Assembly (NCBI GenBank): GCA_024697865.1
Contig: JAILSC010000019.1
Coordinates: forward strand, 23,526-87,525
Reading direction: 5' to 3'
Length of the DNA: 64,000 nucleotides
Origin: Candidatus Saccharimonadota bacterium
GTDB lineage: Bacteria; Patescibacteriota; Saccharimonadia; Saccharimonadales; Saccharimonadaceae
Of this stretch, positions 1 to 64,000 are shown piece by piece. Positions within the stretch are counted from its first letter, which is position 1. Each line of letters begins with the position of its first letter. Position numbers and translations under genes: made by a program. The notes beneath the pieces were generated by a model. That model worked only from the letters and a program-made list of their open reading frames with translations. It was not told where the DNA came from and made no database searches.

Positions 1-1
1 G

Positions 2-1591
2 ATCTGTTCCAGTCACCTTAAAGTCCATATCTCCGGCAAAATCCTCTGCATCCATCAAATCCGTCAACACGTAAGCCTTATCGATGTCTTTTTCAGTAAT
101 TTCCACCCCCTTAGGCACATCCACCATTAGTCCCATGGCTACCCCTGATACAGGTCGCTTTAGTGGCACACCAGCATCGAGCAAAGCCATACAGGACGAA
201 CAAGTCGCCGCCATCGAGGTTGAGCCATTTTGCGACATAATTTCGGTCACTGAACGAATCGCATAAGGGAAGTCTTCCTCTGACGGTAAGACCGGAATCA
301 AGGCTCGCTCCGCTAAATACCCGTGACCAATTTCTCGCCGACCCGGGCTACCCATTCGGCCTGGCTCACCTACGGTATAAGGTGGTGCATTATAGTGATG
401 CATATAACGACGCTTGCCATCGGTAATTTCCATCGTATCTACGTCTTGAGAGTACGACAAAGGTGCCAAAGTCACGATGTTCATCGCCTGAGTCACCCCT
501 CTAGTAAACAGGGATGAACCATGCGTCCGTGGCAAAATTGAAACCTGCGAAGATAGCGGCCTGACTTCGTCCAATTTTCGCCCGTCCGGTCGTACACCTT
601 CCTCGACAATGCCTCGCCTTACCTCTTTAAATACTGCTAATTCAAAAGCCTGGTCATAAACATCTCGCAAATTCTCATCATACCAAGCCACTTTTTCGTT
701 ATCTGTTTCGCCTTCACCCTTAGAAAGTGCAAATTCATCGTGCATCGCATACTTCATCTCATCTAGAATCTGGGCTCGCTCCATCACGTTACCACGTACT
801 TTAGAGCCAAATTTTCCATCCGTCCACTTGGCCACCTCTGCAATTACTTCTTCCGACGGCAAAACTAGCTCATATTCTTGCTCTGGAGCGTTTACTTGCT
901 TAGCTAAATCTCTCTGTAAGTCTAATACTGGCTGTACCTTGGATACTGCCCAGTGCATCGCCTCAATGATCATCTCCTCTGGCACTTCATTAGCCCCAGC
1001 TTCCACCATCATAACCTTACCATCTTTACAGGCTACCACTAGATCTAGCGGCGACTTTTCCCTTTCTTCTGCGTTTAGGAATCCCTTAAATTCACCCCCA
1101 ATCCGGCCAATTCTAATTCCCGCGATTGGTCCGTCGAACGGCACCCCGGCATTCATCAAAGCTGAAGAAGCTGCGATCATCGCAACACAATCTGGTCGGA
1201 AGTTCGGATCCATCGATAATACGGTACAAACTACCTGAATTTCCTGGCGGTATCCCTTAGGGAACAATGGTCGAATCGGTCGGTCAATCAATCGACCTAC
1301 TAGCACTGCTTCATCCGCTGGCTTGCCTTCTCTCTTAATAAAGCGCGAGCCAGAGATTTTTCCTGCTGCGTAAAACTTCTCCTCATAACTAATCGATAGA
1401 GGGAAGAAATCCTGCACTACCGGCTTAGTTCCTACTACTACCGACCCCAACACTACGGTGTCTCCATAGGTCACCAGCACCGAAGAAGTAGAGCGAAATC
1501 CTACCCTGTTCACCTCCAGCGTCAACTCTCGCCCCAACCATTCGGTAGACATCCGCACCGTCTTCTTACCGTTAGGGTTAATAATTTCCAT
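2..1591 (-). CDS. pnp: Polyribonucleotide nucleotidyltransferase (PNPase), 5' part; runs off the left edge
   Basis: Manual translation from ATG at 1591 (MEIINPNGKK...) gives PNPase motifs FFPLSIDYEEKFYAAGKISG, RLIDRPIRPLFP, RREIGHG, NGSTSMA and GDMDFKV. SD-like AGAAAGG upstream. Missing from the ORF track because it is truncated. Confidence 0.96.
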   Translation of the reverse strand, partial: MEIINPNGKKTVRMSTEWLGRELTLEVNRVGFRSTSSVLVTYGDTVVLGSVVVGTKPVVQDFFPLSISYEEKFYAAGKISGSRFIKREGKPADEAVLVGRLIDRPIRPLFPKGYRQEIQVVCTVLSMDPNFRPDCVAMIAASSALMNAGVPFDGPIAGIRIGRIGGEFKGFLNAEEREKSPLDLVVACKDGKVMMVEAGANEVPEEMIIEAMHWAVSKVQPVLDLQRDLAKQVNAPEQEYELVLPSEEVIAEVAKWTDGKFGSKVRGNVMERAQILDEMKYAMHDEFALSKGEGETDNEKVAWYDENLRDVYDQAFELAVFKEVRRGIVEEGVRPDGRKLDEVRPLSSQVSILPRTHGSSLFTRGVTQAMNIVTLAPLSYSQDVDTMEITDGKRRYMHHYNAPPYTVGEPGRMGSPGRREIGHGYLAERALIPVLPSEEDFPYAIRSVTEIMSQNGSTSMAATCSSCMALLDAGVPLKRPVSGVAMGLMVDVPKGVEITEKDIDKAYVLTDLMDAEDFAGDMDFKVTGTD

Positions 1592-1606
1592 AAAAATTAT
1601 CCTTTC

Positions 1607-1764
1607 TTGGGAAAACCTCAGATATTGAAATCAAAGCTCAATAACCTTTCCTGAGGACCATAAGCTTGGGCGAGCGCCCTCGAGCGTGTCCGAAGGGGAG
1701 GTTATGGGCTTTGATACCCATATCCGCTGTCTTCCCAGTTGTTAATGTTAGTTTTATTATACCA
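1607..1764 (-). promoter_or_regulatory. pnp extended -10 promoter (TGGTATAAT, 1756-1764) plus a nested-stem 5' leader of about 155 nt
   Basis: Complementary arms 1630-1647/1699-1715 and 1607-1616/1729-1738 read directly from the sequence. Confidence 0.6.
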
Positions 1765-1860
1765 AATCTTGCATTTTTTAGCAAAATATGCTATAATAAT
1801 ACAGTTAGGGCTAGTTTAGTTCTAAAGTATCTGTTGTTCTCGAAAAAAAGGGGGGGGTTA

Positions 1861-2478
1861 ATGACTACCGAGAGCACCATTTCAAGAGATGAATACGAAG
1901 CAGTCGAGATCGAATGTCGCGCCGCGCTGCACACTGCCGTGGCTAAGATTGAAAACGTTTATGAGTTCTCTAAGAGATCCGCCGAACATAATCCGTTCAG
2001 CGCCATCAGCAGCCGAATCAAAACTTTTGAATCTGCCACTGAAAAGTGTAAGCGTAAAAATTACAGTTCGTTCCGAGAACTGCACGACATCGCCGGCGTG
2101 CGCATTATTACGCCCTTTCGGTCCGATATTTATGCCGTGGTAGAGATTCTACATCGTATCCCCGGTATTAATATCTTTTCCGAAAAAGACTACGTCGAAA
2201 AGCCCAAACCTAACGGTTATTCCAGCTACCACATTGGGGCTCAAGTTGAAATTTTTTCTCCGAGCACAGGCGGCACCAAATTGGTACCCGTCGAAATCCA
2301 AATTCGTACCAAAATCATGGATGCCTGGGCTACAGCCGAGCACACCCTCAAATACAAGAACGATAATCCACCCGCTCCGGCCGAAGCGGAACTCAAGCGT
2401 GGCGCCGAGCTTTTAAGTGAACTCGAAGACATTCTTGAGCGTCTACATCAATACGACACCGACACCGACACCGACTAA
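1861..2478 (+). CDS. Small alarmone synthetase (RelA/SpoT domain, RelP/RelQ-like GTP pyrophosphokinase)
   Basis: Motifs RIKT, DIAGVRI, KDY..KPKPNGYSSYH, EIQIRT..MDAWA..EH. ATG at 1861 after a purine-rich A/G run is preferred over the TTG start in the track. Confidence 0.88.
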   Translation: MTTESTISRDEYEAVEIECRAALHTAVAKIENVYEFSKRSAEHNPFSAISSRIKTFESATEKCKRKNYSSFRELHDIAGVRIITPFRSDIYAVVEILHRIPGINIFSEKDYVEKPKPNGYSSYHIGAQVEIFSPSTGGTKLVPVEIQIRTKIMDAWATAEHTLKYKNDNPPAPAEAELKRGAELLSELEDILERLHQYDTDTDTD

Positions 2479-2490
2479 TTCATCTCCACC

Positions 2491-2518
2491 AAAAACCCGC
2501 CTAGATTTAGGCGGGTTT
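2491..2518. terminator. Hairpin terminator between the convergent SAS gene and rpsO
   Basis: AAACCCGCCTA-gatt-TAGGCGGGTTT. Confidence 0.75.
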
Positions 2519-2530
2519 CCTATTGCCAAA

Positions 2531-2797
2531 TTATTTCCTGAGGCCTAGTTTCGAGATAGTCTTCTTGTATAGCTCAAAATCAGTCTCTTCTAGGTATCTT
2601 AGAAGCTTCTTGCGCCTCCCTACCATCTGAATTAAACCTCTTTTGGCCATAAAGTCATGTTTGTTCTTCTTCACATGCTCGGTTACTTCTTTGATCCGCT
2701 CTGTGAGAATCGAAACTTGAACTTCAGGAGAACCAACGTCGTTCTTGTTACGAGCGACCTTGGCAATAGCCTTGTCTTTATTCTCTTTTGTTATCAT
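2531..2797 (-). CDS. rpsO: 30S ribosomal protein S15
   Basis: DVGSPEVQVSILTERI...HDF..KRGL..MVGRRKKLLRYL. Confidence 0.97.
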   Translation of the reverse strand: MITKENKDKAIAKVARNKNDVGSPEVQVSILTERIKEVTEHVKKNKHDFMAKRGLIQMVGRRKKLLRYLEETDFELYKKTISKLGLRK

Positions 2798-2900
2798 TGC
2801 TCCATTATATCACTTTTTCTTCAAGAAGTAAACCCTTGGGTTGCCCTACAATTTTTCCCTAAAATGTGTTATAATAAAAGCAATACTATTACCATACGCT

Positions 2901-4817
2901 ATGCAAACAATTTTTCAAATTTTTAAGAATGATCTAAAAAGCCTAGCGAAAAGCAAACTAGCCATGCTGGTTGTCGCTGGGATTATTGTTATCCCGGGTA
3001 TTTATGCCTGGCTTAATATTGATTCCAACTGGGGCCCTTACGACAACACCGGCAATATTCCTATTGCCGTAGTCAATAAAGATACCGGTGCCACCATCGC
3101 AGGCGAAAGCTTTAACATCGGCAATTCCCTCACTGACTCGCTTAAAGAAAATCACGACATGAAGTGGATTTTTACCGATGAAAAATCCGCTTTGGAAGGA
3201 GTAGAGCAAAGCAGCTATTACGGAGCCATCATCATTCCAGAAAATTTCAGCCAGAATCTCACCACTATTTTTAATAGCACCGAACCCTCAAAACCCACTT
3301 TCGATTTTTATATCAACGACAAGAAAAATCCTATCGCCCCCATCATTGCTAGCAAAGCCGCCGGCACCATCCAAGACGGCACTAACCAAGCCTTCGTAGA
3401 TACTTTGGTTTACAAAGCCGCCGATACGGCTAAAGCTATCGGCCTAACAGAAAAAGGCACCGACACCGCCAACAGCTTGATCGCCAAATTGACCGACACC
3501 AAAACTAAGGTCGGCCAACTCCGTGATATCAACCAAACTACCACTTTAGCTATTGATACTACCGGCAAATCTCTCTCTGCGCTTGAAGCGATTTTTCCTA
3601 CACTTGAAAACTTCAACCATACTGCCGAGCAGGGCATTATTGATGCCAGGAACGGCCTTAATTCTCTTAATGATATCTCTAATCTTTCTAGCGTTCAAGA
3701 GCTCACCGATCAAATTTCCGCCCAAATCGCCGAATTAGAGGCAATTCAAGCCTTATTGAATGAGCTCGCTCCCTCCGAACAATTAACAGACATTAAAACC
3801 AGGATTCAAACCATCACTGATAGCCTCACTAACCTTCAAAATAAATTTCAAGCCACTGCCAGCACTGAGCTAAAAAACATCTCCCAAAATGTTTCCCGCA
3901 CCCTAGACGGCGCCGAGACCATCATCTCTGATCTCAACGCTTCCCTGGCTAGCCTCGAAACCTCCATGCATTATGCCACTCAAGCCCTTCAAGGCGGTGC
4001 TCAGCTCGGACGAAACCTAGATCCAATCTTAGCCAATTTTCAATCTGACATTGACTCCACTATCACTATGATCAATTCCATCAAAGACAGCGAAATTTTC
4101 CAAAACCTCATCAACCTTCTTCAAAACAGCCCCGACACTATCGCCGACTTTATTTCCAGCCCCGTAGTTGCTAATAAAATCGAGATTTATCCCATTGCTA
4201 CTTACGGCTCTGAAATGGCTCCCTTCTATTCGGTCTTAGCTTGTTGGGTAGGCTCCACTATCCTAGTGGCCATTATTGCCATAGATATCAAAAACACCAA
4301 AATCACCAAACAGACCAAAAATTACCAAAAATTCTTGGGCCGCTTTCTCCTATTCGGCAGTATCGCCATATTGCAAGGTTTGGCCATCGGCATCGGAGAT
4401 TTAATCATGCAAGTTCAAACCGTCAACTGGCCTTTATTCCTTTTGACTTTAATGCTGTCTAGTTTAGTATTTTCTCTGATTATCTATGCCCTTGCTGCTG
4501 CCTTTGGCAAGATCGGTCAAGCCCTAGCCATCGTGATTTTAGTTTTGCAAGTTGCTGGCTCGGGCGGCACTTTCCCGATTGAATTGCTTCCTCAAATGTT
4601 CCAAGTTTTGCAGCCCTTTATGCCATTCGCTCCTGCCATGAACGCCGTGCGCGAAACCGTCGGTGGCTTCTACCAGCACGATTATTTAGCCAGCATTGCA
4701 CTACTATTAGTCTTCTTTGTTATCGCTCTCGTATTCGGCCTCATTTTCAGTAAACACACTTTCGCAGCTAAAGGTAAACTCCAGAAAGAACTCGAATCTA
4801 CTGGCTTAATTGATTAA
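2901..4817 (+). CDS. YhgE/Pip-family membrane protein (phage infection protein-like)
   Basis: N-terminal IPGIYAW.NI.S.WGPY.NT.NIPIAVVN.D.G, central helical region, six C-terminal TM segments with QVAGSGGTFPIE. Start taken at ATG 2901. Confidence 0.88.
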   Translation: MQTIFQIFKNDLKSLAKSKLAMLVVAGIIVIPGIYAWLNIDSNWGPYDNTGNIPIAVVNKDTGATIAGESFNIGNSLTDSLKENHDMKWIFTDEKSALEGVEQSSYYGAIIIPENFSQNLTTIFNSTEPSKPTFDFYINDKKNPIAPIIASKAAGTIQDGTNQAFVDTLVYKAADTAKAIGLTEKGTDTANSLIAKLTDTKTKVGQLRDINQTTTLAIDTTGKSLSALEAIFPTLENFNHTAEQGIIDARNGLNSLNDISNLSSVQELTDQISAQIAELEAIQALLNELAPSEQLTDIKTRIQTITDSLTNLQNKFQATASTELKNISQNVSRTLDGAETIISDLNASLASLETSMHYATQALQGGAQLGRNLDPILANFQSDIDSTITMINSIKDSEIFQNLINLLQNSPDTIADFISSPVVANKIEIYPIATYGSEMAPFYSVLACWVGSTILVAIIAIDIKNTKITKQTKNYQKFLGRFLLFGSIAILQGLAIGIGDLIMQVQTVNWPLFLLTLMLSSLVFSLIIYALAAAFGKIGQALAIVILVLQVAGSGGTFPIELLPQMFQVLQPFMPFAPAMNAVRETVGGFYQHDYLASIALLLVFFVIALVFGLIFSKHTFAAKGKLQKELESTGLID

Positions 4818-4820
4818 ACT

Positions 4821-5537
4821 ATGGAAGACCAAATTATTCTCATCGACAAACCCGCAAATATCTCGTCTTTTGGTGTCGTGGCCAAAGTCCGAGGGCATTT
4901 GAAAGCTCAATTTAGACACAAAATCAAAGTTGGCCACACTGGTACTTTGGACCCCTTTGCGACCGGACTTCTAATTCTTCTCACTGGCAAAAACACCAAA
5001 AAATCTTCCGATTTTTTAAAGCTCGATAAAGTCTATGAAGCCACCTTAAAGCTAGGGTTCGTCTCCTCTACCGGTGACCCCGAGGGGGAGATTCAAGAAT
5101 ATTCAGTTTCGGGGCCACGTCCCTCGCGCCCGTCTTCACGGAGCTCAGGCGCTCCCTCTCGGCAGCAGCCTCCGAAATCCCCGAAACTAAACACTCTTGA
5201 ATCCACCTTAGCATCCTTTGTCGGTAAGATAGAACAACGCCCGCCCAAGTTTTCAGCCATCAAAATCGGCGGCCAACGCGCTTATAAACTAGCCCGCCAA
5301 GGCCAAGATTTTGAAATCCCCACCCGCGAAGTCGAGATCTACTCTCTCGAAATTCTAAACTACAATTACCCAGAACTCACTATCCGTTGTCACGTTTCTA
5401 GTGGCACTTACATCCGTACTTTAGCTGAAGACATCGGTAAAAAACTCGGCACTGGTGCCTACCTCACCGCCCTTCGCCGCACTAAAATCGCCGACTACTC
5501 CGTAGACGACGCCCTTAAATTGGCAGACTTCTCTTAA
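4821..5537 (+). CDS. truB: tRNA pseudouridine(55) synthase TruB carrying an in-frame palindromic insert
   Basis: LIDKP, KVGHTGTLDPFATGLL, PPKFSAIKIGGQRAYKLAR, SSGTYIRTLAEDIG. Confidence 0.96.
   Translation: MEDQIILIDKPANISSFGVVAKVRGHLKAQFRHKIKVGHTGTLDPFATGLLILLTGKNTKKSSDFLKLDKVYEATLKLGFVSSTGDPEGEIQEYSVSGPRPSRPSSRSSGAPSRQQPPKSPKLNTLESTLASFVGKIEQRPPKFSAIKIGGQRAYKLARQGQDFEIPTREVEIYSLEILNYNYPELTIRCHVSSGTYIRTLAEDIGKKLGTGAYLTALRRTKIADYSVDDALKLADFS
5090..5203. repeat. In-frame palindromic element (core family 1) in truB
   Basis: 25-bp inverted arms (5090-5114/5179-5203, 3 mismatches) around a 64-bp GC-rich core homologous to the recX and polA cores. Confidence 0.85.
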
Positions 5538-5603
5538 AGCCGCTCTTGTTTTTTGTTGCCATTATGTTAAAATGAAACCATACGATAATTAAGGATTTCT
5601 ATT

Positions 5604-7205
5604 ATGGTCATACATGAATCCAATATTAAATCATTATCTATAATTTTCGGTGCATTTCTTATCGCTACTCTCCTCTCAGGCACTATTTCTCTAAACAACA
5701 ATGCTAGTGCCGATACTAATGAGGTAGATACAGTCAACGTAGACATCTTAGCCGCCTGTACTATGGCTAGAACGGATAGTACTGGCGGTAATTATAGTGC
5801 TTCTCTCATTCCAGGGCAATCTGTAGAACTTGGGCCTACTAGTGTTAAGACTATCTGTAATGACAATAATGGGTATGCCATCTATGCTATCGGCTATTCT
5901 GGCAATGCCTATACTGGTGCTACTCATACTGATCTGATTTCGGCTACTAATACTAGTTACAATATTCACACTAATACTCCTAGTGCCGCTGGTAGTAGTT
6001 CTTATTGGGCGATGAAACTAGCTAGTGTAGCTTCTGGCAATTATACTCCTACTATAGAAAATAGCTACAGTAGCTATAATGTAATACCTAATACTTATAC
6101 CAAAGTAGTTAGCCTAAACAAAGCTACTGATGCTGGTGCTGGTGCTACTGGCTCTAACTTCAATGCTACTTATGAGATTAAGGCTGCCAGTGATCAGGTG
6201 GCTGATTCTTATACTGGGAAAGTGAAGTATGTGTTAGTCCATCCTAACAGTTTTGCTCCTGGTACTTACTCCATCGCCTATAATGCCAATGGTGGTAGTG
6301 GGACGATGACGGGAGAATCTGGCATCAGTAACATGGCCGAGCATACACTAATTACCAATGCTTTTGCTCCACCTTCTGGCTACGGATTCGCTGGCTGGTG
6401 TACCATCCAAGACACTTCGCAAACTCCCCAAACTACCTGTTCTGGTGAGACCTACACCGATAGAGGAACTGTAGAACCAGGTACTATAGCTGCTAACAGT
6501 ACGCTAAATCTTTATGCCATCTGGGAAGTAGACCTCAGAACCTACATGCAAGATTTCACTTTAGCTCAATGTCAAGCCCAAGCCGCTGATGCTCCACTTA
6601 TCGTTTATGATCGTCGCGATAAATCAGACTACACCGTTCGCTACATCAACGGTGCTTGTTGGATGACTCAAAACCTCAGGATCACTGGTACCATTTCTGC
6701 TACTAACTCTAACTTTTCTAGTCCAGCTTCCATTAATACGGCCGCTGGTGGAGATTTAAGAGGTAGCAGCTCTACCTACACTGAACCTCAGTCTCATCTA
6801 GCAGATAGCACGGATGTTGAAGCTTCAACTAGCGCTCCCGAAGGCCCTTATACTATTACTCAATTAGGTGCTTGGTACAATTATTGTGCCACTTCAGCCG
6901 GGCAGTCTTGTAGTCAAACTATGCAAAGTGCCACTCAAGACATCTGTCCAGCTAATTGGCATTTACCTTCCGAAGCTCAATTTAACAGTATATCTAGTTA
7001 TGGGTCCAATCTTTCTGTTTTCCCAGGCGGATATTACAACAACGGCTCGATAACAGCAGTCGGAATCATTGGCTATTGGTGGTCCGCTACTGCACATTGG
7101 CGTAATGACCAATATTATTTATTTGCCCTCTCAAGTAGTGAGGTGGGGACTGGCTACTATGATAAATATGCGGGGCTCTTTATCAGATGCATGCGCGACG
7201 TATAA
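5604..7205 (+). CDS. Secreted/surface protein with an InlB-B-type (Listeria-Bacteroides) repeat and a C-terminal FISUMP (Fib_succ_major) domain
   Basis: Signal peptide; YSIAYNANGGSGTM...GYGFAGW...LNLYAIW repeat; D.RD..DY.VRYINGACWMTQNL, YNYCATSAG, DICPANWHLPS, GYWWSAT, FIRCMR. Confidence 0.8.
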   Translation: MVIHESNIKSLSIIFGAFLIATLLSGTISLNNNASADTNEVDTVNVDILAACTMARTDSTGGNYSASLIPGQSVELGPTSVKTICNDNNGYAIYAIGYSGNAYTGATHTDLISATNTSYNIHTNTPSAAGSSSYWAMKLASVASGNYTPTIENSYSSYNVIPNTYTKVVSLNKATDAGAGATGSNFNATYEIKAASDQVADSYTGKVKYVLVHPNSFAPGTYSIAYNANGGSGTMTGESGISNMAEHTLITNAFAPPSGYGFAGWCTIQDTSQTPQTTCSGETYTDRGTVEPGTIAANSTLNLYAIWEVDLRTYMQDFTLAQCQAQAADAPLIVYDRRDKSDYTVRYINGACWMTQNLRITGTISATNSNFSSPASINTAAGGDLRGSSSTYTEPQSHLADSTDVEASTSAPEGPYTITQLGAWYNYCATSAGQSCSQTMQSATQDICPANWHLPSEAQFNSISSYGSNLSVFPGGYYNNGSITAVGIIGYWWSATAHWRNDQYYLFALSSSEVGTGYYDKYAGLFIRCMRDV

Positions 7206-7229
7206 CGTATAGTGTGTTATAATTAACTT

Positions 7230-7835
7230 ATGCTAACCTACAACTCCAAGCTAATTGGTACGCCAATTCTTAGCGTTCAAGCTGGTGGTGCTATCGCTAG
7301 CATTGTTGCTCCCGTAGTTAATCCTGATAATCTTAAAATTCTCGCCTTCAAACTCCAAGGCCCCATCGTTAACGCCGCGAACAATATCCTAGACGTTAAA
7401 TCCGTTCGCGAATATTCTCCTCTTGGCTTAGTGATCGACGATAACGACGAGCTCATCGGACCTGAAGACGTCGTCAAAATCAAAGAGGTCTTAGATCTTA
7501 ATTTCGACCTTATCGGTCTCAAAGTTGAAACCAAAAAAGGCTCTAAACTCGGCAAAATCATTGATTTCTCCCTCACTTCTGAAGATTTCACCATCCAGCA
7601 AATCATCGTCAAGCGTCCCACCATTAAAAGTTTCATGGATCCAGAGCTTACCATTCATCGTCGTGAAATTGTCGAGGTCACGGATTACAAAGTTATTGTC
7701 AAAGACGAAGAGAAGGTAATCAAGGCTCGCGCCGCCAAAGAAGATTTCGTGCCCAACTTCGTTAATCCTTTTCGAACTCACGAACCCGGCTTTGCGCCAG
7801 CTGATACGAAAACCCCTGCCGACAAAGATAACTAA
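7230..7835 (+). CDS. PRC-barrel domain protein (two barrels)
   Basis: LIGTPILS...G.I, LIGLKVETKKGSKLGKIIDF pattern. Confidence 0.7.
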   Translation: MLTYNSKLIGTPILSVQAGGAIASIVAPVVNPDNLKILAFKLQGPIVNAANNILDVKSVREYSPLGLVIDDNDELIGPEDVVKIKEVLDLNFDLIGLKVETKKGSKLGKIIDFSLTSEDFTIQQIIVKRPTIKSFMDPELTIHRREIVEVTDYKVIVKDEEKVIKARAAKEDFVPNFVNPFRTHEPGFAPADTKTPADKDN

Positions 7836-8451
7836 TCAACTTCTCGTCATCATATTTGGCTCGCTTTTTGGCAATCATTTTGTCAATTTCTTCTTCGTCA
7901 TTTCGCCCACTTAGCACTTCGTCAATTATCTCCTTGACCACTCCCTTTTTTACTAGCTCCATTCTTAAACGTTTTTGCGAAATCCCTTTTTTTACGAATC
8001 GATTTTCCACATAATATTCCGCGAACTTCCAATCATCCACATAGCCCTTGGTTTTCAATTTTCTAATTATTTCTTCCGAAAAATCAAAGGAGTCTGCTGA
8101 GGATTTTGTGGACCCAACCGGGTCCACAGGAAGTGACTGAGCCCCGTAAAGACGGGCGCGAAGGAACGTATCCGCAGAAGACTTCTTGATTTTTTTGCGA
8201 AACAAATATTCTTTAACTTCTCGCTCGCTCCGCGGCCGCACCAACACCCACTCTAACGTTCTCTGATATAGCTTACCGAATTCCGAGGCTTTCTTGCACT
8301 CTATTAATTTCTCCTCTGTCAGCGTTTGCCCAATTTTTAACTTCAAATCCACTACCTGCGTCACGTCCAGGGAAAAGGCAAACTTGCCACTTACGAACAC
8401 ATTCACTCGATTTGGGTTTTTGACACCCTGTTTTAGGTCTGTAATTTCCAT
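7762..8451 (-). CDS. recX: Regulatory protein RecX carrying an in-frame palindromic insert
   Basis: RPRSEREVKEYL, GYVDD..FAE.YV, S.KRLRMELVKKGV, YL.RQGFSY; immediately downstream of recA. Confidence 0.92.
   Translation of the reverse strand: MEITDLKQGVKNPNRVNVFVSGKFAFSLDVTQVVDLKLKIGQTLTEEKLIECKKASEFGKLYQRTLEWVLVRPRSEREVKEYLFRKKIKKSSADTFLRARLYGAQSLPVDPVGSTKSSADSFDFSEEIIRKLKTKGYVDDWKFAEYYVENRFVKKGISQKRLRMELVKKGVVKEIIDEVLSGRNDEEEIDKMIAKKRAKYDDEKLISYLCRQGFSYQLAQSRVREFEKD
8079..8194. repeat. In-frame palindromic element (core family 1) in recX
   Basis: Imperfect arms 8079-8104/8170-8194 around a 65-bp core (8105-8169) that is 53/65 identical to the polA core. Confidence 0.85.
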
Positions 8452-9476
8452 TATTCTGCTTCAGCCGCAGCACGTACTTTTTCTTCGATCTCCGCCATTA
8501 ATTCTGGCTTTTCTCGGAATAGCTTCTTTACAGCTTCTCTCCCTTGACCCAAAGTTTCTCCATTATATTTAATAAATGCACCCGCTTTCTCTAACACTCC
8601 GTAAGTCACACCCAAATCTAATACGTCTCCTGGTTTAGAGATCCCCTCGTTGTACATAATATCAAACTCTGCTAATCGGAAAGGTGCCGCAATTTTATTC
8701 TTCACTACCTTGATTTTTGTTCGGTTCCCCGCAATTTTATCACCGTCTTTGATTTGGCCAATTCGCCGAATATCTACCCGTACTGACGCGTAAAACTTCA
8801 AAGCATTACCGCCCGTCGTAGTTTCTGGATTGCCAAACATCACTCCAATTTTCATCCGAATTTGATTAATGAAAATCACCGTAGCCCGCGATTTAGAGAT
8901 AATCCCCGTCAATTTTCGCATCGCCTGACTCATCAATCTAGCTTGCAAGCCCATCTGAGCATCGCCCATATCTCCGTCAATTTCTGCCTGTGGTACCAAC
9001 GCCGCTACAGAATCCACCACGATTAAATCTACTGCGTTAGATCTCACTAACGTCTCACAAATCTCCAACGCTTGTTCTCCGTTATCTGGCTGTGAAATCA
9101 ATAGATTCGCCGTATCTACGCCAATTTTCTTCGCATAGGCTGGATCCAAAGCGTGCTCTGCGTCAATAAAAGCTGCCTGTCCACCCTGCTTTTGCATTTC
9201 AGCAATCGCGTGTAAAGCCAGAGTAGTCTTACCCGAAGATTCTGGCCCATAAATCTCAATAATTCTACCCTTAGGCCAGCCCCCGCCTAGTGCCAAATCT
9301 AGTGATAAAGACCCAGAGGGCAACAATTCTACATCCATCTTTGGAGTATCGCCCAACCTCATGATTGAACCATCACCGAATTGCTTAGTAATTTGCGCCA
9401 TTGCTAATTTTAAAGCTTCGTTCTTGCCATCTTCAGCCTTAGTATTTTTCTTTTCCACCGCTTCCTTTTTTCCCAT
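8451..9476 (-). CDS. recA: Recombinase A
   Basis: [44 protein letters not shown]. Confidence 0.99.
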
Positions 9477-9629
9477 AATAGTATTACCTTTCTTTCCCTC
9501 CCATTATATTATATTTTCTGACCCCTGTCTACCATGAACCAAAATTTATTACAACCCCCCACCTTTTGGCCCCTGTCGATAAAAACAACCGCTATTCTTT
9601 AAAATCACCAAATATGCTACAATGAAACT

Positions 9630-10640
9630 ATGAGAGTCAATGAAAATATTTTAATTTCTAGTCTTACTACCATGCGCCTTGGCGGCCCAGCTCGCTACGT
9701 GATTGAAGTAGAATCGCCTCGCGATGTAGCTGACGCCTATGGTTTTGCCCGCACTTTTAATCTACCAGTTTTCGTACTAGGCTACGGAGCCAATACCATT
9801 GGTCACGATGAAGGCTTCAATGGCATTATTATGATTAATCGAATGCGTGGCATTACCGAAGAACCTACCGCAAACGGCGTTCAACTTAAAATCATGGGGG
9901 GTGAATACTGGGATAACGTTGTTGAATATAGTACCAATAAAGGCCTCACTGGCATCGAAGCTCTCAGTAAAATTCCTGGTCTAGCTGGTGCTGCTCCTGT
10001 GCAAAATATTGGAGCTTACGGCCAAGAAATCGCCGACACGCTTGTTAGCATTGAAGTTTACGACACCGCTAGTGGCACCTTCCGTACCCTTACTCACGAT
10101 GAGCTTGGTTTTTCCTATCGTCACAGCATCCTCAATACCACCGAATACGGCCGTTATTTTGTAATTTCTATCACCATCAAACTCCAGCCCGGCCAAATGC
10201 AACGCCCCTTTTATAACTCCATCGAAACTTATATCGACGAAAACGGTCTCACGGATTTCAGTCCTGCCAGCATGCGCGCCATTGTCTCCGCTATTCGCGC
10301 CGACAAACTTCCTGATCCCACCGAAAAAGCCAGCGCTGGTTCTTTCTTCAAGAATATCTATATTTCCGAAGCCGAAGCCGAAATCGCCGGAGATAAAGGC
10401 TATCCCGTTCACCGTGGCAACGATGGTATTAAAATCAGTTCTGCCTGGCTAATTGAGCAATGTAAGCTTAAAGGCAAACTCCTCCACGGCTTCCGCGTCA
10501 ATGAAAAGGCCCCTCTAGTTCTCATCAATGAGTCCGCCACCAGTTATCAGGATTTAGATAAAGCCCGAGCCGAAATCATTAACAAAGTTTATGATAAATT
10601 CGGCTACTGGCTTGAACAAGAGCCTGTGGAGATTGGCTAA
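9630..10640 (+). CDS. murB: UDP-N-acetylenolpyruvoylglucosamine reductase
   Basis: IPG..GAAPVQNIGAYG.E, F.YR.S, SAGSFFKN, L..EP. Confidence 0.95.
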   Translation: MRVNENILISSLTTMRLGGPARYVIEVESPRDVADAYGFARTFNLPVFVLGYGANTIGHDEGFNGIIMINRMRGITEEPTANGVQLKIMGGEYWDNVVEYSTNKGLTGIEALSKIPGLAGAAPVQNIGAYGQEIADTLVSIEVYDTASGTFRTLTHDELGFSYRHSILNTTEYGRYFVISITIKLQPGQMQRPFYNSIETYIDENGLTDFSPASMRAIVSAIRADKLPDPTEKASAGSFFKNIYISEAEAEIAGDKGYPVHRGNDGIKISSAWLIEQCKLKGKLLHGFRVNEKAPLVLINESATSYQDLDKARAEIINKVYDKFGYWLEQEPVEIG

Positions 10641-11425
10641 TGAAAATTCTAAACGGTTCCGAACTAGCTGGCTTTATTAAAGAGCGTCAGGCCCACGTGG
10701 TTCGCAGCTTAAATCCTAGGCCTAAACTTCTGATCATTCGCGACAACGATAATCCTGTAATCATGAAATATGTCAATCTTAAAATCAAATACGGTGAAGA
10801 CATCGGTGTCGCCGTAGAAGATTTTTGCGCTGACAGTTCAGCTGCAATCGCCACCAAAATTCAATCTGCCAATCAAGATCCCGCCATTAGTGGTATTATC
10901 ATCCAACTACCTCTCACCGATAAATCGCAAACCGACGAGCTCTGCAATCTCATCGCTCCCGAAAAAGATGTCGACGGTCTCGGCGCAGAAGCTAAATTTG
11001 ACTCCGCCACCGCCACTGCCATTAATTGGCTGCTTACTGGCTACGATATTAACCTGCAAAACGCTAAAATCGCTCTCGTCGGGCGCGGTAAGCTCGTCGG
11101 CGCACCATTATACAAAATGTTCACGAACTCCGGCTACGACATCGAACTCTTCCACCGTGGTTCAGACTTGACAAAGCTTAAACAATATGATGTAATTATT
11201 ACAGCTACTGGTGTACCTGGCTTAATTTCTAGCGATATGATTAGTCCTGGTGCCGTTATCGTCGACGCCGGTACCGCCAGCGAAGACGGAGTCTTAAAGG
11301 GCGATGTCGCTCCCGAAATTCGTGATCGTCAAGATCTCACCGCTATCACCCCAGTAAAGGGCGGTGTCGGGCCACTTACCATCACCTGCCTCTATGATCA
11401 CGTCATTCGTGCTGCTCAAAAATAA
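10640..11425 (+). CDS. folD: Bifunctional methylenetetrahydrofolate dehydrogenase/cyclohydrolase
   Basis: GIIIQLPL, KDVDGL, VGRGKLVG.P, GAVIVDAG, TPVKGGVGPLTI. Confidence 0.93.
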   Translation: MKILNGSELAGFIKERQAHVVRSLNPRPKLLIIRDNDNPVIMKYVNLKIKYGEDIGVAVEDFCADSSAAIATKIQSANQDPAISGIIIQLPLTDKSQTDELCNLIAPEKDVDGLGAEAKFDSATATAINWLLTGYDINLQNAKIALVGRGKLVGAPLYKMFTNSGYDIELFHRGSDLTKLKQYDVIITATGVPGLISSDMISPGAVIVDAGTASEDGVLKGDVAPEIRDRQDLTAITPVKGGVGPLTITCLYDHVIRAAQK

Positions 11426-11434
11426 TTTCTCAAC

Positions 11435-11470
11435 AAAAAACGAACCAATGCGTGCGCTGGTTCGTTTTTT
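11435..11470. terminator. Bidirectional terminator hairpin after folD
   Basis: AAAAAACGAACCA...TGGTTCGTTTTTT. Confidence 0.75.
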
Positions 11471-11511
11471 ATGTGAAGCGGCCCCCAACCCTACTTAAAC
11501 TCAGCTAACTC

Positions 11512-11539
11512 CGAACTGGGAGAATTAACTCCCAGTTCG
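11512..11539. terminator. Hairpin downstream of the DUF11 gene
   Basis: CGAACTGGGAG-aattaa-CTCCCAGTTCG. Confidence 0.6.
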
Positions 11540-11551
11540 AAACCTTAAAGT

Positions 11552-12805
11552 TTAAGCCATTTTGCGGCTAGCAATGAAGTAACCCAATGTAGTCACTGCA
11601 GCGCCTGCACCCACAGCCCCCATCACGATAGTACCAGGACCGGTACTGACGATCGTACCCGGGTTATCAGGAGTTGGGTTTACTGGAGTTGGTTTATTAC
11701 GACAAGTTTCGTCATCTTTAACCACAAACACCGAAGCGTCATCCTTATAAACCCCACCATTTACAGTAGCACTTGCCCAGTTTACTAATTGGTTATTACC
11801 ACAAGCCATGGTTTTGTCCACGACTTTACCAGTAAACCGTACATAAGCGTTACCCTTAGCAGCATAGCTACCAATATTCAAACCAGAAGTAGTTACTGTG
11901 TTGTCCTTAAGGAGCACACCATTCTGATATTGAGAGTTAAACAAATAGGTAGAATCTTGGACATATTCTACGTTCGTAGGCAAAATGTCCCGAATCATCA
12001 CATTGTTTACCTGATCGGCTAATAAGTTGACGTATTTGATCTGATATTCAACTTCGTCACCTACCTTAGCTTCCACAGATTCTTTCCATTCAGTGGTACC
12101 TTTCAAACGTACCTTCTTGGTAAGTTCAGCACCTACTGATTTGTGAACTTTCACATTGATAGTTACCACACCAGCATACTGATAACAACCAGGAATTTCC
12201 CCGTTCATCGTAGTGTAACCAAGGGTAGCACCGTTGATGATAATATCATCAGATAACGAGAACACACCTACGTTGTTGTTATATTGAGCCGAACCGCCCA
12301 CATATTCCAAGTAAAAATCTTGGTCAGAGGTCAAAGTTACTTCATCCCAATATCGTTTTGGCGTAGCATTGTCAGCATCCAAATAACCCACAATAGTATG
12401 AGACTTGGCCACGTTGGTTGGCAAGCTAAAAGTAGCTTTTACGCCCGTAGCAGTCATTTGTTCACCTAAACGGTTGTTGTTATGAACGTAAAGACGGATC
12501 GTATAAGTTTGACCATCTTCCACGTTGATCGTATCCGCATTCCAGGTAGTCACGGTTTGACCAGCTACCTTAGCGCCTACGAAGTTCTTTTCATCCCCGA
12601 TCGAAACATTTTGATCAGAGATAGAGTTAAAGGTGATCTTGTCATCAATCTCACCTGCATCGATTTGACTTAGTGAATAGCTAGGACGACCTTCACGGCT
12701 ACCGGAATTGTCACCCCAAGCATACACCATAGCAGGCGCAAACGTTGAAGCCGCAATTACTGCAGCACCAGTTACGCCCATAATAGATTTATAAGCTTTA
12801 CGCAT
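11552..12805 (-). CDS. Secreted surface protein with a DUF11-like (conserved repeat/isopeptide) domain and a C-terminal anchor
   Basis: Start MRKAYK at 12805 with SD GAAAGGA; signal peptide; LTKKV...AKVGDEVEYQI...NNVMIRDILPTNVEYV; C-terminal STG plus hydrophobic helix plus RK. Confidence 0.75.
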   Translation of the reverse strand: MRKAYKSIMGVTGAAVIAASTFAPAMVYAWGDNSGSREGRPSYSLSQIDAGEIDDKITFNSISDQNVSIGDEKNFVGAKVAGQTVTTWNADTINVEDGQTYTIRLYVHNNNRLGEQMTATGVKATFSLPTNVAKSHTIVGYLDADNATPKRYWDEVTLTSDQDFYLEYVGGSAQYNNNVGVFSLSDDIIINGATLGYTTMNGEIPGCYQYAGVVTINVKVHKSVGAELTKKVRLKGTTEWKESVEAKVGDEVEYQIKYVNLLADQVNNVMIRDILPTNVEYVQDSTYLFNSQYQNGVLLKDNTVTTSGLNIGSYAAKGNAYVRFTGKVVDKTMACGNNQLVNWASATVNGGVYKDDASVFVVKDDETCRNKPTPVNPTPDNPGTIVSTGPGTIVMGAVGAGAAVTTLGYFIASRKMA

Positions 12806-12916
12806 AATAATCCTTTCATTAAAAAATGATAATAAATTACTTCTGTTTGCTAGCCGAATTGTTAATTTTCGTCTGTACAAACAGCCAAATCGTCTCAAAT
12901 TTCAAACTTGGATGAG

Positions 12917-12938
12917 CCCGGCGGCAAAAGCCGCCGGG
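12917..12938. terminator. GC-rich hairpin downstream of the 566-aa gene
   Basis: CCCGGCGGC-aaaa-GCCGCCGGG. Confidence 0.6.
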
Positions 12939-12995
12939 ACATTCTGGACTAATGTGCTAGGCTCCCACCAGCCTCATCCTTTGCTATCTATCGAG

Positions 12996-14696
12996 CTAAA
13001 TTGGATCGCTACCATCTCCCCAGGCGGTAGCGGCATTGCTCGAATTATTTGTAATCGCCCCGCCACTAGCCGTTTCGGCCGGTGCGCTAACGGGCGTTGG
13101 TGTGTCAATACCACCGTATCCAGTGCCATTCGCGGCATTATTATCTACGGTAGTACCCGTCGGCGTTTCTGTCGACGGTTGGTTGGAGTCGCCTCCGACT
13201 CGTTGAGTCTGATTGACTTCCGCCAGATAATCCATATATTCCCTATAGGCATCGTAAGAAGGGAAAGAAGTGGAGTTATCGGCTCGATCCTTCGTACTAT
13301 GATTCGGATCATCACCAATCGTGTTCTCACCCGGACCACGGTTGTCGTTTGGCTCCGTGTTGATCGGAGTCAATTTCGATGGGTCCTTCTTTGGACCAGG
13401 GTCAGGAGTTGGGCCAGGCGGATTCGGACTTGGGCTCGGATTGTCCGGGCCTGACGACGTTACCGTCGACTTATCCTGAGCAGTAATCCCCATGATTTCC
13501 GCCACATCGGTCGGCTGATAGCCGCACTCAATCCGGTAAGCCACCTCAAAGGTGTTCCCCTTAATTTCAAAGGTATACACCAATTCATGGCCCGAATGGT
13601 CGTCCGTCAAGAGCACGATGATATCCGGTACTACTCCACCTGCAGTGTGCGGATTCATGTACATTTGATCGGATACCGATTTACACTCGCGTATTTCTAC
13701 CTTGGTGGCCGAATCCAAATACTTAAAGAACGCATCCAGATTCTTAGTATACGCATCCTGGCCGTTATTCATGAATCCGTCCTTTGCCGCATTCATGGTT
13801 TTGGCCCAATCGCCCTGGCAAGATTCATAGAACTCACCGAGATAGCGCGTGCCTACATTGGCATCAAGCCAAGCCGTACTTGCTGCAGCTAGCGCGGGGT
13901 CCTGCTTTAGGCGCTCGCGAAAATCTGCATCATAGTACTTAGCATCCTTTCCGTCCACATACGGATTCGGCCCAAAGTTGTAGTCATTGGACGCATCTCC
14001 GTCATTTTGGAGGTCAGAATTGTAGAATTTGTACCAAGGATCACTATTTTGATCGGTGGTAGTTTCATCTGCGCCAAAAGCGGTCTGGTGAGCAGACGGT
14101 ATTTGGCTCCAAGCCACATTCGCCAACAGACCAAACGCCAGCAGACCAGCAATCACGCTGACCACAATCGTCAGCGCTAAATCGCGCTTTCGCTCCCAAT
14201 CTGTATCATCCATCTCCTTGTAGCGGAAATAGAACAAATTGGCGACCATAAACCCGAAGGCTACCACCACCAATATACTAGGGATCACGAACCCACCAGC
14301 CACCGAAACAGTCGGCCAATAAAACAGGAGCCCTAAAATGACAAAGCGCACCAATGCCTTGCCGTCACCGCCTTCCTTGGCCCACCAAACCATCATACCC
14401 ACATAAAACGCGACCATAATGATTAGGAAAGCCACGCCGATACCAGGCGAAGGACTCTCGGCGACTACAGGAGTAAAAAAGTTAATTAACCCCGTAATCG
14501 TACCAACGCTAAATGCCCAGCGCCAACCGTCGCCGACTTGATCGAAACCAGCGAACTTCTTTCTTGCAACCGCGCCATCGCCTGCAACCTCGAAAGAGGG
14601 GTTTTCTTCGCTGGCGAACTGTTGCATAATACTCGCAATGACAAACGTCACCACGAGCCCGAGTGCTACGCTAAAAATTATGTTGATAGCAACCAT
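12996..14696 (-). CDS. Hypothetical membrane protein: about 6 N-terminal TM helices, a large soluble domain and a Pro/Thr/Asn-rich tail
   Basis: 566-aa ORF with strong SD (GAAAGGAGG) and its own TTGACA-17-TACAAT promoter; family not recognised. Confidence 0.75.
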   Translation of the reverse strand: MVAINIIFSVALGLVVTFVIASIMQQFASEENPSFEVAGDGAVARKKFAGFDQVGDGWRWAFSVGTITGLINFFTPVVAESPSPGIGVAFLIIMVAFYVGMMVWWAKEGGDGKALVRFVILGLLFYWPTVSVAGGFVIPSILVVVAFGFMVANLFYFRYKEMDDTDWERKRDLALTIVVSVIAGLLAFGLLANVAWSQIPSAHQTAFGADETTTDQNSDPWYKFYNSDLQNDGDASNDYNFGPNPYVDGKDAKYYDADFRERLKQDPALAAASTAWLDANVGTRYLGEFYESCQGDWAKTMNAAKDGFMNNGQDAYTKNLDAFFKYLDSATKVEIRECKSVSDQMYMNPHTAGGVVPDIIVLLTDDHSGHELVYTFEIKGNTFEVAYRIECGYQPTDVAEIMGITAQDKSTVTSSGPDNPSPSPNPPGPTPDPGPKKDPSKLTPINTEPNDNRGPGENTIGDDPNHSTKDRADNSTSFPSYDAYREYMDYLAEVNQTQRVGGDSNQPSTETPTGTTVDNNAANGTGYGGIDTPTPVSAPAETASGGAITNNSSNAATAWGDGSDPI

Positions 14697-14947
14697 AGCG
14701 AGCCTCCTTTCATTGTCTGTTCGGAGGCTTCAGCCCCCGAGTCGTGGGGAGTTTGTCCTTACCTTAGATAGCAATTTCAGGCTTCCATTGAAACCTGAGA
14801 TGATTTGGCTGTTAATGGTCCTCGTCGTTTTAAACACACGCAAAACTCAGACTGTCTTCATTGTATCACACTTTAGCAATTTTGTCAATATATATAATAG
14901 GTTTTTGCGCTTATGTCTAATTTATTACTAAGGTAGTGTTTTCCATC

Positions 14948-14978
14948 AGAAAAGGCCGGCTAAAAGCCGACCTTTTCT
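14948..14978. terminator. Terminator hairpin downstream of the 15030-15851 gene
   Basis: AGAAAAGG(c)CGGC-taaaa-GCCG(a)CCTTTTCT. Confidence 0.65.
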
Positions 14979-15029
14979 AACGTACTTGTAGTTCCCTTGA
15001 TATGCGGAGGACCCGGTATAGAGAAGCTG

Positions 15030-15851
15030 CTACAGATAGCATTCCATGTCTTCAGCAGACATATAGCCAAGAACGGCATCCTGCTCGGGATCGTACCAGA
15101 CATTGATGATCTTAGTCTTGCTCAGATCACCGTGGGCCGCCTGCTCAGCCTGACTAAGCCGCTGATACGGGCCGCGCCAACGCCACTTGCCGCTCTTGAA
15201 GGTCTTAGCCATGTACATTTCGCGCGGTATTGCGCCCTCCGGGATCGAAGGATCTTCCGTAGGTTCAGTCTCGGACTGATCAGGGGCGTTCACGGATTCG
15301 GCTTCAGCCATCGGCTCTACGACTTCAGGCTGTTCGGTCTCCGGCTCCAGTTCCACCGGTGGAATTTCCACCTGCGGAACCTCATCCAGCGGAATTGGCT
15401 GATCCTCATCAGGCAGCTCAGTCAAATCCAGTACCATATCCGTGCACCGCTCATCGACGGCAGTACGCCACTCTTCGAGCTCATGAATACGCCACTCATG
15501 GTCCGTCAAGACTCGGTGGTCCTGGACGATCTGATCGCCCAACTGCATAGTGAGTCCAGCCTGGTACTTGAAGTATTTCTCCATCCATTCTGGCATACCA
15601 CACTCAGCCTGACCAGAAGTCTTGGGCTCCACCTTGGGCGCCGCCTTCTTAGCAGTAGGCTTAGAAGCGGCCTCTTGGGCAGCTTTCGCTGCGTTCGTTT
15701 TTCGTGCCTTCGGCACACCCTTTCCCTTCTGTTCGCCGACTTGCACCGGCTTCACGGTCGGTTGGCTCTTGGTCTGGCCCTGTTGGGCCTTCTCTTCCTG
15801 AGCCGCAGCCATCCTTTCCTTTTTCTGGTTCCTAAGCGAGTTCTTGGTCAT
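15030..15851 (-). CDS. Hypothetical protein (basic N-terminus, short coiled coil, acidic Pro/Glu-rich linker, small C-terminal domain)
   Basis: Start MTKNSLRNQ at 15851 with SD GAAAGGAG; TTGACA-17-TATAAT promoter at 15911-15939. Confidence 0.7.
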   Translation of the reverse strand: MTKNSLRNQKKERMAAAQEEKAQQGQTKSQPTVKPVQVGEQKGKGVPKARKTNAAKAAQEAASKPTAKKAAPKVEPKTSGQAECGMPEWMEKYFKYQAGLTMQLGDQIVQDHRVLTDHEWRIHELEEWRTAVDERCTDMVLDLTELPDEDQPIPLDEVPQVEIPPVELEPETEQPEVVEPMAEAESVNAPDQSETEPTEDPSIPEGAIPREMYMAKTFKSGKWRWRGPYQRLSQAEQAAHGDLSKTKIINVWYDPEQDAVLGYMSAEDMECYL

Positions 15852-15954
15852 AGCGTTCTCCTTTCCTAGAGGTCTAATCTCGCTAGTGTATGTTAAACTA
15901 CATAACCTGATTATAGCATACTTAGCACAAATTGTCAATTCCTATAACATAATC

Positions 15955-16049
15955 CAACAAAAATGGTGCGAGTGGAGGGAGTCGCACCGCAGGTCCGACT
16001 CCCGAACCGAAAGTCTATGCAACAAAAATGGTGCGAGTGGAGGGAGTCG
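15955..16049. repeat. 30-bp direct repeat of the tRNA-Gly 3' end plus trailer, separated by a 35-bp insert (core family 3)
   Basis: CAACAAAAATGGTGCGAGTGGAGGGAGTCG at 15955-15984 and 16020-16049. Confidence 0.9.
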
Positions 16050-16103
16050 AACCCTCATCCCAAGTTTGGAAAACTTGTATACTAACCGCTGTACTACACT
16101 CGC
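16029..16103 (-). tRNA. tRNA-Gly(TCC)
   Basis: Cloverleaf; anticodon arm CAAGT-TTTCCAA-ACTTG; encoded CCA. Confidence 0.93.
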
Positions 16104-16115
16104 AACTTTTTAATC

Positions 16116-16233
16116 TGGGGTGGGATAGCGGGATCGAACCGCCGTTTGCCCCTTGGGACGCTTCGGCGGTTCCAGCCGCAATACGCCACGCTGAAACCAT
16201 TGTGTGGGGTGGGATAGCGGGATCGAACCGCCG
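16116..16233. repeat. 29-bp direct repeat of the tRNA-His 3' end separated by a 60-bp insert (core family 2)
   Basis: TGGGGTGGGATAGCGGGATCGAACCGCCG at 16116-16144 and 16205-16233. Confidence 0.9.
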
Positions 16234-16282
16234 ACCTTCGGGACCACAATCCGACGCTCTAACCATCTGAGCTAATCCCACC
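16205..16282 (-). tRNA. tRNA-His(GTG)
   Basis: Cloverleaf; GTG anticodon; encoded G-1 and C73; CCA. Confidence 0.95.
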
Positions 16283-16312
16283 AGATAAAGCACTCCCCCA
16301 TTATATCATATC

Positions 16313-16714
16313 CTATCGCGAAATACCAGGATTCCGTCGCGCTGGCGGTGGAGTCATTTGTCTAGACGATGCCATTTGGTCATTACTAACATCACCACGA
16401 CCAATACTTCCTGCTTCGCCCCTTCTACTCTCACCGAATCTCTCCCTGATTGCCGCTCGTTGATCAGTGTCACGCGTTGCGTCGTAACTCTTAATTTTGG
16501 CGCCTACGTTGCCCAAGGCATCGTTTACTACTCTGGAATCCTTATATCCTCTTACCGTAGTCCGATTTGTCTCAACTCTTTGCCTCTCCGCAAAACTCTG
16601 CGTCGAAGCCGCTCCCATCTTTCCAGCGCCTTGAGCCTCTGCATAGGCCGATGAATGCAACACGTCCTTGCTTTTATCTTTCATCAATCTAGCTAAGAAC
16701 GGGTTCTTTTCCAT
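16313..16714 (-). CDS. Hypothetical protein
   Basis: 133-aa ORF in an operon-like run with SD AGGAG. Confidence 0.65.
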   Translation of the reverse strand: MEKNPFLARLMKDKSKDVLHSSAYAEAQGAGKMGAASTQSFAERQRVETNRTTVRGYKDSRVVNDALGNVGAKIKSYDATRDTDQRAAIRERFGESRRGEAGSIGRGDVSNDQMASSRQMTPPPARRNPGISR

Positions 16715-16722
16715 TTAACTCC

Positions 16723-17337
16723 TTATTTAGGCAAAAGCAAAAACGCCACCGTCCCTGCTGCTGCCCCTAATATTATTGTTAAAATAATCGCAATAACCAT
16801 TCCTGCATGGGCTTGTTTCTCTGGCTTTTCAATGATAGTTACCGGCTCTTCAGGCTTTGCTTCTTTTACCTCTGGCTTCTTCTCGGGATATACATTTTTT
16901 GCCGATAGCGGGCGTTTAACCACTTTTTCCTGATTCACAAAAGGAGTTTTTGGCGGTTGATAAATCGTTTTCGGGGCTTCTTTTGGTTTGGACTTTTCCA
17001 CTGAGTTTTCCACCGATTTAGCAGGTTTGGCGCTCTTCATACCGATCTTTTGCGCTTTTGCCGCAGCTATCCCAGTTCTACCAGTCGTAAAATGCGCTGC
17101 CCGACTTAAAGGCCGTTTTGGGACATCTGATCTTACAAAACGCGTATTTAAATTCTCTACCGCTCCTAATTTTGGCTTATCCTCACTAGCAAATCCCACC
17201 TTATTCGTAGTTTTAATCTCGGCCTTAACTTGAGGCTTGACGGTTTTTACGGTTTTGACGGTTTTTTCTGACGCTACTCTCTTGGTAGTTTTAATTTGTG
17301 GCCTTGTCGGCACAAAATCCATGTATTGCTTTTTCAT
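16723..17337 (-). CDS. Hypothetical Lys/Pro-rich protein with a C-terminal TM anchor
   Basis: Overlaps the tpiA stop; C-terminal hydrophobic helix. Confidence 0.7.
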   Translation of the reverse strand: MKKQYMDFVPTRPQIKTTKRVASEKTVKTVKTVKPQVKAEIKTTNKVGFASEDKPKLGAVENLNTRFVRSDVPKRPLSRAAHFTTGRTGIAAAKAQKIGMKSAKPAKSVENSVEKSKPKEAPKTIYQPPKTPFVNQEKVVKRPLSAKNVYPEKKPEVKEAKPEEPVTIIEKPEKQAHAGMVIAIILTIILGAAAGTVAFLLLPK

Positions 17338-18104
17338 TCTTTCACTCTTTTAGCCACCTCTATTATATCAGTAAATTCACTCAAAATCAAACTTGCGCCC
17401 CCAATCAGCAGCCCGTTTACCCCTGGCACCGTTAAATATGCTCCCGCATTAGAAGAGCTCACGCTCCCACCAAACAATACTGGCACCGCTTTAGCCGACT
17501 CCGCCCCGTAAATATTCGTCAAAACCTCTCGAATTATCTTCACTGCCTCTGCAATCTCATCAGGACCAGCCAATTTTGCCCCCTTTACCGAAGAAATCGC
17601 CCACACCGGTTCATAGGCTATCATCACTTTATCGATATCGTCGTCCGCCACCTCCGACAATCCGCCAGTTAGCTGATCTCGAATCACGTCCGCTGTCTCA
17701 CCAAAAGCTCGTTCACTTTCCGTCTCGCCAATACATAGAATTGGTCGGATTTTATTCCGAATTGCTGCCGCTATCTTTTTAGCAATCATTTTATCGTTTT
17801 CGCCTAAAATATACCGTCGCTCCGAATGTCCCACAATTGCATAATCGACCAATCCTCTCAGTTGCGAAAAAGAAACTTCTCCCGTAAACGCTCCGTAGTC
17901 TCGGTAAAACGCATTCTGCGCACACAACTTCATCTTATGACGGTCTATTTGCAAAGACAACGGTTGCAAAGCAATGGCTGATGGCGCTACCACCACTTCT
18001 ATACCTCTGTAATTTGATGTTTTTCTCAGTAATTTATGAAGATAGATAGAAGCTTCTCCGACTGTAAAATTTAGCTTCCAATTGCCCACGATATAAGTTT
18101 TCAT
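17334..18104 (-). CDS. tpiA: Triosephosphate isomerase
   Basis: VGNWKLN, GAFTGEVS, VGHSERR, AYEPVWAI, GLLIGGASL. Confidence 0.98.
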   Translation of the reverse strand: MKTYIVGNWKLNFTVGEASIYLHKLLRKTSNYRGIEVVVAPSAIALQPLSLQIDRHKMKLCAQNAFYRDYGAFTGEVSFSQLRGLVDYAIVGHSERRYILGENDKMIAKKIAAAIRNKIRPILCIGETESERAFGETADVIRDQLTGGLSEVADDDIDKVMIAYEPVWAISSVKGAKLAGPDEIAEAVKIIREVLTNIYGAESAKAVPVLFGGSVSSSNAGAYLTVPGVNGLLIGGASLILSEFTDIIEVAKRVKE

Positions 18105-18137
18105 AGAATTATTATAACATGGTATAATCGAAGTATT

Positions 18138-18908
18138 ATGAAAAAAGTTTTAGCATTCGACATAGACCAAACCTTAAACATAGCCAAAACTCCTATCGGC
18201 GACGAAATCGCTGACTTATTGATTGGCTGTTTGGATCACTTTGAAATCTGCCCTATCTCTGGCCAAAAATTCGACCAATTTTTAATTCAGATTGTCAATC
18301 GCCTGCAAGATCGCGGAGTTAAGCCTTCTCAACTCGCTCATCTTCACCTCTTCGTAGCTCAAGGTACTCAATATTATCGCTTTAACACCGAGAAAAACGA
18401 TTGGGAGCAAGTTTACAATTACCCCTTAACCGATGAACAGGTCGCCAAAATCACCGAGACAATGGAAGGCGCCGCTAAAGAACTCGGTTTCTGGGAAGAA
18501 GACAAATTACAGGCCGGCGACGAAATCATCGAGAACCGCCTCTCGCAAGTGACTTTCTCTGCCCTCGGCCAGCACGCCGGCACCGAAGAAAAATATGCCT
18601 GGGATCCAGACTGTAAAAAACGTGAACAAATCGTCGCTCGCTGCAAAGAGCTCGCCCCCGAATTTGATTACGAAATTGGTGGCACCACCTCAATTAACGC
18701 TATCACTCCTGGCATGAATAAAGAATTCGGCATGACTCACATGTTAGAGGAACTCAAAGTCGAAAAATCCGACATTCTTTACTTTGGCGACATGACTCAG
18801 CCTGGTGGTAACGACTACCCAGTTGTCCAAATGGGCATTGACACAATTACCGTGCGCAACCACGAAGACACTGCTTTCGCTCTTCGCGGCATTCTCGGTA
18901 TTCTCTAA
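18138..18908 (+). CDS. HAD-IIB hydrolase, phosphomannomutase (eukaryotic PMM)-like
   Basis: FDIDQTL, IENR..QVTFSALGQ, IGGTTSI, FGDM..PGGNDYP. Confidence 0.85.
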   Translation: MKKVLAFDIDQTLNIAKTPIGDEIADLLIGCLDHFEICPISGQKFDQFLIQIVNRLQDRGVKPSQLAHLHLFVAQGTQYYRFNTEKNDWEQVYNYPLTDEQVAKITETMEGAAKELGFWEEDKLQAGDEIIENRLSQVTFSALGQHAGTEEKYAWDPDCKKREQIVARCKELAPEFDYEIGGTTSINAITPGMNKEFGMTHMLEELKVEKSDILYFGDMTQPGGNDYPVVQMGIDTITVRNHEDTAFALRGILGIL

Positions 18909-18988
18909 TTCATTTACGATTATCCTCAAACCCATCATAATATGCTATAATATGCTTAAGCTAATTTAATTTTGAAAGGTGATACATA

Positions 18989-19729
18989 ATGGATAATAAT
19001 CAAATATCGCAAACCCCAAACCCAGAGCCGGTATTAGAGCCTACGCCGAACCCGATACCAGAACCAACTCCGGAACCAACTCCAGAGCCGACTCCGGAAC
19101 CAACTCCGAAACCCATTCCTACTACTCCGCCCCAAAAGTCCGCCAAAAAACTTACTATCGCAGTAGTCATCTGTCTTATTTTATCAGCGGTTGGCATAGG
19201 CTTAGGTATCTATAACATTATCCAACACAATAATCTTGCAAATTCTTTCGATACCGCAAACATTACTAATGGCACCCAGAATAATTCAGATCAGTCCACT
19301 AACGCTTTTTCAGGCCAAACTACTAGCGCCAACAGTGTAGAGTACAAATGTACTCCTCCTACCAGCACAGACGATATCCTCAGCATCAACATTCAAAGTA
19401 GCCCCGAAGCCAGGTTCCTCATTACTCCTAACCCCGGCGAAATTGATTTCATTAATTACACCACCGATGAAACCGGTGAAAAAGTCGAGTCCAGCACCAT
19501 GGCAACTACTGACACCTCCGAAATCGTCAACTATGCCTATCAAAATACTCTTAACAATTTGGGCGATCCCGACTACGATCAGATCTATTCCACCGGCCCC
19601 GACACTCTTTGGTATATCAGCCTCCAAAGCAACACCAACAACAGTGAATGTATGGTCATCGGCCAAGATAACCCTCCTGCCTGGTTCACTACTCTTGTCG
19701 ACATGCTTGAAGCTAAAAGGAATAGTTAA
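18989..19729 (+). CDS. Hypothetical single-pass membrane protein with an N-terminal (PEPT)n repeat
   Basis: PEPTPEPTPEPTP repeat encoded at about 19020-19120, one TM helix, soluble C-terminal domain. Confidence 0.7.
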   Translation: MDNNQISQTPNPEPVLEPTPNPIPEPTPEPTPEPTPEPTPKPIPTTPPQKSAKKLTIAVVICLILSAVGIGLGIYNIIQHNNLANSFDTANITNGTQNNSDQSTNAFSGQTTSANSVEYKCTPPTSTDDILSINIQSSPEARFLITPNPGEIDFINYTTDETGEKVESSTMATTDTSEIVNYAYQNTLNNLGDPDYDQIYSTGPDTLWYISLQSNTNNSECMVIGQDNPPAWFTTLVDMLEAKRNS

Positions 19730-19732
19730 TTT

Positions 19733-21547
19733 ATGAACATCCTTATCGTGGGCAACATTCTTAAGGATGTCTATCTAAACCTTGACTCTCGTACCGAGAA
19801 ATTCGAAACCGACAAGAACGAGACCAAATGGCTAGATCTAGCCTTTAACGCCTCCGAACATCACTTTTTTCATCGTGAATCCAGCTATGGTGGAGCTGCA
19901 GTTACTTTAGAAGTTTTACAAAAACTCGGCCTAGATGCGGCCATATCCAACTCACACCTTAGTTTTCAACACGAAAATAATCTTAATAACCTTACCACTG
20001 CTTATCGTTATATTCTTATTGCCGATGAAGGAGTCACCTATCTCGCCCCCAGTAAATTCACTACCGCCACCTTCAACGCCCCTAATTTTCCAGTCGATTA
20101 TCTTTATCTAGATCGTTCCGCCGAAATCACCGCCACTACTGCTGGTCAAATCACAAATTTCCTCAAAAACTCCCCTAGCACTAAATTAATCATTTATGTT
20201 CGTAATTTTCATAATCATCAGCTCAATCAACTCCTCCCTCAGGCGGAACTAATCTTTACTGAAACTTCTAATGCTCCTGAATTACAGAACCTCAACCCCG
20301 CCAAAATCGTCTATCTCTCTGACAATAAATTAACCTACGCCAACATCGCTGAGCCCATCTCGGCCAATCGCACCAACGTCCTCACTCATCTTTCTCTTTA
20401 TTCTATCGTTTCTGCCACCATTTTGGGGAGCTTCATTCTTGGCTACTCAGTAGAAGATAGCCTCAAGCTCGCTCGCATCAATTTAGAAAATTCCAAGCTC
20501 AACTCCGTGCTTACTCTCACTGAGCTTCAAGAATTAGCCACTCATACCATCATAAAGAACAGTCTAGAATTAATCGCTAGAAACCTCGTTTTACATCCCA
20601 AAGGCATTCTTGCCGCTGACGAATCTGGCGGCAGTATTCATAAAAAATTTGCTAGTCTAAATATCCCAGACACCTATGACAATCGTCGTGACTATCGTAA
20701 TATCTTTTTTACTACTCCAGGCCTCGAACAACATGTCAACGGCGTCATCCTTTTTGACGAAACCGCTCGCCAGCAAGCCGATAATGGCCAAAATTTCGTA
20801 GATTTTCTCACTGGTAAGCGCATTATTCCTGGCATTAAAGTCGATCAAGGACTCGAAAAATTCCAAGCCTCCGAAGAAACTTACACTAAGGGCCTAGTTG
20901 GCTTAGAAAAACGTCTTGCAGAGTATTATCAAATGGGCCTACGTTTTGCCAAGTGGCGCGCCGCTTTCGAAATTCGCACCAACGATAATGGCGATATCCT
21001 CACCCCTACCGATTACGCTATTCACGAGAATTGCCAAATCCTCGCCGAATACGCTAAAGCCTGCCAAACAGCCGGGCTCGTCCCCATCGTCGAACCAGAG
21101 CTAGTTTACAATGGTAATTATTCTATCGAGCAATCCGCCGTCACTACTGCTAAAATTCTAGATGCTCTCTTTGCCGAATTGAACAATCAAGATATCAATC
21201 TCAAAGCCTGCATTCTCAAAGTCAATATGGTTCTCGCTGGCAAACAGCAAGGGAATCAATCTACCCCAGAAGAAGTTGGTGAAAAAACTGCCGAAATTCT
21301 CAAAAACCACGTCCCCGCAGAATTAGCTGGCATAGTATTCCTCTCTGGTGGCCAAACTCCCGAGCAGGCCACCGACAATCTTGCTGCCATCATTAAACAC
21401 GGTCCTTATCCTTGGCCTGTCACCTTTTCTTTTGCTCGTGCCCTCCAAGACCCCGCACTCTTCACTTGGGCAGGAGACAACAATAACGCCGAAAAAGCCC
21501 GCCAAGCTTTCCTTGACAGGCTTATCGCTAATACTAAAGTATTGTAA
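19733..21547 (+). CDS. Fusion: degenerate PfkB/ribokinase-like domain plus class I fructose-bisphosphate aldolase
   Basis: C-terminal half: KGILAADES, GVILFDET, PGIKVD.G, FAKWRA, VPIVEPE, FLSGGQ, TFSFARALQ. N-terminal half: VGN...D.Y and GG.A pattern of PfkB. Confidence 0.85.
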   Translation: MNILIVGNILKDVYLNLDSRTEKFETDKNETKWLDLAFNASEHHFFHRESSYGGAAVTLEVLQKLGLDAAISNSHLSFQHENNLNNLTTAYRYILIADEGVTYLAPSKFTTATFNAPNFPVDYLYLDRSAEITATTAGQITNFLKNSPSTKLIIYVRNFHNHQLNQLLPQAELIFTETSNAPELQNLNPAKIVYLSDNKLTYANIAEPISANRTNVLTHLSLYSIVSATILGSFILGYSVEDSLKLARINLENSKLNSVLTLTELQELATHTIIKNSLELIARNLVLHPKGILAADESGGSIHKKFASLNIPDTYDNRRDYRNIFFTTPGLEQHVNGVILFDETARQQADNGQNFVDFLTGKRIIPGIKVDQGLEKFQASEETYTKGLVGLEKRLAEYYQMGLRFAKWRAAFEIRTNDNGDILTPTDYAIHENCQILAEYAKACQTAGLVPIVEPELVYNGNYSIEQSAVTTAKILDALFAELNNQDINLKACILKVNMVLAGKQQGNQSTPEEVGEKTAEILKNHVPAELAGIVFLSGGQTPEQATDNLAAIIKHGPYPWPVTFSFARALQDPALFTWAGDNNNAEKARQAFLDRLIANTKVL

Positions 21548-22252
21548 TTATTCAGCCTTTTCGGCGTCAGCTGCTTCTTCTGGTTTAGTTTCTTCCGCAG
21601 TTTCTTCTGCTCCAGCTCCTGCTTCCCCTTCAGCCGCGGCTTCAGCTTCTGCCGCCGTCTCTTCCGCTGCGCGCTTCTCAGCTTCTGCAGCCGGATCGTA
21701 AAGCGAAGCTACAATTTGTTCTTGGTCTAATTCTTTATCTGCAAATTCCACGCCTTCTGGTAACTTAATATCCGCAATCGTCAATTTATCCTCGATGGCC
21801 TCTAACTTAGAAGCGTCAATTGTTAATTCTTTCGGTAAATCAGCAGGCTTAGCTTTAACCTCAAGCTCAGTCACGGTTTGGTTATAAGCCAAATGATAAG
21901 TCTTAGCTGCTTCCGAAGCCCCAAATTCAACAATCATTACTGGAGTAGTTGCCGTCACGGCTGCTCTAGCTGAAATCGCTTTAAATTCCACATTTAGAAT
22001 CTTTCGTGAAACTGGATCAACTTGCACATTCTTAACGATAGCTAACTGCTTCTTGCCCGCAATGTCTAAATCTATCGGCGAATGATAACCAGCCTTGCCT
22101 AGAACTTTCTCAGTCGCGACATATTCGCTAGCCGCCAACATTGGCTCCTTTATCCCATAAATTACTGAAGGGATCATCCCCTTGTCTCTCAAATCTTTTA
22201 ATTTCTTGCCAGTCAGCTCTCGCTTCTCTAGCGTCAACTTATATTCAGCCAT
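21548..22252 (-). CDS. rplY: 50S ribosomal protein L25 / general stress protein Ctc
   Basis: LRDKGMIPSVIYG, VQVDPV.R.ILNVEF, P.DLP.ELTID.S.L, acidic tail. Confidence 0.92.
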   Translation of the reverse strand: MAEYKLTLEKRELTGKKLKDLRDKGMIPSVIYGIKEPMLAASEYVATEKVLGKAGYHSPIDLDIAGKKQLAIVKNVQVDPVSRKILNVEFKAISARAAVTATTPVMIVEFGASEAAKTYHLAYNQTVTELEVKAKPADLPKELTIDASKLEAIEDKLTIADIKLPEGVEFADKELDQEQIVASLYDPAAEAEKRAAEETAAEAEAAAEGEAGAGAEETAEETKPEEAADAEKAE

Positions 22253-22301
22253 AAATAATTCCTTTCTAGTTCTTTTATTTTATCACTTTTCCCTATTTTT
22301 T

Positions 22302-22736
22302 TCAAGAAACGCGCTTTACCTTCACCATCGCCGGCCTAAGTACTTCCCCTTCATAATAATAGCCCGGTCTCAGAGTTTCAGCCACTACCTCCTGCTCGCC
22401 TTCACCTTCCGCCATTACCGCATCATGTATATCCGGATTAAATTCCGCCCCTTCTTTAGAGGCAATCTTGGCTAATTCCAATTCCTTCAAGGTTTTAGCT
22501 AAAGATTTTTCTAGCGGCTTCAATTCCGCATAACTATCTATCGCTCGATCTAAATCGTCTAATAGCGGTAATACTTTAGAAATCGTGGCAAATTTTACCG
22601 CTTTTTTCTCTTGAGTTTTTTGTAATTCTATTTGCTTCCGAAAATTTTCAAAATCTGCCCGTGTCCGCTGTAAATCCGCAGTTAATTCTGCTATTTTTGC
22701 TTCTGTTTCTGGCGTGTTCGTAGCTTTCTCCTTCAT
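22302..22736 (-). CDS. grpE: Nucleotide exchange factor GrpE
   Basis: R..ADFENFRK, LLDDLDRA, FNPDIHDAV, GY...GEVLRPAMVKV. Confidence 0.96.
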   Translation of the reverse strand: MKEKATNTPETEAKIAELTADLQRTRADFENFRKQIELQKTQEKKAVKFATISKVLPLLDDLDRAIDSYAELKPLEKSLAKTLKELELAKIASKEGAEFNPDIHDAVMAEGEGEQEVVAETLRPGYYYEGEVLRPAMVKVKRVS

Positions 22737-22745
22737 TAATCCTCC

Positions 22746-23507
22746 TCATAAAATATCTTCTAACATTTGTCCTGCATGTCGCACTAGTGCCATCACTCGC
22801 GCATAATTCTGTCGCGTTGGTCCTAATACGCCAATATAACTTTGGTCTGAAAACGGTGATTTAAAGCGTGAAATAATCAATGATACTTCTGAATTTTTAC
22901 CGATTGGATTCTCGTGTCCAATAAAAATATTCAAAGCTTCACCGGGCGCCGCTTCCCTTAGCCAAGGCTCTAGATTATCCAATAATTTTGCTACCGCCTG
23001 CACTCTTCGAGTATCGCCAAATTCTGGCTGAGTAAATAATCTAGCCATCCCCGACAGATATAATTGGCCATCTATTGTAGCCAAACCTAAATTGCCAGTC
23101 AATTCCACTAAAGCATCCACTGCTCCCCTAATTGCGGCATCCGCTCGCGACTGCGAATTTACTCGCACCTCTAGTGCGTGTAATCCGCGATTCAATCTAT
23201 TATCTGCTCTCGCTTCTGGCATTTGAGCTACATATGCTGCATCCATGCCATAATCTCGCCCACCCTCCTTCACTTCTAAATGGTTGACGTAATATCGGTA
23301 GCCAGCGTCTGTTGGTACTCGCCCCGCCGAAGTATGCGGCTGAGCAATTAGTCCCATTGCTTCTAGTCTAGCCATTTCCGCTCGTATCGTCGCCGGCGAC
23401 ACATGAAAAAGCTTAGCCATCGTCACGCTACCTACTGGCGATGCCGTCTCTGCATATTCCTCTATAATTTGACAAAGTATTTCTTCTTGCCGTGGCGTAA
23501 TTTCCAT
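22746..23507 (-). CDS. hrcA: Heat-inducible transcription repressor HrcA (short form)
   Basis: IIEEY.ETASPVGS, SPATIRAEMA.LE..G...QPHTSAGRVPTD.GYRYYV, GVLGPTRQNY. Confidence 0.95.
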   Translation of the reverse strand: MEITPRQEEILCQIIEEYAETASPVGSVTMAKLFHVSPATIRAEMARLEAMGLIAQPHTSAGRVPTDAGYRYYVNHLEVKEGGRDYGMDAAYVAQMPEARADNRLNRGLHALEVRVNSQSRADAAIRGAVDALVELTGNLGLATIDGQLYLSGMARLFTQPEFGDTRRVQAVAKLLDNLEPWLREAAPGEALNIFIGHENPIGKNSEVSLIISRFKSPFSDQSYIGVLGPTRQNYARVMALVRHAGQMLEDIL

Positions 23508-23524
23508 ATCTTAATTATACAAAA

Positions 23525-23551
23525 TTAGCACTAAAAACGCAAGAGTGCTAA
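23525..23551. promoter_or_regulatory. CIRCE operator upstream of hrcA-grpE
   Basis: TTAGCACTA-N9-GAGTGCTAA, one mismatch to the consensus. Confidence 0.92.
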
Positions 23552-23591
23552 TTTTGTATCTGCTTAAATAAAACTGTGTTATTATCATATT

Positions 23592-24209
23592 ATGGATAAC
23601 GAAATTACCGCCATCAAAGAGTGGCTCGGCACTGGTTCGATCAATCTCTTCGGCCTCCCCATGTCCGGCAAAGACACCCAAGGGATTAGATTAGCCGAAA
23701 CCTTAGGCGGTAAATTCTTAAGTTCCGGCATGATTATCCGAGCTATGGAAAAACAAACCAAGCAGCATTTTTCCGATCAAGGCATTCTTGCGCCTACTAA
23801 TATTTTCTACGAATGGGTTTTGCCCTATTTTAAACGTCCTGATCTCAGTCAATACCCTTTAATTCTTTCTTCTATTGGTCGTTGGCACGGTGAAGAAGAT
23901 CGCGTCATGTCTGCCGCAGCTGATGCTGGCCACGAAACCAAAGCCGTTATCGTTCTTAATGTCTCTGAAGCCGACGTCGCCAAACGTTTTGAGGCTGCCA
24001 AAGTCCTCAATGACCGTGGCGATCGCGCCGACGACAAAAACACTCAAATCTTTCAAACCAGAATTAAGGAATTTCGCATCAAAACCGCTCCAGTACTGCA
24101 ATATTATATGTCTAAAGGTTTACTTATTGAAGTTAATGGTGACCAAACCCGTGAAAAAGTCTTTCACGAAATTATCGACAAACTCTACCAACGCGCTATT
24201 ACCGATTAA
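23592..24209 (+). CDS. Nucleoside monophosphate kinase, adenylate-kinase family (divergent paralog)
   Basis: FGLPMSGKDTQ, LSSG.IIR, R.DD....F..RIKEF...T.PVL.YY. Confidence 0.8.
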   Translation: MDNEITAIKEWLGTGSINLFGLPMSGKDTQGIRLAETLGGKFLSSGMIIRAMEKQTKQHFSDQGILAPTNIFYEWVLPYFKRPDLSQYPLILSSIGRWHGEEDRVMSAAADAGHETKAVIVLNVSEADVAKRFEAAKVLNDRGDRADDKNTQIFQTRIKEFRIKTAPVLQYYMSKGLLIEVNGDQTREKVFHEIIDKLYQRAITD

Positions 24210-25656
24210 TCTTGATTTTCTTTCCTATTTTCTTGATTTCGTCTCTAAACTCCCATCCTAGATAAATCAAGCCCACACCCAGCACCCCCAATACCGCATA
24301 TAGTGCAATGAACGCTGTATTTTCATCGTAATTTTCTGGCGTCAAACCATAATCTGCACCTTTATTTTCTGTAATTCTCTTACATCGATTGGTCTCCGGA
24401 TTCAAGTAATATCCTTCTTTACAGGTTTTTTCTTTCGTATCGGCCATTTTCCTACATCGCCCCGTCAAAATATTCAAATAATATCCTTCCTGGCATATTT
24501 TCGCACTAACATTAGTCACTTTAACACAATTTCCTGTCACTTCATTTATCACTTTCCCCGCTTCGCAGGTCTTAAATTCCTGATAATTATTTGGTGCTCC
24601 TGGCGTTGGGGCGTAGGTAGTCTTCCAAATTTTATTGCCACTCTCATTATATCCTAACCACGCATAGGCAGCCCCCTTTCTTTGTCCATTCGGATATTCC
24701 ATCGTATCCACTACCTCATCATTCACATCTATCAGTTCTAGCCTATTTGCGTTTGTTGGATTTTTAGTCAGTCTAAATCCCACTGGATAATATGCATGAT
24801 AACCATCCGGTTTCACAACTCCCGAAAGTAGATATTTCTTATTTTTGTATCGCACCTTGCAGCCATCCAGATCCACCGCTCCAGTCCCCGTATTATGAAA
24901 TTCCACAAATTGTTCCGCCTTGTCAGTTTCATAATAACTTAGGATCTCCGAAAACTGCATTTCACGACATTTTGGCATCGCTCCTACTTCCATTTCATTA
25001 GAATCATCTTCCTTTACCTCTACATAATAATTTTTAGCATCATAACTTGGCTCATAAATGAATTCATGAGTAAATTCTCCTGTCTCTAAATTACGTACTA
25101 AAGTAGTCGGTTTGGCCGAATCAAAAGCCTTATAACATCCCTCCTTGCCAGTCCAACATACTTCATCTAAAACCTCCCCATCTATTATCAAAGCAATTTT
25201 TGCACTCATCGCCAAAGTCTTGCTATAAGCTAAGTTGGCTAGTTCAGCTCCAGGTGAACTAGCCAACTTGAGGAGGAGAGTCTCGCCAGTCATTTGGCTA
25301 TGCTCGGGAAACTCACGTAGAATCGAGGTATTCCCGCTTGAATTAGTATAGCTGATAGCCATTCCAGCGAGCAAAATCGGTGCGTCGGAGTTTCCAGTAC
25401 GGGCAATTTCAATCATTTCTCCGACATTATTTATCCCGCCAACCTTATAACCAGGGTTAACGGCTCTTATATATAATTCAGGCAATTCTTCGACTTCGTC
25501 ATTCAATTCATCGCCTAGTCCATCGTCCGATTTCTCTTCCGCTTCAGCATACGCGTCTAAGTTGTTTACCGCGCCCACTAAAGCCCCGATTGCTGGCCAC
25601 ACTCCACTGACCATCAACCCAAAACCAAGCATCAATATCATTATTTTTTTCTTCAT
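24199..25656 (-). CDS. Secreted protein with lamin-tail-like domains, Cys-rich repeats and a C-terminal TM helix
   Basis: Signal peptide; FSEIL...EQFVEFHNTG...VDLDG; repeated CKEGYYLNPETNRC-type motifs. Confidence 0.7.
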   Translation of the reverse strand: MKKKIMILMLGFGLMVSGVWPAIGALVGAVNNLDAYAEAEEKSDDGLGDELNDEVEELPELYIRAVNPGYKVGGINNVGEMIEIARTGNSDAPILLAGMAISYTNSSGNTSILREFPEHSQMTGETLLLKLASSPGAELANLAYSKTLAMSAKIALIIDGEVLDEVCWTGKEGCYKAFDSAKPTTLVRNLETGEFTHEFIYEPSYDAKNYYVEVKEDDSNEMEVGAMPKCREMQFSEILSYYETDKAEQFVEFHNTGTGAVDLDGCKVRYKNKKYLLSGVVKPDGYHAYYPVGFRLTKNPTNANRLELIDVNDEVVDTMEYPNGQRKGAAYAWLGYNESGNKIWKTTYAPTPGAPNNYQEFKTCEAGKVINEVTGNCVKVTNVSAKICQEGYYLNILTGRCRKMADTKEKTCKEGYYLNPETNRCKRITENKGADYGLTPENYDENTAFIALYAVLGVLGVGLIYLGWEFRDEIKKIGKKIKINR

Positions 25657-25715
25657 GCTAGAACGCTATCACGACCTCCCTAGGATTGCAACCTTTTTTA
25701 TGCTATAATTGAAAC

Positions 25716-26414
25716 ATGAGCGTTTTGACCGCTGTGGGAATTTTGGTTCTAGCCATGTTAATCATGGCTTCTCTACAACTCGTACCGGGTATTTTTGCAC
25801 TTTTTTCTCACTACGTCGCCGGCAAATATCCTCGTTCTCGAGCTACTGATTTATCAACTTTTTTCATTCTCGGCGTCGAAACTTCAGTCGTCGTCATCTT
25901 CTTCTGTACTTATGCCATTCTCTGCTGTTCACCAGCCGTTACTTTTATTGTCGATAGCGACATTTTTGCCTGGACTATGGCCGGAATCTTCATCGCTCTC
26001 ACCCTTGGCATTCTTGGATTTTATTTCCGTAAAGGCCCTGGCACTAAATTGTTTATTTCTCGTCGGTTAGCTTCTAATTTCAACGCTAAAGTTATTGCTA
26101 CCAAAACTCGTTCCGACGCTTTTACCCTTGGTCTTACCGCTAGCGTACCAGAACTCATTTTCACTTTGCCTATCTACCTCATGGCTGCTATTTCCATCAT
26201 GCGTTTAGATTCTACCCCCTTAGAGCGCGCCGGCATCATTCTTCTCTTTGCCATTGTCTCTGTCTTTCCTCTTATTATAATCCATCATTTGTCCAATCAC
26301 AATTTTGCTGATTTTATCAAATTCCGTTTCAAGAACAAGGCCTTCTTTCGCTTCGTACTGGCTTTATTTTATCTATTCATCGCTGCTTTAATTATTCTAG
26401 GAGTTACTGCATGA
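25716..26414 (+). CDS. Hypothetical polytopic membrane protein
   Basis: About 6 hydrophobic helices. Confidence 0.7.
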   Translation: MSVLTAVGILVLAMLIMASLQLVPGIFALFSHYVAGKYPRSRATDLSTFFILGVETSVVVIFFCTYAILCCSPAVTFIVDSDIFAWTMAGIFIALTLGILGFYFRKGPGTKLFISRRLASNFNAKVIATKTRSDAFTLGLTASVPELIFTLPIYLMAAISIMRLDSTPLERAGIILLFAIVSVFPLIIIHHLSNHNFADFIKFRFKNKAFFRFVLALFYLFIAALIILGVTA

Positions 26415-26656
26415 CCTCTACCCCCCTTGACCTCAAAAAACTAAAAGCTGAGCTTAAGATTCACGCTCACGCCTTAGGTATTCCCACCGGCGCTGCTGAT
26501 GACTTTATCAAACGTGCCATCCAAGATGTCACCAAGGCCCTAAAACCCAAAAAAATTATTACCGACCAAGACTTAAAACGCCTAGTTACTAAAGAATTAA
26601 AGAAATATCACAAAGATCTTGCTTATGTTTACGAAAATCATGATAAAATAATATAA
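26411..26656 (+). CDS. Hypothetical protein
   Basis: 81 aa, translationally coupled to its neighbours. Confidence 0.65.
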   Translation: MTSTPLDLKKLKAELKIHAHALGIPTGAADDFIKRAIQDVTKALKPKKIITDQDLKRLVTKELKKYHKDLAYVYENHDKII

Positions 26657-26658
26657 AG

Positions 26659-28026
26659 ATGGGTAAAAAATACGATTTCCAATACATAGTAATCGGTAGC
26701 GGTCCTGCTGGTGCTACTGCCGCACTTAAATTAGCTAAAGCCAAAAAGAAGGTAGCTTTAATCGAAAGTCGCTTTTTTGGCGGTACCAATACTAATACGC
26801 GTGACATCCCTTACGCCGCAGCATTAAGGTTTTCTCACGCTTACGCTCATATTCAAACTTTTCCCGAACTGAGAAGTCAAGATTTTCATTTTAACTTGCC
26901 CACAATTCCTGCACGTCAACTCAAAGTCGTCATTGAATCGGGCGGCAACAATAAAAAACCTTTTGAGACGGCTGGTATCACCTGTATTAAAGGGTTTGCC
27001 AATTTTCTTGATCAACACACTGTCGCTGTCAACGAAAAAAAGTTCACTGCCGAAAATTTCATCCTTGCTACTGGCGCGCATCTTAAAGTCAGCGAGATCA
27101 CCGGTACCGACACCGTCAAATGTTTAACTCCCGAATCCGCCATCAAAATCGCGCGCGCGCCAAAAGTCGCCGCCATTATCGGCGGAGGCAGTACTGGTGT
27201 CGAAATTGCTGAGTATTACGCCGAATTGGGCATCAAAGTTATGCTTTTCGAAACAGCTGAGCGCCTACTCCCTCGCGAAGATTACGAAGTCGGTAACTGT
27301 CTTGCCGATTACCTCACTCAACGCCTCGGCGTCACTGTTCTACCTAGTTGTAGAGTCACCGCTGTTGAGCAAGACGAATTTAGCAAATGCGTAATTTTCC
27401 GCCACGATAATTCTGAAAAAATGGTACGCGTAGATTGTATCGTTCTCGCTACCGGCAGCGAACCCAACCTAGATTACGGGCTCGAGAATGCCAAAGTCAA
27501 ATTCAAAAATTCCGGCATCACCGTCAACCGCTATTTCGAAACTTCAGCTAAAAATATCTACGCTATCGGTGATTGCCGTGGTGGAGAATCTTCCACCGAC
27601 TTAGCTCACGCTGAAGGTACCACTCTTGCCAATAATATCATCAACAAAGTTAAAAGCCCAGTCAATTATCAAGGTTTTATTCGTAGCGTTAACACTTTTC
27701 CGCAAGTTGCCACCGTAGGCTTCAACGAAGACGATCTTCTAAAACGCGACCGCAAATATAAAAAGGCCATTGTCAAACTTAGCGATACTTCTGCCAGCAA
27801 AATTGACAACTTCGATTATGGCTTTATTAAATTATTAGCCGATCGCTCCAACCACATCATTGGCGCCACAATCGTTGCCCCTCATGCTGAATTAATGGCT
27901 GCCGAACTAGCTGTTGCTGTTCGTCATAACCTTACTGTAATTGAGCTCGCCAGTAATCCTCACTCTATCAATAGTTATAATTATCTAATTAAACTTGCCG
28001 CCAAAAAGTTGTTGACTAAAAAGTAA
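26659..28026 (+). CDS. Class I pyridine nucleotide-disulfide oxidoreductase homolog (Lpd-like) lacking the redox cysteines
   Basis: GSGPAG, IIGGGSTGVEIA, IYAIGD; GGTNTNTRDIP replaces the GGxCxxxxCIP motif. Confidence 0.85.
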   Translation: MGKKYDFQYIVIGSGPAGATAALKLAKAKKKVALIESRFFGGTNTNTRDIPYAAALRFSHAYAHIQTFPELRSQDFHFNLPTIPARQLKVVIESGGNNKKPFETAGITCIKGFANFLDQHTVAVNEKKFTAENFILATGAHLKVSEITGTDTVKCLTPESAIKIARAPKVAAIIGGGSTGVEIAEYYAELGIKVMLFETAERLLPREDYEVGNCLADYLTQRLGVTVLPSCRVTAVEQDEFSKCVIFRHDNSEKMVRVDCIVLATGSEPNLDYGLENAKVKFKNSGITVNRYFETSAKNIYAIGDCRGGESSTDLAHAEGTTLANNIINKVKSPVNYQGFIRSVNTFPQVATVGFNEDDLLKRDRKYKKAIVKLSDTSASKIDNFDYGFIKLLADRSNHIIGATIVAPHAELMAAELAVAVRHNLTVIELASNPHSINSYNYLIKLAAKKLLTKK

Positions 28027-28052
28027 TAATACTATATAATATACAAGTACAT

Positions 28053-28129
28053 CGCGGGGTAGAGCAGTCCGGTAGCTCGTTTGGCTCATAACCAAAAGGT
28101 CGCTGGTTCAAATCCAGCCCCCGCAACCA
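28053..28129 (+). tRNA. Initiator tRNA-fMet(CAT)
   Basis: C1:A72 mismatch, A11-T24 pair, CAT anticodon, CCA. Confidence 0.92.
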
Positions 28130-28166
28130 CAATTAACGACTAGAGCGCCTCCGGGACTCTATTTTT

Positions 28167-29474
28167 TTAGAAATTCCATTCTCTCTTTACTGCATCTACC
28201 TTTCTCAGTAGATCCGAACCATCGTTATTGCCCAAGAGCTCTAACGGCCCCATAATTGACAAGTACGAACTATCCGCTGAGGATTGCAATCTAGTTTCCA
28301 CTCTTCGAAACAAATCATTCGCGCGTCCCGTTGAATCTACTTTAATTTGCACGCCATTTAGATATGCCGTATTATTATTGATAGTTTCACTACCCTCTTC
28401 TGTCTTTACCTCTTCTGTATGACAAGTTTCACCATCTCCGCACAAGAATTCTACTGCAAAATTTGTTGAAGGGTTGCCGTACGGCAAAGATACTACCACC
28501 ATAAAAGTATCCGAACTTCTAATGTCTCCGCCATTCAATGCGTCAGTAATTGGTCGTGGCAACTCAATAGTCGCTGAACAAGCGAACTCGCTATCAGAAT
28601 TTTCTGGACAGTTTACTAGATATGGCAAATTCGTAGTTCTCTTATCATTCGATTTCGTTAGCGCTTCTGCACCTATAATATTTTCACTTTTTACCACACT
28701 CCAGGCTCCATAATGGTTGTCTTCCGTATTACTAGCTGCGGCAGTTGCGTTATTAGTCGGCACCAAATATAACATTCCTCGGTTAGTCTTATTCCCCACC
28801 GTTATATCGAAATCACTTAAATTGAAGTTTTCTGCCGTCTGCAGCACCGCCACTGAAATCGTCGGCGGCACAGCTAACGCCTTTTGCGCTGCATTCCAGA
28901 ACGTCACTTTTCCACCAATAGAATTGCTATAGGCTCGCCCCCAACTAGTATCATCGTACCAACTAACCTTAATTTTCTGCACTTTGTTAGCCATACTACC
29001 ATTTTCAAATTTAGCATTAATCACTTTTAATTGATCCGAGCTAGACAAACTTGAGCGATAATCTTTCAACACAGTTTGAATTTTTACACAAGTGTATTCT
29101 TGTTGCATATTATTATTAGTGGTTGATTCCTGAATCATCACTCCGCCTTCGCTTCGCCCTAAAATCTGTGCTACCATATCACAATTCCATTTACTTGGAT
29201 CGTCGATGATTGACTTAATCGTATTACAATCACTGCTACCACCCTCATTTGCCACACAGTTTTGGTAGCTATAATAGGCCAATTTGGCGTCTTCAACCCC
29301 CGCCATTGCTGAATCATATGCCGATTGCGACAAATCTTCATTCAATGTTCTGTTAAGCTCTGAAATAATAATCGTCGCAAAGCTCGTAGCTACGATCAAT
29401 AAAATCAAGGTTGAGAAAGCTACGATATAAAACGACGCTGCACCTTTCTTAAATTGATTTCTTAACTTTTTCAT
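28167..29474 (-). CDS. PilX-like large minor pilin
   Basis: KKG|AASFYIVAF...SQSAYDSAMAGVEDAK prepilin/PilX-type N-terminus; clustered with two prepilins. Confidence 0.7.
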   Translation of the reverse strand: MKKLRNQFKKGAASFYIVAFSTLILLIVATSFATIIISELNRTLNEDLSQSAYDSAMAGVEDAKLAYYSYQNCVANEGGSSDCNTIKSIIDDPSKWNCDMVAQILGRSEGGVMIQESTTNNNMQQEYTCVKIQTVLKDYRSSLSSSDQLKVINAKFENGSMANKVQKIKVSWYDDTSWGRAYSNSIGGKVTFWNAAQKALAVPPTISVAVLQTAENFNLSDFDITVGNKTNRGMLYLVPTNNATAAASNTEDNHYGAWSVVKSENIIGAEALTKSNDKRTTNLPYLVNCPENSDSEFACSATIELPRPITDALNGGDIRSSDTFMVVVSLPYGNPSTNFAVEFLCGDGETCHTEEVKTEEGSETINNNTAYLNGVQIKVDSTGRANDLFRRVETRLQSSADSSYLSIMGPLELLGNNDGSDLLRKVDAVKREWNF

Positions 29475-29477
29475 GTC

Positions 29478-30407
29478 CTATTCTCCAGTCGCCGTAGCGG
29501 CAAAATTAAATTTATTTATCGCGCAATAATCAAAACTCTCTAAAACCGACCCGCTATTTGGGGCTTCGCAACCCATTGCCGCAACATCAATTCCCCCCTG
29601 GACCGTTCCTAAAATAAAGGAAACCGAATAGAAGATGTTGTTTGAAATGCCATTCTCAGCCGGTATCCCTGACGTCAAATCGTAAATCCGCAGATTGCTA
29701 CTCCCCTCCAGTAAGTCCGTTGCTTCACCATTTGAGGCGATGCTGGATATGTCAATTTTATTGTCTGTCAAATTTGCGAAATTCGTATTATAAGTCCCTT
29801 TACCATACCCAGTTCCTTCATTGCCTACTACATAGCCAGACGCAAGCTTACAGACTAAGCGTTCGCTATCCTGTACTTTATACAATTTGAAGTTACTTTT
29901 TTCAAAAGTACCGCCTTCAATAGTTTTATATTTTAATTTTAAGCCACCGCCAATATTGCCGCCCCCCTCTATCGTATAATCCCCATTAAATAAGTATCCC
30001 GAATTCCATAAATACGAATACTCTCCCGTGCAAAATACCCCGTAAATTGGTACTGTCATTTTATCAGATTCACTCCCGCCCCTTGGTTTAACTGTAGCAT
30101 AGCGTTCCTTGTGTACGAAACCTTCCGCCTTGGCGTTTTCGCACTTTTCAGCCTCACTTGGATCCGAATAGGCATCCGAGCATTCATCTATTGGCAATTT
30201 GCCTGGCGAATTTTGTACCGTCGTTCTCATGTCGTCAACCAACTCCATCCCCACAGTATTAACCTGGTTCAACGTCAACCCCTTGTGGTAAGCTGATACC
30301 GCATTCCCTATCATTATCACCACGATAATCGAAAGCACAGCGATAAACGCTATCGAAAGTGAAAGTTCAATCAAGGTAAAGCCCGACTTGGTTTTCTCTA
30401 TTTGCAT
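29478..30407 (-). CDS. Type IV prepilin-like protein
   Basis: KSG|FTLIELSLSIAFI class III signal. Confidence 0.88.
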   Translation of the reverse strand: MQIEKTKSGFTLIELSLSIAFIAVLSIIVVIMIGNAVSAYHKGLTLNQVNTVGMELVDDMRTTVQNSPGKLPIDECSDAYSDPSEAEKCENAKAEGFVHKERYATVKPRGGSESDKMTVPIYGVFCTGEYSYLWNSGYLFNGDYTIEGGGNIGGGLKLKYKTIEGGTFEKSNFKLYKVQDSERLVCKLASGYVVGNEGTGYGKGTYNTNFANLTDNKIDISSIASNGEATDLLEGSSNLRIYDLTSGIPAENGISNNIFYSVSFILGTVQGGIDVAAMGCEAPNSGSVLESFDYCAINKFNFAATATGE

Positions 30408-31153
30408 ACGCTCTCCTCGTCGGTCATCAATTCTACTCCAGAAGCATTTTTAGCGTTTGCCAGCAAGCGCACATCGCTTCTTAAAATGTTTTTATTGCCC
30501 GGGTCCGAATTAACGCAAAAATCTACATTTTTAATCTGATAACCATTCATATTGCTGTCATTCAGAATCGAAACCGTACCCGTTTGCAAGGCTTCATTAA
30601 TTTGCACCACATTTCCATTAAAGTAAGTATTCACCGCTCCAGAATTCGGATGGCGTACAATTAGGAGCATGCCCTTAAATTGTTGATGATCGGTGGTTTC
30701 AATCTGTGCCGACCATTTTGGCTCATAGCTATCGGCAAATCCCGCCAAAGTCTTTTTGTCGCCCGTTTGAGCTACCACATTAACCCCTAAATCCTTTAAC
30801 ATTTTCAAGGTTTGGCCGCCCTCTACGTCTCCAATCCGTCCTACTACCGAATAAGTAAAGATTTCGTTTTGATTGGCCTTAGTCCCAGCTAAATTAGCGT
30901 TTTCCCCGAACACAACCAATTTACCATAAATCGCATTTTCTGATCTACCACCGTTCTCCGTGTCATTTTGCACATTCAAAACCTCATCATAGACCCCTCT
31001 TAGAAATTCGATAAAACTCTGTACCGAATCATTTTTTCGTTGTTGGTAAATTGAGTTCTGCACCCCCAATGTAATCGCAAAAAACAAAAGTCCAGAAATC
31101 GCCAAAAACAAAGATACTTCAACCAAAGTAAAGCCCAATTTACCCTGCTTCAT
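30398..31153 (-). CDS. Type IV prepilin-like protein
   Basis: KLG|FTLVEVSLFLAI class III signal. Confidence 0.88.
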   Translation of the reverse strand: MKQGKLGFTLVEVSLFLAISGLLFFAITLGVQNSIYQQRKNDSVQSFIEFLRGVYDEVLNVQNDTENGGRSENAIYGKLVVFGENANLAGTKANQNEIFTYSVVGRIGDVEGGQTLKMLKDLGVNVVAQTGDKKTLAGFADSYEPKWSAQIETTDHQQFKGMLLIVRHPNSGAVNTYFNGNVVQINEALQTGTVSILNDSNMNGYQIKNVDFCVNSDPGNKNILRSDVRLLANAKNASGVELMTDEESVCK

Positions 31154-31175
31154 ACCTCATATTATACCATAAGCT

Positions 31176-31610
31176 TTAATATTTCGGAAACAAATACATC
31201 ATCCATTTTTCAAAATTCGAATATTCCGGTTCTTCTACAGCTATCGTCCTCAGTTCGTCTTTATGTTTATTTTTTGCCGTTTCCGAATTTTCCGGCATCA
31301 CCACCATATTCTCCCCACTCAGCTTTTTATCCAAATTTCTTCGCGCCATTAATTCTTGATATTCATTAGACTTATAGTATTCGTTTGTTAGTTCTGTGGC
31401 TTCAACCTCCAGGCTTATCAATTCCAGCTTTTTTCTTTCCTCGGTCAATCTTTCAGATAGTTCCCAGTTTCGGCTCATCGCCGCAATCGATTGGTAAGTC
31501 CACACCAAACATAATCCAATCGCTACAACAAGCACTATATTTTCAACCGTAAAAAAATCGTGCTTCAACTTAAATTTTATACGCCGCAAACTACTCTTCA
31601 TTCTACTCAC
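31176..31610 (-). CDS. Septum-formation-initiator (FtsB/DivIC)-like protein
   Basis: Single TM helix, coiled coil, E..AR..L......GE..VV.P motif. Confidence 0.6.
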   Translation of the reverse strand: MSRMKSSLRRIKFKLKHDFFTVENIVLVVAIGLCLVWTYQSIAAMSRNWELSERLTEERKKLELISLEVEATELTNEYYKSNEYQELMARRNLDKKLSGENMVVMPENSETAKNKHKDELRTIAVEEPEYSNFEKWMMYLFPKY

Positions 31611-31649
31611 GCTTAATATTATAACATTTTATGATAAAATATAATACAC

Positions 31650-31726
31650 GGGGATGTAGCTCAGCTGGTTAGAGCATGCGTCTTATACACGCAGGGTCCT
31701 AGGTTCGAGTCCTAGCATCCCTACCA
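31650..31726 (+). tRNA. tRNA with TAT anticodon (nominally Ile-UAU) on a Val-like body
   Basis: Cloverleaf; anticodon arm TGCGT-CTTATAC-ACGCA; CCA. Confidence 0.88.
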
Positions 31727-31741
31727 CCGTAGGAATCAAAC

Positions 31742-31772
31742 AAAAAATCGCCCCGAAGGGCGATTGTTTTTT
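31742..31772. terminator. Bidirectional terminator
   Basis: AATCGCCC-cgaa-GGGCGATT with A and T tails. Confidence 0.75.
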
Positions 31773-31778
31773 GTCTAA

Positions 31779-31982
31779 TTATTTTTTCTTAAGAGTCAAG
31801 AAACCATTGCGTGGGTTTTCACAGACTTCACGATCTGCTGGCAAATCACAAGGAGTACCCTTGCCACCAGTTGCTTCCTTAGTGAAGAAATAAATCGTCT
31901 GAGGTTTGCCACCGCGAAGCGTCACTTCAGATTTGTGTAGATAATATTTCACACCCTTGCTGTTGGTATGTTCGTAAGCCAT
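31779..31982 (-). CDS. Small conserved-looking hypothetical protein
   Basis: 67 aa, strong SD AAGGAGG, followed by a terminator. Confidence 0.75.
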   Translation of the reverse strand: MAYEHTNSKGVKYYLHKSEVTLRGGKPQTIYFFTKEATGGKGTPCDLPADREVCENPRNGFLTLKKK

Positions 31983-32069
31983 TTAGCTTTCCTCCTTAAG
32001 TTAATGTATACTCCTATCTTATGACCCCATGAGTAAAAAGTCAAGGGGTTTTCTCAATTTTCCCAATAA

Positions 32070-32747
32070 TTATATAAATAACAGAGATAGCCTCAAGATC
32101 ACCCACCAGATCATTCTCATCAAAATCACAACGATAATTATCAGGGTGACCAAAATCGCCAACCCTGTTATCGTAGGAGCCAAAATCGGCGAGGCATAAT
32201 TATGCCGATACAGCTCTGTAGATGGTAAACTCGCCTTGATTGTACTCTGAATATCGTCCGATGCTGGGTATTTATTAATCTCTCCCATCATACAATTAAT
32301 ATAGTTAGCGTCATCCCAGCTCCACCCATTGGCGATTGCCTGTGCCCGACAGGTTTCTGAGGCCATGCCGTAGATATTCCCATTCGGATTGCTGTCATCG
32401 GCCAATTTAGCCTCCGCTTCACTTAGGGCTTTATTAGCTGCCCGAATATAAGTATGTTCCAAATAAAACGGTCCCGTCCCAAACATTATCTTTTGATTAC
32501 CGTTGTCATCTGCCACATTTATCACGACATTGCTGAACACAAAATCTTTTAGTGCAGTCAACTTTTCCGCAATTACCTCATCCGACTCCTCAGCCTCATC
32601 CGCCGCCATTACTGCATCACGAAGCTCCGTCATCCTGATGTGGTCTAATCTAAGCAAAGTCGCATCCATAAAAAATAGCGGTATCAGTATCACTAAAAGT
32701 TGCCATGTTTTTATTTTATGGAACTTTTTTGGCCCACGCTTTTTCAT
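32070..32747 (-). CDS. Hypothetical membrane protein (N- and C-terminal TM helices)
   Basis: Start moved to ATG 32747, 7 nt after TGATATAAT; the TTG start in the track overlaps a divergent promoter. Confidence 0.7.
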   Translation of the reverse strand: MKKRGPKKFHKIKTWQLLVILIPLFFMDATLLRLDHIRMTELRDAVMAADEAEESDEVIAEKLTALKDFVFSNVVINVADDNGNQKIMFGTGPFYLEHTYIRAANKALSEAEAKLADDSNPNGNIYGMASETCRAQAIANGWSWDDANYINCMMGEINKYPASDDIQSTIKASLPSTELYRHNYASPILAPTITGLAILVTLIIIVVILMRMIWWVILRLSLLFI

Positions 32748-32800
32748 AATGTTTATTATATCATGAGATTCATGTTTTTTTAAGTCGTACCCTAAAGCCC

Positions 32801-32829
32801 TTGACATTAGCGGAAATATTTGCTAAAAT
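32801..32829 (+). promoter_or_regulatory. Near-consensus sigma70 promoter with no annotated gene downstream
   Basis: TTGACA-17 nt-TAAAAT. Confidence 0.8.
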
Positions 32830-32935
32830 AGATCGTATCGCTCAAAAAAATTTCCCAAAACTGGTGTGAAAAATATCTTCACAGGGGTGGACCAGAGGTC
32901 GTAGAGCGAAAAACATTAAGGAGAACATCGGATAC

Positions 32936-33019
32936 ATGCGTATCAAACGGCTTCGTCGCTCTCCGGAGCGCAAGCAAACTATTGCTCCTGCCGCCTGGCA
33001 AGAGTTCATCGAAATCTAA
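32936..33019 (+). CDS. Candidate 27-aa basic peptide MRIKRLRRSPERKQTIAPAAWQEFIEI (or part of an sRNA)
   Basis: AAGGAG 12 nt upstream; lies between the 32801 promoter and the 33020 terminator. Confidence 0.45.
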   Translation: MRIKRLRRSPERKQTIAPAAWQEFIEI

Positions 33020-33048
33020 AAAATAAGCCCCTTTAAGGGGCTTATTTT
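33020..33048. terminator. Bidirectional terminator
   Basis: AAAATAAGCCCC-tttaa-GGGGCTTATTTT. Confidence 0.85.
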
Positions 33049-33057
33049 AATGGCTAA

Positions 33058-33816
33058 TTATTCACCCAGTTTAGCCGCCGTGATATCTTTCAGCAATTTC
33101 ACGAAATCATCGCCCGAACGAGCCGAATCCCAACTAACAGTTTTACCATTTACCGTTACGCTACCTTCACTGCCCCAATTGATTAATTGTCCGTCTACAT
33201 AGAACGCTGGTGTGCCTTGTACGTCTACCCTCTTACCAATTCCTCCATCAAAACTAATCTTCTTTGACACGTTTTCGCTAGATATGTCATTATGAAATTT
33301 TTCCATATCGCCCTTGCCATTTGAAACTTCTTCAAAATATTTATCAAACAGAGCTGTTCTTTCGCTCGCCGAAGCATATTCCCATTCTGATTGTTCGCTA
33401 AATAATTTATCCGCATACGGCTTCCAATAGCCTTGCAACCCAGCAGCCTCTGCGGCTGAAGCTGCCGCCGTCCCGTTCTGGTGGTAAGAAAGTAAGAAGC
33501 TACGATACACTACGGCCATTTTTCCGTCTAATTGGTCAATCGCTTTATTCACCTTAGTATTGATCGATGCACACCCTGGACATTGGTAATCTGCATATTC
33601 AAAAATCAACACTGGCGCCTCTGGATCACCCTTAACGTGGTCGCCAATATTACCATTATCCTTAGTCGGTCCAATTACTGAATAAAAATCATAATTATTA
33701 AAGTCCGTTGCCTTATTATTACCGTCAATCACTGCATAAGTTGCTATACCAAGCAGCGCCACCGCCAATATTCCAATTATTACTCCTGCGACTGAAAACC
33801 CCTGTCTCTTTTTCAT
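33058..33816 (-). CDS. DsbA-family thioredoxin-fold protein, membrane anchored
   Basis: GDPEAPVLIFEYADYQCPGC, VQGTPAFYVDG. Confidence 0.9.
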   Translation of the reverse strand: MKKRQGFSVAGVIIGILAVALLGIATYAVIDGNNKATDFNNYDFYSVIGPTKDNGNIGDHVKGDPEAPVLIFEYADYQCPGCASINTKVNKAIDQLDGKMAVVYRSFLLSYHQNGTAAASAAEAAGLQGYWKPYADKLFSEQSEWEYASASERTALFDKYFEEVSNGKGDMEKFHNDISSENVSKKISFDGGIGKRVDVQGTPAFYVDGQLINWGSEGSVTVNGKTVSWDSARSGDDFVKLLKDITAAKLGE

Positions 33817-33854
33817 TCCATAACTCCTTCACTAATGATATAATATATAGTATC

Positions 33855-34442
33855 ATGCTCACCGAATTAATGCAAAAGTTTATTTCTTGGCTTGATCCCA
33901 AACTTGACCGTTTTCGTACCCATAAAACTCCCGCCAAACCCACTAAACCTACCAAATATACACCTAAAACTCTCGCCGAATTTATTGAAGTCCTAAAACG
34001 TACCCCCAAAGACGTACTTTCCGATATCGATCGCGCTCGTATTGCCGCCATCATGAGCTACGAAGATCGTAAAGTCAGCGAACTAATGATTCCTAAATCC
34101 AAAATGGCCTTCGTCAAAAAAGATGAGGTTCTCGGCCCCCTAGTCCTAGACAAACTCTATAAATCTGGCTTCACTCATTTCCCTGTAGTAGATTCTAGAA
34201 ACAAGGTCAAAGGCATCATTCATACTGAAGCCCTTAACGCTCTAGAAATCAAGAAAACCGATCGTGCCGATAAATATTTAAATAAAGATTTTAATTATCT
34301 TCACGCTTCCGACCTTCTTCCCCACGCCGTAGCGGAAATCATCCGCACGGGCAGTTATTATTTTCTCATTCTAGATGAAACCGATTCTCTCGCCGGCTTC
34401 TTCACTGTTGAAATCTTACTCGACTATTTACTAGGAAAGTGA
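33855..34442 (+). CDS. CBS-domain protein (TlyC/CorC-like cytosolic part)
   Basis: VSELMIPKSKM, SGFTHFPV, GII; start taken at ATG 33855. Confidence 0.8.
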   Translation: MLTELMQKFISWLDPKLDRFRTHKTPAKPTKPTKYTPKTLAEFIEVLKRTPKDVLSDIDRARIAAIMSYEDRKVSELMIPKSKMAFVKKDEVLGPLVLDKLYKSGFTHFPVVDSRNKVKGIIHTEALNALEIKKTDRADKYLNKDFNYLHASDLLPHAVAEIIRTGSYYFLILDETDSLAGFFTVEILLDYLLGK

Positions 34443-34455
34443 TATAATAACAGAT

Positions 34456-36255
34456 ATGAGAAAATTAGCTACTGAATTAAAAGATTTTTTGAAACAAACT
34501 GTTATGGTCGAGGGCTGGGTTAATTCCAGGCGTGATCATGGCGGCTTAATTTTCATCGACTTACGTGACCATACCGGCATCATCCAACTAGTCGTCACCC
34601 CCGAGACTGCCGAAGCTTTCAAGCTCGCCGAATCTATCCGCGACGAATTCGTACTTCGTGCCACCGGTACTATACGCGAACGCGCACCAGAGCTAATCAA
34701 CCCCAACATTCCTACCGGTAAAATTGAACTTGTTGTTGAGAATTTGGAGCTCCTCAACAAATCCATCACTCCTCCCGTCAATACTCACGATGATGGCGAA
34801 AAATCTTCCGAAGAGCTTCGTCTTAAATATCGCTACCTTGACCTCCGTCGTCCTTCCATGCAAAATTTGCTCAAGCGTCGCTCCGAGTATTATCGTTTCA
34901 TCCGTAACTACATGTATGAGCATGATTTCACTGAAATCTCTACCCCGATTCTCGCCAACTCCAGCCCCGAAGGCGCCCGCGATTTCCTCGTGCCTTCTCG
35001 TCTCCATCCCGGCAAATTCTATGCTCTCCCCCAAGCACCTCAACAATTTAAGCAACTTTTAATGGTTGGTGGCGTCGATAAATATTTCCAAATCGCCCCT
35101 TGTTTTCGCGATGAAGATCCCCGCGCTGATCGCCTCTACGGTGACTTCTATCAGTTAGATATGGAAATGAGCTTCGTCGAAGATGGTGAGACCGTTCGTC
35201 AAGCCATCGAGCCTTTATTTATTAATCTTGTTACGGATTTCTCCAACCAAAAATTAGTTTTAAATTCCGAACCTGCCCAAAAATACCTACCAGAAAACAG
35301 CCTAATTCCTCGTTTGCCTTACAAATTCGCCATGGATACTTACGGCACAGATAAACCAGATTTACGTTACGGCATGGAGCTAATCGAACTCACCGATGTC
35401 TTCAAAAATACCGATTTCAAAGTCTTCAAACAACCTTGTGTTAAGGCTCTTTGCGTCAAAGGCGCCGCCTCTCTCACCCGTCGTGGAATCGACAACTTCA
35501 CCGAAGAAGCTCGTAAACTCGGTGCTGGTGGCCTCGCCTACATTCTTTATACAGACGAAGGAGCAAAATCTCCTATTCTCAAATTTATGAGTGAAGCCGA
35601 AATTGCTAAAGTGCAAGAATTCACTAAAGCTGAAACTGGTGATGCCGTCTTCTTTGGCGCTGACGAGCGCACCAAAGTTAATAAAGTCCTAGGACAACTC
35701 CGCATCTCCTTCGCTGACCACTTTAAACTTAAAAATCCTGATGAAGTCGCTTATTGTTGGGTCGTAGACTTTCCGTTCTACGAATGGGACGACAAGGCCA
35801 AAAAGCTCGACTTCGGCCACAACCCATTCTCTATGCCTAAAGGCGGTCTAGAAACCTTAGAGAACGCCAAAACCGACGAAGATAAACTAAATATTATGGC
35901 TGACCAGTATGACATGGTCATGAACGGCTACGAAGTCTGCTCTGGTGCCGTCCGCAATTACAACCCCGACGTCATGTATAAAGCCTTCAATATCCTCGGC
36001 TACAGCAACGAATATGTAGAAGCCCGGTTCAAAGGCATGTTGAACGCCTTCAAATTCGGCGCTCCCCCGCACGCTGGCTGCGCTCCTGGATTAGACCGCA
36101 TTTTCATGGTCCTAGAAGGCGTAGACAACATCCGCGACATCGTTGCCTTCCCTAAAAACGGCTCTGGTGTTGATCTGATGATGGACTCCCCCTCCACAAT
36201 AGACCCCGAACAGCTCGAGGAGTCTCACCTCGCCTTACTTCCCGAAGAAGACTAA
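34456..36255 (+). CDS. aspS: Aspartate--tRNA ligase
   Basis: RDHGGLIFIDLRD, RLKYRYLDLRR, ALPQAPQQFKQLLM, FRDED.RADR, GAPPHAG.A.GLDR. Confidence 0.98.
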   Translation: MRKLATELKDFLKQTVMVEGWVNSRRDHGGLIFIDLRDHTGIIQLVVTPETAEAFKLAESIRDEFVLRATGTIRERAPELINPNIPTGKIELVVENLELLNKSITPPVNTHDDGEKSSEELRLKYRYLDLRRPSMQNLLKRRSEYYRFIRNYMYEHDFTEISTPILANSSPEGARDFLVPSRLHPGKFYALPQAPQQFKQLLMVGGVDKYFQIAPCFRDEDPRADRLYGDFYQLDMEMSFVEDGETVRQAIEPLFINLVTDFSNQKLVLNSEPAQKYLPENSLIPRLPYKFAMDTYGTDKPDLRYGMELIELTDVFKNTDFKVFKQPCVKALCVKGAASLTRRGIDNFTEEARKLGAGGLAYILYTDEGAKSPILKFMSEAEIAKVQEFTKAETGDAVFFGADERTKVNKVLGQLRISFADHFKLKNPDEVAYCWVVDFPFYEWDDKAKKLDFGHNPFSMPKGGLETLENAKTDEDKLNIMADQYDMVMNGYEVCSGAVRNYNPDVMYKAFNILGYSNEYVEARFKGMLNAFKFGAPPHAGCAPGLDRIFMVLEGVDNIRDIVAFPKNGSGVDLMMDSPSTIDPEQLEESHLALLPEED

Positions 36256-36275
36256 TTAAATATTTACAAAAACAA

Positions 36276-36297
36276 ATCCCGCGCTTGTGCGCGGGAT
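36276..36297. terminator. Hairpin between aspS and tRNA-Arg
   Basis: ATCCCGCGC-ttgt-GCGCGGGAT. Confidence 0.7.
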
Positions 36298-36311
36298 ACG
36301 GTTCTAAATTC

Positions 36312-36386
36312 TGGTAGGGCCGGCTGGAATCGAACCAGCATCGTAGACTTAGAGGGTCTATGTCCTATCCGTTGAACGACGGCCCC
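36312..36386 (-). tRNA. tRNA-Arg(TCT)
   Basis: Cloverleaf; TAGAC-CCTCTAA-GTCTA; A20; CCA. Confidence 0.88.
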
Positions 36387-36415
36387 GTATCATATATTAT
36401 AACACGGAGTAATCA

Positions 36416-36499
36416 GAATTTCGTAAATGTGCCCTAAGGGACATAAAGACTTGGCCAGAGCGGCCTGGAGCGTGCCCGAAGGGCACGCTTGCGAAATTC
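36416..36499. repeat. Intergenic multi-hairpin palindromic element (core family 4)
   Basis: Outer arms GAATTTCGTAA/TTGCGAAATTC; 36458-36483 matches 1672-1697 at 23/26. Confidence 0.75.
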
Positions 36500-36502
36500 T
36501 AA

Positions 36503-37252
36503 TTACTCTTCCGGCTTTCTTAATTTATAATAAATCGACGGCGCAAATCTAATTCCTGCTAATGCCTTCTGTGCCTTGTCTTCCATTTTTACTAAATTCT
36601 GTGTACCGAATATCTTTTTTAGACCTCTACTGCGGAAATTCGACACCGATAATACCTTTTCTTGCTTAAATCCAACTTTGTCAAAAATCTCTTCTACATA
36701 TTTTGGATGATAATTGTAAAATCCATCCTTTGATATTTCTTTATAGTTAGCTACTTTACGATCAAACGGATTTACCTTGCTTCGCCCAGTCACATATCGC
36801 GCAATTTTTGGCAAAGTCCGTTTGTTTGCAACCTCAATTACTGCTACGCCACCTGGTTTCAAAACTCTATATAATTCAGCGATGGCCTTATCTAAATGTT
36901 TCAAATGATGAGTCACTCGTATCATCATCAATCCATCTAATTCATTATCCTTAAATGGTAACTTATAGATATCTCCGGCTTTAGTTTCGATTTTATCACC
37001 GTAAATTTCTTTTGCCTGTTTCAGCTCAGACTTCGAATAATCAAAAATATATACTTTTCGAGCTCGCTTCAAATATTCACTAGCTAGTCTGCCATAGCCC
37101 CCACCAATATCCGCAAATTTTTCCATTCTTTTCGGCAACAATTTTCGTATTGCCATTCGGTCTGCCTGATCTTCATACTCCCGATCTGCCTTTTCCCAGA
37201 ATTCGGTTTTGTAGTCATAGCCGTTATAATCTGATACTATTTTTTCACTCAT
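36503..37252 (-). CDS. Class I SAM-dependent methyltransferase
   Basis: FADIGGGYGR, GDIYKLPFKD, L.RVLKPGG. Confidence 0.9.
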   Translation of the reverse strand: MSEKIVSDYNGYDYKTEFWEKADREYEDQADRMAIRKLLPKRMEKFADIGGGYGRLASEYLKRARKVYIFDYSKSELKQAKEIYGDKIETKAGDIYKLPFKDNELDGLMMIRVTHHLKHLDKAIAELYRVLKPGGVAVIEVANKRTLPKIARYVTGRSKVNPFDRKVANYKEISKDGFYNYHPKYVEEIFDKVGFKQEKVLSVSNFRSRGLKKIFGTQNLVKMEDKAQKALAGIRFAPSIYYKLRKPEE

Positions 37253-37260
37253 GACACCTA

Positions 37261-38883
37261 TTATATCACACGCGACACTTCTTCTAAAGTAGTTTCCCCT
37301 CTCAATGCCGCTAATACCCCTTTCTGTTCTAAGGTTAACATGCCATTCTTCTTTGCAACTCTCTCAATCGCCGACGCATCCACATCTGCTACGTCTCCTC
37401 GGATAAACGCCTGGATATCTTCGCCCACTATTAATTGCTCCATGATTACCGTCCGTCCACTATAACCAAACGGATCCGCATCGCTAGTTACCGCATCATA
37501 TAAAGTAATCTCGTTCAGATTCAAGCCTATTAATTTATTTTCCGGTACACCGTTCAATACTTTTCTTATGTAATTGATTTCTGCCTCTGTCGCTGGTCGC
37601 GGCTTTTTAGAGTCGGCCAACTTTCTCACTAATCTCTGTGCCACCACCAAACGAATCGAACTTGAGAATATCGGATTTACACCAATTAAATCAATCATTC
37701 TAGAAAACGCAGCCGCAGTTGAGTTCGCGTGAAAACTCGATAACACTAAATGCCCAGTAATCGAAGCCTGAATTGCGGTCTTAGCTGTATCTGCGTCTCG
37801 AATCTCGCCCACCATTACTACATCTGGATCTAAACGTAATACCGATCTCAACCCTTCCGCAAATGAACCACCATCATTAGTGTGGATTGGAATTTGCGAA
37901 ATTCCCGTAATGCCATATTCAATCGGGTCTTCCAAGGTAATAATTTTTCGATCTGAAGTGTTCAACGCGTTCAACATTGAATACAGAGTCGTAGATTTAC
38001 CTGAACCCGTCGGCCCCACCATCAACACTAATCCTCGTGGATGCGAAATCACTTCATCAATTTCAGCGCGTTCTTCTTTTGAAAGCCCCAAAAGATCCAA
38101 ATTAAGCAGCGACTCGTCAAAATTAAACAACCTTAGTACCGCGTCTTGTCCATACATTGTCGGAATTGTTTCTACACGAATATTCAGAATATGGGTTGCT
38201 CCATCTCGATGAATTTCTTTCTGCATATGCCCCGACTGTGGCTTATTTGACGCCATCGAAACATTCGCTCGCGAAGATAATTCCCCCATAAATATTCGGT
38301 AACGGTCCTTATCGATATTTGCTACCGGATGCAAAATTCCATCCACCCGCATCCGAATTCGAATTTCTCCTCGCATATTTTCAATATGGATATCGGAAGC
38401 TCCCAACTTATCTGCTTGATCAATTAGAAAATCAAAGACGCTCTCCGTCGATACCATATTCAAGGTTCGTGAAACGCTGGCAATCGTTTCCGAATCCCCT
38501 TCGCCTGCAATCTTGATGTCATCATATTTTACTACTTTCGGCGGATCGTATCTCAACATAAATACTTTATATGCCGAATTGGAAATCAAAAAGAAATCTG
38601 CTTTCTCACCTTCGTCTGTATATTCTTGTCGCATTCGTTCAATCACAGATCTTGGCGTCTGGCTAGTCACCATAAACTGATAATGTTCTTCGCCTCCACC
38701 CTGTTGCAACGGGATGATATGATCTCTATGCATTTGTGCTATATCTAGCAAATCTGGCACTAAGGCGATTTCGTTCTCGAAGCTTCGGGTATCTAAATAC
38801 GGTAAACTCAGGATTCTTGCTCGATCCGCCGTCGCTCTCTCTTCGTTATCACGCCTTTTCAACTGAATTTCATTTTCATCCAT
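37261..38883 (-). CDS. pilB: GspE/PilB-family type IV pilus assembly ATPase
   Basis: ASDIHIE, RMRVDGIL, GPTGSGKSTTLY, TLEDPIEY, LRLDPDVVMVGEIRD, TGHLV.SSFHAN. Confidence 0.9.
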   Translation of the reverse strand: MDENEIQLKRRDNEERATADRARILSLPYLDTRSFENEIALVPDLLDIAQMHRDHIIPLQQGGGEEHYQFMVTSQTPRSVIERMRQEYTDEGEKADFFLISNSAYKVFMLRYDPPKVVKYDDIKIAGEGDSETIASVSRTLNMVSTESVFDFLIDQADKLGASDIHIENMRGEIRIRMRVDGILHPVANIDKDRYRIFMGELSSRANVSMASNKPQSGHMQKEIHRDGATHILNIRVETIPTMYGQDAVLRLFNFDESLLNLDLLGLSKEERAEIDEVISHPRGLVLMVGPTGSGKSTTLYSMLNALNTSDRKIITLEDPIEYGITGISQIPIHTNDGGSFAEGLRSVLRLDPDVVMVGEIRDADTAKTAIQASITGHLVLSSFHANSTAAAFSRMIDLIGVNPIFSSSIRLVVAQRLVRKLADSKKPRPATEAEINYIRKVLNGVPENKLIGLNLNEITLYDAVTSDADPFGYSGRTVIMEQLIVGEDIQAFIRGDVADVDASAIERVAKKNGMLTLEQKGVLAALRGETTLEEVSRVI

Positions 38884-38917
38884 ACCATAATTATAGCATA
38901 AGTGTTATAATATGGTT

Positions 38918-39298
38918 ATGGCAATTGCTGAAATGTTTTTGTGGTGGTACGCTCATGGTTGGTCCGTCTTTATTCAAAAAATCAAAATCGGCCTCACCAA
39001 TATCACTGATTTTTTCTCTATGAGCGATCTAATTCGGACTCTCTTTCAGCCTTTCCGTCAAATCTCCGCTGATTCCGCCACTATTGACTCTTCAATCGAT
39101 CTTAAATTTCACATGTTTATTGACCGTCTCGTTTCTCGCATTGTAGGGTTTTGTTCTCGTTTAATTCTTCTAGTTGCCGGAACTATAATTATTATCGTCG
39201 GCGGTCTATTCAGTCTTGTTCTAATTATTCTCTGGCCTTTTATCCCCCTTATTCCCATCGTTGGTATTATACTAACCATTATTGGAGTTACCCTATGA
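38918..39298 (+). CDS. Hypothetical membrane protein coupled to the Clp-like ATPase
   Basis: Hydrophobic C-terminal hairpin; ATG 38918 lies 6 nt after TGTTATAAT. Confidence 0.7.
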   Translation: MAIAEMFLWWYAHGWSVFIQKIKIGLTNITDFFSMSDLIRTLFQPFRQISADSATIDSSIDLKFHMFIDRLVSRIVGFCSRLILLVAGTIIIIVGGLFSLVLIILWPFIPLIPIVGIILTIIGVTL

Positions 39299-41679
39299 AT
39301 ACTACTTTCGATCCTAAAAATCCTCGCGTCCATCAGGCTCATGAGAAACGCATTTTCAACCATCCTCCCGTTATCATTCTCAATGTTTTTCTTTTCTCGG
39401 CTTTGCTGATTGGCGGCATTGCTCTCCTCATTTTTAAAATGTCCATCGGCTGGACCCTGATCGGCTTTTCTATTCTTCCGCTCATGTTAATTTTCTGGAT
39501 CAAAAATGCTCTCGCTGAGATCCCTCTTGGCAAATCAGATGATTTTACCGACCTTCTCTCTGAAGATTTGTTGCTGAACCTCAAAGCCCAACTTACTCCG
39601 GCCGAACTAGTTAAAGTCCCCGCCAAAACTCATAGCGGCATGTTTCTCATGGCTCGTTTTGGTCTCACCATTCCGTTCTTTGATCAAATTGCTAGCTACC
39701 TACCCACCTCTACCGAGCCAATCTACGCTTCCGCCATTAAAATCCGCGACCGCACCAACTCCAAAGCCATCACCGGCGCCGTACTTGCCGTCGCCATCAT
39801 CGAAAATCTTCCCAGATTCGAACAAGTCCTCAGTCACTCCAAATTAACAATTGCCGATCTCGATCAAGGTATTATTTGGTTCAATCACCTCAATGGCATC
39901 GTTCGCGGCAACAAAAAACACCCTCACACTGGTGGCGTTGCTCGGGATTTTGCCTTTGGCTTTACTCCTACTTTACAAAGATTCGCCATTAATCTCTCTA
40001 CTCGCTATACCGGCTCAGCCAATAAAATCCTACAAGCCGAAAACACCGAAATCATCAACAAAATTATTGATATCTTCTCTCACCCCGGTCGACAAAATGT
40101 TGCCCTCATTGGGCCCTACGGCTCTGGTCGTTCCAGCCTAGTTCAAGCTTTCGCTGAAACTCTTATGAACGCCGACACCAAAATCCCCACCAACTTAAAA
40201 TATCGTCAAATTTACTCCCTTGACGCCCCCAGCCTTATTTCTGCCACCAAAAATCCAAGTGAAATTGAATATTTGATGATCAGAATCTTCAACGAAATCT
40301 ATTCCGCTAAAAATATCATTCTTTGTCTTGATAACGCTCATCTCTTCTTTGAGGAAGGCCCTGGCTCAGTTGATATTTCTAACCTTCTTACCCCCATTCT
40401 TGAAGCCGGACGCATCCGAATTATTATGATTATGGACGATCAAAAATTCCTCGAAATCTCTGCTAAAAATTCTGCCCTAGCTAATTCCCTAAATCGTATC
40501 GTTGTTCATCCTGCCGACCGCGAAGAAACTCTCAAAATTCTCATGGACCGAATCCCTATCCTTGAACATCAAAAAGGCGTAGTTTATACTTATCGCGCTC
40601 TAACTGAAGCCTATCGCCTAAGCGAACAATATATTCATGATGTTGAAATGCCAGGCAAAGCCAAATTACTCCTAGAGTCCGCTGCCAGTTTTGCTGATCG
40701 TGGTCTGGTCACTGCCGATTCCGTTCAAACTGCCGTCGAAAAATCATATGGCGTCAAAGTCAAAGTCGCCGATCAGGCCGAAGACAAAGACAAACTCTTA
40801 AATCTTGAGCAGTTAATTCATGATCGTATGATTGACCAAGAGGAAGCCGTCTCTGCCGTCGCCAATGCCTTGCGTCGCGCCGGTGCTGGCGTCAGGAATC
40901 AATCTCGCCCTATTGGGACTTTCCTCTTCCTTGGTCCTACCGGTGTAGGCAAAACCGAGCTCGCTAAGACCCTTTCCGAAGTTTATTTCAACGGTGAAAA
41001 CAACATCATTCGTCTCGATATGAACGAATTTGTTTCCGCTGACGACGTTAATCGTCTCATTCGTGACGGCGCCACCGACCCTCTCAGCCTTACGGCTCAA
41101 GTCATGAAACAACCCTTCGCCGTGGTATTGCTCGACGAAATCGAAAAAGCCCATCCCTCCGTCCTTACTACTCTCTTACAAGTACTCGATGAGGGCATTC
41201 TTCGTGATGAAAAAAATCGCGAAGTTTCTTTCCGCGACACCATCATCATCGCCACGTCTAACGCTGGCGCTAACGAAATCCGTGAGAAAATCACTGCCGG
41301 CGAACAAATCAATAATTTCAAAGAATCATTTATCGAACAGCTTATCACCTCCAATCAGTTCAAACCCGAATTCTTAAACCGTTTCGACGAAGTCTGTCTT
41401 TTTAAACCACTCTCTAAAGAAGATCTACTCGGCGTACTTGATCTCATTATTGCTTCCACCAACAAGACTTTGGAGCCTCAGAAAATCTCCGTTCAACTTA
41501 CCCCTGAAGCCAAACAACTCTTAATTAACAAAGGCTATGATCCTAAAATGGGAGCTCGCCCCATGCGTCGCATTGTGCAAAAAACCGTTGAAAACATCGT
41601 TGCTGCTTCCATTCTTTCCGGCACCGCTCAGCCCGGCTCTACCCTCATTATTACCGAAAACGAAATTAATAGTATTTAA
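39295..41679 (+). CDS. ClpA/ClpB-like AAA+ ATPase with N-terminal TM helices
   Basis: D2: RPIGTFLFLGPTGVGKTELAK, LLDEIEKAH, FKPEFLNRFD, GARPMRR. D1 degenerate. Start MNTTF at 39295. Confidence 0.88.
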   Translation: MNTTFDPKNPRVHQAHEKRIFNHPPVIILNVFLFSALLIGGIALLIFKMSIGWTLIGFSILPLMLIFWIKNALAEIPLGKSDDFTDLLSEDLLLNLKAQLTPAELVKVPAKTHSGMFLMARFGLTIPFFDQIASYLPTSTEPIYASAIKIRDRTNSKAITGAVLAVAIIENLPRFEQVLSHSKLTIADLDQGIIWFNHLNGIVRGNKKHPHTGGVARDFAFGFTPTLQRFAINLSTRYTGSANKILQAENTEIINKIIDIFSHPGRQNVALIGPYGSGRSSLVQAFAETLMNADTKIPTNLKYRQIYSLDAPSLISATKNPSEIEYLMIRIFNEIYSAKNIILCLDNAHLFFEEGPGSVDISNLLTPILEAGRIRIIMIMDDQKFLEISAKNSALANSLNRIVVHPADREETLKILMDRIPILEHQKGVVYTYRALTEAYRLSEQYIHDVEMPGKAKLLLESAASFADRGLVTADSVQTAVEKSYGVKVKVADQAEDKDKLLNLEQLIHDRMIDQEEAVSAVANALRRAGAGVRNQSRPIGTFLFLGPTGVGKTELAKTLSEVYFNGENNIIRLDMNEFVSADDVNRLIRDGATDPLSLTAQVMKQPFAVVLLDEIEKAHPSVLTTLLQVLDEGILRDEKNREVSFRDTIIIATSNAGANEIREKITAGEQINNFKESFIEQLITSNQFKPEFLNRFDEVCLFKPLSKEDLLGVLDLIIASTNKTLEPQKISVQLTPEAKQLLINKGYDPKMGARPMRRIVQKTVENIVAASILSGTAQPGSTLIITENEINSI

Positions 41680-43312
41680 TACTTTTCAGGAATTTAGTAA
41701 ATAGTGGGTGCACCGACAGCGGTCGTGATTTAAATTCCGGATGCGCTTGTGTCGCTACAAAGAATTTACACTTAGGTGCTTCGACGAATTCTACTAGTTT
41801 TCCATTTGGCGAAGTCCCCGACACGATCAAACCGCCTTTTTCTATTTCTGGCAAAAACTTCTGGTTCACCTCATAGCGATGACGATGCCGCTCCACCGTC
41901 CGTACATCTCCATTTTTCAAAACCTCCGTTCCGTCAATATAATGTTCTTTCTTTAAAGCCTCCACATAAGCCTCGGCTGTCCCCGTTCCTTTTTTCAATA
42001 CTGCCTCATAATCACCCAGCCGCATTGTTCCGCCAGTCGATTCTTTTCCTTTTTGGCCTTCCATAATATAAATCACGTTATTGTCATCTTTTTCGCTGGC
42101 CCCAAACTCTTCTGAGTTCGCTTTCTTGACTCCTCCAAGTCTTGCCGCCGCAATACAAGCCGTTTGCATGCCTAAGCAAAGTCCCAAATATGGCTTATCA
42201 TTCTCTAACGCATACGTAGCAGCTTTAATTTTACCTTCTACGCCTCGTGTGCCAAACCCACCCGGCACTACAATTCCGTCCACATTATCTAGATCTTTTT
42301 TGGTTACTTTTTCTGCATTCAGCCATTTAATCTCTAGATTTACTTCCGCCCAAGCCGCTGCCGCCTTCAAAGCCTCCGTCACGCACATATAAGTATCGTC
42401 ATTTCCGACATACTTTGCTACCAACCCCACCTTTATAGTCTTATCATGTTTAGCTGCTCGTCTCTTCGAAAACTTTTTCCATTCTCGCATATCTGGTTCC
42501 GTTTCATCATCCACAAAGTCATTTAGAATCGGTAATACTCCACTTTTCAACACGTTAAACGGGACATCATACACACTATCGATATCTGGCAAATTTAATA
42601 CTGCTTCTCCCGGAATGCCTGAAAAAGCTGCAATCTTTTCGCAAATTGCTCTCGGGCATGGTTCTTCTGTTCGTACACAAACGATATCCGGAATAATCCC
42701 GAAACCTCTTAGATCTTTCAACGCATTTTGCGCCGGTTTAGTTTTCAATTCGTTCGAAGTATGAATAAATGGCACGTACACTACCGAGACATACAGACAA
42801 TTTCGTCGCCCCACCTTGTTAGCAAATAATCGAATCGCCTCGACAAACGGCAAACCTTCATAATCGCCTATTGTTCCTCCAATTTCTACAATGTGAATAT
42901 CACTATCTTCAGAAGCCTTCTCGATCTTCTCGCAGACTAGTCCAGTAAAGTGCGGGACTAACTGCACCGTCTTACCATGAAATCCACCCGACCGTTCTCT
43001 TTCAATCAATTCTTTATAAATTGACCCCGACAAAGTAATTGAATATTTACTAGTCTCAAAATCCAAAAATCTCTCATAGTGCCCAAGGTCAAGATCGGTT
43101 TCCACTCCATCGTGCGTCACATAACATTCACCGTGCTCTACTGGATTTAAAAGCCCCGCATCCACATTCAGATACGGGTCACATTTTTGCATCGTCACCT
43201 TAAAGCCCTTAGCTTTTAAGATTGCCCCCATAGATGCAGCAGTAATTCCTTTGCCTACACCTGACAATACTCCCCCCGTCACAAAGATATATTTACATTT
43301 TTTATTTTTCAT
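41666..43312 (-). CDS. pyrG: CTP synthase
   Basis: GGVLSGVGKG, DPYLNVD, EIGGTIGD, KTKPAQ, GLCLGMQ, RHRHRYE, QAHPE; ATG 43312 follows SD GGAGG. Confidence 0.98.
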   Translation of the reverse strand: MKNKKCKYIFVTGGVLSGVGKGITAASMGAILKAKGFKVTMQKCDPYLNVDAGLLNPVEHGECYVTHDGVETDLDLGHYERFLDFETSKYSITLSGSIYKELIERERSGGFHGKTVQLVPHFTGLVCEKIEKASEDSDIHIVEIGGTIGDYEGLPFVEAIRLFANKVGRRNCLYVSVVYVPFIHTSNELKTKPAQNALKDLRGFGIIPDIVCVRTEEPCPRAICEKIAAFSGIPGEAVLNLPDIDSVYDVPFNVLKSGVLPILNDFVDDETEPDMREWKKFSKRRAAKHDKTIKVGLVAKYVGNDDTYMCVTEALKAAAAWAEVNLEIKWLNAEKVTKKDLDNVDGIVVPGGFGTRGVEGKIKAATYALENDKPYLGLCLGMQTACIAAARLGGVKKANSEEFGASEKDDNNVIYIMEGQKGKESTGGTMRLGDYEAVLKKGTGTAEAYVEALKKEHYIDGTEVLKNGDVRTVERHRHRYEVNQKFLPEIEKGGLIVSGTSPNGKLVEFVEAPKCKFFVATQAHPEFKSRPLSVHPLFTKFLKSIKYY

Positions 43313-43479
43313 TTTTTCGGGCACCTCCTCCGCCCACCAGTTATGTTTATGACCTATTTATATCCATTTTACCACAAAAAACACAATCATAAACATAAAA
43401 AATGGCGAATAACAGGATATTCATCCTAGTTCTTCTCTTCAGATTACCAAATCCAAAGCAAGCTTTGGATTTACTAACC

Positions 43480-43576
43480 TGGCGGAAAGGACAGGATTCG
43501 CACCGAAGGTCCGAATCCCCAACTAAAAAAGTCTACTGGAGACGACGGATTAACTTGGCGGAAAGGACAGGATTCG
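43480..43576. repeat. 21-bp direct repeat of the tRNA-Ser 3' end separated by a 55-bp insert (core family 3)
   Basis: TGGCGGAAAGGACAGGATTCG at 43480-43500 and 43556-43576. Confidence 0.9.
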
Positions 43577-43641
43577 AACCTGCGGACGTTTCCGTCTCTG
43601 GTTTTCAAGACCAGTGCCTTCAACCACTCGGCCACCTTTCC
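43556..43641 (-). tRNA. tRNA-Ser(TGA)
   Basis: Cloverleaf with long variable arm; CTGGT-CTTGAAA-ACCAG; G73; CCA. Confidence 0.95.
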
Positions 43642-43687
43642 ATTTTCTATTATACCATAATTCCCTAAAATATGTTATAATATCTCT

Positions 43688-43792
43688 ATGGCAAGAAAAA
43701 TTAAGATGAAACCGGTTAGTAAACAAAACCGCAACAATAATCACAAACACAGCGACAAACGTCAACATCCGCGTTTAAAGAATGGTCGCTAA
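43688..43792 (+). CDS. Candidate 34-aa highly basic protein MARKIKMKPVSKQNRNNNHKHSDKRQHPRLKNGR
   Basis: ATG 6 nt after TGTTATAAT, the same geometry as confirmed genes here; fills the gap up to the ftsA stop. Confidence 0.6.
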   Translation: MARKIKMKPVSKQNRNNNHKHSDKRQHPRLKNGR

Positions 43793-43794
43793 AC

Positions 43795-45039
43795 TTAAAA
43801 CTTCGAGAAAATCCGCTTCAATAAGCCGGATTTTTTCTCACCCTTATTTTTATTGCTCAACTTAAAACCTTTTTTGGCTGCTGGAGCCGCATAACTAGCA
43901 TCCTCTGCCGCCAACATCGCCAGTCCTACTGCTGTAGCAAATTCAGGTTTTTGTACAGCCTCCGCTACACCATTTAATCCAGATGGTTTACCGATCTTTA
44001 CTGCTGCTTCGAGAATTTTCTTTGCAAATAGTTCAATATCACGCATCTTCGCACCACCGCCCACTAAGATAACTCCCTCCGGTAATCTCTGGTCGTATTT
44101 TGCCGCCTTCAACTTCTTGCGTACTTCTTCGAAAATTTCTGAAAGTCTAGCTTTAACTACCTCTTCCACTTCCTTTCGGTCAAAGGCTCGTTCATTATTT
44201 TTACCATTACCCACCTTAATCGCTAAACTTTTTTCCGTATCAAAATCACCCGTAATAAAACGCGTTTTAATCTCTTCTGCTAATTCTGGCTCGATAGCTA
44301 AAACTATCGCTAAGTCATTCGTAATATTATTCGACCCCGCCGGCACCACCCCTACATATTGCAAATCACCCTCCTCGTATACCGCCACTGACGTCGTTGC
44401 TGCCCCCATGTTTACTACTGCTACGCCATTTTCTCTTTGCCTGTCAGAAAGTACGGCTTTAGCTGCCGCCACTACTTCCGGCACCAGACGTTCCGCCTTT
44501 ACATCGGCCGTCATCGTAGCTCGCTTCAAATTTTCACAATTCGGCGAAAGCGCCGAAATCACACAAGCACGCATTTCTAAACGAGACCCTGCCATACCTA
44601 ATGGATTTTTAATTCCGCCTTGTCCATCCAAGGCATATTCCAAAGGTATCACGTCTAGTACATCTCGATTTGCCGGAATTCGCCCCGTCACTGCTACCCC
44701 CTCCACGCGGTCCAAATCCTCATCAACAATTTCATGGTCTGCCGCTCCCACCGCGATCATTCCTTCGGTATGAGTGGAAATCACCGTTGAACCATTAATT
44801 GACACATAAGCATTCCGTACATCGTAGCCCCCCATCCTTTCGGCATCCCCCAACATCTTGTCGATGGCCTCTGCTGGACCCGCCAAATTTGCCGGAATCC
44901 CCTTCCGCATCCCTGCTGATTTTCCTTCATTATATCCCACAATCGCAATTTCACCATCTTTATTAACCGTTGCAATCACAGCCCGCACATTCTCTGTCCC
45001 TACATCTAGTCCAGTTACGAAATTCTTATTTTCATCCAT
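43795..45039 (-). CDS. ftsA: Cell division protein FtsA
   Basis: GLDVGT..V.AVIA, VVNMGAATT, AGSNNITNDLA, GVILVGGGA. Confidence 0.95.
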   Translation of the reverse strand: MDENKNFVTGLDVGTENVRAVIATVNKDGEIAIVGYNEGKSAGMRKGIPANLAGPAEAIDKMLGDAERMGGYDVRNAYVSINGSTVISTHTEGMIAVGAADHEIVDEDLDRVEGVAVTGRIPANRDVLDVIPLEYALDGQGGIKNPLGMAGSRLEMRACVISALSPNCENLKRATMTADVKAERLVPEVVAAAKAVLSDRQRENGVAVVNMGAATTSVAVYEEGDLQYVGVVPAGSNNITNDLAIVLAIEPELAEEIKTRFITGDFDTEKSLAIKVGNGKNNERAFDRKEVEEVVKARLSEIFEEVRKKLKAAKYDQRLPEGVILVGGGAKMRDIELFAKKILEAAVKIGKPSGLNGVAEAVQKPEFATAVGLAMLAAEDASYAAPAAKKGFKLSNKNKGEKKSGLLKRIFSKF

Positions 45040-45056
45040 AAGCTTATTATATCACA

Positions 45057-45833
45057 TTAATCTGGCAAAGTTAAAACTTCGTATCCGTCGGCTGTTACCA
45101 ATATCGTATGTTCACAGTGGCAGCCAATCGAACCGTCTTTCATCTTCACGCTCCAACCGTCATCTTTATCTACATAATTCGCTGGCTTGCCTAAACATGA
45201 CATTGGCTCAATACAAATAGTATCTCCCTCTACTAGTTTATATCCTGTGCCCTTGCGTCCATAGTTCGGGACTTCCGGCGCCTGGTGCATTTTTTTATCA
45301 ATCCCGTGACCGATATAGTTTTCAATTACCCCCAAATGTCCTTTTCTTAAAACTTTCTCTACCGCATGACCAATATCGCCAATATGCGCCCCCGGTCTCA
45401 CTTGCTCAATTCCTTCCCACAATGACGATTCGGTTACCGAAATCATTTTTTTCACTGCCGGCGACCCGGTATCGCCCACTAACATCGTAAACGCTGCATC
45501 CACATAATAACCCTTGTAGGAAATCACTTCATCAAACGAAACTTTGTCTCCTTCTTCTAATACTTCGTCCGACGGTGCCCCATGCACTAGTTGATCATTA
45601 ATTGATATACAGATCGCTCCCGGAAAATCTTCATCTAAATCGTCATATGCCACCCCTGCTCCTCGTCGAACAATCTCTTTTCTCACCCAAGCATCGATCT
45701 CTTTTCCAGTCATTCCTGGCTCCACATATTCTTTCAAGTCTCTAAGTAGATTTCCCAAAATCTTCCCCCCTTCTCGCATTGCAACAATCTTCTTTGCCAA
45801 CTCTTCTGACGTGCTATTCTCTTTATTCACCAT
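45057..45833 (-). CDS. map: Methionine aminopeptidase type I
   Basis: CISIND..VHGAP, Y.GHGI...MH..P, EPM, HCEHTI; start could be 45833 or 45854. Confidence 0.95.
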   Translation of the reverse strand: MVNKENSTSEELAKKIVAMREGGKILGNLLRDLKEYVEPGMTGKEIDAWVRKEIVRRGAGVAYDDLDEDFPGAICISINDQLVHGAPSDEVLEEGDKVSFDEVISYKGYYVDAAFTMLVGDTGSPAVKKMISVTESSLWEGIEQVRPGAHIGDIGHAVEKVLRKGHLGVIENYIGHGIDKKMHQAPEVPNYGRKGTGYKLVEGDTICIEPMSCLGKPANYVDKDDGWSVKMKDGSIGCHCEHTILVTADGYEVLTLPD

Positions 45834-46416
45834 AACTTCGCTCGATTTCTCCACCGTTTACGTCTTCATTTTGTTCAATGGCCTCAGGATCTAATCGCTT
45901 TACAGCATCCACCAACCTATCCGTCACTTCGCCAACTTTACCTACGCCATCTACATGCACTACTTGTACTCCAGCTTCTTCAAACATTTTTACGATTGGT
46001 GGAATATTTTCCTCAAATGCTTTAAACCGACGTTCAATACTTGCTCGTTCTTTATCGTCATCCCGCCCCCTTAATTCCAATCTTTTCAGCAGCTCTTCTC
46101 TTGGCACGTCCAACATCGCCGCCCCATTTATCTTGTCTATCATGTTTTCTACTATGTATTTAGCCTGCGTCGCACTGCGTGGATATCCGTCCAAAATCAC
46201 TTCAAATCCTTCGTCCTCTGCTTTCTCGATCTGTCTATTCATTAAATTAATTACATCTTCATCGGGGATCAATTTTCCACTGTCGGTCAATTCCCTGTAT
46301 TCGCCAGTCTGTCGAATCACTTCTCCTACGGATAACCACCGCCAGCCAAAAATTTCTGCTAACGCTCGGCCCTGAGTTCCTTTGCCAGATCCTGCCAAAC
46401 CAAATAATATTATCAT
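45823..46416 (-). CDS. adk: Adenylate kinase (short, no zinc lid)
   Basis: FGLAGSGKGTQ, LDGYPR, RGRDDD; ATG 46416 after AGGAG. Confidence 0.85.
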   Translation of the reverse strand: MIILFGLAGSGKGTQGRALAEIFGWRWLSVGEVIRQTGEYRELTDSGKLIPDEDVINLMNRQIEKAEDEGFEVILDGYPRSATQAKYIVENMIDKINGAAMLDVPREELLKRLELRGRDDDKERASIERRFKAFEENIPPIVKMFEEAGVQVVHVDGVGKVGEVTDRLVDAVKRLDPEAIEQNEDVNGGEIERSYGE

Positions 46417-46470
46417 TTCTATCTCCTTTTTTCCATTATACCTCAAAAATATCCCCTCTCGGGGATATTT

Positions 46471-46689
46471 TTACCTAAGTCCTAGCTTGATTCGCTCGGT
46501 CTTCTCGGCTTTGCGTTTCTCGCGAATAATTGCCTTCAATCTACGTTCACGTTTTGAAATAGGTTTAGAAAATCGCATCTGTGATTTCTTCAAAGGCATC
46601 ATTCCGCTTTGCAAAACCTTTCGGTTAAAGCGTCGAATGATATTCTCATTCGCTTCCCCTTGATCTTTTCTTGTAACTTTTATAGCCAT
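46471..46689 (-). CDS. rpsU: 30S ribosomal protein S21
   Basis: E..ENIIRRFNRKV..SG......F.KP.SKRERR. Confidence 0.85.
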   Translation of the reverse strand: MAIKVTRKDQGEANENIIRRFNRKVLQSGMMPLKKSQMRFSKPISKRERRLKAIIREKRKAEKTERIKLGLR

Positions 46690-46735
46690 ATTCTCCACAT
46701 TATATCACACCTTGGCGTTTTCCGCAAGATGTTAA

Positions 46736-46812
46736 AACAAAAATGGCGGAACCGTTTGCCCCTTGGGACGCTCCGGTGGAGCCGTTTTTGTGCAACAAAA
46801 ATGGCGGAACCG
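46736..46812. repeat. 19-bp direct repeat of the tRNA-Asp 3' end plus trailer, separated by a 39-bp insert (core family 2)
   Basis: AACAAAAATGGCGGAACCG at 46736-46754 and 46794-46812. Confidence 0.88.
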
Positions 46813-46878
46813 ACGAGACTCGAACTCGCGACCTCTGCCGTGACAGGGCAGCGCTCTAACCAACTGAGCTACGATTCC
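46802..46878 (-). tRNA. tRNA-Asp(GTC)
   Basis: Cloverleaf; CTGCC-CTGTCAC-GGCAG; CCA. Confidence 0.95.
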
Positions 46879-46928
46879 AGCACTTATATATTATATATCA
46901 TTTACCAAAATAAATCAACTATCAAAGA

Positions 46929-48743
46929 TTACATTCCCGGAATCTTAAACGCCCCTGGATCCATGGCCGGCTGATCTTGAACTACTGTCTGCGCATTTTC
47001 AGGCCCAGATGTATTTTCTACTACTGGACTCTCGACTGGAGCTGAAACCACATTAACCTCTGGCGCAGCTTCCGTCACCGGTACATTCATATCAATTGGC
47101 GGCGCCGGCGGTGGTGGTAAAACTTCGTCTCCGGGCATTGGCATATAATTTATTTGCGGCACTCCATTAATCTCCGGATTAGCCTCTACCGCTGGCGCGC
47201 TTACTGCTGCCGGGTTCTCAACTGGAGTTGGAGCGGTATTGCTCACGCCAGCCAAAGCATCTTCTAGCATTTGACCATATTTTTCAGTTTCACCTCCATT
47301 TGATAAATTATTCAGCATATCAGCAGGGGGTTGAATCACTTTTTCTGGTTTGTCGCTTATAAACTCACTGCCAGCAGTCTCAGTCACCGGAGCTTCAGCT
47401 AAAGCTTCAACCGGAACGGCTGGATTCTCTGCTGGAGTCACTACGCCTTCACCCATTACATTTGCATCTTGTGCCACCTCTTGTTTGACTTCTTCTGCTA
47501 CTTTCGGTAAGGATTCCGACTCTGTCGCACTATCTATTTTCAATGGTTCATTTTTTGCTTCTGGCGCAGTTTCTGCCCCTGCAGTAGCCAAACTCGCCTC
47601 TGCCGCCTTCAAGTCATCTAATAAAGAGGGGGCTTGTTCTTCTTTAGCGTTATCGCTCTCGGGCTGCGTTTCTTTTTTCGCTTCTGCTTCTGTCCCCTCA
47701 GCTACGGGCACTGCACCTTCTACCTCATCTTTCCCATCATGCTGAATATCTAATTTCGTAGGATCGCCATTCGTTTTAGGCTCGGTCTCTATCGTACCAA
47801 AACTACCTATATTCATCATTTCGTTTTCAACATCAGGCGTAATATTCTTCGACACTAATTGTTGATTCGCCCCCGAGTCCATTAATTTAGAAGCAATCTG
47901 CATTGTTTCAGATGTAGTCCCTGCACTTGAAAAACGGTTTGTTGCCGCCACAATACCCGTTAAGAAAGCCGTAGCCTCTTCTTTTTCAATTTTTACTTTA
48001 CTGTTCACGCTATACAACAATCTCGCTATCATCTCTGATACTGAGCTGGCCGTTTTATCGCTCCATTCAATTTCGCCTAACCTTCCTGGATTTCCTGTCG
48101 TAATATTAACGATCACTGCATCATGCATAATTCGTCCATGTTCTCTGAGCGCCGCATCCAAATCCACACCGTTCGCCACATCTAATGCTAATACTAAATC
48201 TACATTATAATCTCCGTACGAAAATTCCAAATCTTCTTCGGTAATCTTAGCTTTATATGGCGTAATATAAATCTTTACATAATCGCCATCTAATTTATAT
48301 CGCAGATGGTCTGCCTTATCTTTATTTAAAGCAATCACAAAATCCTGCAAAGTATCCGCCGAATTTTCAAAAGTTTCCTCTGGTTTCAAAAATTCCAAAG
48401 CATTCGGAGTTTGGCCTGAATAGATCGCTGTTGTTCGCTTACCCAATTTATCCAAATATAAAGAAAGACCAATTGCCGCCGCCATTTCGTCTACCGATGG
48501 GTCGCTAGATAAAGCCACTAATACATTTTGTGATTCGCTAATCTTTCGAGCTACTTCTGCTGGAATTTCAGTACTTACTGCCGGGGTTGTTCCTGCGTCC
48601 GTTGCCGGCACTACCGGTTCTACTACCGCACTATCAGCCACTGGAGCAGTGTCCGTCGTCGAAGTATTTGGCGCTGCCACCGTAGGCAAAGTCGGTGTTC
48701 CAACGTTCATTGGATCAGTGGTTGTGTTTGTTTCTTCAGGCAT
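46929..48743 (-). CDS. DHH-phosphoesterase-like fold (degenerate motifs) with long acidic Pro/Ala-rich extensions
   Basis: VLVALSSDPSVD..AAAIGL, SSVSEMI, ATAFLTGIVAATNRF; start MPEETN at 48743. Confidence 0.7.
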   Translation of the reverse strand: MPEETNTTTDPMNVGTPTLPTVAAPNTSTTDTAPVADSAVVEPVVPATDAGTTPAVSTEIPAEVARKISESQNVLVALSSDPSVDEMAAAIGLSLYLDKLGKRTTAIYSGQTPNALEFLKPEETFENSADTLQDFVIALNKDKADHLRYKLDGDYVKIYITPYKAKITEEDLEFSYGDYNVDLVLALDVANGVDLDAALREHGRIMHDAVIVNITTGNPGRLGEIEWSDKTASSVSEMIARLLYSVNSKVKIEKEEATAFLTGIVAATNRFSSAGTTSETMQIASKLMDSGANQQLVSKNITPDVENEMMNIGSFGTIETEPKTNGDPTKLDIQHDGKDEVEGAVPVAEGTEAEAKKETQPESDNAKEEQAPSLLDDLKAAEASLATAGAETAPEAKNEPLKIDSATESESLPKVAEEVKQEVAQDANVMGEGVVTPAENPAVPVEALAEAPVTETAGSEFISDKPEKVIQPPADMLNNLSNGGETEKYGQMLEDALAGVSNTAPTPVENPAAVSAPAVEANPEINGVPQINYMPMPGDEVLPPPPAPPIDMNVPVTEAAPEVNVVSAPVESPVVENTSGPENAQTVVQDQPAMDPGAFKIPGM

Positions 48744-48890
48744 GTTCTTCCTTTCTAACCAAATCTTACCATAAGCCTTTAGAAAAAGCAAGCGTCCTTT
48801 TCAGATTATTCCAGATTCCCCCTTTACTTTTTCAGAGAAAAGCGTTATAATAGTAATAAGTTATTAATTTTTAATTCAAATAGGAAGAAA

Positions 48891-49241
48891 ATGCCGATTA
48901 TTAAATCTGCCAAAAAGGCTGCTCGTCAAGCGGAAAAGCGCACCGAGCACAATAAAGGAATCAAGAAAGATATCAAGGCCGCTCTTAAGGCTTTCAAGGC
49001 TAAGCCTTCTGCTGAGACTTTAGCCAAGGCTCAATCTGAATACGATAAGGCCGTTAAGAAAAATCTACTTAAGAAAAATACTGCTTCTCGTCGCAAAGCT
49101 AAATTGCATCAGATGGCTAAGGCTGCCGGCGTCAAATTAATAGCTGCTAAGAAACCAGCCGCTAAAGCTACTACCAAGAAGTCTACAACGAAGACAACCG
49201 CAGCAAAAACGCAGAAATCAACGTCCAAGGCTGCAAAGTAG
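48891..49241 (+). CDS. rpsT: 30S ribosomal protein S20 with a Lys/Thr/Ala-rich tail
   Basis: MPIIKSAKK..RQ..KR..HN, DKAVKK....KNTASRRKA.L. Confidence 0.95.
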   Translation: MPIIKSAKKAARQAEKRTEHNKGIKKDIKAALKAFKAKPSAETLAKAQSEYDKAVKKNLLKKNTASRRKAKLHQMAKAAGVKLIAAKKPAAKATTKKSTTKTTAAKTQKSTSKAAK

Positions 49242-49791
49242 ATTCTTGCTTCAATTGCATATCGAGTTTAGAGAGTTCTTTTAAGGCTCTCTTTTCTTTT
49301 GTTCCTGCCCGCACTGCATAGTCTCGCAAAGCTTGACTCACCATTAAACCCAAAAACATCATCGGATCTTGTTTCGATTCTATTTCCTGTAGCATTTTTA
49401 CCGCCTTCTTACCGTCAATTTTTGCTGTTTTATAAACCTCGAATACCAACCCTGCATTTCGATCTCTCGGCATTGTAAATTCTCGAAATTCTACTCTGTC
49501 TTTCAATGATTTATATACCGCCGACCTTTTGTCTATTTTGCTTTCCAAAATCACCACCTTATGCGGCGTATCTAAATATTTTTCAATCTCACTGTAAACT
49601 TCTTTATTGTCAGCTAAATCTCGAATCAAAATCGTTCGTTCTTCTGCAAACAGTGAACTCCCCTTTAACAAACTCGGCAAATCCGTCGTCTTTAGATTGA
49701 CTCCCTCCACTATCTCATATTTATCGCCTAAAAATTTTTTAATCTCGGCCCCAGCTTGCATTCGGTTCTCGCCATAAAATATCTTAATCAT
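49183..49791 (-). CDS. holA: DNA polymerase III delta-subunit-like protein (short)
   Basis: MIKIFYGEN, SLFAEERTILIR, KIDKRS...K.L, L..LD..LK; shorter than a typical HolA. Confidence 0.6.
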   Translation of the reverse strand: MIKIFYGENRMQAGAEIKKFLGDKYEIVEGVNLKTTDLPSLLKGSSLFAEERTILIRDLADNKEVYSEIEKYLDTPHKVVILESKIDKRSAVYKSLKDRVEFREFTMPRDRNAGLVFEVYKTAKIDGKKAVKMLQEIESKQDPMMFLGLMVSQALRDYAVRAGTKEKRALKELSKLDMQLKQESTLQPWTLISAFLLRLSSL

Positions 49792-50632
49792 GTTCCTCCT
49801 TCTGACATTTTGGACAAAAATGCGTTCCTCGCCCGCCCACCTTTATCTTTACAATTTCCGTACCGCATCTTTCACACGGCTCTCCATCTCGTTGATATAC
49901 CTTCGCAAATAAATCCAAATAATTTCCTCGCGTGCCATCAGCTTTTACATAATTTCGCATCGTTGACCCACCTAACTCAATCGACTTATCCATTACCCGG
50001 CTAGCCGCTTCAAGTAACGTTGCTGCTTCTTTTTTGCTCAAATCTCCCGCCTTTCTGGCCGGATGAATTTTGGCCTGGTAGAGCGCTTCATCCGCATAAA
50101 TATTCCCTAGTCCCGATATCACTGTCTGGTCCAAGATCACTGATTTAACCGCAGAATTCTTTCGTCGTTGCAATTTCTGATATAATTCTTCACTCGTCAT
50201 CTTCCATGGTTCTTTGGCTAATTTTCGGATAAAGGCATCTTCCTCCACTTCAGCGGTCGGCAGCACTTTGATAAAGCCAAACTTCCGCTGATCGTTAAAA
50301 TAAAGGGTCCCATTTTCAAATTCTAAAATTACTCGCGTCTGTTTATTTGGTAACTTTGCCACAAAGTTCTCATTCGGATGTCCCGCCGCATAGCGTTCAG
50401 CGCCATCAAATATTAATTGTCCCGTCATCCTTAAATGCACCATCAAAGACCAGCCATTATCTAGATCAATCACTAAGGCTTTGCCAAATCTACGGATATC
50501 ACATACTGTTCCACACACCGGCTCGCCAATAAAAGACTTCTCGCACAATACTTTCACTTGCTTTATTTTCGCGTTCAAAATAAAGTCTTTTAATCCTCTC
50601 CTCACTGTCTCTACTTCCGGCAATTCTGGCAT
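49784..50632 (-). CDS. mutM: Formamidopyrimidine-DNA glycosylase
   Basis: MPELPEVETV, HLRMTG, D.RKFG, GLGNIYADE, CxxC...GRGTHFCPKCQ. Confidence 0.97.
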   Translation of the reverse strand: MPELPEVETVRRGLKDFILNAKIKQVKVLCEKSFIGEPVCGTVCDIRRFGKALVIDLDNGWSLMVHLRMTGQLIFDGAERYAAGHPNENFVAKLPNKQTRVILEFENGTLYFNDQRKFGFIKVLPTAEVEEDAFIRKLAKEPWKMTSEELYQKLQRRKNSAVKSVILDQTVISGLGNIYADEALYQAKIHPARKAGDLSKKEAATLLEAASRVMDKSIELGGSTMRNYVKADGTRGNYLDLFAKVYQRDGEPCERCGTEIVKIKVGGRGTHFCPKCQKEEHD

Positions 50633-50671
50633 ATCTCTATTTTATCATACGTCAATGAGTTTTCCACAAGT

Positions 50672-50727
50672 AATCCATATTTAGTGTTAAAAACCTACTT
50701 GACGCCACCATATGTAGCGCCTATAAT
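50672..50727 (+). promoter_or_regulatory. Sigma70 promoter (TTGACG-17-TATAAT) overlapped by two NrdR-box-like sites
   Basis: AATCCATATTTAGTG (50672-50686) and CCACCATATGTAGCG (50705-50719) against the consensus acaCwAtATaTwGtg; 33 bp apart. Confidence 0.7.
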
Positions 50728-50781
50728 AGAATTCAGGTAATATTTATAAATCAATAAACTAAACAGAAAGGTCTACGAACC

Positions 50782-51222
50782 ATGAAAAACATCATCTACC
50801 GCAATCCCTCAGACGCCGAAAATTTCGACATCAAGAGATTCGTTAAATCGCTCGGAAGGTACGCTAAAATTACTGAAAAGGAAGCTAAAGAAGCTCTTGT
50901 AGACTTTGATCATTACGATATTTTACATGTTTCTTGTTTAGTAGAAGTTGGCACCAAGCTCATCGCTAAAAAAGCTGGCCAAGAAGCTGCTGAAGATTAT
51001 TTCAATCAACACGTTGAATATTTCGACGAAGGCAAGTTCGAACGCTTGCGCCGTATCACTGGCTACCTGGTTGGGACTCTGGACCGCTGGAACGACGCTA
51101 AAAAGGCCGAAGAACACGCTCGCGTCAAACACTCCGTTAACTCTTCTATTAACGACGCTGAACGCCTTGCCGCACTAGAAACTCAGGCTATGTCCCACAA
51201 CATCGCCTACGCTAGAGCTTAA
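50782..51222 (+). CDS. Small free-standing NrdD C-terminal (glycyl radical) domain protein
   Basis: FERLRRITGYLVG..DRWND.K..E...RVKH, the NrdD C-terminal motif, in only 146 aa. Confidence 0.8.
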   Translation: MKNIIYRNPSDAENFDIKRFVKSLGRYAKITEKEAKEALVDFDHYDILHVSCLVEVGTKLIAKKAGQEAAEDYFNQHVEYFDEGKFERLRRITGYLVGTLDRWNDAKKAEEHARVKHSVNSSINDAERLAALETQAMSHNIAYARA

Positions 51223-51235
51223 CAGCTAAGTATTC

Positions 51236-51266
51236 AAAGAACCAGACTCATAATCTGGTTCTTTTT
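51236..51266. terminator. Bidirectional terminator
   Basis: AAAGAACCAGA-ctcataa-TCTGGTTCTTT. Confidence 0.75.
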
Positions 51267-51270
51267 AATT

Positions 51271-53670
51271 CTATAATTCTCCCCAATTATTACCGGTTGT
51301 AACCTCTACGGCAAGTTTTATTTCTAATTCTGGTGCCACCGACTCCATTTCTTTCTGCAAAATCTGAGCCACCCGTTCAGCCAATTTAGTTTCGCACTCT
51401 ACAATTAAAGAGTCGTGTACTTGCATTACTAATTCCGCTCCAGCAGGCAACACTGCGGCCACTTTAATCATCGCCCGTTTCATTAGATCCGCCTCCGTTC
51501 CCTGAATTGGCATATTTTGTGCCGCTCTCTCCGCTGCTTGGCGAATCACAAAATTAGTCGACTTTACGTCCGGTGTTGGCCGTCTTCGGCCATAGTAAGT
51601 CTCCACGTACCCATTTTCTCGCGCTTGTTTTAAGGTTGCGTCCAAATACTTCTTGATTGGCGCTCTTAGCTCAAAATAATTATCAATAAATTCTTTAGCT
51701 TGCCCAATTGGCATCTTTGCTGCATCCGCTAAGCCTTTTACGCTCATGCCATAAAGTATGCCAAAATTAATCACTTTTGCTGCTCGACGCTGCGCTTTCG
51801 TTACTTTGTTCAGTGATACATCAAACGCTTCCGCCGCAGTCTTAGTGTGAATGTCTATTCCTTTATTGAAATCCTCTATTAATGCTTGGTCACCAGCTAG
51901 TACTGCCGCTAGCCTCAATTCGAACTGCGAATAATCCGCCGAAACCAATACTTTCCCAGCAGGCGCTACAAAGCCCGTCCGAATTCGTTTTCCTTCTTCC
52001 GTCCTCACCGGAATATTTTGCAAATTCGGGTCCTTTGATGACAACCGTCCCGTTGCCGTTACATTCTGCGTAAAGGTCGTATGAATTCGCCCCTTCTCGT
52101 CTGCCAATTCCGGCATCGGCGTGATGTAAGTCGATAATAATTTCGCAGCTTCTCGGTATTCCATTAATTTCGGGATCACTAGATGCAAATCTTTTAGTTT
52201 TTGAAGTTCCTTCGCTCCGGTGGAATATCCCCTAGTAGTTTTTTTGATTCCCTTTACTGGCAACCGAAGATCCACAAATAACACTTCCGATAACTGCACC
52301 GGTGAATTTACGTTAAATTCTTTACCCGCTAAGTCCCATATTTCTCGCTCTAATCGCCCCACCTCTTCCGTATATTCTTTCTTCAAATTCTCAAAATACT
52401 TTCGGTCAATCAACATCCCCTTCTTTTCCATCTTGTAGAGTACCGGTATCAGCGGCAAATCAAACTCCTTATAGACTTGATAAAGTCTCGGCATTTTTTC
52501 AAACTCTGCTTGTTGTCTTGTATAAGCCTCTGTTGTATCTGTCGCCTCAAACAATGTCGCCTGTTCCCGCTTTAGAGGATTCAATAAAAACCCTGCCTGG
52601 CCCACATCCCAAAACTTTTCACCTGCTAAAATCTTCTCCGCCACCTTCTCGTTATGATGCATTAATGATTTTACGTCATAATCGATAATTATAGCTGAGC
52701 TCAATTGCTTCTGATCCGAAAATTTGTGAGCCCTGCTGGGCTCACGAGAAGTGACTGAGCCCTGTGAAGACAGGCGCGAAGGAACGTGTCTCGGAGCAGG
52801 AGCTTCGAGCTCACTAAAATTAAATTTTCTAATTAATGAATTAAACTCTAACTTCTTTAGCCCATTAACTACTTTTTCAGGATCAAATTCAAAATCGGGA
52901 ATCTCGGCTAGCTTCACCGGCGCATCAAACATAATCTGCGCCAACTGACGTGACATATATGCTGATTCTTTTCCCTTAATCAATTTTTTCTGCACCGAGC
53001 CTTTAATTTCATCAATATGCGCATAAATCTCATCCAAATTCCCATATTCGTTCAGTAGTTTTGCTGCCGTCTTTTCTCCCACTCCTGGTACTCCCGGAAT
53101 ATTGTCTGATGCGTCTCCCTTCAAGGCCTTGAGATCTAAAAATTGTGATTTCGAAATCCCATATTTTTCTTCTACTTCTTTTACGTCAATTTGTTCAATG
53201 TTAGAAAACCCTTTCAAGATCCGCCACATGTGAGTGTTATTATCTACGATCTGCAACATATCTAAATCCGACGAAATAATATAGGTCTCCCAACCCCCAG
53301 CCTCATCCGCTTGTCGGCTCAAAGTACCGATAATATCGTCTGCTTCAAATTTTGACACTTCTATAAAGGCCCAACCCAAATCATTAATTAATTCTTCAAG
53401 GAGCGGTATTTGCGCGTAAAAATCATCACCTGGCTTTACTCGGCCCGCCTTATAATCGGCAAAAATCTTTCTCCGACTCTCCGCCGAATCTCGTGAATCC
53501 CACGCTACCACTACTTTAGTTGGCGCCAACCGTTTTACAATCTCCATTGCAATCGCTGCAAAACCATACACACCTCCCGTTGGCGTACCATCAGACAAAC
53601 TCAAAGCCCCCATCGCATAATATCCTCGATAAAATACCGATTTGCCGTCAATCAGTACTAATCGCTTCAT
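51271..53670 (-). CDS. polA: DNA polymerase I (5'-3' exonuclease plus polymerase, shortened middle domain) carrying an in-frame palindromic insert
   Basis: LIDGKS..YR.YYA, EADDIIG, GDASDNIPGV.G.GEKTA, TGRLSS..PNLQNIP, SADYSQFELR, AKVINFG..YG, QVHDSL. Confidence 0.97.
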   Translation of the reverse strand: MKRLVLIDGKSVFYRGYYAMGALSLSDGTPTGGVYGFAAIAMEIVKRLAPTKVVVAWDSRDSAESRRKIFADYKAGRVKPGDDFYAQIPLLEELINDLGWAFIEVSKFEADDIIGTLSRQADEAGGWETYIISSDLDMLQIVDNNTHMWRILKGFSNIEQIDVKEVEEKYGISKSQFLDLKALKGDASDNIPGVPGVGEKTAAKLLNEYGNLDEIYAHIDEIKGSVQKKLIKGKESAYMSRQLAQIMFDAPVKLAEIPDFEFDPEKVVNGLKKLEFNSLIRKFNFSELEAPAPRHVPSRLSSQGSVTSREPSRAHKFSDQKQLSSAIIIDYDVKSLMHHNEKVAEKILAGEKFWDVGQAGFLLNPLKREQATLFEATDTTEAYTRQQAEFEKMPRLYQVYKEFDLPLIPVLYKMEKKGMLIDRKYFENLKKEYTEEVGRLEREIWDLAGKEFNVNSPVQLSEVLFVDLRLPVKGIKKTTRGYSTGAKELQKLKDLHLVIPKLMEYREAAKLLSTYITPMPELADEKGRIHTTFTQNVTATGRLSSKDPNLQNIPVRTEEGKRIRTGFVAPAGKVLVSADYSQFELRLAAVLAGDQALIEDFNKGIDIHTKTAAEAFDVSLNKVTKAQRRAAKVINFGILYGMSVKGLADAAKMPIGQAKEFIDNYFELRAPIKKYLDATLKQARENGYVETYYGRRRPTPDVKSTNFVIRQAAERAAQNMPIQGTEADLMKRAMIKVAAVLPAGAELVMQVHDSLIVECETKLAERVAQILQKEMESVAPELEIKLAVEVTTGNNWGEL
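52696..52813. repeat. In-frame palindromic element (core family 1) in polA
   Basis: Imperfect arms 52696-52721/52789-52813 around a 65-bp core (52723-52787). Confidence 0.85.
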
Positions 53671-53682
53671 CGTTTATCCTCC

Positions 53683-54249
53683 TTAAAAATCAATCTTCTT
53701 CAGGACTTTGTTTACATCTGTTTCTAGCTCTTCAATCGTCCCATTGTTTAGCACATAATAATCTGCCGCCACAATTGGCCCACCTTTTTCTAAATTCTCA
53801 ATTTCTGAACGATCTCGCTCTCGAATGGCATTGGCGTCAAAAGCTCGTCCTGGACGTTTGGCTACTCTTTCATAACGTAAATTCTTATCCACTACCACTG
53901 CGAGAAAAGTCATACATCCCGGAAATTCATGTTTCAAGGTTTTATATTCTGTCCACGAATACACTCCGTCCAGAATAATCCGTTTCTGTCCTGCTGCGAT
54001 TAAATCCTGAGCCTCAGCAATTACTTGCCGCACTACCCAGTCTGCTCCCTCTGTTTCTCGAATCATCTCTCTAAATTCTTTTTCGCTTTCTCCGTCTTCC
54101 GTACGTTCTATTCCTCGTTTTTCCATTTCCTTATAAATCATTCCCCCGAAGTATACTTTGGGATAGCCTTCATCTGTCAAATGATCTACTACCACTGACT
54201 TTCCGCTTCCACTCATCCCCACAATTGCTAAAATCTTTACATTATCCAT
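53683..54249 (-). CDS. P-loop kinase (AAA_17 / dephospho-CoA kinase-like)
   Basis: AIVGMSGSGKS, ILDGV, R.ER...R.GR, ADY.VLNNGT.EEL. Confidence 0.75.
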   Translation of the reverse strand: MDNVKILAIVGMSGSGKSVVVDHLTDEGYPKVYFGGMIYKEMEKRGIERTEDGESEKEFREMIRETEGADWVVRQVIAEAQDLIAAGQKRIILDGVYSWTEYKTLKHEFPGCMTFLAVVVDKNLRYERVAKRPGRAFDANAIRERDRSEIENLEKGGPIVAADYYVLNNGTIEELETDVNKVLKKIDF

Positions 54250-54278
54250 ATAACAAGTATAGCATGTTATAATGGGGT

Positions 54279-55091
54279 ATGGCTAAATTTTTTACTACCA
54301 AAGATCCTTTAAATCAAATTATCGCCGAAACTTTAATTGATCATCAAATTTTAAATACTGAACATATTCTTACGGGTTGGACCAATATCGTGATTGAAGT
54401 CACTACCGATAAAGGCAGTTATTTTTTCCGTTTTCCGCGTAATCCTTTTTGGTCTAAGATGATTATCAAGGATGCTGCTGTTTGTAATTTCGTTGAGGGT
54501 AAAACCAGTTTCTACACTCCTCAAATGAAACTATGTTACGATTCTAAACGTCGCCCTTTTTCTATTCATCGGAAAATCGAAGGCTATTGCTTGGGGGATC
54601 GTATTTATCACCTTTCGCATACAGCCTTAACTGGCGCCGCTTACGATGTGGCGAAATTCATCAAAGAGCTTTCCAACATCAATTTACAAAATGCCCCTGA
54701 TAAAGTTAAATATCCTCTTTCGGATTTTTTAAAAGAGCTGGATTATCAACATTACGATCAACATATCGATTCTGATCACACCTATATCAAGCAAACCGAA
54801 AAACAAAATCTCGTTCATGGCGACCTAAATCTCGGCAATATTCTTTTAGATTCTAACGATAAAGTTATTGGCGTAATTGACTTCTGTTTTGCCGGTACCG
54901 GCAATCCTAACATGGACGTAGCGCGGATGCTTTCTCGCCCTGCTCCAACAGAGTTCACTGACACTTTACTCGGCCAATTCGAAGATACTATTGAGATCGC
55001 TCGTATGAAAGAAGCTTGGCAACACATTGACGCTGGCTATGCTAATCATATCCGCGCTAATTTCCCAGAAATCAATCTAAATCAGTTGTAA
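54279..55091 (+). CDS. Aminoglycoside phosphotransferase (APH)/choline-kinase-family protein
   Basis: GWTN, YFFRFPR, HGDLNLGNIL, GVIDF. Confidence 0.85.
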   Translation: MAKFFTTKDPLNQIIAETLIDHQILNTEHILTGWTNIVIEVTTDKGSYFFRFPRNPFWSKMIIKDAAVCNFVEGKTSFYTPQMKLCYDSKRRPFSIHRKIEGYCLGDRIYHLSHTALTGAAYDVAKFIKELSNINLQNAPDKVKYPLSDFLKELDYQHYDQHIDSDHTYIKQTEKQNLVHGDLNLGNILLDSNDKVIGVIDFCFAGTGNPNMDVARMLSRPAPTEFTDTLLGQFEDTIEIARMKEAWQHIDAGYANHIRANFPEINLNQL

Positions 55092-55878
55092 GATATTCAA
55101 TTTTGGCTTCTCGCCGCTCGTCATCATCTTGAGCTGGTAATTCCGTCCTCGTCGAATAATCATCAAATTTGGCAATCACCCCCTTGATCGGCCCATCGTA
55201 TACCGGTTCTTTGTCGTAAACACTCCACAACACGATTCGCATTTCCGGTGTTTTTTCAGCATAAAATTCCAAAGCCCGTCTTGTCGCTCGAATAAATTCT
55301 AATTCCGTTTCTTTAGTATGTCGCCACGCTCGTCCTGCCAAATATTTTTCCGTCACTGCCGGCGAAACCGCAATCATCAATACTAACATTTCGTATTGTG
55401 CCTTGTTCGTCATCTCGACCAATATCCCCTCCATCTCCGGGTCCAACAAAGTCACATCCAATACTACATCGTATCCACCCTTAATTAATTCCGATAGTGT
55501 CAAAAACAGCATGATCGTACTAAACTCATCCGTCATCTTTCGGACATTTTCTGCTCCGTAAAATTCCTTAATCTCCGCGTAATGGGGATGATATTCGACG
55601 AATCGCCTTGCCGCCATCAAAATCGGCTCATAGCCATTTTTTTCACAATAAGCTTCTACTGCCGGCAAAATTTGCGTCGTCTTTCCTGAGCCCGAAATTC
55701 CCGCTAGCCTAATTAGATGTCGGTTACGTGTAGCTGCTAACGTAAAATCTTTTACTACTTTAGCTAAAATTTCTGGATATTCTACTAATCCCACCTGCCA
55801 TTCTTCTTTTGCTGGCGAAGGCCAATGCGCTCGCATATATTCGATAATTTTTACGAGTTCACGATTACTTTCACCCAT
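55072..55878 (-). CDS. Zeta-toxin-like P-loop kinase
   Basis: LAGISGSGKTT, RRF..YHPHY.E, GYDVVLDVTL pattern. Confidence 0.65.
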   Translation of the reverse strand: MGESNRELVKIIEYMRAHWPSPAKEEWQVGLVEYPEILAKVVKDFTLAATRNRHLIRLAGISGSGKTTQILPAVEAYCEKNGYEPILMAARRFVEYHPHYAEIKEFYGAENVRKMTDEFSTIMLFLTLSELIKGGYDVVLDVTLLDPEMEGILVEMTNKAQYEMLVLMIAVSPAVTEKYLAGRAWRHTKETELEFIRATRRALEFYAEKTPEMRIVLWSVYDKEPVYDGPIKGVIAKFDDYSTRTELPAQDDDERREAKIEYLTTDLD

Positions 55879-56765
55879 TTATTCGCCTTTCTAATTTCAA
55901 TTTTTTTCATATCTTTAAATACCAACGATTCTCCTTCAGCTTGAAGCTCGACTTGGCCCGATTCGACAAATTCCAAAATGTCACTCTTAGTGTCACTTCC
56001 TGGTATTCTCGCTAGAATACTCTTCGCCATCAATTTAAATAACCGCCAAAAATTCGTTAATCGGTCAGTCTCACTTCGAAACTTCCGAGCATCCCGCCAA
56101 TCTTCTCCCCCTCTCATTACTCGCGCCATACTTTTACCGTTCACTGCTGCATAATCTGAGGTTTGCTTAGGCTGCAATGCTCCGTTTAGTTTAAACTCCG
56201 GTAAAAATTGCTTCCCTCGTCGATTTTTAAAATACCACCCCATTAAATGCGTGTATGAACCAACATATCGCCCGATGCTCTTTTTCAGCACTTTTCGCAT
56301 TTTCGCTTCATCATATAATTTCACCGCCTCCGCCGTCATCCCCATCGTCACGTAACAGGTTGCATACCGAATAAATTTCTCGTCAACTAAAATCTCTAAC
56401 GGATATAATTTTTTGCACTGACGTTTATTCGCGCTAAATATATCGTCAAATTTTTTCGTACCCAATGTCCTCGCTAAATCATTAAAATTCCCATACGGCA
56501 ATACCGCTAGTTCCACATCTTTATCGGATTGCAAAATTGCATTTACCGCAATTATTGCCGTGGCATCGCCCCCCGCGGCTAATACCATATCGCCGTCCTT
56601 CAAAAGCTTTGCAAATTTCGCCGCATTTTTGTCCACATCTGTCTTTTCAATTTCGTATTTCCCCACCATGTAGCCAGTCAGTTCTCTAGCTGGAGCTAGT
56701 ACTTCCTTTTTCACATCCGCCGCTCTAGACGATCGTGGATTGTAAACAATTAATAGTCTTTTCAC
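55851..56765 (-). CDS. Diacylglycerol/lipid kinase family protein
   Basis: YNPRS, AAGGDAT, LAVLPYGNFNDLARTLG, LQAEGE. Confidence 0.85.
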   Translation of the reverse strand: MKRLLIVYNPRSSRAADVKKEVLAPARELTGYMVGKYEIEKTDVDKNAAKFAKLLKDGDMVLAAGGDATAIIAVNAILQSDKDVELAVLPYGNFNDLARTLGTKKFDDIFSANKRQCKKLYPLEILVDEKFIRYATCYVTMGMTAEAVKLYDEAKMRKVLKKSIGRYVGSYTHLMGWYFKNRRGKQFLPEFKLNGALQPKQTSDYAAVNGKSMARVMRGGEDWRDARKFRSETDRLTNFWRLFKLMAKSILARIPGSDTKSDILEFVESGQVELQAEGESLVFKDMKKIEIRKANKWVKVIVNS

Positions 56766-56781
56766 GCAAACTTCCTATAAA

Positions 56782-57162
56782 TTACGGATTAAAGCCCGGT
56801 AGCAAGAATTTCAATAACGAGTAAATCAACACATAAGCCACTAAGCCAATCACAATTTCGACCATGCGTCGCTTAGCTTTTCGTGTCTGCTCTTCATTAC
56901 CCCCTGCTGTCAAATATTGGATGCCCACAATAGTAATTCCTAGTACCCCCAAAATCCCAACCCCTACCGTCATCACGTCTACTACGGTTTGCAAAATACA
57001 CATCACCCCTTCTCCGTTTTCGCCGTCTGCCTTATCCCCACAGGTCTTCAAAATAGCCGTCTCTACCGCCATGGTTTCCGAACCATTCGTAGCTAAAGCT
57101 GGCGTCCCTAACCCTACCAGACCTAAGACTAATGTCATTATTGCTACTACCGCTTTTTTCAT
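56782..57162 (-). CDS. VirB2/TrbC-like pilin
   Basis: Signal peptide, two TM helices with the GIQY.TAGGNE...KAK...VIGL motif. Confidence 0.8.
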   Translation of the reverse strand: MKKAVVAIMTLVLGLVGLGTPALATNGSETMAVETAILKTCGDKADGENGEGVMCILQTVVDVMTVGVGILGVLGITIVGIQYLTAGGNEEQTRKAKRRMVEIVIGLVAYVLIYSLLKFLLPGFNP

Positions 57163-57170
57163 TTTGTCTC

Positions 57171-58142
57171 CTATCTTAAATACTCGTGGAGTTTTTTAGT
57201 TTCTTTATTCTTGCGCAGTTTAGACAATGCCTTAGCTTCAATCTGACGAATCCGTTCTCTAGTTACATCAAATTCATTTCCGACTTCTTCCAAAGTATGT
57301 GGCCGACCACCGCCAATCCCAAATCGCAAGCGGATGATCTTCTGCTCTCTCTCCGTTAAGGTCGCCAAAATCTCTGATAATTGTTCCTTTAGGATTTGGT
57401 TTGCCGCTGAATCTTCCGGTGAATCTCGTTCTTCATCTTCTACAAAATCACCCAATACCGAATCTTCGTCATCCCCTTCTCGTCCGACTGAAGCATCCAG
57501 CGAAGCAATGTCCTGCTTAATTCGCATCACGTAGTCTACTTTTTCGGGCTCCATATCTAGGGCTTTAGCAATTTCCTCATTAGTCGGTTCACGATTTAAT
57601 TCCGTAGTCAACTTTCGGGTAGTTCTGAGCACCTTATTGATTGTCTCTACCATATGTACTGGAATCCGAATTGTTCTGGCCTGATCCGCAATTGCCCTAG
57701 TAATCGCCTGTCTCACCCACCAAGTGGCATAAGTCGAAAACTTAAATCCCTTATCCGGATCAAATTTCTCAACCGCCCTAAGCAGCCCAGTATTTCCTTC
57801 CTGAATCAAATCTAGAAAATCCAGACCTCGTCCACCATATCGTTTGGCAATTGATACTACCAACCGCATATTAGACTCTACCATTTTGTCTTTAGCTTTC
57901 TTATCGCCCTTCACGATTCTCTGGGCCAATTTTGCTTCTTCTTCAGGGGTCAACAAAGGAATCTTACCGATTTCACGTAGGTACAGTCGCACTGAATCAT
58001 CTGCAAAAGAATCTACATTCTCTGCCGTAATTGCTAATTCTTCATCCGATAATTCTTCTTCTCTCTCTAAGTCCCCCGTCTCTGGCTCGGCAATATGTTC
58101 TAATTCTTTCGCGTTCAAAATATCATCTTTTTTACCGCTCAT
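57171..58142 (-). CDS. rpoD: Primary sigma factor (sigma70/SigA)
   Basis: [58 protein letters not shown]. Confidence 0.97.
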
Positions 58143-58221
58143 TATTCTCCATTATATCATACTTCTGGCCCCTGCAACCCTATTTTATGATTTTTCCAAA
58201 CTTTTTTCTGTCACCCCTATA

Positions 58222-58296
58222 TTAGCAGTGTTGACATGCGAGTGCTAGCGTGCTACAATAGGGGTAGACTTAGCACTCTCATGCAACGAGTGCTAA
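58222..58296 (+). promoter_or_regulatory. dnaK promoter with tandem CIRCE elements
   Basis: Perfect CIRCE at 58270-58296; degenerate CIRCE at 58222-58248 overlapping TTGACA (58231-58236); -10 TACAAT at 58254-58259. Confidence 0.92.
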
Positions 58297-58331
58297 TGGA
58301 ATCAAAGTAACCCAAATTACGGAGGAATAAT

Positions 58332-60221
58332 ATGAGCAAAATCATTGGAATTGACCTTGGTACCACCAACAGCGCCTTTGCTTACATGGTAGCCGGCAAG
58401 CCAGAAGTTATCACTAACAGCGAAGGTGATCGCACCACTCCATCAGTAGTCGCCGTCACCAAAAAAGGCGAACGTCTAGTTGGTAAAGTTGCCCAGCGTC
58501 AACGCGTCACTAACCCGAAAAACACCATCTACGGGGTTAAACGTCTTATCGGCCGCAAATTCACCGATAAAGAAGTAGAACGCGACACCAAAATCAGCCC
58601 TTACAAAATCGTTAAAAAAGGTAACGGTGTAGCCGTAGAGATGGATGGCAAAGAATATACTCCAGAAGAAATTTCAGCCATGGTGCTATCTAAAATTAAG
58701 GCCGACGCAGAAGCTTTCCTCGGTGAGCCTGTCACTGAAGCCATTATTACTGTGCCAGCCTATTTTGACGATTCTCAACGCCAAGCCACTAAAGACGCTG
58801 GTAAAATCGCCGGCCTTGAGGTCAAGCGTATTATTAACGAGCCTACTGCCGCTGCGCTAGCTTACGGTCTCGAATCTAAAAAAGACGAAAAAATCGTTGT
58901 CTTCGATCTCGGTGGTGGTACTTTCGACGTCTCCGTTCTTGAACTTGGCGACGGCGTTTTCGAAGTTATGTCCACTAACGGTGATACTCATCTCGGTGGT
59001 GAAGACTTCGACAACATCATCGTTAATTTCTTAGTCGATGAATTCAAGAAAGAATCCGGCATTGACATCAAGAATGACGCTGCAGCCATGCAACGTGTCA
59101 AAGACGAAGCCGAAAAAGCCAAAAAAGAGTTATCCAGCTCCACTTCTACCGATATCAACCTTCCCTTCCTTTCCGCTGACGCTGATGGACCTAAGCACTT
59201 TGAATATACTCTTACTCGCGCCAAACTCGAAGAACTTGTTTCTGAGCTAATCGATCGTCTAGCTGGCCCAGTAGAAAAGGCCCTCAAAGATGCCAAACTC
59301 AAAACCTCCGATATCGACGAAATCGTCATGGTCGGCGGTCAGACTCGTATGCCAGCCGTAGTCGAAAAAGTCAAATCCATTTTCGGCAAAGACCCAATGC
59401 AGGGCGTTAACCCTGACGAAGTAGTGGCCATCGGTGCCGCTATTCAAGGTGGCGTGCTTCAAGGCGACGTCAAGGACATCTTACTGCTCGACGTTACCCC
59501 ACTCACCCTCGGTATCGAAACTATGGGTGGCGTCCGCACTCCTTTAATCGATCGCAACACCACCATCCCAACCAGTAAATCTGAAGTTTTCTCTACTGCT
59601 AGCGACAATCAACCTCAAGTAGAAATTCACGTCTTGCAGGGCGAACGTGAATTTGCCGCTGACAACAAATCTCTTGGTCGTTTCATCCTAGATGGTATTG
59701 CTCCGGCTCCACGTGGTGTGCCTCAAATTGAAGTCACCTTCAACCTCGACGCCAATGGCATCTTAAACGTCACCGCCAAAGACAAAGGCACCGGCAAAGA
59801 GCAGTCCATCACCATCCAAAACTCTGGCAATATGAGTAAAGAAGATATCGAAAAAGCCAGAGAGGAAGCCGAAGCTCACGCCGAGGAAGATAAGAAGAAA
59901 AAAGACTCTGTCGATGCTAAAAACCACCTAGAAAACGCCATTTATCAAGCTGAGAAAATGCCTAATGATTTTAAAGATAAAATCAGCGACGAAGATAAAG
60001 ATACCATCAAAAAAGCTGTCGAAGAAGCCAAGAAGGTGTTAAACGACGATAAAGCCGACAAAGATGCCTTTGAAGCCGCCGCTAAGGAACTTGGCGATCG
60101 TATTATGCCTATCGGTGCTAAAATGTACCAAGCTGAAGGAGGCGATGCCCCTAAGTCCGACGATGCTAAATCTGACGATGATAAAGACGAACCTGTTGAA
60201 GGCGAAGTAGTCGACAAGTAA
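58332..60221 (+). CDS. dnaK: Chaperone DnaK
   Basis: [38 protein letters not shown]. Confidence 0.99.
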
Positions 60222-60248
60222 AAAATAGCCCCTTAAGGGGCTATTTTT
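60221..60248 (+). terminator. dnaK terminator
   Basis: AAAAATAGCCCC-ttaa-GGGGCTATTTTT. Confidence 0.85.
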
Positions 60249-60267
60249 TTATGCTATAATATTAAAT

Positions 60268-61023
60268 ATGAAAATTGTCATACCGGAACTCAAAAACCCA
60301 ACCATTCAGGAAGCTATAAAAAATTTTCCCGAAGTTGAGTTTCTGCCCGCCGATTCTCTCGAGCAGGCCACTGAAATATTAAACAACGGCGAAGCTGATT
60401 CCATCCTTTCTGGCTTGGATTATTCCTCTCGCGATGTTCTCGTCGCCATGAAAGATCATCTCCCGTTAAAATCAACTTATTTCTCCAGTTCTTTCATTTG
60501 TCAAAAAGGCGACAAAATTTATGCTCTCGCCGATGGTGGCGTTAACAAGCTCCCAACTAAAGAACAGCTTTATGTTATCGTCGAAGATACTGCCAAAACT
60601 TACCTAGCCTACACCGGCAATCAACCCAAAATTGCCATGCTCTCTTATTCGACTAATGGCTCCGGCGGCAAAAATCCCGATCTCGAAAAAATTCATTTTG
60701 TCATTGACCAAATCCGAACCCACTATCCAGACTGGCTTATTGATGGCGAAATGCAATTAGACGCCGCTATTATTCCTGAAATCTCTAATAAAAAATTCCC
60801 AGATTCAATGATCAAAGGTGATGCCAATATCCTTATCACTCCCGATCTCAATTCCGGCAATCTTCTTTATAAGGCCATGGAACGTTTCGGCGGTTTCACT
60901 ATTGCTGGCCCCATGATCCAAGGCTTCTCCTACCCTCTCGCTGATCTCTCCCGAGGAAGCACTGCTGCAGATGTTACTCTCACCCTCAAAACTTTAATTA
61001 AACAAATCGAAAGGAACTCATAA
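60268..61023 (+). CDS. pta: Phosphate acetyltransferase (short form)
   Basis: ADGGVN..P..EQL, KIAMLSYST.GS, IDGEMQLDAA, P.LNSGN..YK, GP..QG...P..DLSRG. Confidence 0.9.
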   Translation: MKIVIPELKNPTIQEAIKNFPEVEFLPADSLEQATEILNNGEADSILSGLDYSSRDVLVAMKDHLPLKSTYFSSSFICQKGDKIYALADGGVNKLPTKEQLYVIVEDTAKTYLAYTGNQPKIAMLSYSTNGSGGKNPDLEKIHFVIDQIRTHYPDWLIDGEMQLDAAIIPEISNKKFPDSMIKGDANILITPDLNSGNLLYKAMERFGGFTIAGPMIQGFSYPLADLSRGSTAADVTLTLKTLIKQIERNS

Positions 61024-61024
61024 G

Positions 61025-62344
61025 ATGCATAAATTCGGTACCGACGGCATCAGAAGTAAAGCTGAAGATTTTACTCCTGACTTTCTTGCCCGCATTATAA
61101 AGGGTCTAATTAATTACGCTGGCGACAATATCAAGATTTTCCTCGCCGGTGACACCCGTGAATCTACTGAATGGATCCTGCAAGACCTGGCTATCGCCTG
61201 TGAAACTTTTGGCATCGAATATGGTGTCGCCGGAGTTATTCCTACTCCTGGCATCAATTATTGTTTTTATGAAATGGGTTTTGATTTTGCTATTGATGTT
61301 ACAGCTTCCCATAACCCTTATACCGACAACGGGATCAAAGTTTTTGAACGCGGTCCTAGCCAGGGCACCAAACTCTGCGAACAAGGCCGCGCCAGCATTG
61401 AAGCCGTCCTTGCAGACACGAATTTTCTATACCAACCAGCTTCGCCCACCGATCGTGAGAATCTTCATGCCGAAGCCTTAGATTTATACATCCAACATCT
61501 CACCGACTACATTGGTCAAACCGATTTCACCGGACTTCACATCGGAATGGATTGCGCTAACGGCGCTACCAGTGTTATCAACAAAACTATCTTCGAAAAA
61601 TTTGGCGCCAAAGTTGAACTAATCAACTGCCAATCTGATTACAATACCGAAATTAATCGAGATTGTGGTAGCACCCATCTTGCACAGCTTCAAAATCTTG
61701 TCACCGAAAATCACTTAGATTTTGGTGTGGCTTTCGATGGTGATGGCGATCGTTGTCTAGCCGTAGATGCTGAAGGCAACGAAGTGGACGGTGACGAAAT
61801 GCTAGCCTTTCTCTCTCAATACTTCAAACTCGACGCCATTGTTACCACCGTTATGGCTAACCAAGGTTTGCTTAACTGGGCCAAAGATTCCCACATTCAT
61901 ACCGAAATCACCGCCGTTGGTGATCCTAATGTTGTTGCCGCTATGCTTTCTCAAAATATTAAAATTGGCTCCGAACAAAACGGCCACGTCATTCTGCCCG
62001 GCCTCACTTCCGGTGATGGTATGCTCACCGCCTTAATGACAACTAAAGCCGTCGCCGAATCTAACAAATCCTTAAAAGAGCTAGCTAGCATTATTACTAA
62101 ATTCCCGCAAATAATTGTTAATATGACGGCCACGCCAGAGCAAAAACAAGCCCTAAAGGAAAAAGACGCCGCCAAACAATTATTACTAGAATATAGCCAA
62201 AAACTAGAATCTGTATCGGGTCGCCTGTTAGTTCGTCCTTCCGGCACCGAAAACCTCATTCGTATTACTATGTGGGGCGACAATGCTGAAATTATCAACC
62301 AATTAGCCAATGAACTAAAAACTAAACTAGGAGAAGTTTTATGA
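61025..62344 (+). CDS. glmM: Phosphoglucosamine mutase (phosphohexomutase family)
   Basis: FGTDGIR, TASHNP..DNGIK, DCANGA, AFDGDGDR, LVRPSGTE. Confidence 0.85.
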   Translation: MHKFGTDGIRSKAEDFTPDFLARIIKGLINYAGDNIKIFLAGDTRESTEWILQDLAIACETFGIEYGVAGVIPTPGINYCFYEMGFDFAIDVTASHNPYTDNGIKVFERGPSQGTKLCEQGRASIEAVLADTNFLYQPASPTDRENLHAEALDLYIQHLTDYIGQTDFTGLHIGMDCANGATSVINKTIFEKFGAKVELINCQSDYNTEINRDCGSTHLAQLQNLVTENHLDFGVAFDGDGDRCLAVDAEGNEVDGDEMLAFLSQYFKLDAIVTTVMANQGLLNWAKDSHIHTEITAVGDPNVVAAMLSQNIKIGSEQNGHVILPGLTSGDGMLTALMTTKAVAESNKSLKELASIITKFPQIIVNMTATPEQKQALKEKDAAKQLLLEYSQKLESVSGRLLVRPSGTENLIRITMWGDNAEIINQLANELKTKLGEVL

Positions 62345-62781
62345 ACATCACTACTCTAAAAGAATATACCCCCGAAACTGCCACTCGCGTTCGCGAATTA
62401 TTAATCCAACTTTCCCGCAGCGGCAAAGACAAAGGAGAAATCCCCAAAGAATGGTTCGAGGATTTAATTGCTTCACCTTGGCATGATATGCTAATTGCCG
62501 AAGAAGATGGTCAAATTCTTGGCATCGCTACTCTTTCTATTACTATGGGTCCCGGCATTCGCAAAAATGCCTACCTCGAAGATTTCGTCACCGACTCCAC
62601 AATCCGCGGCAAAGGCATCGGTAGTCAATTATGGGACGCTATGCTCGATTGGGCCGCTAAGAAAGGCTGCAAGAATCTTGAATTCACCTGTGGCAACGGT
62701 CGTGAAGCTTCACAAGAATTTTACAAACACAAAGGCGCCGCAGTTTACGACACTAATTTCTTCCGCAAACCTATCGCATAG
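62341..62781 (+). CDS. GNAT-family acetyltransferase
   Basis: LEDFVTD..IRGKGIGSQL, FYKHKG. Confidence 0.88.
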   Translation: MNITTLKEYTPETATRVRELLIQLSRSGKDKGEIPKEWFEDLIASPWHDMLIAEEDGQILGIATLSITMGPGIRKNAYLEDFVTDSTIRGKGIGSQLWDAMLDWAAKKGCKNLEFTCGNGREASQEFYKHKGAAVYDTNFFRKPIA

Positions 62782-64000
62782 ATTACTACTGGTAGCAAAT
62801 AAATATGCAGCGCATTGGGAAGCCCCGAGAAGAACAATAGCGAAACCCCATAAGCTATCAACAAACCAATCAATACCACCCTCAAAGGGCTCTGCCAAAA
62901 AGTTCGCACCATCAAAATCAAGGTCAGCACACATAGTGCCGCTCCTACCATGCCAGTTTCTAATAGGATCGAAACGTATTGATTTTGCACAATTTCTTTT
63001 GGTGCTGACGATAATCCATTTACATATAATGCTTGTCCTGCACCGCCCAAGCCTACGCCGAACATTACCGTACTAAAATCTTGGCGCCAAACCCGAAATG
63101 CCGATTCCGACAGTTCCAGTCTCGTATCCGTTGATTCAGCCACATACCCGTCGAACACTGCCTCCGTTGAACCGTCTGTTGCGCCCACATCCCCACTATC
63201 ATTTATTCCAAGGTCAATCACACCCAATGATAAATGATTAATTACCTTGGATATTCCGGTAAAATAAGTATCGTCAGTTCTTGATACCTGTGCCATAATT
63301 CCCTGAATATTCAAAGTAAATAAGAACGACAAAACAATCACTAATCCGATCGACAACCATCGCCATTTTTTAGTTTGAACTATTTGCCAAATCATCATCA
63401 CTAGCGTAGCTACCAGTAATGCATAAATCGCCCCCCGCGAAAACGTCAAAAACAATGTAGCGGTGAAGACGAAGAAAAGGATGGTATAATGCTTCAGCGA
63501 AGCGGCATTTCGAAGCGCGGCAGCGCGAGAGTTAGCGCCGGCCGCCCGTGGCGCTCGCCCCTTGGGACGCGAATTGCCGAAGGCAAACGGGCCGGCCGGA
63601 CGCGGCCGCGAGCGAAGCATTAACCAGCCAACCACTATTGTTGGTGCCAACAATAAATTTCCCATAAACTGCGGCTCAATCGCAAATCCATCCGGATGCG
63701 GAAAGCCAAACATAGAATACGTACATCCAGCACACATCAAGCTATATTCTCGTGGCACTCCCACTAGATCCAATACACATTGAATCCAACACCACGCACA
63801 AATCAGTAGTGAGGACCCAAAAAACGCTTTCCAGAATTTGACCTTCAAGCTCTCTTTTTTAAATAGCTCACGTAAACTTATAATCCCGTCTATCGCCAAA
63901 TATAATAGCCACACAATTCCCACCACCAATATTCCGCGCAAAGCATTCAGTGACCATAATACTGACAAAGAAAGCCAGATCGGCAACAGCAACCACATCC
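62745..64000 (-). CDS. O-antigen ligase (WaaL/Wzy_C)-like membrane protein with an in-frame GC-rich insert; probably 5'-truncated by the window edge
   Basis: Multiple TM helices; EPQF.GN, LTFSRGA, FGVGLGG, NQYVSILLETG.VG. Confidence 0.75.
   Translation of the reverse strand, partial: MWLLLPIWLSLSVLWSLNALRGILVVGIVWLLYLAIDGIISLRELFKKESLKVKFWKAFFGSSLLICAWCWIQCVLDLVGVPREYSLMCAGCTYSMFGFPHPDGFAIEPQFMGNLLLAPTIVVGWLMLRSRPRPAGPFAFGNSRPKGRAPRAAGANSRAAALRNAASLKHYTILFFVFTATLFLTFSRGAIYALLVATLVMMIWQIVQTKKWRWLSIGLVIVLSFLFTLNIQGIMAQVSRTDDTYFTGISKVINHLSLGVIDLGINDSGDVGATDGSTEAVFDGYVAESTDTRLELSESAFRVWRQDFSTVMFGVGLGGAGQALYVNGLSSAPKEIVQNQYVSILLETGMVGAALCVLTLILMVRTFWQSPLRVVLIGLLIAYGVSLLFFSGLPNALHIYLLPVVIYAIGLRKKLVS
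63487..63622. repeat. In-frame GC-rich nested palindrome (links core families 2 and 4)
   Basis: Outer arms TAATGCTTC/GAAGCATTA; contains GCCCCTTGGGACGC (63557-63570), shared with the tRNA-His and tRNA-Asp inserts. Confidence 0.8.

What the first reader, a model, noticed from the sequence alone, without database searches (positions are those of the whole stretch)
15955..43576. Core family 3: tRNA-Gly and tRNA-Ser both carry a 3'-end duplication breaking in the T-loop, plus the same mini-insert
Seen (+ strand): Gly has ...GAGGGAGTCG|CACCGCAGGTC|CGACTCCC-GAACCGAAAGTCTA (15975-16018); Ser has ...ACAGGATTCG|CACCGAAGGTC|CGAATCCC-CAACTAAAAAAGTCTA (43491-43535). The 11-nt core CACCG(C/A)AGGTC and the AAAGTCTA tail are shared by loci 27 kb apart. 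The 7-8 nt after the core are the reverse complement of each tRNA's own T-arm sequence, so they differ between the loci. Both duplications stop at the same T-loop position (TCG|). Established: many tyrosine integrases cross over within tRNA T-loops and duplicate the tRNA 3' end. Inference: these are minimal 35-55 bp integrated units or excision scars of one T-loop-targeting element that is not specific for a single tRNA.
Basis: partly seen in the sequence, partly recalled or inferred. Interest (0 to 1): 0.68.

Follow-up and report, generated by a model that had tools for sequence, protein, structure and literature searches.

The report
Palindrome-linked tRNA tail repeats
In this tiny parasitic bacterium (Saccharibacteria) many tRNA genes are followed by short, unstable DNA repeat units: a hairpin modelled on the tRNA's T arm, then a copy of the tRNA's last 21 bases. 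This is a lineage-wide repeat family, and I found no sign that it is the scar of an integrating virus.

Summary
tRNA-Gly(UCC) and tRNA-Ser(UGA) are each followed by a spacer, a shared core and an exact copy of tRNA positions 56-76.

The core is the centre of a 27-nt imperfect palindrome built from the universal T-arm motif. Its left half, TCGGACC, is an inverted GGTTCGA. Its right half, GGTGCGA, is GGTTCGA with T55>G.

The same core follows tRNAs of at least 10 amino-acid identities in more than 37 Saccharibacteria species genomes. It always breaks at C56 and often forms perfect tandem arrays with a 60-77 nt period. The arm next to the core co-varies with each tRNA.

Units are gained and lost precisely. 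A close relative has an empty Gly site, and near-identical strains lack the Ser units.

No integrase, transposase or reverse transcriptase lies in the window or recurs near the units. Neither core occurs in viral contigs.

Best reading (confidence about 0.5): a DNA-level repeat family that is spread, refreshed and deleted by slippage or template switching between the real T arm and the palindrome arm. It is not an integrase scar.

The closest precedent is the E. coli tyrT 178-bp repeats, which also begin in the T loop.

A recombinase-driven mini-element or a tRNA-tail-mimicking RNA is not excluded.

The parts
16029..16103 (-). tRNA-Gly(UCC) gene, with CCA encoded
   Evidence: ARAGORN; Rfam 69.8 bits
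16004..16028 (-). Gly unit spacer. The native trailer TTTTTGTTG is at 16020-16028, followed by CATAGACTTTCGGTTC.
   Evidence: Sequence. The empty site in relative L110 shows what is native.
15977..16003 (.). Gly imperfect palindrome: 12-nt arms around a 3-nt centre. RNA sense: GGGAGTCGGACC-TGC-GGTGCGACTCCC. It holds the 17-nt core at 15982-15998, with a G.G mismatch at the T55 position.
   Evidence: the repeat finder pair I5; fold gives -22 kcal/mol; pattern search
15955..15984 (-). Direct copy of tRNA-Gly positions 56-76 (15964-15984) plus 9 nt of its trailer (15955-15963)
   Evidence: the repeat finder D1, spacing 65
43556..43641 (-). tRNA-Ser(UGA) gene
43521..43555 (-). Ser unit spacer. It carries a weak terminator-like hairpin (GTCTCCAGTAGAC) followed by T6 and AGTT. 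It belongs to the 'CCTCCAG...TTTTTTAGTTGGGG' linker family shared by units behind several other tRNAs.
43494..43518 (.). Ser imperfect palindrome: 11-nt arms around a 3-nt centre. It holds the 17-nt core at 43498-43514.
   Evidence: the repeat finder pair I6
43480..43500 (-). Exact direct copy of tRNA-Ser positions 56-76
43403..43479 (-). Older, decayed second unit behind tRNA-Ser. It has a perfect hairpin at 43449-43473, a minihelix-like hairpin, and a degenerate tail copy ATCCTGTTATTCGCCA at 43403-43418. The native trailer TTTTTTATG follows.
   Evidence: The whole stretch 43403-43555 is absent in strains of runs X1 and X3.
16116..16204 (-). Unit of another junction family behind tRNA-His. 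A 60-nt insert ends in GAAGCGTCCCAAGGGGCAAAC and is followed by a 29-nt copy of the tRNA-His T arm and 3' end. Overall it looks like a tRNA-His pseudogene that lacks the anticodon loop.
   Evidence: It is precisely absent in run X3.
46736..46801 (-). Unit behind tRNA-Asp. It has the same filler as the His unit. It also has a degenerate inverted copy and a direct copy (19 nt with trailer) of the tRNA-Asp 3' end.

Best explanation
The two sites belong to a repeat family found in Saccharibacteria (the Nanosyncoccus-type gut and rumen lineage). The units sit directly downstream of tRNA genes.

A unit has three parts:
1. A spacer, often carrying an intrinsic terminator.
2. An imperfect palindrome built on the universal T-arm motif.
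3. A direct copy of the tRNA's last 21 nt. This copy is at the same time the outer right arm of the palindrome.

I read the family as a DNA-level phenomenon. The palindrome's right half (GGTGCGAnnCC) is near-identical to the real T arm (GGTTCGAnnCC) a few tens of bases upstream. Replication slippage, unequal exchange or polymerase template switching between these two sequences would duplicate or delete the interval between them. This accounts for:
- the boundary fixed at C56, the first base after the T55/G mismatch;
- the copy staying identical to the gene;
- perfect tandem arrays;
- the newest unit lying next to the gene while distal copies decay;
- precise loss of units.

The 17-nt core and the universal T arm also serve as short landing homologies. 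Through them a unit, or part of one, can be copied behind another tRNA gene. The arm that pairs with the tRNA-specific bases is re-matched afterwards, by template-switch correction or by selection for the hairpin.

Shown here: the anatomy, distribution, arrays, co-variation, chimaeras, precise presence/absence and the lack of a linked recombinase.

Inferred: slippage or template switching as the motor, and the absence of any essential function.
For: Anatomy:
- The core is an inverted plus a direct T-arm motif.
- The direct copy starts 21 nt from the 3' end in all 74 units where the start could be located. It is 21/21 identical in 51 of 79 units.

Family:
- The GTDB scan gave 95 loci and 112 matches.
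- 63 loci have the core 18-400 nt downstream of a same-strand tRNA of 10 amino-acid identities.
- The roughly 22 remaining hits, mostly in high-GC genomes, fit the chance expectation of about 35.

Arrays and extent of duplication:
- Ten loci carry 2-4 perfect tandem units with a 60-77 nt period.
- In L058, L072, L081 and L093 the duplicated segment runs on through the trailer and terminator. That is a plain tandem duplication with a 17-20 nt junction.

Empty sites:
- The closest relative, L110, has tRNA-Gly followed directly by the sequence that follows the copy in the window.
- Strains with identical flanks lack the 153-nt Ser block (runs X1 and X3) or the 89-nt His unit (run X3). In each case the junction lies in the direct repeat.

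Chimaeras:
- tRNA-Gln(CUG) is followed by a unit carrying the Gln(UUG) tail (L028, L031, L061).
- An Asp-type arm sits at Asn units, partly re-matched in L082.
- A Tyr-type arm sits at Ser units (L027, L109).

Arm co-variation:
- The pair at N59 is UA in 27, CG in 12 and GC in 10 hairpins.
- 88% of cells are paired, and 0 of 500 shuffles reached the observed values.

Position relative to termination signals:
- 53 of 69 distinct spacers carry a T run of 5 or more between the CCA and the hairpin. Much of the unit therefore lies beyond a termination signal.

No recombinase:
- None in the window, none recurrent nearby, and no hit in viral contigs.

Precedents:
- The E. coli tyrT-tyrV 178-nt tandem repeats each start at A58 of the T loop.
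- Template switching is a documented source of reverse-complement repeats and of multi-base 'compensatory' changes (PMC8794818).
Against: - Slippage and T arms are universal, yet this abundance is clade-specific. In a locus set retrieved for carrying the core, 72 of 119 tRNA genes have a tail copy. That suggests a clade-specific factor I did not find.
- The non-Watson-Crick pair at the T55 position is kept: G.G, with T.G in L109 and A.G in the Asp second units. The 3-bp inner stem co-varies (ACC/GGT to ATC/GAT). The loop reads UNCG. These features look like selection on a folded strand or on a protein site. They do not look like neutral junk. Most copies were ascertained by the exact core, so its conservation is overstated.
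- I cannot spell out how a unit first reaches a naive tRNA gene while gaining that gene's own tail.
- Arms match tRNA-specific bases better than simple copying from a donor predicts.
- The polymorphism evidence rests on assembled contigs (Logan, k=31), not on reads.
- No direct measurement of slippage exists.
Confidence: 0.5

Rival explanations
1. Mini integrative elements or att-site remnants. A site-specific recombinase, encoded elsewhere in the genome or on an unsampled element, crosses over in the T loop. The unit is essentially a bare attP: palindrome plus tRNA tail plus terminator. It integrates, forms tandem copies and excises precisely.
For: - The duplicated segment starts in the T loop and restores the tRNA 3' end. 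The proximal copy is followed by a terminator. Both are as in tRNA-targeting islands (established knowledge; Islander database, PMC4383910).
- An imperfect palindrome with a central mismatch resembles recombinase core sites and folded-hairpin att sites.
- Presence/absence is precise.
- Tandem arrays occur.
- One unit (L049) is split inside the core by a 1.8-kb insert flanked by an 11-nt repeat.
Against: - No integrase, resolvase or transposase is present among the window ORFs scanned or recurs within 3 kb of units.
- No kb-scale island bounded by the core was found.
- Viral contigs give no hit.
- A 55-77 bp double-stranded circle is not a plausible substrate.
- The repeat length varies from 21 to about 60 nt.
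- The palindrome centre lies upstream of the identity block, and the partners share no sequence there. That contradicts the overlap identity usually needed by tyrosine recombinases.
- The L049 insert carries an S51 peptidase and no recombinase.
Confidence: 0.2
2. A functional RNA module. Read-through or separately promoted transcription yields a hairpin with a UNCG-type loop followed by the tRNA's acceptor 3' strand and CCA. It could act as a processing or stability signal for the upstream tRNA. It could also mimic or decoy a tRNA 3' end, for example for RNase P, the CCA-adding enzyme or exonucleases, in the manner of an external guide sequence.
For: - The hairpin is maintained by co-variation, including wobble pairs on the sense strand.
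- The variable loop base is the N of UNCG.
- The Arg(CCG) unit folds into a roughly 17-bp helix that leaves only ACCA-3' free, using U.G pairs.
- Minihelix-like units (acceptor-like stem plus T-like hairpin plus CCA) occur behind other tRNAs.
- L109 has a TATAAT box just upstream of the hairpin.
- Persistence in a very small genome argues for some use.
- In E. coli an RNA (RttR) is annotated over the comparable tyrT repeats.
Against: - Most units lie behind a T run or terminator.
- Units are absent in near-identical strains and in the closest relative, so they are dispensable.
- The tail can belong to a different tRNA than the one upstream, and it often decays while the hairpin stays intact.
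- A.C mismatches occur about as often as expected for a DNA palindrome.
- There is no Rfam match.
- No usable RNA evidence exists; only assembled contigs were available.
Confidence: 0.2
3. Chance similarity or assembly artefact.
For: The 11-nt core with one mismatch allowed is not enriched on its own (2 found, 1.46 expected).
Against: - Exact 21-29 nt duplications lie next to four tRNA genes in the window.
- The same architecture appears in dozens of independent assemblies from different studies.
Confidence: 0.01

Closest known systems
E. coli tyrT-tyrV distal repeats (178-bp units; rtT/RttR RNA, tpr)
   Same: Tandem repeats lie directly downstream of a tRNA gene. Each begins with a copy of the tRNA 3' end that starts inside the T loop (A58, 19 nt to CCA) and continues into the trailer. 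I checked this on NC_000913. They are classically attributed to unequal recombination (from memory).
   Different: - A single locus and a single tRNA.
- A 178-nt unit.
- No palindrome at the junction and no arm complementary to the tRNA.
- Not a multi-tRNA, genome-wide family.
attL/attR tRNA fragments left by integrase-mobilised genomic islands and prophages (T-loop sublocation class; Islander, PMC4383910)
   Same: The displaced partial tRNA 3' end starts in the T loop. The functional 3' end is restored. Tandem integrations are known.
   Different: - Here the 'insert' is 34-60 bp and carries no integrase or cargo.
- The identity block varies in length.
- A T-arm-derived palindrome sits at the junction.
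- Tested and not met: an integrase within or beside the unit.
Small palindromic intergenic repeats (REP/BIME, Correia/NEMIS, Rickettsia RPE; MITE-like)
   Same: Short, hairpin-forming, multi-copy and intergenic. They are often next to terminators, with variable presence between strains.
   Different: - Those have a constant sequence independent of the neighbouring gene, and defined ends or terminal inverted repeats (TIRs).
- Here one arm of the hairpin is the neighbouring tRNA's own sequence.
- Here a tRNA tail copy always follows.
- No terminal inverted repeats and no fixed-length target duplication.
Template-switch mutations that create and repair hairpins (PMC8794818); inverted-plus-direct duplication signatures of replication template switching (PMC11790251)
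   Same: A reverse-complement copy of adjacent sequence lies next to a direct duplication. Arms are 'corrected' by several bases at once. Microhomology sits at the junctions.
   Different: - Those are one-off mutations.
- Here a shared 17-nt core and shared spacers show a propagating family, not independent events.
Folded-hairpin recombination sites (integron attC; CTX-phage attP used by XerCD)
   Same: An imperfect hairpin with conserved unpaired or bulged bases and a variable loop. Arrays of sites occur.
   Different: - No IntI or Xer link was tested or found.
- No R-box motifs.
- No cassettes; a single possible insertion, in L049.
tRNA acceptor-T minihelices and RNase P external guide sequences
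   Same: A hairpin followed by the acceptor 3' strand and NCCA. Some units, of other families, are true minihelices.
   Different: - In core-3 units the acceptor strand has no partner.
- The helix is 12-13 nt away from the CCA.
- No expression data.

Membership tests
Integrase-mediated tRNA-gene island (attL/attR) | Direct repeats equal to a 3' segment of the tRNA flank the inserted DNA | tested here: met
   Copies of 21-30 nt (Gly, Ser), 29 nt (His) and 19 nt (Asp)
Integrase-mediated tRNA-gene island (attL/attR) | A tyrosine or serine integrase gene inside or next to the insert | tested here: not met
   The inserts are 34-60 bp. No such Pfam family appears in the window. None appears among the families shared by 3 or more of 148 neighbouring ORFs.
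Integrase-mediated tRNA-gene island (attL/attR) | A free or phage/plasmid-borne attP copy | tested here: not met
   No exact match to either core in IMG/VR. Plasmids and unsampled episomes were not searched.
MITE / transposon | Terminal inverted repeats at both ends of the inserted piece | tested here: not met
   The left end of the spacer is not conserved and is not complementary to the right end GGTG
MITE / transposon / casposon | Target-site duplication of fixed length | tested here: not met
   The duplicated segment is 21 nt in many units and 30-31 nt at Gly. It reaches about 56-62 nt in L058, L072, L081 and L093.
Intrinsic (Rho-independent) terminator | A GC-rich hairpin immediately followed by a U run | tested here: not met
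   The palindrome is followed by 12-13 nt of acceptor strand and CCA before any T run. The scan calls no terminator at it. A separate true terminator often lies in the spacer.
tRNA gene or tRNA pseudogene | Cloverleaf detectable by ARAGORN or the Rfam tRNA model | tested here: not met
   Only the 7 true tRNAs are called. The His unit resembles a tRNA-His lacking its anticodon loop, but by eye only.
CRISPR array | Identical repeats separated by unique spacers | tested here: not met
   Whole units, spacer included, are identical within an array
Tandem tRNA-tail repeats of the E. coli tyrT type | Head-to-tail units downstream of a tRNA gene, each starting with a T-loop-to-CCA copy of that tRNA | tested here: met
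   Arrays of 2-4 units in 10 loci, and a single unit in the window. The E. coli comparison is.
Conserved structured RNA | Base pairs kept through compensatory changes | tested here: inconclusive
   Co-variation is strong. However, one arm is the tRNA itself, and DNA-level template switching gives the same pattern. No transcript data.

The most novel reading that the evidence does not exclude
The units are a new kind of self-propagating element that uses the universal T arm of tRNA genes as its landing pad. One possibility is non-autonomous hairpin DNA, moved between tRNA genes by an unrecognised hairpin- or T-loop-specific recombinase or nuclease of Saccharibacteria, comparable to attC sites without a known integrase. 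The other is a family of small RNAs that carry a genuine tRNA 3' tail (acceptor strand plus CCA) behind a conserved UNCG hairpin and act on tRNA processing or as decoys.
Probability: 0.2. Interest if true: 0.85.

Novelty: new variant of a known kind. Interest (0 to 1): 0.6.

Why it matters
If the family is what it appears to be, up to half of the tRNA genes in a clade of ultra-small, genome-reduced bacteria carry an unstable appendage built from their own T arm.

- It is a natural system for studying short-homology slippage and template switching at tRNA genes.
- It is a source of strain-level structural variation. It will break short-read assemblies and mislead island finders that look for tRNA fragment repeats.
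- It is a warning that 'tRNA 3' fragment downstream of a tRNA gene' does not by itself mean an integrase was at work.
- If instead a dedicated enzyme or an RNA function lies behind it, that would be a new mobile-element or tRNA-mimic class in the Candidate Phyla Radiation (CPR), where very little such biology is known.

Tried and rejected
- RNA evidence. RNA runs held only about 10% of the words. They exist only as assembled contigs of related tRNA-Ser genes, so no ends or co-transcription could be read.
- Metagenome scan. The scan for two tRNA-Ser tail copies 50-80 nt apart returned a single locus, L109, so I got no unbiased sample of junction types.
- Viral contigs. No hit for either core.
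- GIY-YIG lead. A 1.7-kb islet in L055 carries a GIY-YIG protein between a unit and a third tail copy. The protein has no homologue in any other fetched locus, so I dropped it as a general factor.
- L049 lead. The 1.8-kb insert inside a core carries an S51 peptidase and two unknown ORFs but no recombinase. It is a single case.
- Retroviral-type primer-binding-site or RT origin. The copy does end at CCA in many units. However, in others it runs on into the trailer and terminator, and the G.G pair cannot arise by copying.
- De novo fold-back at each locus. Rejected because the same derived core and the same spacer family occur behind unrelated tRNAs.
- 'All tail copies are preceded by a complementary arm'. 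This holds for core-3 and for some other junctions, but only 5 of 27 other junctions pass a strict test.
- Xer/dif resemblance (GGTGCG). This is memory only and was not tested.
- Literature searches found no description of these units.
Full report
WHAT IS THERE

The window is chromosomal DNA of a Saccharibacteria (TM7, CPR) bacterium. Its CTP synthase is 82-100% identical to proteins that their sources name as Candidatus Saccharibacteria. The neighbouring genes are housekeeping: pyrG, ftsA, map, adk, aspS, polA, recA, truB, dnaK and rpoD. Seven tRNA genes are present, each with its own extended -10 promoter and an encoded CCA.

In the RNA sense (minus strand), tRNA-Gly(UCC) is followed by TTTTTGTTG-CATAGACTTTCGGTTC-GGGAGTCG-GACCTGCGGTG. 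An exact copy of its positions 56-76 comes next, plus the same nine trailer bases.

tRNA-Ser(UGA) is followed by a 35-nt spacer, then GGGGATTCG-GACCTTCGGTG, then an exact copy of its positions 56-76.

WHAT THE CORE IS

The shared block is 17 nt: TCGGACCTNCGGTGCGA.
- Its left half is the reverse complement of the universal T-arm motif GGTTCGA, with one change.
- Its right half is GGTTCGA with T55 replaced by G.

Together with the tRNA-specific bases on either side, this makes a 25-27-nt imperfect palindrome. It has 11-12-nt arms, one G.G mismatch and a 3-nt centre. It folds as a stable hairpin.

The 'duplication that stops at TCG|' is thus the outer right arm of a palindrome. The copy appears to begin at C56 because that is the first base after the single difference from a real T arm.

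IT IS A FAMILY

tRNA-His and tRNA-Asp in the window also carry tail copies (29 and 19 nt), behind a different shared filler, GAGCGTCCCAAGGGGCAAAC.

One scan of the species-representative genomes of GTDB (the prokaryotic genome taxonomy collection) for the core plus CGANTC gave 95 loci and 112 matches.
- In 63 loci the core lies 18-400 nt downstream of a same-strand tRNA gene.
- Ten more low-GC loci have the tRNA off the fetched stretch, or decayed.
- All of these are Saccharibacteria-type genomes from rumen, gut or mouth, from more than 37 assemblies.
- About 22 hits, mostly in high-GC genomes and none with tRNA context, fit the roughly 35 expected by chance.

The tRNAs concerned are Arg (CCU, CCG, UCG), Asn, Ser (CGA, GCU, UGA), Gln (UUG, CUG), Asp, Leu, Lys, Glu (CUC, UUC), Gly and Tyr.

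In all 74 units where the start could be placed, the copy starts 21 nt from the tRNA 3' end. In 51 of 79 units it is identical over all 21 nt.

Spacers fall into families. One of them reads xGCCTCCAGxGGCx-TTTTTT-AGTT-GGGGAT. It contains a good intrinsic terminator and is shared by units behind Gln, Arg, Lys, Glu and Ser tRNAs. The units are therefore related by descent and did not arise independently.

Ten loci hold perfect tandem arrays of 2-4 units with periods of 60-77 nt. A 94-nt contig at about five times the flanking depth shows an array elsewhere in a strain whose flanks are identical to the window.

Among 119 non-redundant tRNA genes in the fetched Saccharibacteria loci, 72 have a copy of their last 12 nt within 450 nt downstream. 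This set is enriched by the way the loci were found. It includes other junction types:
- long-loop variants of the same hairpin, in which the inner stem co-varies from ACC/GGT to ATC/GAT;
- a TTCTTCGAA type;
- minihelix-like units;
- the His type.

THE ARM CO-VARIES WITH THE tRNA

In 55 distinct hairpins, 88% of cells are paired. The pair opposite tRNA position 59 is U-A in 27, C-G in 12 and G-C in 10. No shuffle out of 500 reaches the observed pairing or co-variation.

There are informative exceptions:
- Asn units carry an Asp-type arm, GCGAGAC, of which only AGAC pairs. In L082 it has become CAGAC.
- Two Ser units (L027, L109) carry a Tyr-type arm with a C.A mismatch.
- tRNA-Gln(CUG) in L028, L031 and L061 is followed by a unit whose tail is that of tRNA-Gln(UUG).

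So units, or parts of them, have moved between tRNA loci, and the arms were re-matched afterwards.

UNITS COME AND GO PRECISELY

At the orthologous Gly locus:
- the closest relative, L110, has an empty site whose downstream sequence aligns with what follows the copy in the window;
- L111 has a minihelix-type unit;
- L113 is empty;
- the more distant L086 and L020 have core-3 units with a related spacer.

At the Ser locus, relatives carry different hairpin variants and one or two units.

Contigs of public runs with flanks identical to the window show further variation:
- tRNA-Ser is joined directly to its native trailer, without the 153-nt two-unit block. This is seen in runs X1 and X3, at depths 16 and 25, equal to the flanks.
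- tRNA-His is found without its 89-nt unit in run X3. The junction lies inside the 29-nt repeat.

The units are therefore dispensable and turn over between strains.

In several loci the repeated segment runs past the CCA, through the trailer and terminator. What is left as 'insert' is then only the 17-20-nt left arm plus core. This is the shape of a tandem duplication, not of an inserted element with ends.

NO RECOMBINASE

- No integrase, transposase, resolvase or reverse transcriptase is present among the larger ORFs of the window that I scanned (48 ORFs).
- None appears among the families shared by three or more of 148 ORFs within 3 kb of units in about 45 loci. The commonest neighbours are ArgRS, IF-2, TsaD, GTPases and a SPOUT methyltransferase.
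- A search for distant tail copies found only one 1.7-kb islet, in L055, which holds a GIY-YIG protein found nowhere else.
- One unit, in L049, is split by 1.8 kb without a recombinase.
- Neither core occurs in 2.9 million viral contigs.

MECHANISM

The simplest account of all this is at the DNA level. The real T arm (GGTTCGAnnCC) and the palindrome's right arm (GGTGCGAnnCC) are direct repeats 40-60 nt apart, and they flank a hairpin. That is the classical setting for RecA-independent slippage.

Duplication of the interval yields a new unit whose tail is a fresh copy of the gene's own 3' end. Deletion removes units. Repetition gives arrays, with decayed copies lying distally.

The longer homology lies 3' of position 55, so junctions keep G55 and appear fixed at C56.

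Copying of a unit behind another tRNA, and chimaeric units, follow from template switching through the 17-nt core and the universal T arm. Template switching is also a documented way to create reverse-complement repeats and to restore several stem positions at once (PMC8794818).

What I cannot explain on this basis:
- why the clade is so rich in such units;
- why the non-Watson-Crick pair at position 55 and a UNCG-type loop are kept.

These points keep two rivals alive. One is an unrecognised recombinase or nuclease acting on the palindrome or T loop (confidence 0.2). The other is an RNA role for the hairpin plus tRNA tail (confidence 0.2). Against the RNA role, 53 of 69 spacers put a T run between the tRNA and the hairpin, tails can be heterologous or decayed, and units are dispensable.

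COMPARISON WITH WHAT IS KNOWN

The closest precedent is the E. coli tyrT-tyrV locus. On NC_000913 I confirmed three 178-nt tandem units downstream of tyrV. Each begins with the last 19 nt of tRNA-Tyr, starting at A58 in the T loop.

The Saccharibacteria units differ in three ways. They are short, they are linked to a T-arm palindrome, and they are spread over many tRNA genes and species.

They fail the tests for an integrase island, a MITE, a terminator, a tRNA pseudogene and a CRISPR array (see the membership table). Four literature searches found no description of them.

VERDICT

It is probably wrong about integrases and scars.
- This is a new variant of a known kind, the partial tRNA-tail repeat. 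It is of moderate to good interest, with about one chance in five that a new element or RNA class lies behind it.

Noticed in passing
window 16116-16204 (minus strand): The unit behind tRNA-His looks like a tandem tRNA-His pseudogene. It has a near-matching 5' acceptor strand, GAGCGTC as in the true gene and an intact T arm and 3' end. The anticodon loop is missing. It is conserved in L110 and L113, absent in L086, and precisely absent in run X3.
   Followed up: partly
window 46736-46801 (minus strand): The tRNA-Asp unit shares the 20-nt filler GAGCGTCCCAAGGGGCAAAC with the His unit 30 kb away. It also contains a degenerate inverted copy of the tRNA-Asp 3' end plus trailer (18 nt, 78% complementary). 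In relative L001 the Asp gene is inverted and has a plain terminator and no unit.
   Followed up: partly
window 43403-43479: A second, decayed unit lies behind tRNA-Ser. It has a perfect 11-bp hairpin (43449-43473) and a minihelix-like tail copy. This part differs strongly between strains that are 99% identical in pyrG (window versus L004).
   Followed up: partly
window 31650-31726: There is a tRNA-Ile gene with anticodon UAU, which is unusual for bacteria. It is also present in the relatives L001 and L004.
   Followed up: no
window 1-64000: GC skew is strongly and uniformly negative on the plus strand (-0.10 to -0.39). All four unit-bearing tRNA genes lie on the minus (G-rich) strand, and the two plus-strand tRNAs have no unit. 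Over all fetched loci, tail copies are commoner when the sense strand is G-rich (57/87 versus 9/25; odds ratio 3.4, p = 0.011). The sample was selected for unit-bearing loci.
   Followed up: partly
L049 640-2520: A unit behind tRNA-Asn is interrupted after TCGGAC by 1.8 kb. The insert holds an S51 peptidase and two unknown ORFs and is flanked by the 11-nt repeat AGACATCGGAC. The tail copy beyond it is cut to 10 nt.
   Followed up: partly
L055 3920-5660: A 1.7-kb islet encodes a GIY-YIG-domain protein (283 aa) and a 140-aa protein. It lies between a core-3 unit of tRNA-Arg(UCG) and a third 16-nt copy of that tRNA's end.
   Followed up: partly
L084 and L105 (tRNA-Gly(CCC)): This tRNA has GGTCCGA in its T arm, with C where U55 is nearly universal. 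The left half of the core (TCGGACC) is the exact reverse complement of that motif. This may hint at the origin of the core.
   Followed up: no
L056, tRNA called 'tRNA-???' by ARAGORN: This is a tRNA-Gln(UUG)-like gene with one T missing from the anticodon loop, so it has a 6-nt loop. It may be a pseudogene or a sequencing error. It still carries a core-3 unit.
   Followed up: no
L109 60-100: In this two-unit array behind tRNA-Ser, the spacer has a TATAAT box about 20 nt upstream of the hairpin. The core also has T in place of the mismatched G. The hairpin and tail might be transcribed on their own here.
   Followed up: no
window 55072-55878 and 4821-5537: The window encodes a zeta-toxin-family protein and, at 4821-5537, TruB, the enzyme that makes pseudouridine 55 in the T loop. 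No link to the units was shown.
   Followed up: no
L095 200-340: A core-3 unit with an intact tRNA-Leu tail lies behind a sequence that no longer folds as a tRNA. Its proximal T arm is rearranged. The upstream gene, not the copy, has decayed here.
   Followed up: no

Follow-up and report, generated by a model that had tools for sequence, protein, structure and literature searches.

What kind of event could place the same short sequence behind two different tRNA genes, each time between two copies of that gene's own 3' end? In the window (the whole 64-kb stretch of Saccharibacteria DNA that was analysed), the 21-mer CCGTTTGCCCCTTGGGACGCT occurs downstream, in the tRNA sense, of intact minus-strand genes for tRNA-His and tRNA-Asp (Table 1). 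The initial annotation had described both copies of this sequence, the duplicated tRNA 3' ends around them, the differing breakpoints within the two tRNAs and the degenerate inverted copy of the target that follows the insert, and all of these observations hold. It did not mention a third exact copy of the internal 14-mer GCCCCTTGGGACGC, in a non-tRNA context.

Table 1. Units at tRNA genes and related elements in the window (X1, target segment; X', inverted copy; X2, direct copy; N, base adjoining the core).
Feature	Position	Strand	Description	Basis
tRNA-His(GTG)	16205-16281	-	Intact	ARAGORN; Rfam 58.7 bits
His X1	16205-16233	-	Final 29 nt of the tRNA, begins after T47 (AAGGT|CGGCGG)	Repeat search, sequence
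His spacer/body	16178-16204	-	CACAATGGTTTCAGCGTGGCGTATTGC..., contains GGTTTCAGC...GCTGGAACC pairing	Sequence
His X'	16164-16177	-	GGCTGGAACCGCCG; 14 nt, 86% complementary, 9 nt perfect beside core	Repeat search, fold
His N and core	16145-16163	-	N is A; core AGCGTCCCAAGGGGCAAA	Sequence, fold
His X2	16116-16144	-	Displaced direct copy of tRNA 3' end (T arm, acceptor 3' strand, CCA), 29 nt, 100% identical to X1	Repeat search
His 21-mer	16142-16162	+	CCGTTTGCCCCTTGGGACGCT	
tRNA-Asp(GTC)	46802-46878	-	Intact	ARAGORN; Rfam 69.9 bits
Asp X1	46794-46812	-	Last 11 nt of the tRNA and 8 nt of trailer, begins after T65 (CTCGT|CGGTTCC)	Repeat search, sequence
Asp loop and X'	46774-46793	-	2-3 nt loop and ACAAAAACGGCTCCACCG; imperfect (14/18), spans whole X1	Repeat search, fold
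Asp inverted copy itself	46774-46791		18 nt, 78% complementary	
Asp N and core	46755-46773	-	N is G; core AGCGTCCCAAGGGGCAAA	Sequence
Asp X2	46736-46754	-	Direct copy of X1, 19 nt, 100%	Repeat search
Asp 21-mer	46752-46772	+	CCGTTTGCCCCTTGGGACGCT	
Sister family 1 at tRNA-Gly	15952-16053	-		Repeat search, sequence, fold
Gly sister unit X1	16017-16053	-		
Gly sister unit X2	15952-15988			
Sister family 1 at tRNA-Ser	43481-43576	-	X1 43556-43576, X2 43481-43501	
33-nt double hairpin	63554-63586	-	TTGCCTTCGGCAA-TTC-GCGTCCCAAGGGGC-GAG, with the same apical 14-mer	Sequence, fold
Third 14-mer	63557-63570		GCCCCTTGGGACGC	
Host palindromic repeat	63492-63623		GC-rich, high copy number	

The 18-mer core was scanned against 185,579 species genomes, yielding 73 loci where approximately 17 chance hits were expected: 63 Saccharibacteria contigs (72 copies) and ten others. 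The ten matches outside Saccharibacteria look like chance hits, with an inverted run of 0-1 nt beside the core and no direct repeat. The Saccharibacteria copies number 74 with the two in the window; their inverted run beside the core is 1-14 nt long (commonest, 6 nt) and their direct repeat varies from about 5 to 60 nt (6-60 nt in 66 of 74), a hairpin-arm pattern far beyond chance. The flank tabulation that the initial annotation had proposed for such a search found target-matched arms at every one of the 74. All share the order target...T | X - spacer - X' - N - AGCGTCCCAAGGGGCAAA - X, in which X' repeats the start of X in inverted form, the final X is a direct copy, and the orientation of the core relative to X1 is constant. 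The base N is G in 60 copies and A in 11; the core is always followed by C-R(-G), and N always preceded by C-Y-G.

Two hairpins make up the unit. In the locus-specific hairpin A, the target X itself (the functional 3' end at tRNA genes) forms the 5' arm and X' the 3' arm. Hairpin B is a conserved module of 18-19 nt, (N)AGC-GUCC-CAAG-GGGC-AAA. Predicted folds consist of the X'/X stem and the apical GUCC-CAAG-GGGC hairpin, which at His leaves GAGC-type and AAA flanks unpaired. The units form GC islands against a background of 44%. The structure can be read equally well as an X'-N-core insert with a target duplication of variable length, or as a duplication-free double hairpin at T|CR whose 5' arm replaces X. 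Only the loop module is conserved between copies; the arms differ target by target, and some are a perfect complement, over up to 14 nt, of unique T-stem sequence (Gly in L064, Pro in L057, Val in L042). The T-arm-type units carry a common 'body' and are target specific only in the 2-6 nt proximal to the junction; the His unit of the window has a body homologous to the GSTCCAG...TTGGAACC body that other species carry in their His, Pro, Thr and Arg units. The distal part of X' matches the trailer of X1 in five cases (L050, L031, L062, L069 and L070).

The target site follows a simple rule, which in tRNA sense reads (G/A)T|C(G/A)N, the bar marking the breakpoint. X always opens with C[G/A] (CGG 30, CAG 23, CGC 10, CAA 8, CGA 2, CAC 1), and among the 58 upstream copies of X without a preceding core, base -1 is T in 56 (the remaining two being one N and one G) and base -2 is G in 50. 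A tRNA gene lies on the same strand within 420 nt upstream for 55 copies, representing 16 isoacceptors, of which His (8 loci and the window), Leu-GAG (at least 9) and Pro-CGG (6) recur, with breakpoints 29, 26, 21 or 11 nt from the CCA end. Promoter -35 regions carry eight copies, at GT|CAAGAC, and 16S rRNA lies downstream of two of these. Because 16 isoacceptors and promoter -35 regions are hit at differing positions, it is a short sequence, not tRNA position, that sets the site. This strongly supports what the initial annotation had suggested for the choice of target, although the motif is the one given above and not CCG/CGG specifically: the CCG junction is present at both loci, where CCG on the plus strand is the CGG that opens the duplicated segment after T, but the start of X varies too much elsewhere for it to be a general rule. 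The G-rich strand is the core-sense strand in 50 of 64 loci, a bias confounded with gene orientation.

Two units of a sister family are present at tRNA-Gly (hairpin GGGAGTCG-GACCTGCGGTG-CGACTCCC, breakpoint GGGTT|CGACTCC) and tRNA-Ser (hairpin GGATTCG-GACCTTCGGTG-CGAATCC, breakpoint AGGTT|CGAATCC). Some inserts in these genomes are longer, at 110-160 nt, and have tRNA repeats of 18-19 nt (L017, L023, L058, L059 and 43403-43480 of the window). The third copy of the 14-mer belongs to a 33-nt double hairpin nested at GT|CGCC, at the apex of a palindromic repeat that lies in frame within a Wzy_C-type ORF. This site has no target duplication and its borders are precise (T| and |CG); many metagenome copies are without exactly those 33 nt.

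Alleles differing by one unit establish a gain/loss polymorphism. At Asp, 58 nt (46736-46793) are missing from an otherwise identical contig with 0 differences in 161 flanking nt, and the direct repeat is too short for a k-mer assembly artefact. A 65-nt unit is missing at Gly in another strain, in a contig with a novel junction, and 153 nt are missing at Ser in a 98.8%-identical strain; in another species, His and Gly are spaced by 8 nt. Comparison of syntenic tRNA loci, which the initial annotation had also recommended, identified a relative (L075) that is fully syntenic over up620-tRNA-Asp-rpsU-adk and has an empty site. Empty alleles may also arise by precise loss via the direct repeats, so the insertion event itself was not caught. 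The earlier proposal that the direct and the inverted target copy would both be products of insertion is compatible with the anatomy of every Saccharibacteria copy; X' at Asp is mismatched at 4 of 18 positions, although the two direct copies, and likewise the flanks of the empty allele, are identical.

Units also occur in tandem. Stacked or mixed units with a second loop, GAACTTCGTAAA, are found in L049, L062, L072 and L073, and L037 contains arrays of up to four 90-nt units; in the stack of L018, hairpin A is internally perfect in each unit although X1, X2 and X3 differ. X2 has decayed in several lineages (L056, L045, L060, L012 and L015), sometimes together with the whole hairpin, which argues against a needed function. 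The Asp copy of the window is taken to be old because its inverted arm is imperfect while its direct repeats are perfect; it has CAAAAACGGC in common with the element of L050, the two differ in concert in X', X2 and the tRNA, and both look inherited. Vertical descent could therefore account for much of the distribution, true transpositions being few.

The copies are probably (at roughly 0.55) a Saccharibacteria-specific, non-coding, non-autonomous double-hairpin insertion unit of about 40-90 nt with arms kept matched to the target. Such a unit would be joined at the (G/A)T|C(G/A) step, with X on both sides, so that the interrupted gene end would be regenerated and the displaced original end would remain as a decaying direct repeat. 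Movement or copying may occur in trans through a factor encoded elsewhere, or through replication template switching with another copy as donor. After insertion, hairpin-templated (quasipalindrome) correction and repeat homogenisation would hold the arms complementary and so make them look target derived. The arms may have arrived with the unit and then been corrected to the local sequence, instead of being newly made, because X' at Asp has mismatches, the hairpins of L018 are perfect unit by unit, and the T-arm-type units have a common body. The unit is presumably selfish or neutral and not needed for tRNA function. Against this reading stand the low copy number and the absence of a mobilising enzyme gene from the window, and it does not explain how arms matching a new tRNA could be acquired without killing the gene. 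The constant start at T|C(G/A) and the direct and inverted target copies at every hairpin may point to a so far undescribed route for moving or copying short DNA. A new mechanism, in which a T|CR-cutting factor installs the loop module and rebuilds the arms from the target by fold-back or target-primed synthesis, is possible but doubtful; if true, the unit would be 'self-fitting' to any gene end entered, with the interrupted tRNA or promoter regenerated.

There may be no dedicated element at all. Sites that are highly transcribed and stall replication forks, among them tRNA genes and rRNA promoters, could give rise to small inverted triplications when replication switches template or synthesis folds back. 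The 18-nt loop would be imported from another locus by CYG / CRG microhomology, during that switch or a subsequent one, and quasipalindrome correction would then perfect the arms. The order X - X' - X is the DUP/INV/DUP order of described replication-error products (PMC13334657), the variable direct repeat is unlike a transposase stagger, and the targets are strongly transcribed; the trinucleotides that flank the core and N are usable as microhomology, and in L031 the switch point into X' falls on an A-run/T-run microhomology. No transposase, integrase or reverse transcriptase was found in the 64-kb window, where approximately 55 ORFs are housekeeping genes, nor any autonomous IS with matching ends. 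However, three or four coordinated switches, one of them to a distant locus, would be needed to produce a core of constant orientation, and CRG microhomology leaves the near-invariant T at -1 unexplained. The nested 33-nt copy has precise borders without triplication, and the core is not templated nearby, is missing at empty sites and is identical across loci in dozens of species, implying faithful propagation of a unit. An origin by replication error alone is considered unlikely.

It is more improbable that the unit is a functional signal of tRNA genes, whether a trailer hairpin for 3' end masking or processing, an insulator or stop for transcription ahead of the next gene, or a decoy attachment site, with the loop as a putative protein-binding site. 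Recurrence at the same tRNAs in many species would fit such a role, as would the co-variation at Asp, four Trp loci in which X2 is identical to the tRNA 3' end of the species itself, the G.T/U wobble that the prevalent G at N makes with the T at -1, and a core variant (L018 and L069) in which a change from G-C to G.U preserves the apical helix, though only on the tRNA-sense strand. Yet X2, sometimes with the whole hairpin, has decayed (L045, L056, L060, L012), the unit is missing in near-identical strains and syntenic relatives, promoter-type copies sit upstream of the promoter, and a normal terminator precedes the hairpin at Leu-type loci, so that co-transcription with the tRNA may fail. Nor are the hairpins canonical terminators: with a loop of 19 nt, they gave two weak partial matches to an intrinsic terminator at Asp and none at His or Gly. 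With the covariance models of Rfam 15, only tRNAs passed the threshold and nothing was found over the units even at E<=5, and no RNA contig covered the element. Least probable are decayed scars of integrase-mediated elements or prophages that use tRNA 3' ends, the core and X' being an attP arm beside the crossover and the rest having been deleted. Such integration characteristically leaves a direct repeat of the tRNA 3' end downstream of an intact gene, and the longer inserts would be compatible with it, but merely 39-60 nt, with no ORF and no integrase remnant, lie between the repeats at His and Asp. One core serves 16 isoacceptors and promoters, with T|CR breakpoints at four positions instead of a fixed att site; the exact 18-mer was not found in IMG/VR contigs, nor the His element in GenBank phages; and tandem identical 90-nt units (L037) fit poorly.

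The closest known kinds are mitochondrial GC-cluster/double-hairpin elements, Rickettsia palindromic elements and small inverted triplications. Rickettsia palindromic elements, REP/BIME, Correia and other MITEs are non-coding, hairpin forming, lineage specific and non-autonomous. The Saccharibacteria unit likewise occurs between genes or in frame in ORFs (the palindromic host of the 33-nt hairpin, and the LigA insert of L064), but differs in its low copy number (1-3 exact cores per assembly) and in arms derived from or matched to the target. A MITE in the strict sense was rejected: in place of conserved terminal inverted repeats the arms differ at every target and the loop alone is common, and in place of a fixed-length target duplication there are direct repeats of 5-7 nt up to 60 nt.

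The distal repeats of E. coli tyrT each contain the last 19 nt of tRNA-Tyr. Like these and the tyrosine-integrase elements of tRNA genes, the unit duplicates a tRNA 3' end, leaves the gene intact and may be repeated in tandem downstream; unlike tRNA-targeting integrative elements it has no integrase, measures tens of nucleotides instead of kilobases, brings one core to many tRNAs and adds an inverted copy. IS200/IS605-family single-strand transposons have PATE/REP derivatives. In the T|C register the unit resembles them in its two hairpins, its insertion 3' of a short fixed motif and its apparent precise loss; the 33-nt copy matches their duplication-free insertion, whereas the tRNA copies are equally readable as duplications. 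In contrast to this family, conservation is confined to the right hairpin, the left one being locus specific (the downstream target), neither the motif nor the hairpins are related to known members, and no Y1 transposase was seen in the window.

Small inverted triplications share the direct-inverted-direct order of a short local segment of variable length (PMC13334657). E. coli removes such DUP/INV/DUP products again by slippage (PMC13334657), and here, too, exactly one unit would be removable by slippage and hairpin arms would be perfected beside loops. The unit differs from them in the non-local conserved 18-nt insert at the inverted-to-direct junction, the strict choice of T|CR, the strict orientation and the recurrence over many loci and species. 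The mitochondrial elements comprise yeast GC clusters (GC42), the double-hairpin elements of Allomyces, the repetitive hairpin-forming elements of sponges and the GC-rich palindromes that flank tRNA genes in Neurospora; no enzyme is known to mobilise them. Like the Saccharibacteria unit they are short (30-100 nt), GC-rich (double) hairpins in an AT-richer compact genome, have a short target motif, are polymorphic for presence or absence, occur as tandem, merged or nested copies and are often associated with tRNA genes. In yeast GC42 the target motif is AG (PMC4478555). The Saccharibacteria unit differs in its T|CR target, in the regeneration of the gene end that it interrupts and in its bacterial host. 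Whereas the whole sequence of the mitochondrial elements is conserved, the Saccharibacteria unit conserves an 18-nt loop only and its main stem is the local target.

The 21-mer described in the initial annotation is present in the window at 16142-16162 and 46752-46772, downstream of tRNA-His and tRNA-Asp in tRNA sense. Within it lies a conserved 18-mer loop module, AGCGTCCCAAGGGGCAAA (the core), which defines family 2. With X1 as the functional gene end, X2 as its displaced direct copy, X' as the inverted copy of the start of X, and a slash at the breakpoint, the His unit reads ...AAGGT/CGGCGGTTCGATCCCGCTATCCCACCCCA, 32 nt, GAACCGCCG, A, AGCGTCCCAAGGGGCAAA, CGGCGGTTCGATCCCGCTATCCCACCCCA, and the Asp unit ...CTCGT/CGGTTCCGCCATTTTTGT, TGC, ACAAAAACGGCTCCACCG, G, AGCGTCCCAAGGGGCAAA, CGGTTCCGCCATTTTTGTT. 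Perfect direct repeats span 29 nt (His) and 19 nt (Asp); the inverted copy is perfect over 9 nt in His (86% over 14 nt) and 78% complementary over 18 nt in Asp. Seven tRNA genes lie within the window, and all four with a unit are on the minus strand, which is the G-rich strand; the G+C content of the window is 41-49%, its GC skew is strongly negative in every 4-kb bin (-0.11 to -0.30), and its words occur in ruminant gut metagenomes. The UAU anticodon of its tRNA-Ile is uncommon among bacteria. A promoter with perfect TTGACA-17-TATAAT elements and an extended TG follows immediately after the displaced tRNA-Gly copy and precedes a 302-aa ORF.

Coordinates of window features, units and their polymorphic segments
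Feature	Position	Strand	Description
truB	4821-5537		
GC-rich island in truB	5104-5184		
Promoter	15910-15938	minus	
Gly segment	15952-16016		65 nt, missing from empty allele
tRNA-Gly	16029-16103	minus	own 3' end duplicated downstream in tRNA sense
tRNA-His	16205-16281	minus	own 3' end duplicated downstream in tRNA sense; intact, Rfam 58.7 bits
hrcA-grpE	22302-23507		
Hairpin within ORF	25235-25300		TTGGCTAGTTCA-GCTCCAGG-TGAACTAGCCAA, 12 bp, perfect
tRNA-Met	28053-28129		ordinary terminator hairpin, no duplication
tRNA-Ile	31650-31726		anticodon TAT (UAU); ordinary terminator hairpin, no duplication
tRNA-Arg	36312-36386		ordinary terminator hairpin, no duplication
Ser segment	43403-43555		153 nt, entire composite insert, missing from empty allele
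tRNA-Ser	43556-43641	minus	own 3' end duplicated downstream in tRNA sense
Asp segment	46736-46793		58 nt, missing from empty allele
tRNA-Asp	46802-46878	minus	own 3' end duplicated downstream in tRNA sense; intact, Rfam 69.9 bits
Zeta-toxin family kinase ORF	55072-55878		
CIRCE-type inverted repeat	58262-58295		TTAGCACTC-N9-GAGTGCTA, upstream of dnaK
Wzy_C protein ORF	62745-63998	minus	O-antigen ligase-like membrane protein
GC-rich block	63492-63623		about 130 nt, about 75% G+C, nested hairpins
Double hairpin in block	63554-63586	minus	TTGCCTTCGGCAA-TTC-GCGTCCCAAGGGGC-GAG
Third exact copy of inner 14-mer	63557-63570		GCGTCCCAAGGGGC

Every bacterial and archaeal species, represented by one genome each, was scanned for exact matches to the 18-mer (596 Gb, in which about 17 chance matches are expected), giving 73 loci. 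Of these, 63 are contigs of Saccharibacteria (Nanosyncoccus, Nanosynbacter, TM7-G3, and bins of identical anatomy that are unnamed or mislabelled). The ten from unrelated phyla are chance hits with no repeat and complementarity of 0-1 nt. All 72 Saccharibacteria copies and the two window copies have the same layout, upstream...T, X, L, X', N, core, X, in which N is a single base, the spacer L ranges from a loop of 2-4 nt to a whole trailer with terminator, and X' is the reverse complement of the initial 5-18 nt of X. The arms are locus specific and can be perfectly complementary, over as many as 14 nt, to T-stem sequence unique to one tRNA, and their occurrence throughout the Saccharibacteria copies greatly extends what the initial annotation had noticed at two genes. 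Recurrence in dozens of independent assemblies rules out an assembly artefact. The core-sense strand is G-rich at 50 of 64 other loci, a count that is confounded with gene orientation and so uninformative on replication-strand bias.

The breakpoint follows a short rule, T/CR in tRNA sense (R being G or A). Among the 74 copies X begins with CGG (30), CAG (23), CGC (10), CAA (8), CGA (2) or CAC (1); outside arrays, the base before the upstream X is T in 56 of 58 cases (N and G in the other two), and G precedes that position in 50 of 58. Since N is mostly a purine (G 60, A 11, C 2, T 1), pairing or wobble with the -1 T is nearly always possible. Fifty-five copies lie at most 420 nt downstream of a same-strand tRNA, and most copies with no assigned tRNA are cut off by the end of the locus. 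Sixteen isoacceptors are hit: Leu-GAG, Leu-CAG, His, Pro-CGG, Thr-CGT, Thr-TGT, Asp, Trp, Met, Val-GAC, Val-TAC, Phe, Arg-GCG, Arg-CCG, Gly-GCC and Cys. The distance from breakpoint to CCA end is 29, 26, 21 or 11 nt, with T/CR every time, and within one tRNA type it varies by species with the location of T/CR (Met at loci L008, L046 and L058 of other genomes; Pro-CGG at L001, L011 and L057). Eight copies interrupt GT/CAAGAC, the opposite-strand -35 region (GTCTTG/ACA) of a divergent promoter, two of them upstream of 16S rRNA, and at L002 one copy abuts an antisense tRNA 5' end. The earlier proposal that the target is chosen by a short sequence rather than by tRNA position is thus borne out by T/CR at varied tRNA positions and at promoters. 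Its second part, that insertion creates both a direct and an inverted target copy, agrees with the finding of both copies at 74 of 74 sites, but the arms may instead be carried in and corrected afterwards.

Other loops occupy the same architecture. A second loop, GAACTTCGTAAA, takes the X-X'-loop-X position after tRNA-Thr and is stacked with 18-mer units in both orders (L049, L062, L072, L073), while the family 1 loop GACCTKCGGTG of the window Gly and Ser units has its breakpoint in the T loop (GGTT/CGA). Stacked and mixed units occur, as does amplification to four identical 90-nt repeats (L037, L049, L062, L072, L073); the resemblance of L037 to a CRISPR array was dismissed, its "spacers" being the identical 90-nt units. 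The insert after tRNA-Ser is a composite of a family 1 hairpin unit and an older piece, which ends in a degenerate third tRNA-end copy, ATCCTGTTATTCGCCA, and resembles (GAAGAA..TAGGATG) post-tRNA inserts of 110-160 nt at L017, L023, L058 and L059.

The inner 14-mer also occurs apart from tRNA genes. Its third window copy lies in a GC-rich block that is in frame within the Wzy_C protein ORF, immediately ahead of the Pfam domain. Contig depth over this block reaches up to 10,800 in rumen metagenomes, versus about 7 for its flanks, and the flanks are of many different kinds, which marks the block as a very high-copy repeat. In many of its metagenome copies exactly the double hairpin is missing; this hairpin sits at GT/CGCC with no target duplication. 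The 14-mer is also present in other GC-rich palindromic inserts (L064, L017, L024). At L064 (minus strand, about 860 from the reversed start) the insert falls within a NAD-dependent DNA ligase gene, in frame but on the opposite strand, and its imperfect inverted arms of about 35 nt include coding sequence. The truB island, where the Pfam TruB_N match splits into two, is a candidate for a further palindromic insert in frame. When the window was scanned generically for direct-inverted-direct 7-mers, 12 clusters appeared versus 3.2 expected; leaving aside the tRNA units and the CIRCE operator, none was like family 2. CIRCE-dnaK and hrcA-grpE constitute an ordinary heat-shock regulon.

Contigs of public runs placed on the window revealed alleles one exact unit apart. 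The Asp segment is missing from a contig with 161 identical flanking bases, and assembly collapse is excluded, since the assembler's word is longer than the 19-nt repeat. The Gly segment is missing from a contig whose junction is absent from the filled form, the Ser segment is missing in a strain 98.8% identical over 3.3 kb, and a contig from another species connects tRNA-His to tRNA-Gly via about 15 nt. Comparison with syntenic relatives, as the initial annotation had suggested, was made through adenylate kinase in metagenome contigs; one of seven loci was useful (L075), having the same gene order (620-aa protein, tRNA-Asp, rpsU, adk) and an empty Asp site composed of CCA, a T run and the rpsU promoter. 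These alleles establish the unit as a discrete and dispensable DNA segment; they fit either insertion or precise loss via the direct repeat, between which the data do not distinguish.

The Asp unit combines perfect direct repeats with an inverted arm that carries four mismatches; the arm's odd CAAAAACGGC and the upstream gene are shared with the Asp unit of L050, indicating inheritance of both units from a common ancestor, and between the two the tRNA, X' and X2 have changed together (T versus A, fourth base of X). At four Trp loci X2 equals the 3' end of the species' own tRNA despite differing tRNAs. Core-proximal X' tends to match X2 (for example position 8 at L015), and distal X' follows the X1 trailer (L050, L031, L062, L069, L070). 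A pooled count of the direct copy that X' follows ends in a tie (63 versus 59 informative positions), in part owing to mis-assignment of X1 in five loci, so that only locus-by-locus reading is informative. The X-L-X' hairpin is perfect in both of the stacked units at L018, although X1, X2 and X3 differ. T-arm units of different tRNAs have a common body, GSTCCAG...GAGTTGGGAAC, with only the final 2-6 nt before N target specific. (The perfect hairpin within a window ORF, which is followed by a third TTGGCTA copy, has a loop similar to the GSTCCAG motif.) Together these data fit a unit carried in with its arms and then corrected against neighbouring copies; arms made from the target at insertion are compatible with the same data. 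Two processes would carry out this correction: close to each loop, quasipalindrome repair with the hairpin as template, and, between direct repeats lying near one another, homogenisation.

With Rfam, only tRNAs and a 16S fragment were detected, whether at gathering score (window and eight loci) or at E<=5 (units), and no family matched the units. The His unit had no match among 50,697 phage records, nor did the exact 18-mer in IMG/VR. Pfam assigned housekeeping functions alone to about 55 window ORFs (among them recA, polA, dnaK, aspS, truB, rpoD, tpiA); the Zeta-toxin family kinase ORF adjoins a diacylglycerol-kinase-like ORF. A consensus scan gave no convincing match to a canonical terminator, and a degenerate second tRNA or tRNA-like fold between the copies was discarded for want of a 5' acceptor partner and of any Rfam or ARAGORN call. 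Judged from sequence, a hammerhead-like reading of GU/C with a G.U wobble appears untenable, the core having no CUGANGA, as does a group I-like reading, in which the predicted pairing polarity is opposite to that of the P1 helix.

We favour, with a probability of about 0.55, a non-autonomous double-hairpin insertion unit that chooses T/CR sites and whose arms are corrected afterwards; it would be mobilised in trans and would have no function of its own. The data directly show the anatomy, the site rule, the polymorphism, the stacking and the decay; movement in trans, arm correction and absence of function are inferred. Insertion can be described in two equivalent ways. Either X'-N-core, with or without extra spacer, would be inserted with a variable-length duplication of X, as favoured by the arrays that repeat a whole X plus trailer and by the variable repeat length; or a double-hairpin unit (hairpin A being X-L-X' and hairpin B the core) would be inserted at T/CR with no duplication, its 5' arm substituting for the gene end and the original end becoming X2, the description to which L018 and the third window copy lend weight.

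The main rival to the double-hairpin insertion unit, a purely replicative origin through a small inverted triplication and microhomology-guided copying of the loop from another locus (PMC13334657), is fairly unlikely. Retention of the hairpin for a selected function is less likely still: X2, and sometimes the hairpin too, decays in other lineages (L045, L056, L060, L012, L015). Three metatranscriptome contig sets that covered the tRNA and rpsU, and not the unit, are uninformative on transcription. Integrase scars are very improbable; against a classical att scar stand the presence of one core at 16 tRNAs and at promoters and a breakpoint set by a trinucleotide, and among window ORFs Pfam found no transposase, integrase or reverse transcriptase adjoining the units. 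That a truly new insertion mechanism underlies the units seems somewhat unlikely.

The Saccharibacteria, epibionts of ultra-small size, have reduced genomes in which few mobile elements are recognised. A mini-element able to invade essential tRNA genes and rRNA promoters while sparing them would offer this phylum a new way of changing its genome, and the gain or loss of units between near-identical strains would make them useful as a strain-typing marker. Were insertion to build the stem out of target sequence, the responsible enzyme or replication pathway would represent a new kind of sequence-adaptive DNA insertion. The presence of the apical module in very abundant in-frame GC-rich palindromic inserts in protein genes of rumen Saccharibacteria suggests that the tRNA copies may be the most readable cases of a broader process, which may shape coding and non-coding sequence alike. 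A limited search of the full-text literature yielded no prior description of the units, which does not prove that none exists. Nearest in kind are mobile elements of hairpin or double-hairpin form in the mitochondria of fungi and sponges (PMC4478555), among which GC-rich palindromes flank Neurospora tRNA genes (PMC4478555 and references therein), and the Rickettsia-type bacterial palindromic mini-elements. The units have in common with them their size, hairpin form, short target motif, polymorphism and lack of a known mobiliser, but differ in being conserved only in the loop, in having a stem that corresponds to local target sequence, and in regenerating the gene end that they interrupt.

Follow-up and report, generated by a model that had tools for sequence, protein, structure and literature searches.

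The window, by which we mean the whole 64,000-nt stretch of DNA analysed here, ends within a gene of the minus strand that encodes an O-antigen-ligase-like membrane protein. The open reading frame (ORF) is 489 aa long, with 417 aa inside the window, and continues to the window-equivalent position 64214; its product matches the Pfam domain Wzy_C (PF04932) at aa 246-427 (E = 1.6e-14). A 136-bp segment of this gene, at 63487-63622, has a GC content of 68.4% compared to about 43% in its flanks (0.43 on the left and 0.434 on the right, with 0.44 for the whole window). The initial annotation had described it as a GC-rich nested palindrome translated as an Arg/Ala/Pro/Gly loop, and this observation was confirmed. 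The segment is read in frame as LMLRSRPRPAGPFAFGNSRPKGRAPRAAGANSRAAALRNAASLKHY (host aa 198-243), and an inverted-repeat search and folding both recovered the nested palindrome: the outer arms are complementary at 9 of 9 positions, the inner stem CCGGCCGCCC/GGCCGGCCGG is 90% complementary and the hairpin TTGCC-GAA-GGCAA appears in the predicted fold. When both strands were folded, the plus strand gave the stronger structure (-77.5 kcal/mol, z = -3.5, with none of 200 shuffles as good) compared to the minus strand (-73.2 kcal/mol, z = -2.2). The features of the locus are as follows.

62745 to 64000, minus strand: host gene for an O-antigen-ligase-like membrane protein (ORF and Pfam Wzy_C)
63482 to 63626, plus strand: whole hairpin, outer stem and core (stronger fold, antisense to the host mRNA)
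63487 to 63495, no strand assigned: left outer arm TAATGCTTC, locus-specific (inverted repeat, 9/9; the arms differ at every other copy)
63498 to 63613, plus strand: conserved core, 83 model positions and a 33-nt insertion (covariance-model match)
63515 to 63526, plus strand: hairpin 1, GCGC-GGCA-GCGC (fold; helix 3 of the alignment, 94% paired and nearly invariant)
63535 to 63549, plus strand: 5' strand of hairpin 2, GCGCCGGCCGCCCGT (helix 4, 97.5% paired, changes on both sides in 10 of 14 pairs)
63554 to 63586, plus strand: 33-nt apical module CTCGCCCCTTGGGACGCGAATTGCCGAAGGCAA (gap in the alignment; not in the other eight copies of the genome)
63557 to 63570, plus strand: family-2 14-mer GCCCCTTGGGACGC (4 exact genome copies versus 0.0017 expected)
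63574 to 63586, plus strand: mini hairpin TTGCC-GAA-GGCAA (fold)
63587 to 63603, plus strand: 3' strand of hairpin 2, ACGGGCCGGCCGGACGC (partner strand of helix 4)
63614 to 63622, no strand assigned: right outer arm GAAGCATTA, locus-specific (orthologous copies in genomes G006 and G025: other arms, with pairing retained)

Orthologs of the host gene are present in 40 of the 41 genomes of the genus. Those of G063, G002, G062 and G031 carry a short basic loop at the insert position, for instance FGLKKNKQ, bounded by PQFMGNLLLAP..W and LFLTFSRG, and residues 203-240 of the query are missing from the G063 ortholog, in agreement with the insertion of about 40 aa that had been anticipated. It had also been considered that orthologs might contain the same loop with synonymous divergence destroying the stems; orthologs were instead found either without the loop or with a loop in which the stems are kept by compensatory changes. 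The inserted peptide, of about 38-46 residues, lies directly before the Wzy_C domain and contains 10 Arg/Lys and no Asp/Glu. The initial annotation had placed it between two transmembrane helices. Downstream of it, aa 245-263 make up a clear hydrophobic helix; the hydrophobic stretch upstream (aa 183-200) remains below threshold. The insert would add a disordered, strongly basic Arg/Ala/Pro/Gly loop, which is probably cytoplasmic. As other species bear different palindromic inserts at the same position, the Wzy_C loop appears to be a place where inserts repeatedly land or are tolerated.

The segment is not unique. A search of the 0.71-Mb (709-kb) genome with the segment revealed eight further copies of a core of roughly 77 nt, GGGG-N-ATTTCGGAGCGCGGCAGCGCGAGAGTTAGCGCCGGCCGCCCGTGGCGACGGGCCGGCCGGACGCGACCCCGA, none of which has the stretch 63554-63586, so that the window copy corresponds to the core with 33 nt added in the apical loop of hairpin 2. 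The nine copies share a core of about 77-83 nt with the organization TCGGGG-N-ATTTCGGAGCGCGGCAGCGCGAGA...GACGCGRCCCCGA, and the window core is identical to other copies at 96% over 50 nt and 92% over 25 nt. All nine are in frame inside long ORFs, in genes that Pfam assigns to PriA, TrmD, a UvrD-type helicase, LeuRS (in the anticodon-binding domain), ArgRS, MnmA, a FemAB-family protein, a DNA polymerase III-like protein (a weak assignment) and Wzy_C. Inserts of the family lengthen their host proteins by 25-45 residues, as in TrmD, LeuRS and PriA, and the Pfam match of TrmD with its insert is split into two stretches. Six of the nine copies are antisense to their host and read SGSRPAGPSPRAAGANSRAAALRN, while the three sense copies read GGFRSAAARELAPAARGDGPAGR; since the same conserved nucleotides give different peptides according to orientation, conservation acts on the nucleic acid and not on the peptide.

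A covariance model built from 29 diverse copies matched the window copy (G000:C4:87023-87138, 69.7 bits, E = 1.1e-16) and gave 18 members in this genome, namely the nine copies and nine diverged relatives, seven of which are located in long ORFs. The relatives include inserts in truB and recX and a third insert, all present in the window; the truB and recX inserts form a 65-nt family. The truB insert has the termini TCGGGG-ATTTCGGAG ... GACGYGRCCCCGA in common with the 77-83-nt core family, which points to one superfamily.

By DNA search, the core was detected in 19 of 37 genomes of the genus, which carry 1-15 copies each, while 24 other genera of the order gave no match; the covariance model matched in one of 120 genera of the order (151 genomes), the genus itself. 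An exact 23-mer search retrieved at least 114 stretches from public genomes, all of them ruminant-gut Saccharibacteria, and every stretch carrying a genus label belongs to Candidatus Nanosyncoccus. The core family is restricted to this genus, and no description of such elements in Saccharibacteria or Nanosyncoccus was found in the literature searched (MITE and repeat topics). For further analysis we used a non-redundant set of 89 public copies, each of which came from a ruminant-gut Saccharibacteria assembly. At 75 of these copies the frame was open for 40 codons or more on each side, the other 14 were close to ORF starts, and none was without an open frame. Four frames that are open in the consensus are in use, two of them accounting for 55 and 23 of the 89 copies; frames with a stop in the consensus are used solely by copies whose own sequence is open in that frame.

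Orthologous sites without an insert were found for Wzy_C, TrmD and about 20 other loci. At the TrmD site, a metagenome contig from a relative about 96% identical carries 30 nt for QMAKELPEGH instead of 126 nt, and on another metagenome contig the core at this site is flipped. The family thus shares with in-frame inserts of the type known from Rickettsia its nature as a multi-copy palindrome, its in-frame position in unrelated genes and its absence from orthologs. Among the sites compared, no fresh insertion could be paired with its exact pre-insertion allele. Some of the empty sites compared for a target motif have CCC-GAA-GGG-like mini-palindromes or TTTCGGGAG, and others have neither. The orientation of the element relative to local GC skew mainly tracks the strand of the host gene, without a clean tie to the direction of replication, as copies of the same orientation were mixed (15 with positive and 11 with negative skew).

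These data bear on the role of the encoded peptide. A protein module selected as a basic disordered loop, for example for membrane topology or nucleic-acid binding, with the palindrome being incidental, would fit the 10 Arg/Lys without any acidic residue, the replacement of a short basic loop of the orthologs (KKNK, RIKK) and the predominance of two of the four open frames. We nonetheless regard it as very unlikely, as the same nucleotides give unrelated peptides in both orientations and several frames, the host enzymes are unrelated, many orthologs have no insert, and both conservation and covariation are seen at the nucleotide level. Conversely, the insert could be an intervening sequence kept from the protein, either by removal from the mRNA or by translational bypass as for the Magnusiomyces mitochondrial 'byp' elements or phage T4 gene 60. 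A GC-rich hairpin in the coding DNA of an AT-rich genome, with a long stem drawing both flanks together, is what this proposal would call for. All genic copies, though, are free of stops and keep the frame of the host, a constraint that would be needless if the insert were skipped, and it is also of some weight against removal that contigs from RNA-labelled runs hold the core with both arms; these runs are unstranded and DNA carry-over is possible, so that the latter point is weak. Such an intervening sequence is in our view highly improbable. The RNA-derived contigs fit retention of the insert in RNA, and the conservation of frame suggests that the ribosome reads through it.

To characterize conservation of the structure, pairing was analysed in a 29-sequence alignment. 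At paired positions, 92.5% of the cells were paired, compared to 78.5% in shuffles and 29-44% in slid controls, and cells changed on both sides numbered 99 versus 33.5 in shuffles, with none of 500 shuffles reaching the observed value. In helix 4, which corresponds to hairpin 2, 68 double changes were counted versus 5 single changes of the G-U type; such an excess of double over single changes resembles a DNA palindrome more than a typical RNA family. The two strands are nevertheless not equivalent. The core plus strand gave the better fold for 77 of 79 copies regardless of the orientation of the host gene, and for about 2/3 of the copies, including that of the window, this strand is not that of the host mRNA. 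Transition mismatches in the arms gave G.T on the core plus strand in 84 cases versus 31. This asymmetry was found in sense copies (22 to 5) as well as in antisense copies (62 to 26), and it persisted when counted by site (24 versus 4, p = 1.8e-4). A mutation bias tied to the host strand does not explain it, as it would give opposite signs in the two orientation classes; the same bias in both orientations suggests that the relevant folded form is single-stranded and of fixed polarity, be it DNA or RNA. A model of a purely double-stranded palindrome does not predict the G.T asymmetry, which could reflect a functional form of the element as single-stranded RNA or DNA.

Strong covariation in hairpin 2 and in the arms, together with one fixed strand that folds better and is enriched in G.U-compatible mismatches in either host orientation, is what would be expected from a structured RNA, be it a cis-regulatory hairpin of the mRNA or a small or antisense RNA made from the core plus strand, with coding being merely tolerated. 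This proposal is unlikely for several reasons. The better-folding strand is antisense to the host mRNA in most copies; the changes in pairs are overwhelmingly from Watson-Crick to Watson-Crick; all copies lie within ORFs of functionally unrelated genes and have outer stems that are specific to each locus; and an Rfam 15 scan of the nine loci at permissive E-values returned chance-level matches far below the gathering scores, so that no described RNA family was recognized.

Every copy is flanked by inverted arms that vary from copy to copy. An outer stem of at least 20 nt was formed in 74 of 85 copies versus 0 of 85 when flanks were given mismatched partners, with a median of 27 nt in which 8-9 nt of the core end are counted. 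The origin of the arms was judged where an uninterrupted ortholog exists. At TrmD, the left arm GAGTTTGCA encodes the conserved EFA and the right arm is similar to TGCAAACTC, in two lineages and with both orientations of the core; one arm consists of the conserved EFA/KFA codons of the host and the opposite arm is their inverted copy. The same arrangement of host codons in one arm and an inverted copy in the other was observed at L130 (GAACCCGAGATA/TATCTCGGGTTC), L164 (GATGGCATTTTC/GAAAATGCCATC), L177 and MnmA, and also at L170, where the opposite side is the copied one. At several other sites, the proximal parts of both arms look new with respect to the reference. Changes in the arms of orthologous copies are matched in the partner arm at many positions, which amounts to covariation. 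Arm length does not correlate with core identity (Spearman 0.17, p = 0.13) and thus gives no sign that arms grow with age, and the count of host-aligned residues reached by the arms is noisy, since loops align poorly, and serves as a rough indication. No constant direct repeat was found at the junctions, the flanks being inverted and not direct copies.

The initial annotation had proposed the 136-bp segment as possibly the most complete parent element, of which other small families (families 2 and 4) may be fragments. Two of the underlying observations stand. The 14-mer of family 2 is present at 63557-63570, well above chance in the genome as listed above, and it has three other copies: those at window positions 16148 and 46758 form hairpin loops beside tRNA genes, and the one at C5:10099, on contig 5, caps a leader-like hairpin. 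The 11-mer at 63550-63560 has three genome copies versus 0.1 expected, one being the reverse complement at 1668-1678 in the pnp leader; little weight is given to this tie, as the 11-mer is a short GGCG-CT-CGCC mini-palindrome. No second copy of the TTGCC-GAA-GGCAA mini hairpin exists in the genome, even with up to 2 mismatches allowed. In public copies, the same 33 nt (at most 1 mismatch) occupy the same core position in the L161 aminopeptidase-like gene and in Der (L174), with different arms, and both sites carry the short form in other genomes. At L157, the 16-mer CGCCCCTTGGGACGCG is combined with a different mini hairpin at the same place, GACCC-GCA-GGGTC. Other copies have apical inserts of about 37-95 nt at this position, about 95 nt long in L122, L143 and L132.

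The proposal of a complete parent with decay fragments is scarcely tenable, even though it would explain why a family-2 14-mer and a pnp-leader 11-mer, both above chance, lie within the segment. The short form is the usual one, representing 8 of 9 genome copies and about 95% of those in public genomes, and its junction greatly outnumbers the long one in metagenomes (unitigs break at the repeat and are not phased to the window locus). Copies at the Wzy_C site in G006, G025, L173, L184 and L165 are of the short form, without the 33 nt. The instances of family 2 have 14-16 nt in common with the segment and nothing of the core, and the family-2 motif is found alone in the tRNA-adjacent hairpins and the leader hairpin; the apical inserts of other sizes at the same position likewise argue against a parental status. 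The presence of the module in other genes, the short orthologous Wzy_C copies and the dominance of the short junction in metagenomes instead indicate that the long form is a derived composite. In the window copy, the apical loop of the core holds a small nested module, which is related to the small hairpin loop that neighbours tRNA genes; the long form has spread or else been copied from one occupied site to another.

Combined, these results lead us to consider, with good confidence, that the genus carries GC-rich palindromic inserts of selfish or formerly mobile DNA, lodged in tolerant gene loops where they are in frame and translated through. If the ribosome translates the insert, purifying selection would leave just such strictly in-frame copies without stops, and copies would survive solely in surface loops able to accommodate a flexible Arg/Ala/Gly/Pro peptide, the tolerant site being here the short basic loop ahead of the Wzy_C domain. 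The recurring unit would be the core TCGGGG...CCCCGA with its two hairpins, while the outer arms would not be transported. Arms would arise locally as an inverted copy of adjoining host sequence and afterwards be kept complementary; fold-back or template-switch synthesis, at the strong hairpin of the core on a folded single strand, could copy the flank in inverted orientation. With such arms the core could also flip, and the conserved termini could allow a swap of core variants at a fixed site, with gene conversion exchanging variants between occupied sites. This mode of arm formation and of core exchange is inferred; gene conversion or constraint, and not recent movement, could account for part of the high identity of the cores.

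In the search for enzymes that could mobilize the core, two classes, the Y1 transposase and the reverse transcriptase, were considered and no mobilizing enzyme was found. Among 37 genomes of the genus, the Y1 transposase (PF01797) is encoded by G023 alone, which has zero copies, and is absent from all carriers. The reverse transcriptase (PF00078, RVT_1) is absent from the genome studied here (G000); it is common in the genus and does not track copy number. A more tentative extension, which we consider possible but doubtful, is that the inserts are a hitherto undescribed kind of mobile DNA that spreads in the form of a folded single strand, for which one and the same strand of the element is always used, with no dedicated transposase, and that this also yields family 2 and the truB/recX family. 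Entry into coding loops, or into the apices of existing hairpins, would then take place by template switching, each entry generating an inverted target duplication and thereby locus-specific arms, and core variants would later be exchanged and flipped between occupied sites. The tRNA-adjacent family-2 hairpins, the 65-nt truB/recX family and the 77-nt family might in that case be products of one mechanism.

Several known systems share part of these properties. According to the account in PMC10969869 of the work of Ogata et al. (2000, 2002), the palindromic elements of Rickettsia (RPEs) are repeats of about 150 bp found in frame in unrelated genes, and about half of the first 44 insertions were genic. 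The inserts described here resemble them as short palindromes of a small reduced genome, with many in-frame insertions in unrelated housekeeping genes and apparent translation as an extra peptide that fits the host fold; RPEs, too, lack a known transposase of their own. This likeness is functional, and membership by descent is not expected since the organism is a Saccharibacterium, of a different phylum. The core is also shorter (77-83 nt versus about 150 bp), copies in Nanosyncoccus are nearly all genic and use both orientations and several frames, their arms are locus-specific copies of the host flank, and small modules nest in the apical loop. We know of no locus-specific arms in RPEs.

In fungal mitochondria, mobile GC clusters, double-hairpin elements and the byps of Magnusiomyces capitatus are GC-rich hairpin mini-elements of AT-rich reduced genomes that land in coding and RNA genes and nest in each other; to our knowledge, no enzyme has been assigned to them. 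The ribosome skips byps, and these can lie out of frame. The inserts of Nanosyncoccus differ from byps by residing in a bacterial chromosome, by being in frame and open in all genic copies, which speaks from the sequence against a translational bypass element, and by another arm architecture. Bacterial MITEs (Correia/NEMIS, ERIC, BOX, RUP) and REP/BIME resemble the inserts in being small, non-autonomous, palindromic and present in many copies. The terminal inverted repeats of MITEs are constant, their target-site duplications are direct and their sites are mostly intergenic, whereas the constant termini are here just 6 bp (TCGGGG/CCCCGA), the long arms vary at each locus and the target duplication is inverted. 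REPs are extragenic and paired with RAYT (Y1) transposases, in contrast to genic copies in genomes devoid of PF01797. Quasipalindrome template-switch mutagenesis (Ripley model; E. coli studies) is a mutational process and not an element family; it would account for the making, perfecting and outward growth of the palindrome without selection, but not for the core reaching new genes or for the G.T asymmetry of a fixed strand. Known element types account for neither the arm architecture nor the strand polarity.

In practical terms, the inserts split Pfam domains, break metagenome assemblies at the repeat and serve as genus-specific markers. If our favoured reading of selfish or formerly mobile inserts is true, tiny episymbiotic bacteria of the Candidate Phyla Radiation would bear selfish DNA of the RPE type in their most essential genes, and the arms copied from the host, the modules nested at hairpin tips, the cores flipped at one site and the fixed folding strand are features that could reveal its mechanism.

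A covariance model trained on the 77-nt family, the in-frame GC-rich palindromic repeats with the core TCGGGG...CCCCGA, also matched nine diverged inserts in the genome of the window (G000), seven of which lie in long ORFs:

5107-5186 of the window, diverged insert in truB
8095-8179 of the window, diverged insert in recX
52713-52797 of the window, third diverged insert
G000 contigs C8:46627, C2:91285, C4:15643, C22:2982, C6:10996 and C21:23196, six further diverged inserts

The termini TCGGGG-ATTTCGGAG ... GACGYGRCCCCGA are common to the truB insert and the 77-nt family. Together with the covariance-model matches, this sequence likeness points to one superfamily, which would have at least 18 members in G000.

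Other small hairpins were seen in the same genome. Two leader-like hairpins, paralogous to each other and built as GAGGACC.TAAGCTTGG ... AGCGTGTCCGA (G000 C5:10040-10170 and window 1630-1715), are distinct at the apex only, with CGCCCCTTGGGACGCG in one and GGGCGAGCGCCC in the other. At 16113-16175 and 46723-46790 of the window, hairpin loops are made of GCCCCTTGGGACGC, and their stems are copies of the 3' end of the adjoining tRNA gene (on the - strand). Genes for RVT_1 reverse transcriptases of about 380-400 aa, often two to four per genome, were found in 29 of the 37 genomes of Candidatus Nanosyncoccus searched; this genus-wide search returned none in G000.

Unrelated-looking inserts of other Nanosyncoccus species sit in exactly the same protein loops of Wzy_C and TrmD. 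These palindromes, each with its own arms, occupy the Wzy_C loop in G026, G017 and G028 (L055, L057, L058) and the TrmD loop in G028, G012, G005, G011 and G006 (L085-L090). The two loops are either recurrent targets or rare tolerated sites. Uninterrupted loops were inspected at empty sites in G000, on a contig of sequencing run X8 and at G000 C24 near 1435-2649. Several contain mini-palindromes (CCC-GAA-GGG, CCCTAAAGGG, CCGATGGG) and another has TTTCGGGAG, similar to ATTTCGGAG of the element; these motifs may reflect a target preference or microhomology.

The core itself varies in hairpin 2, where GCGAGC replaces the GCTCGC of the related copies L144, L146 and L163. Through this 6-nt inversion the lower stem becomes a direct repeat in place of an inverted one. 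The sub-variant is carried by the following copies:

G000 C24:13360-13436 and C21:8527-8603
L117, L128, L145, L151_659 and L189, from other genomes

At the MnmA, TrmD, LeuRS and Der sites the core lies one way round in some genomes and the other way round in others; a contig of run X3 on L005:1448/1570 shows this too. Recombination of the two inverted arms with each other, flipping the core, would fit this pattern, and so would repeated insertion.

The apical modules, which sit in the loop of hairpin 2, have recurrent GAA and GCA triloops with a closing C-G pair. AGCGAAGC is present twice in the window copy, in its two outer parts (63496-63503 and 63611-63618). In DNA, GCGAAGC forms an unusually stable mini-hairpin.

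Transition mismatches in the outer stems were compared in the arms of 86 copies (those of G000 and L112-L191). With one strand of the element taken as a constant reference, they read as G.T on that strand in 84 cases versus 31, and the same strand is favoured when they are counted by site (24 versus 4). The excess is present in copies of either orientation relative to the host, and the G.T-rich strand gives the better fold in 77 of 79 copies. Combined, the asymmetry and the better fold of the same strand point to a single-stranded form of the element with a fixed polarity.
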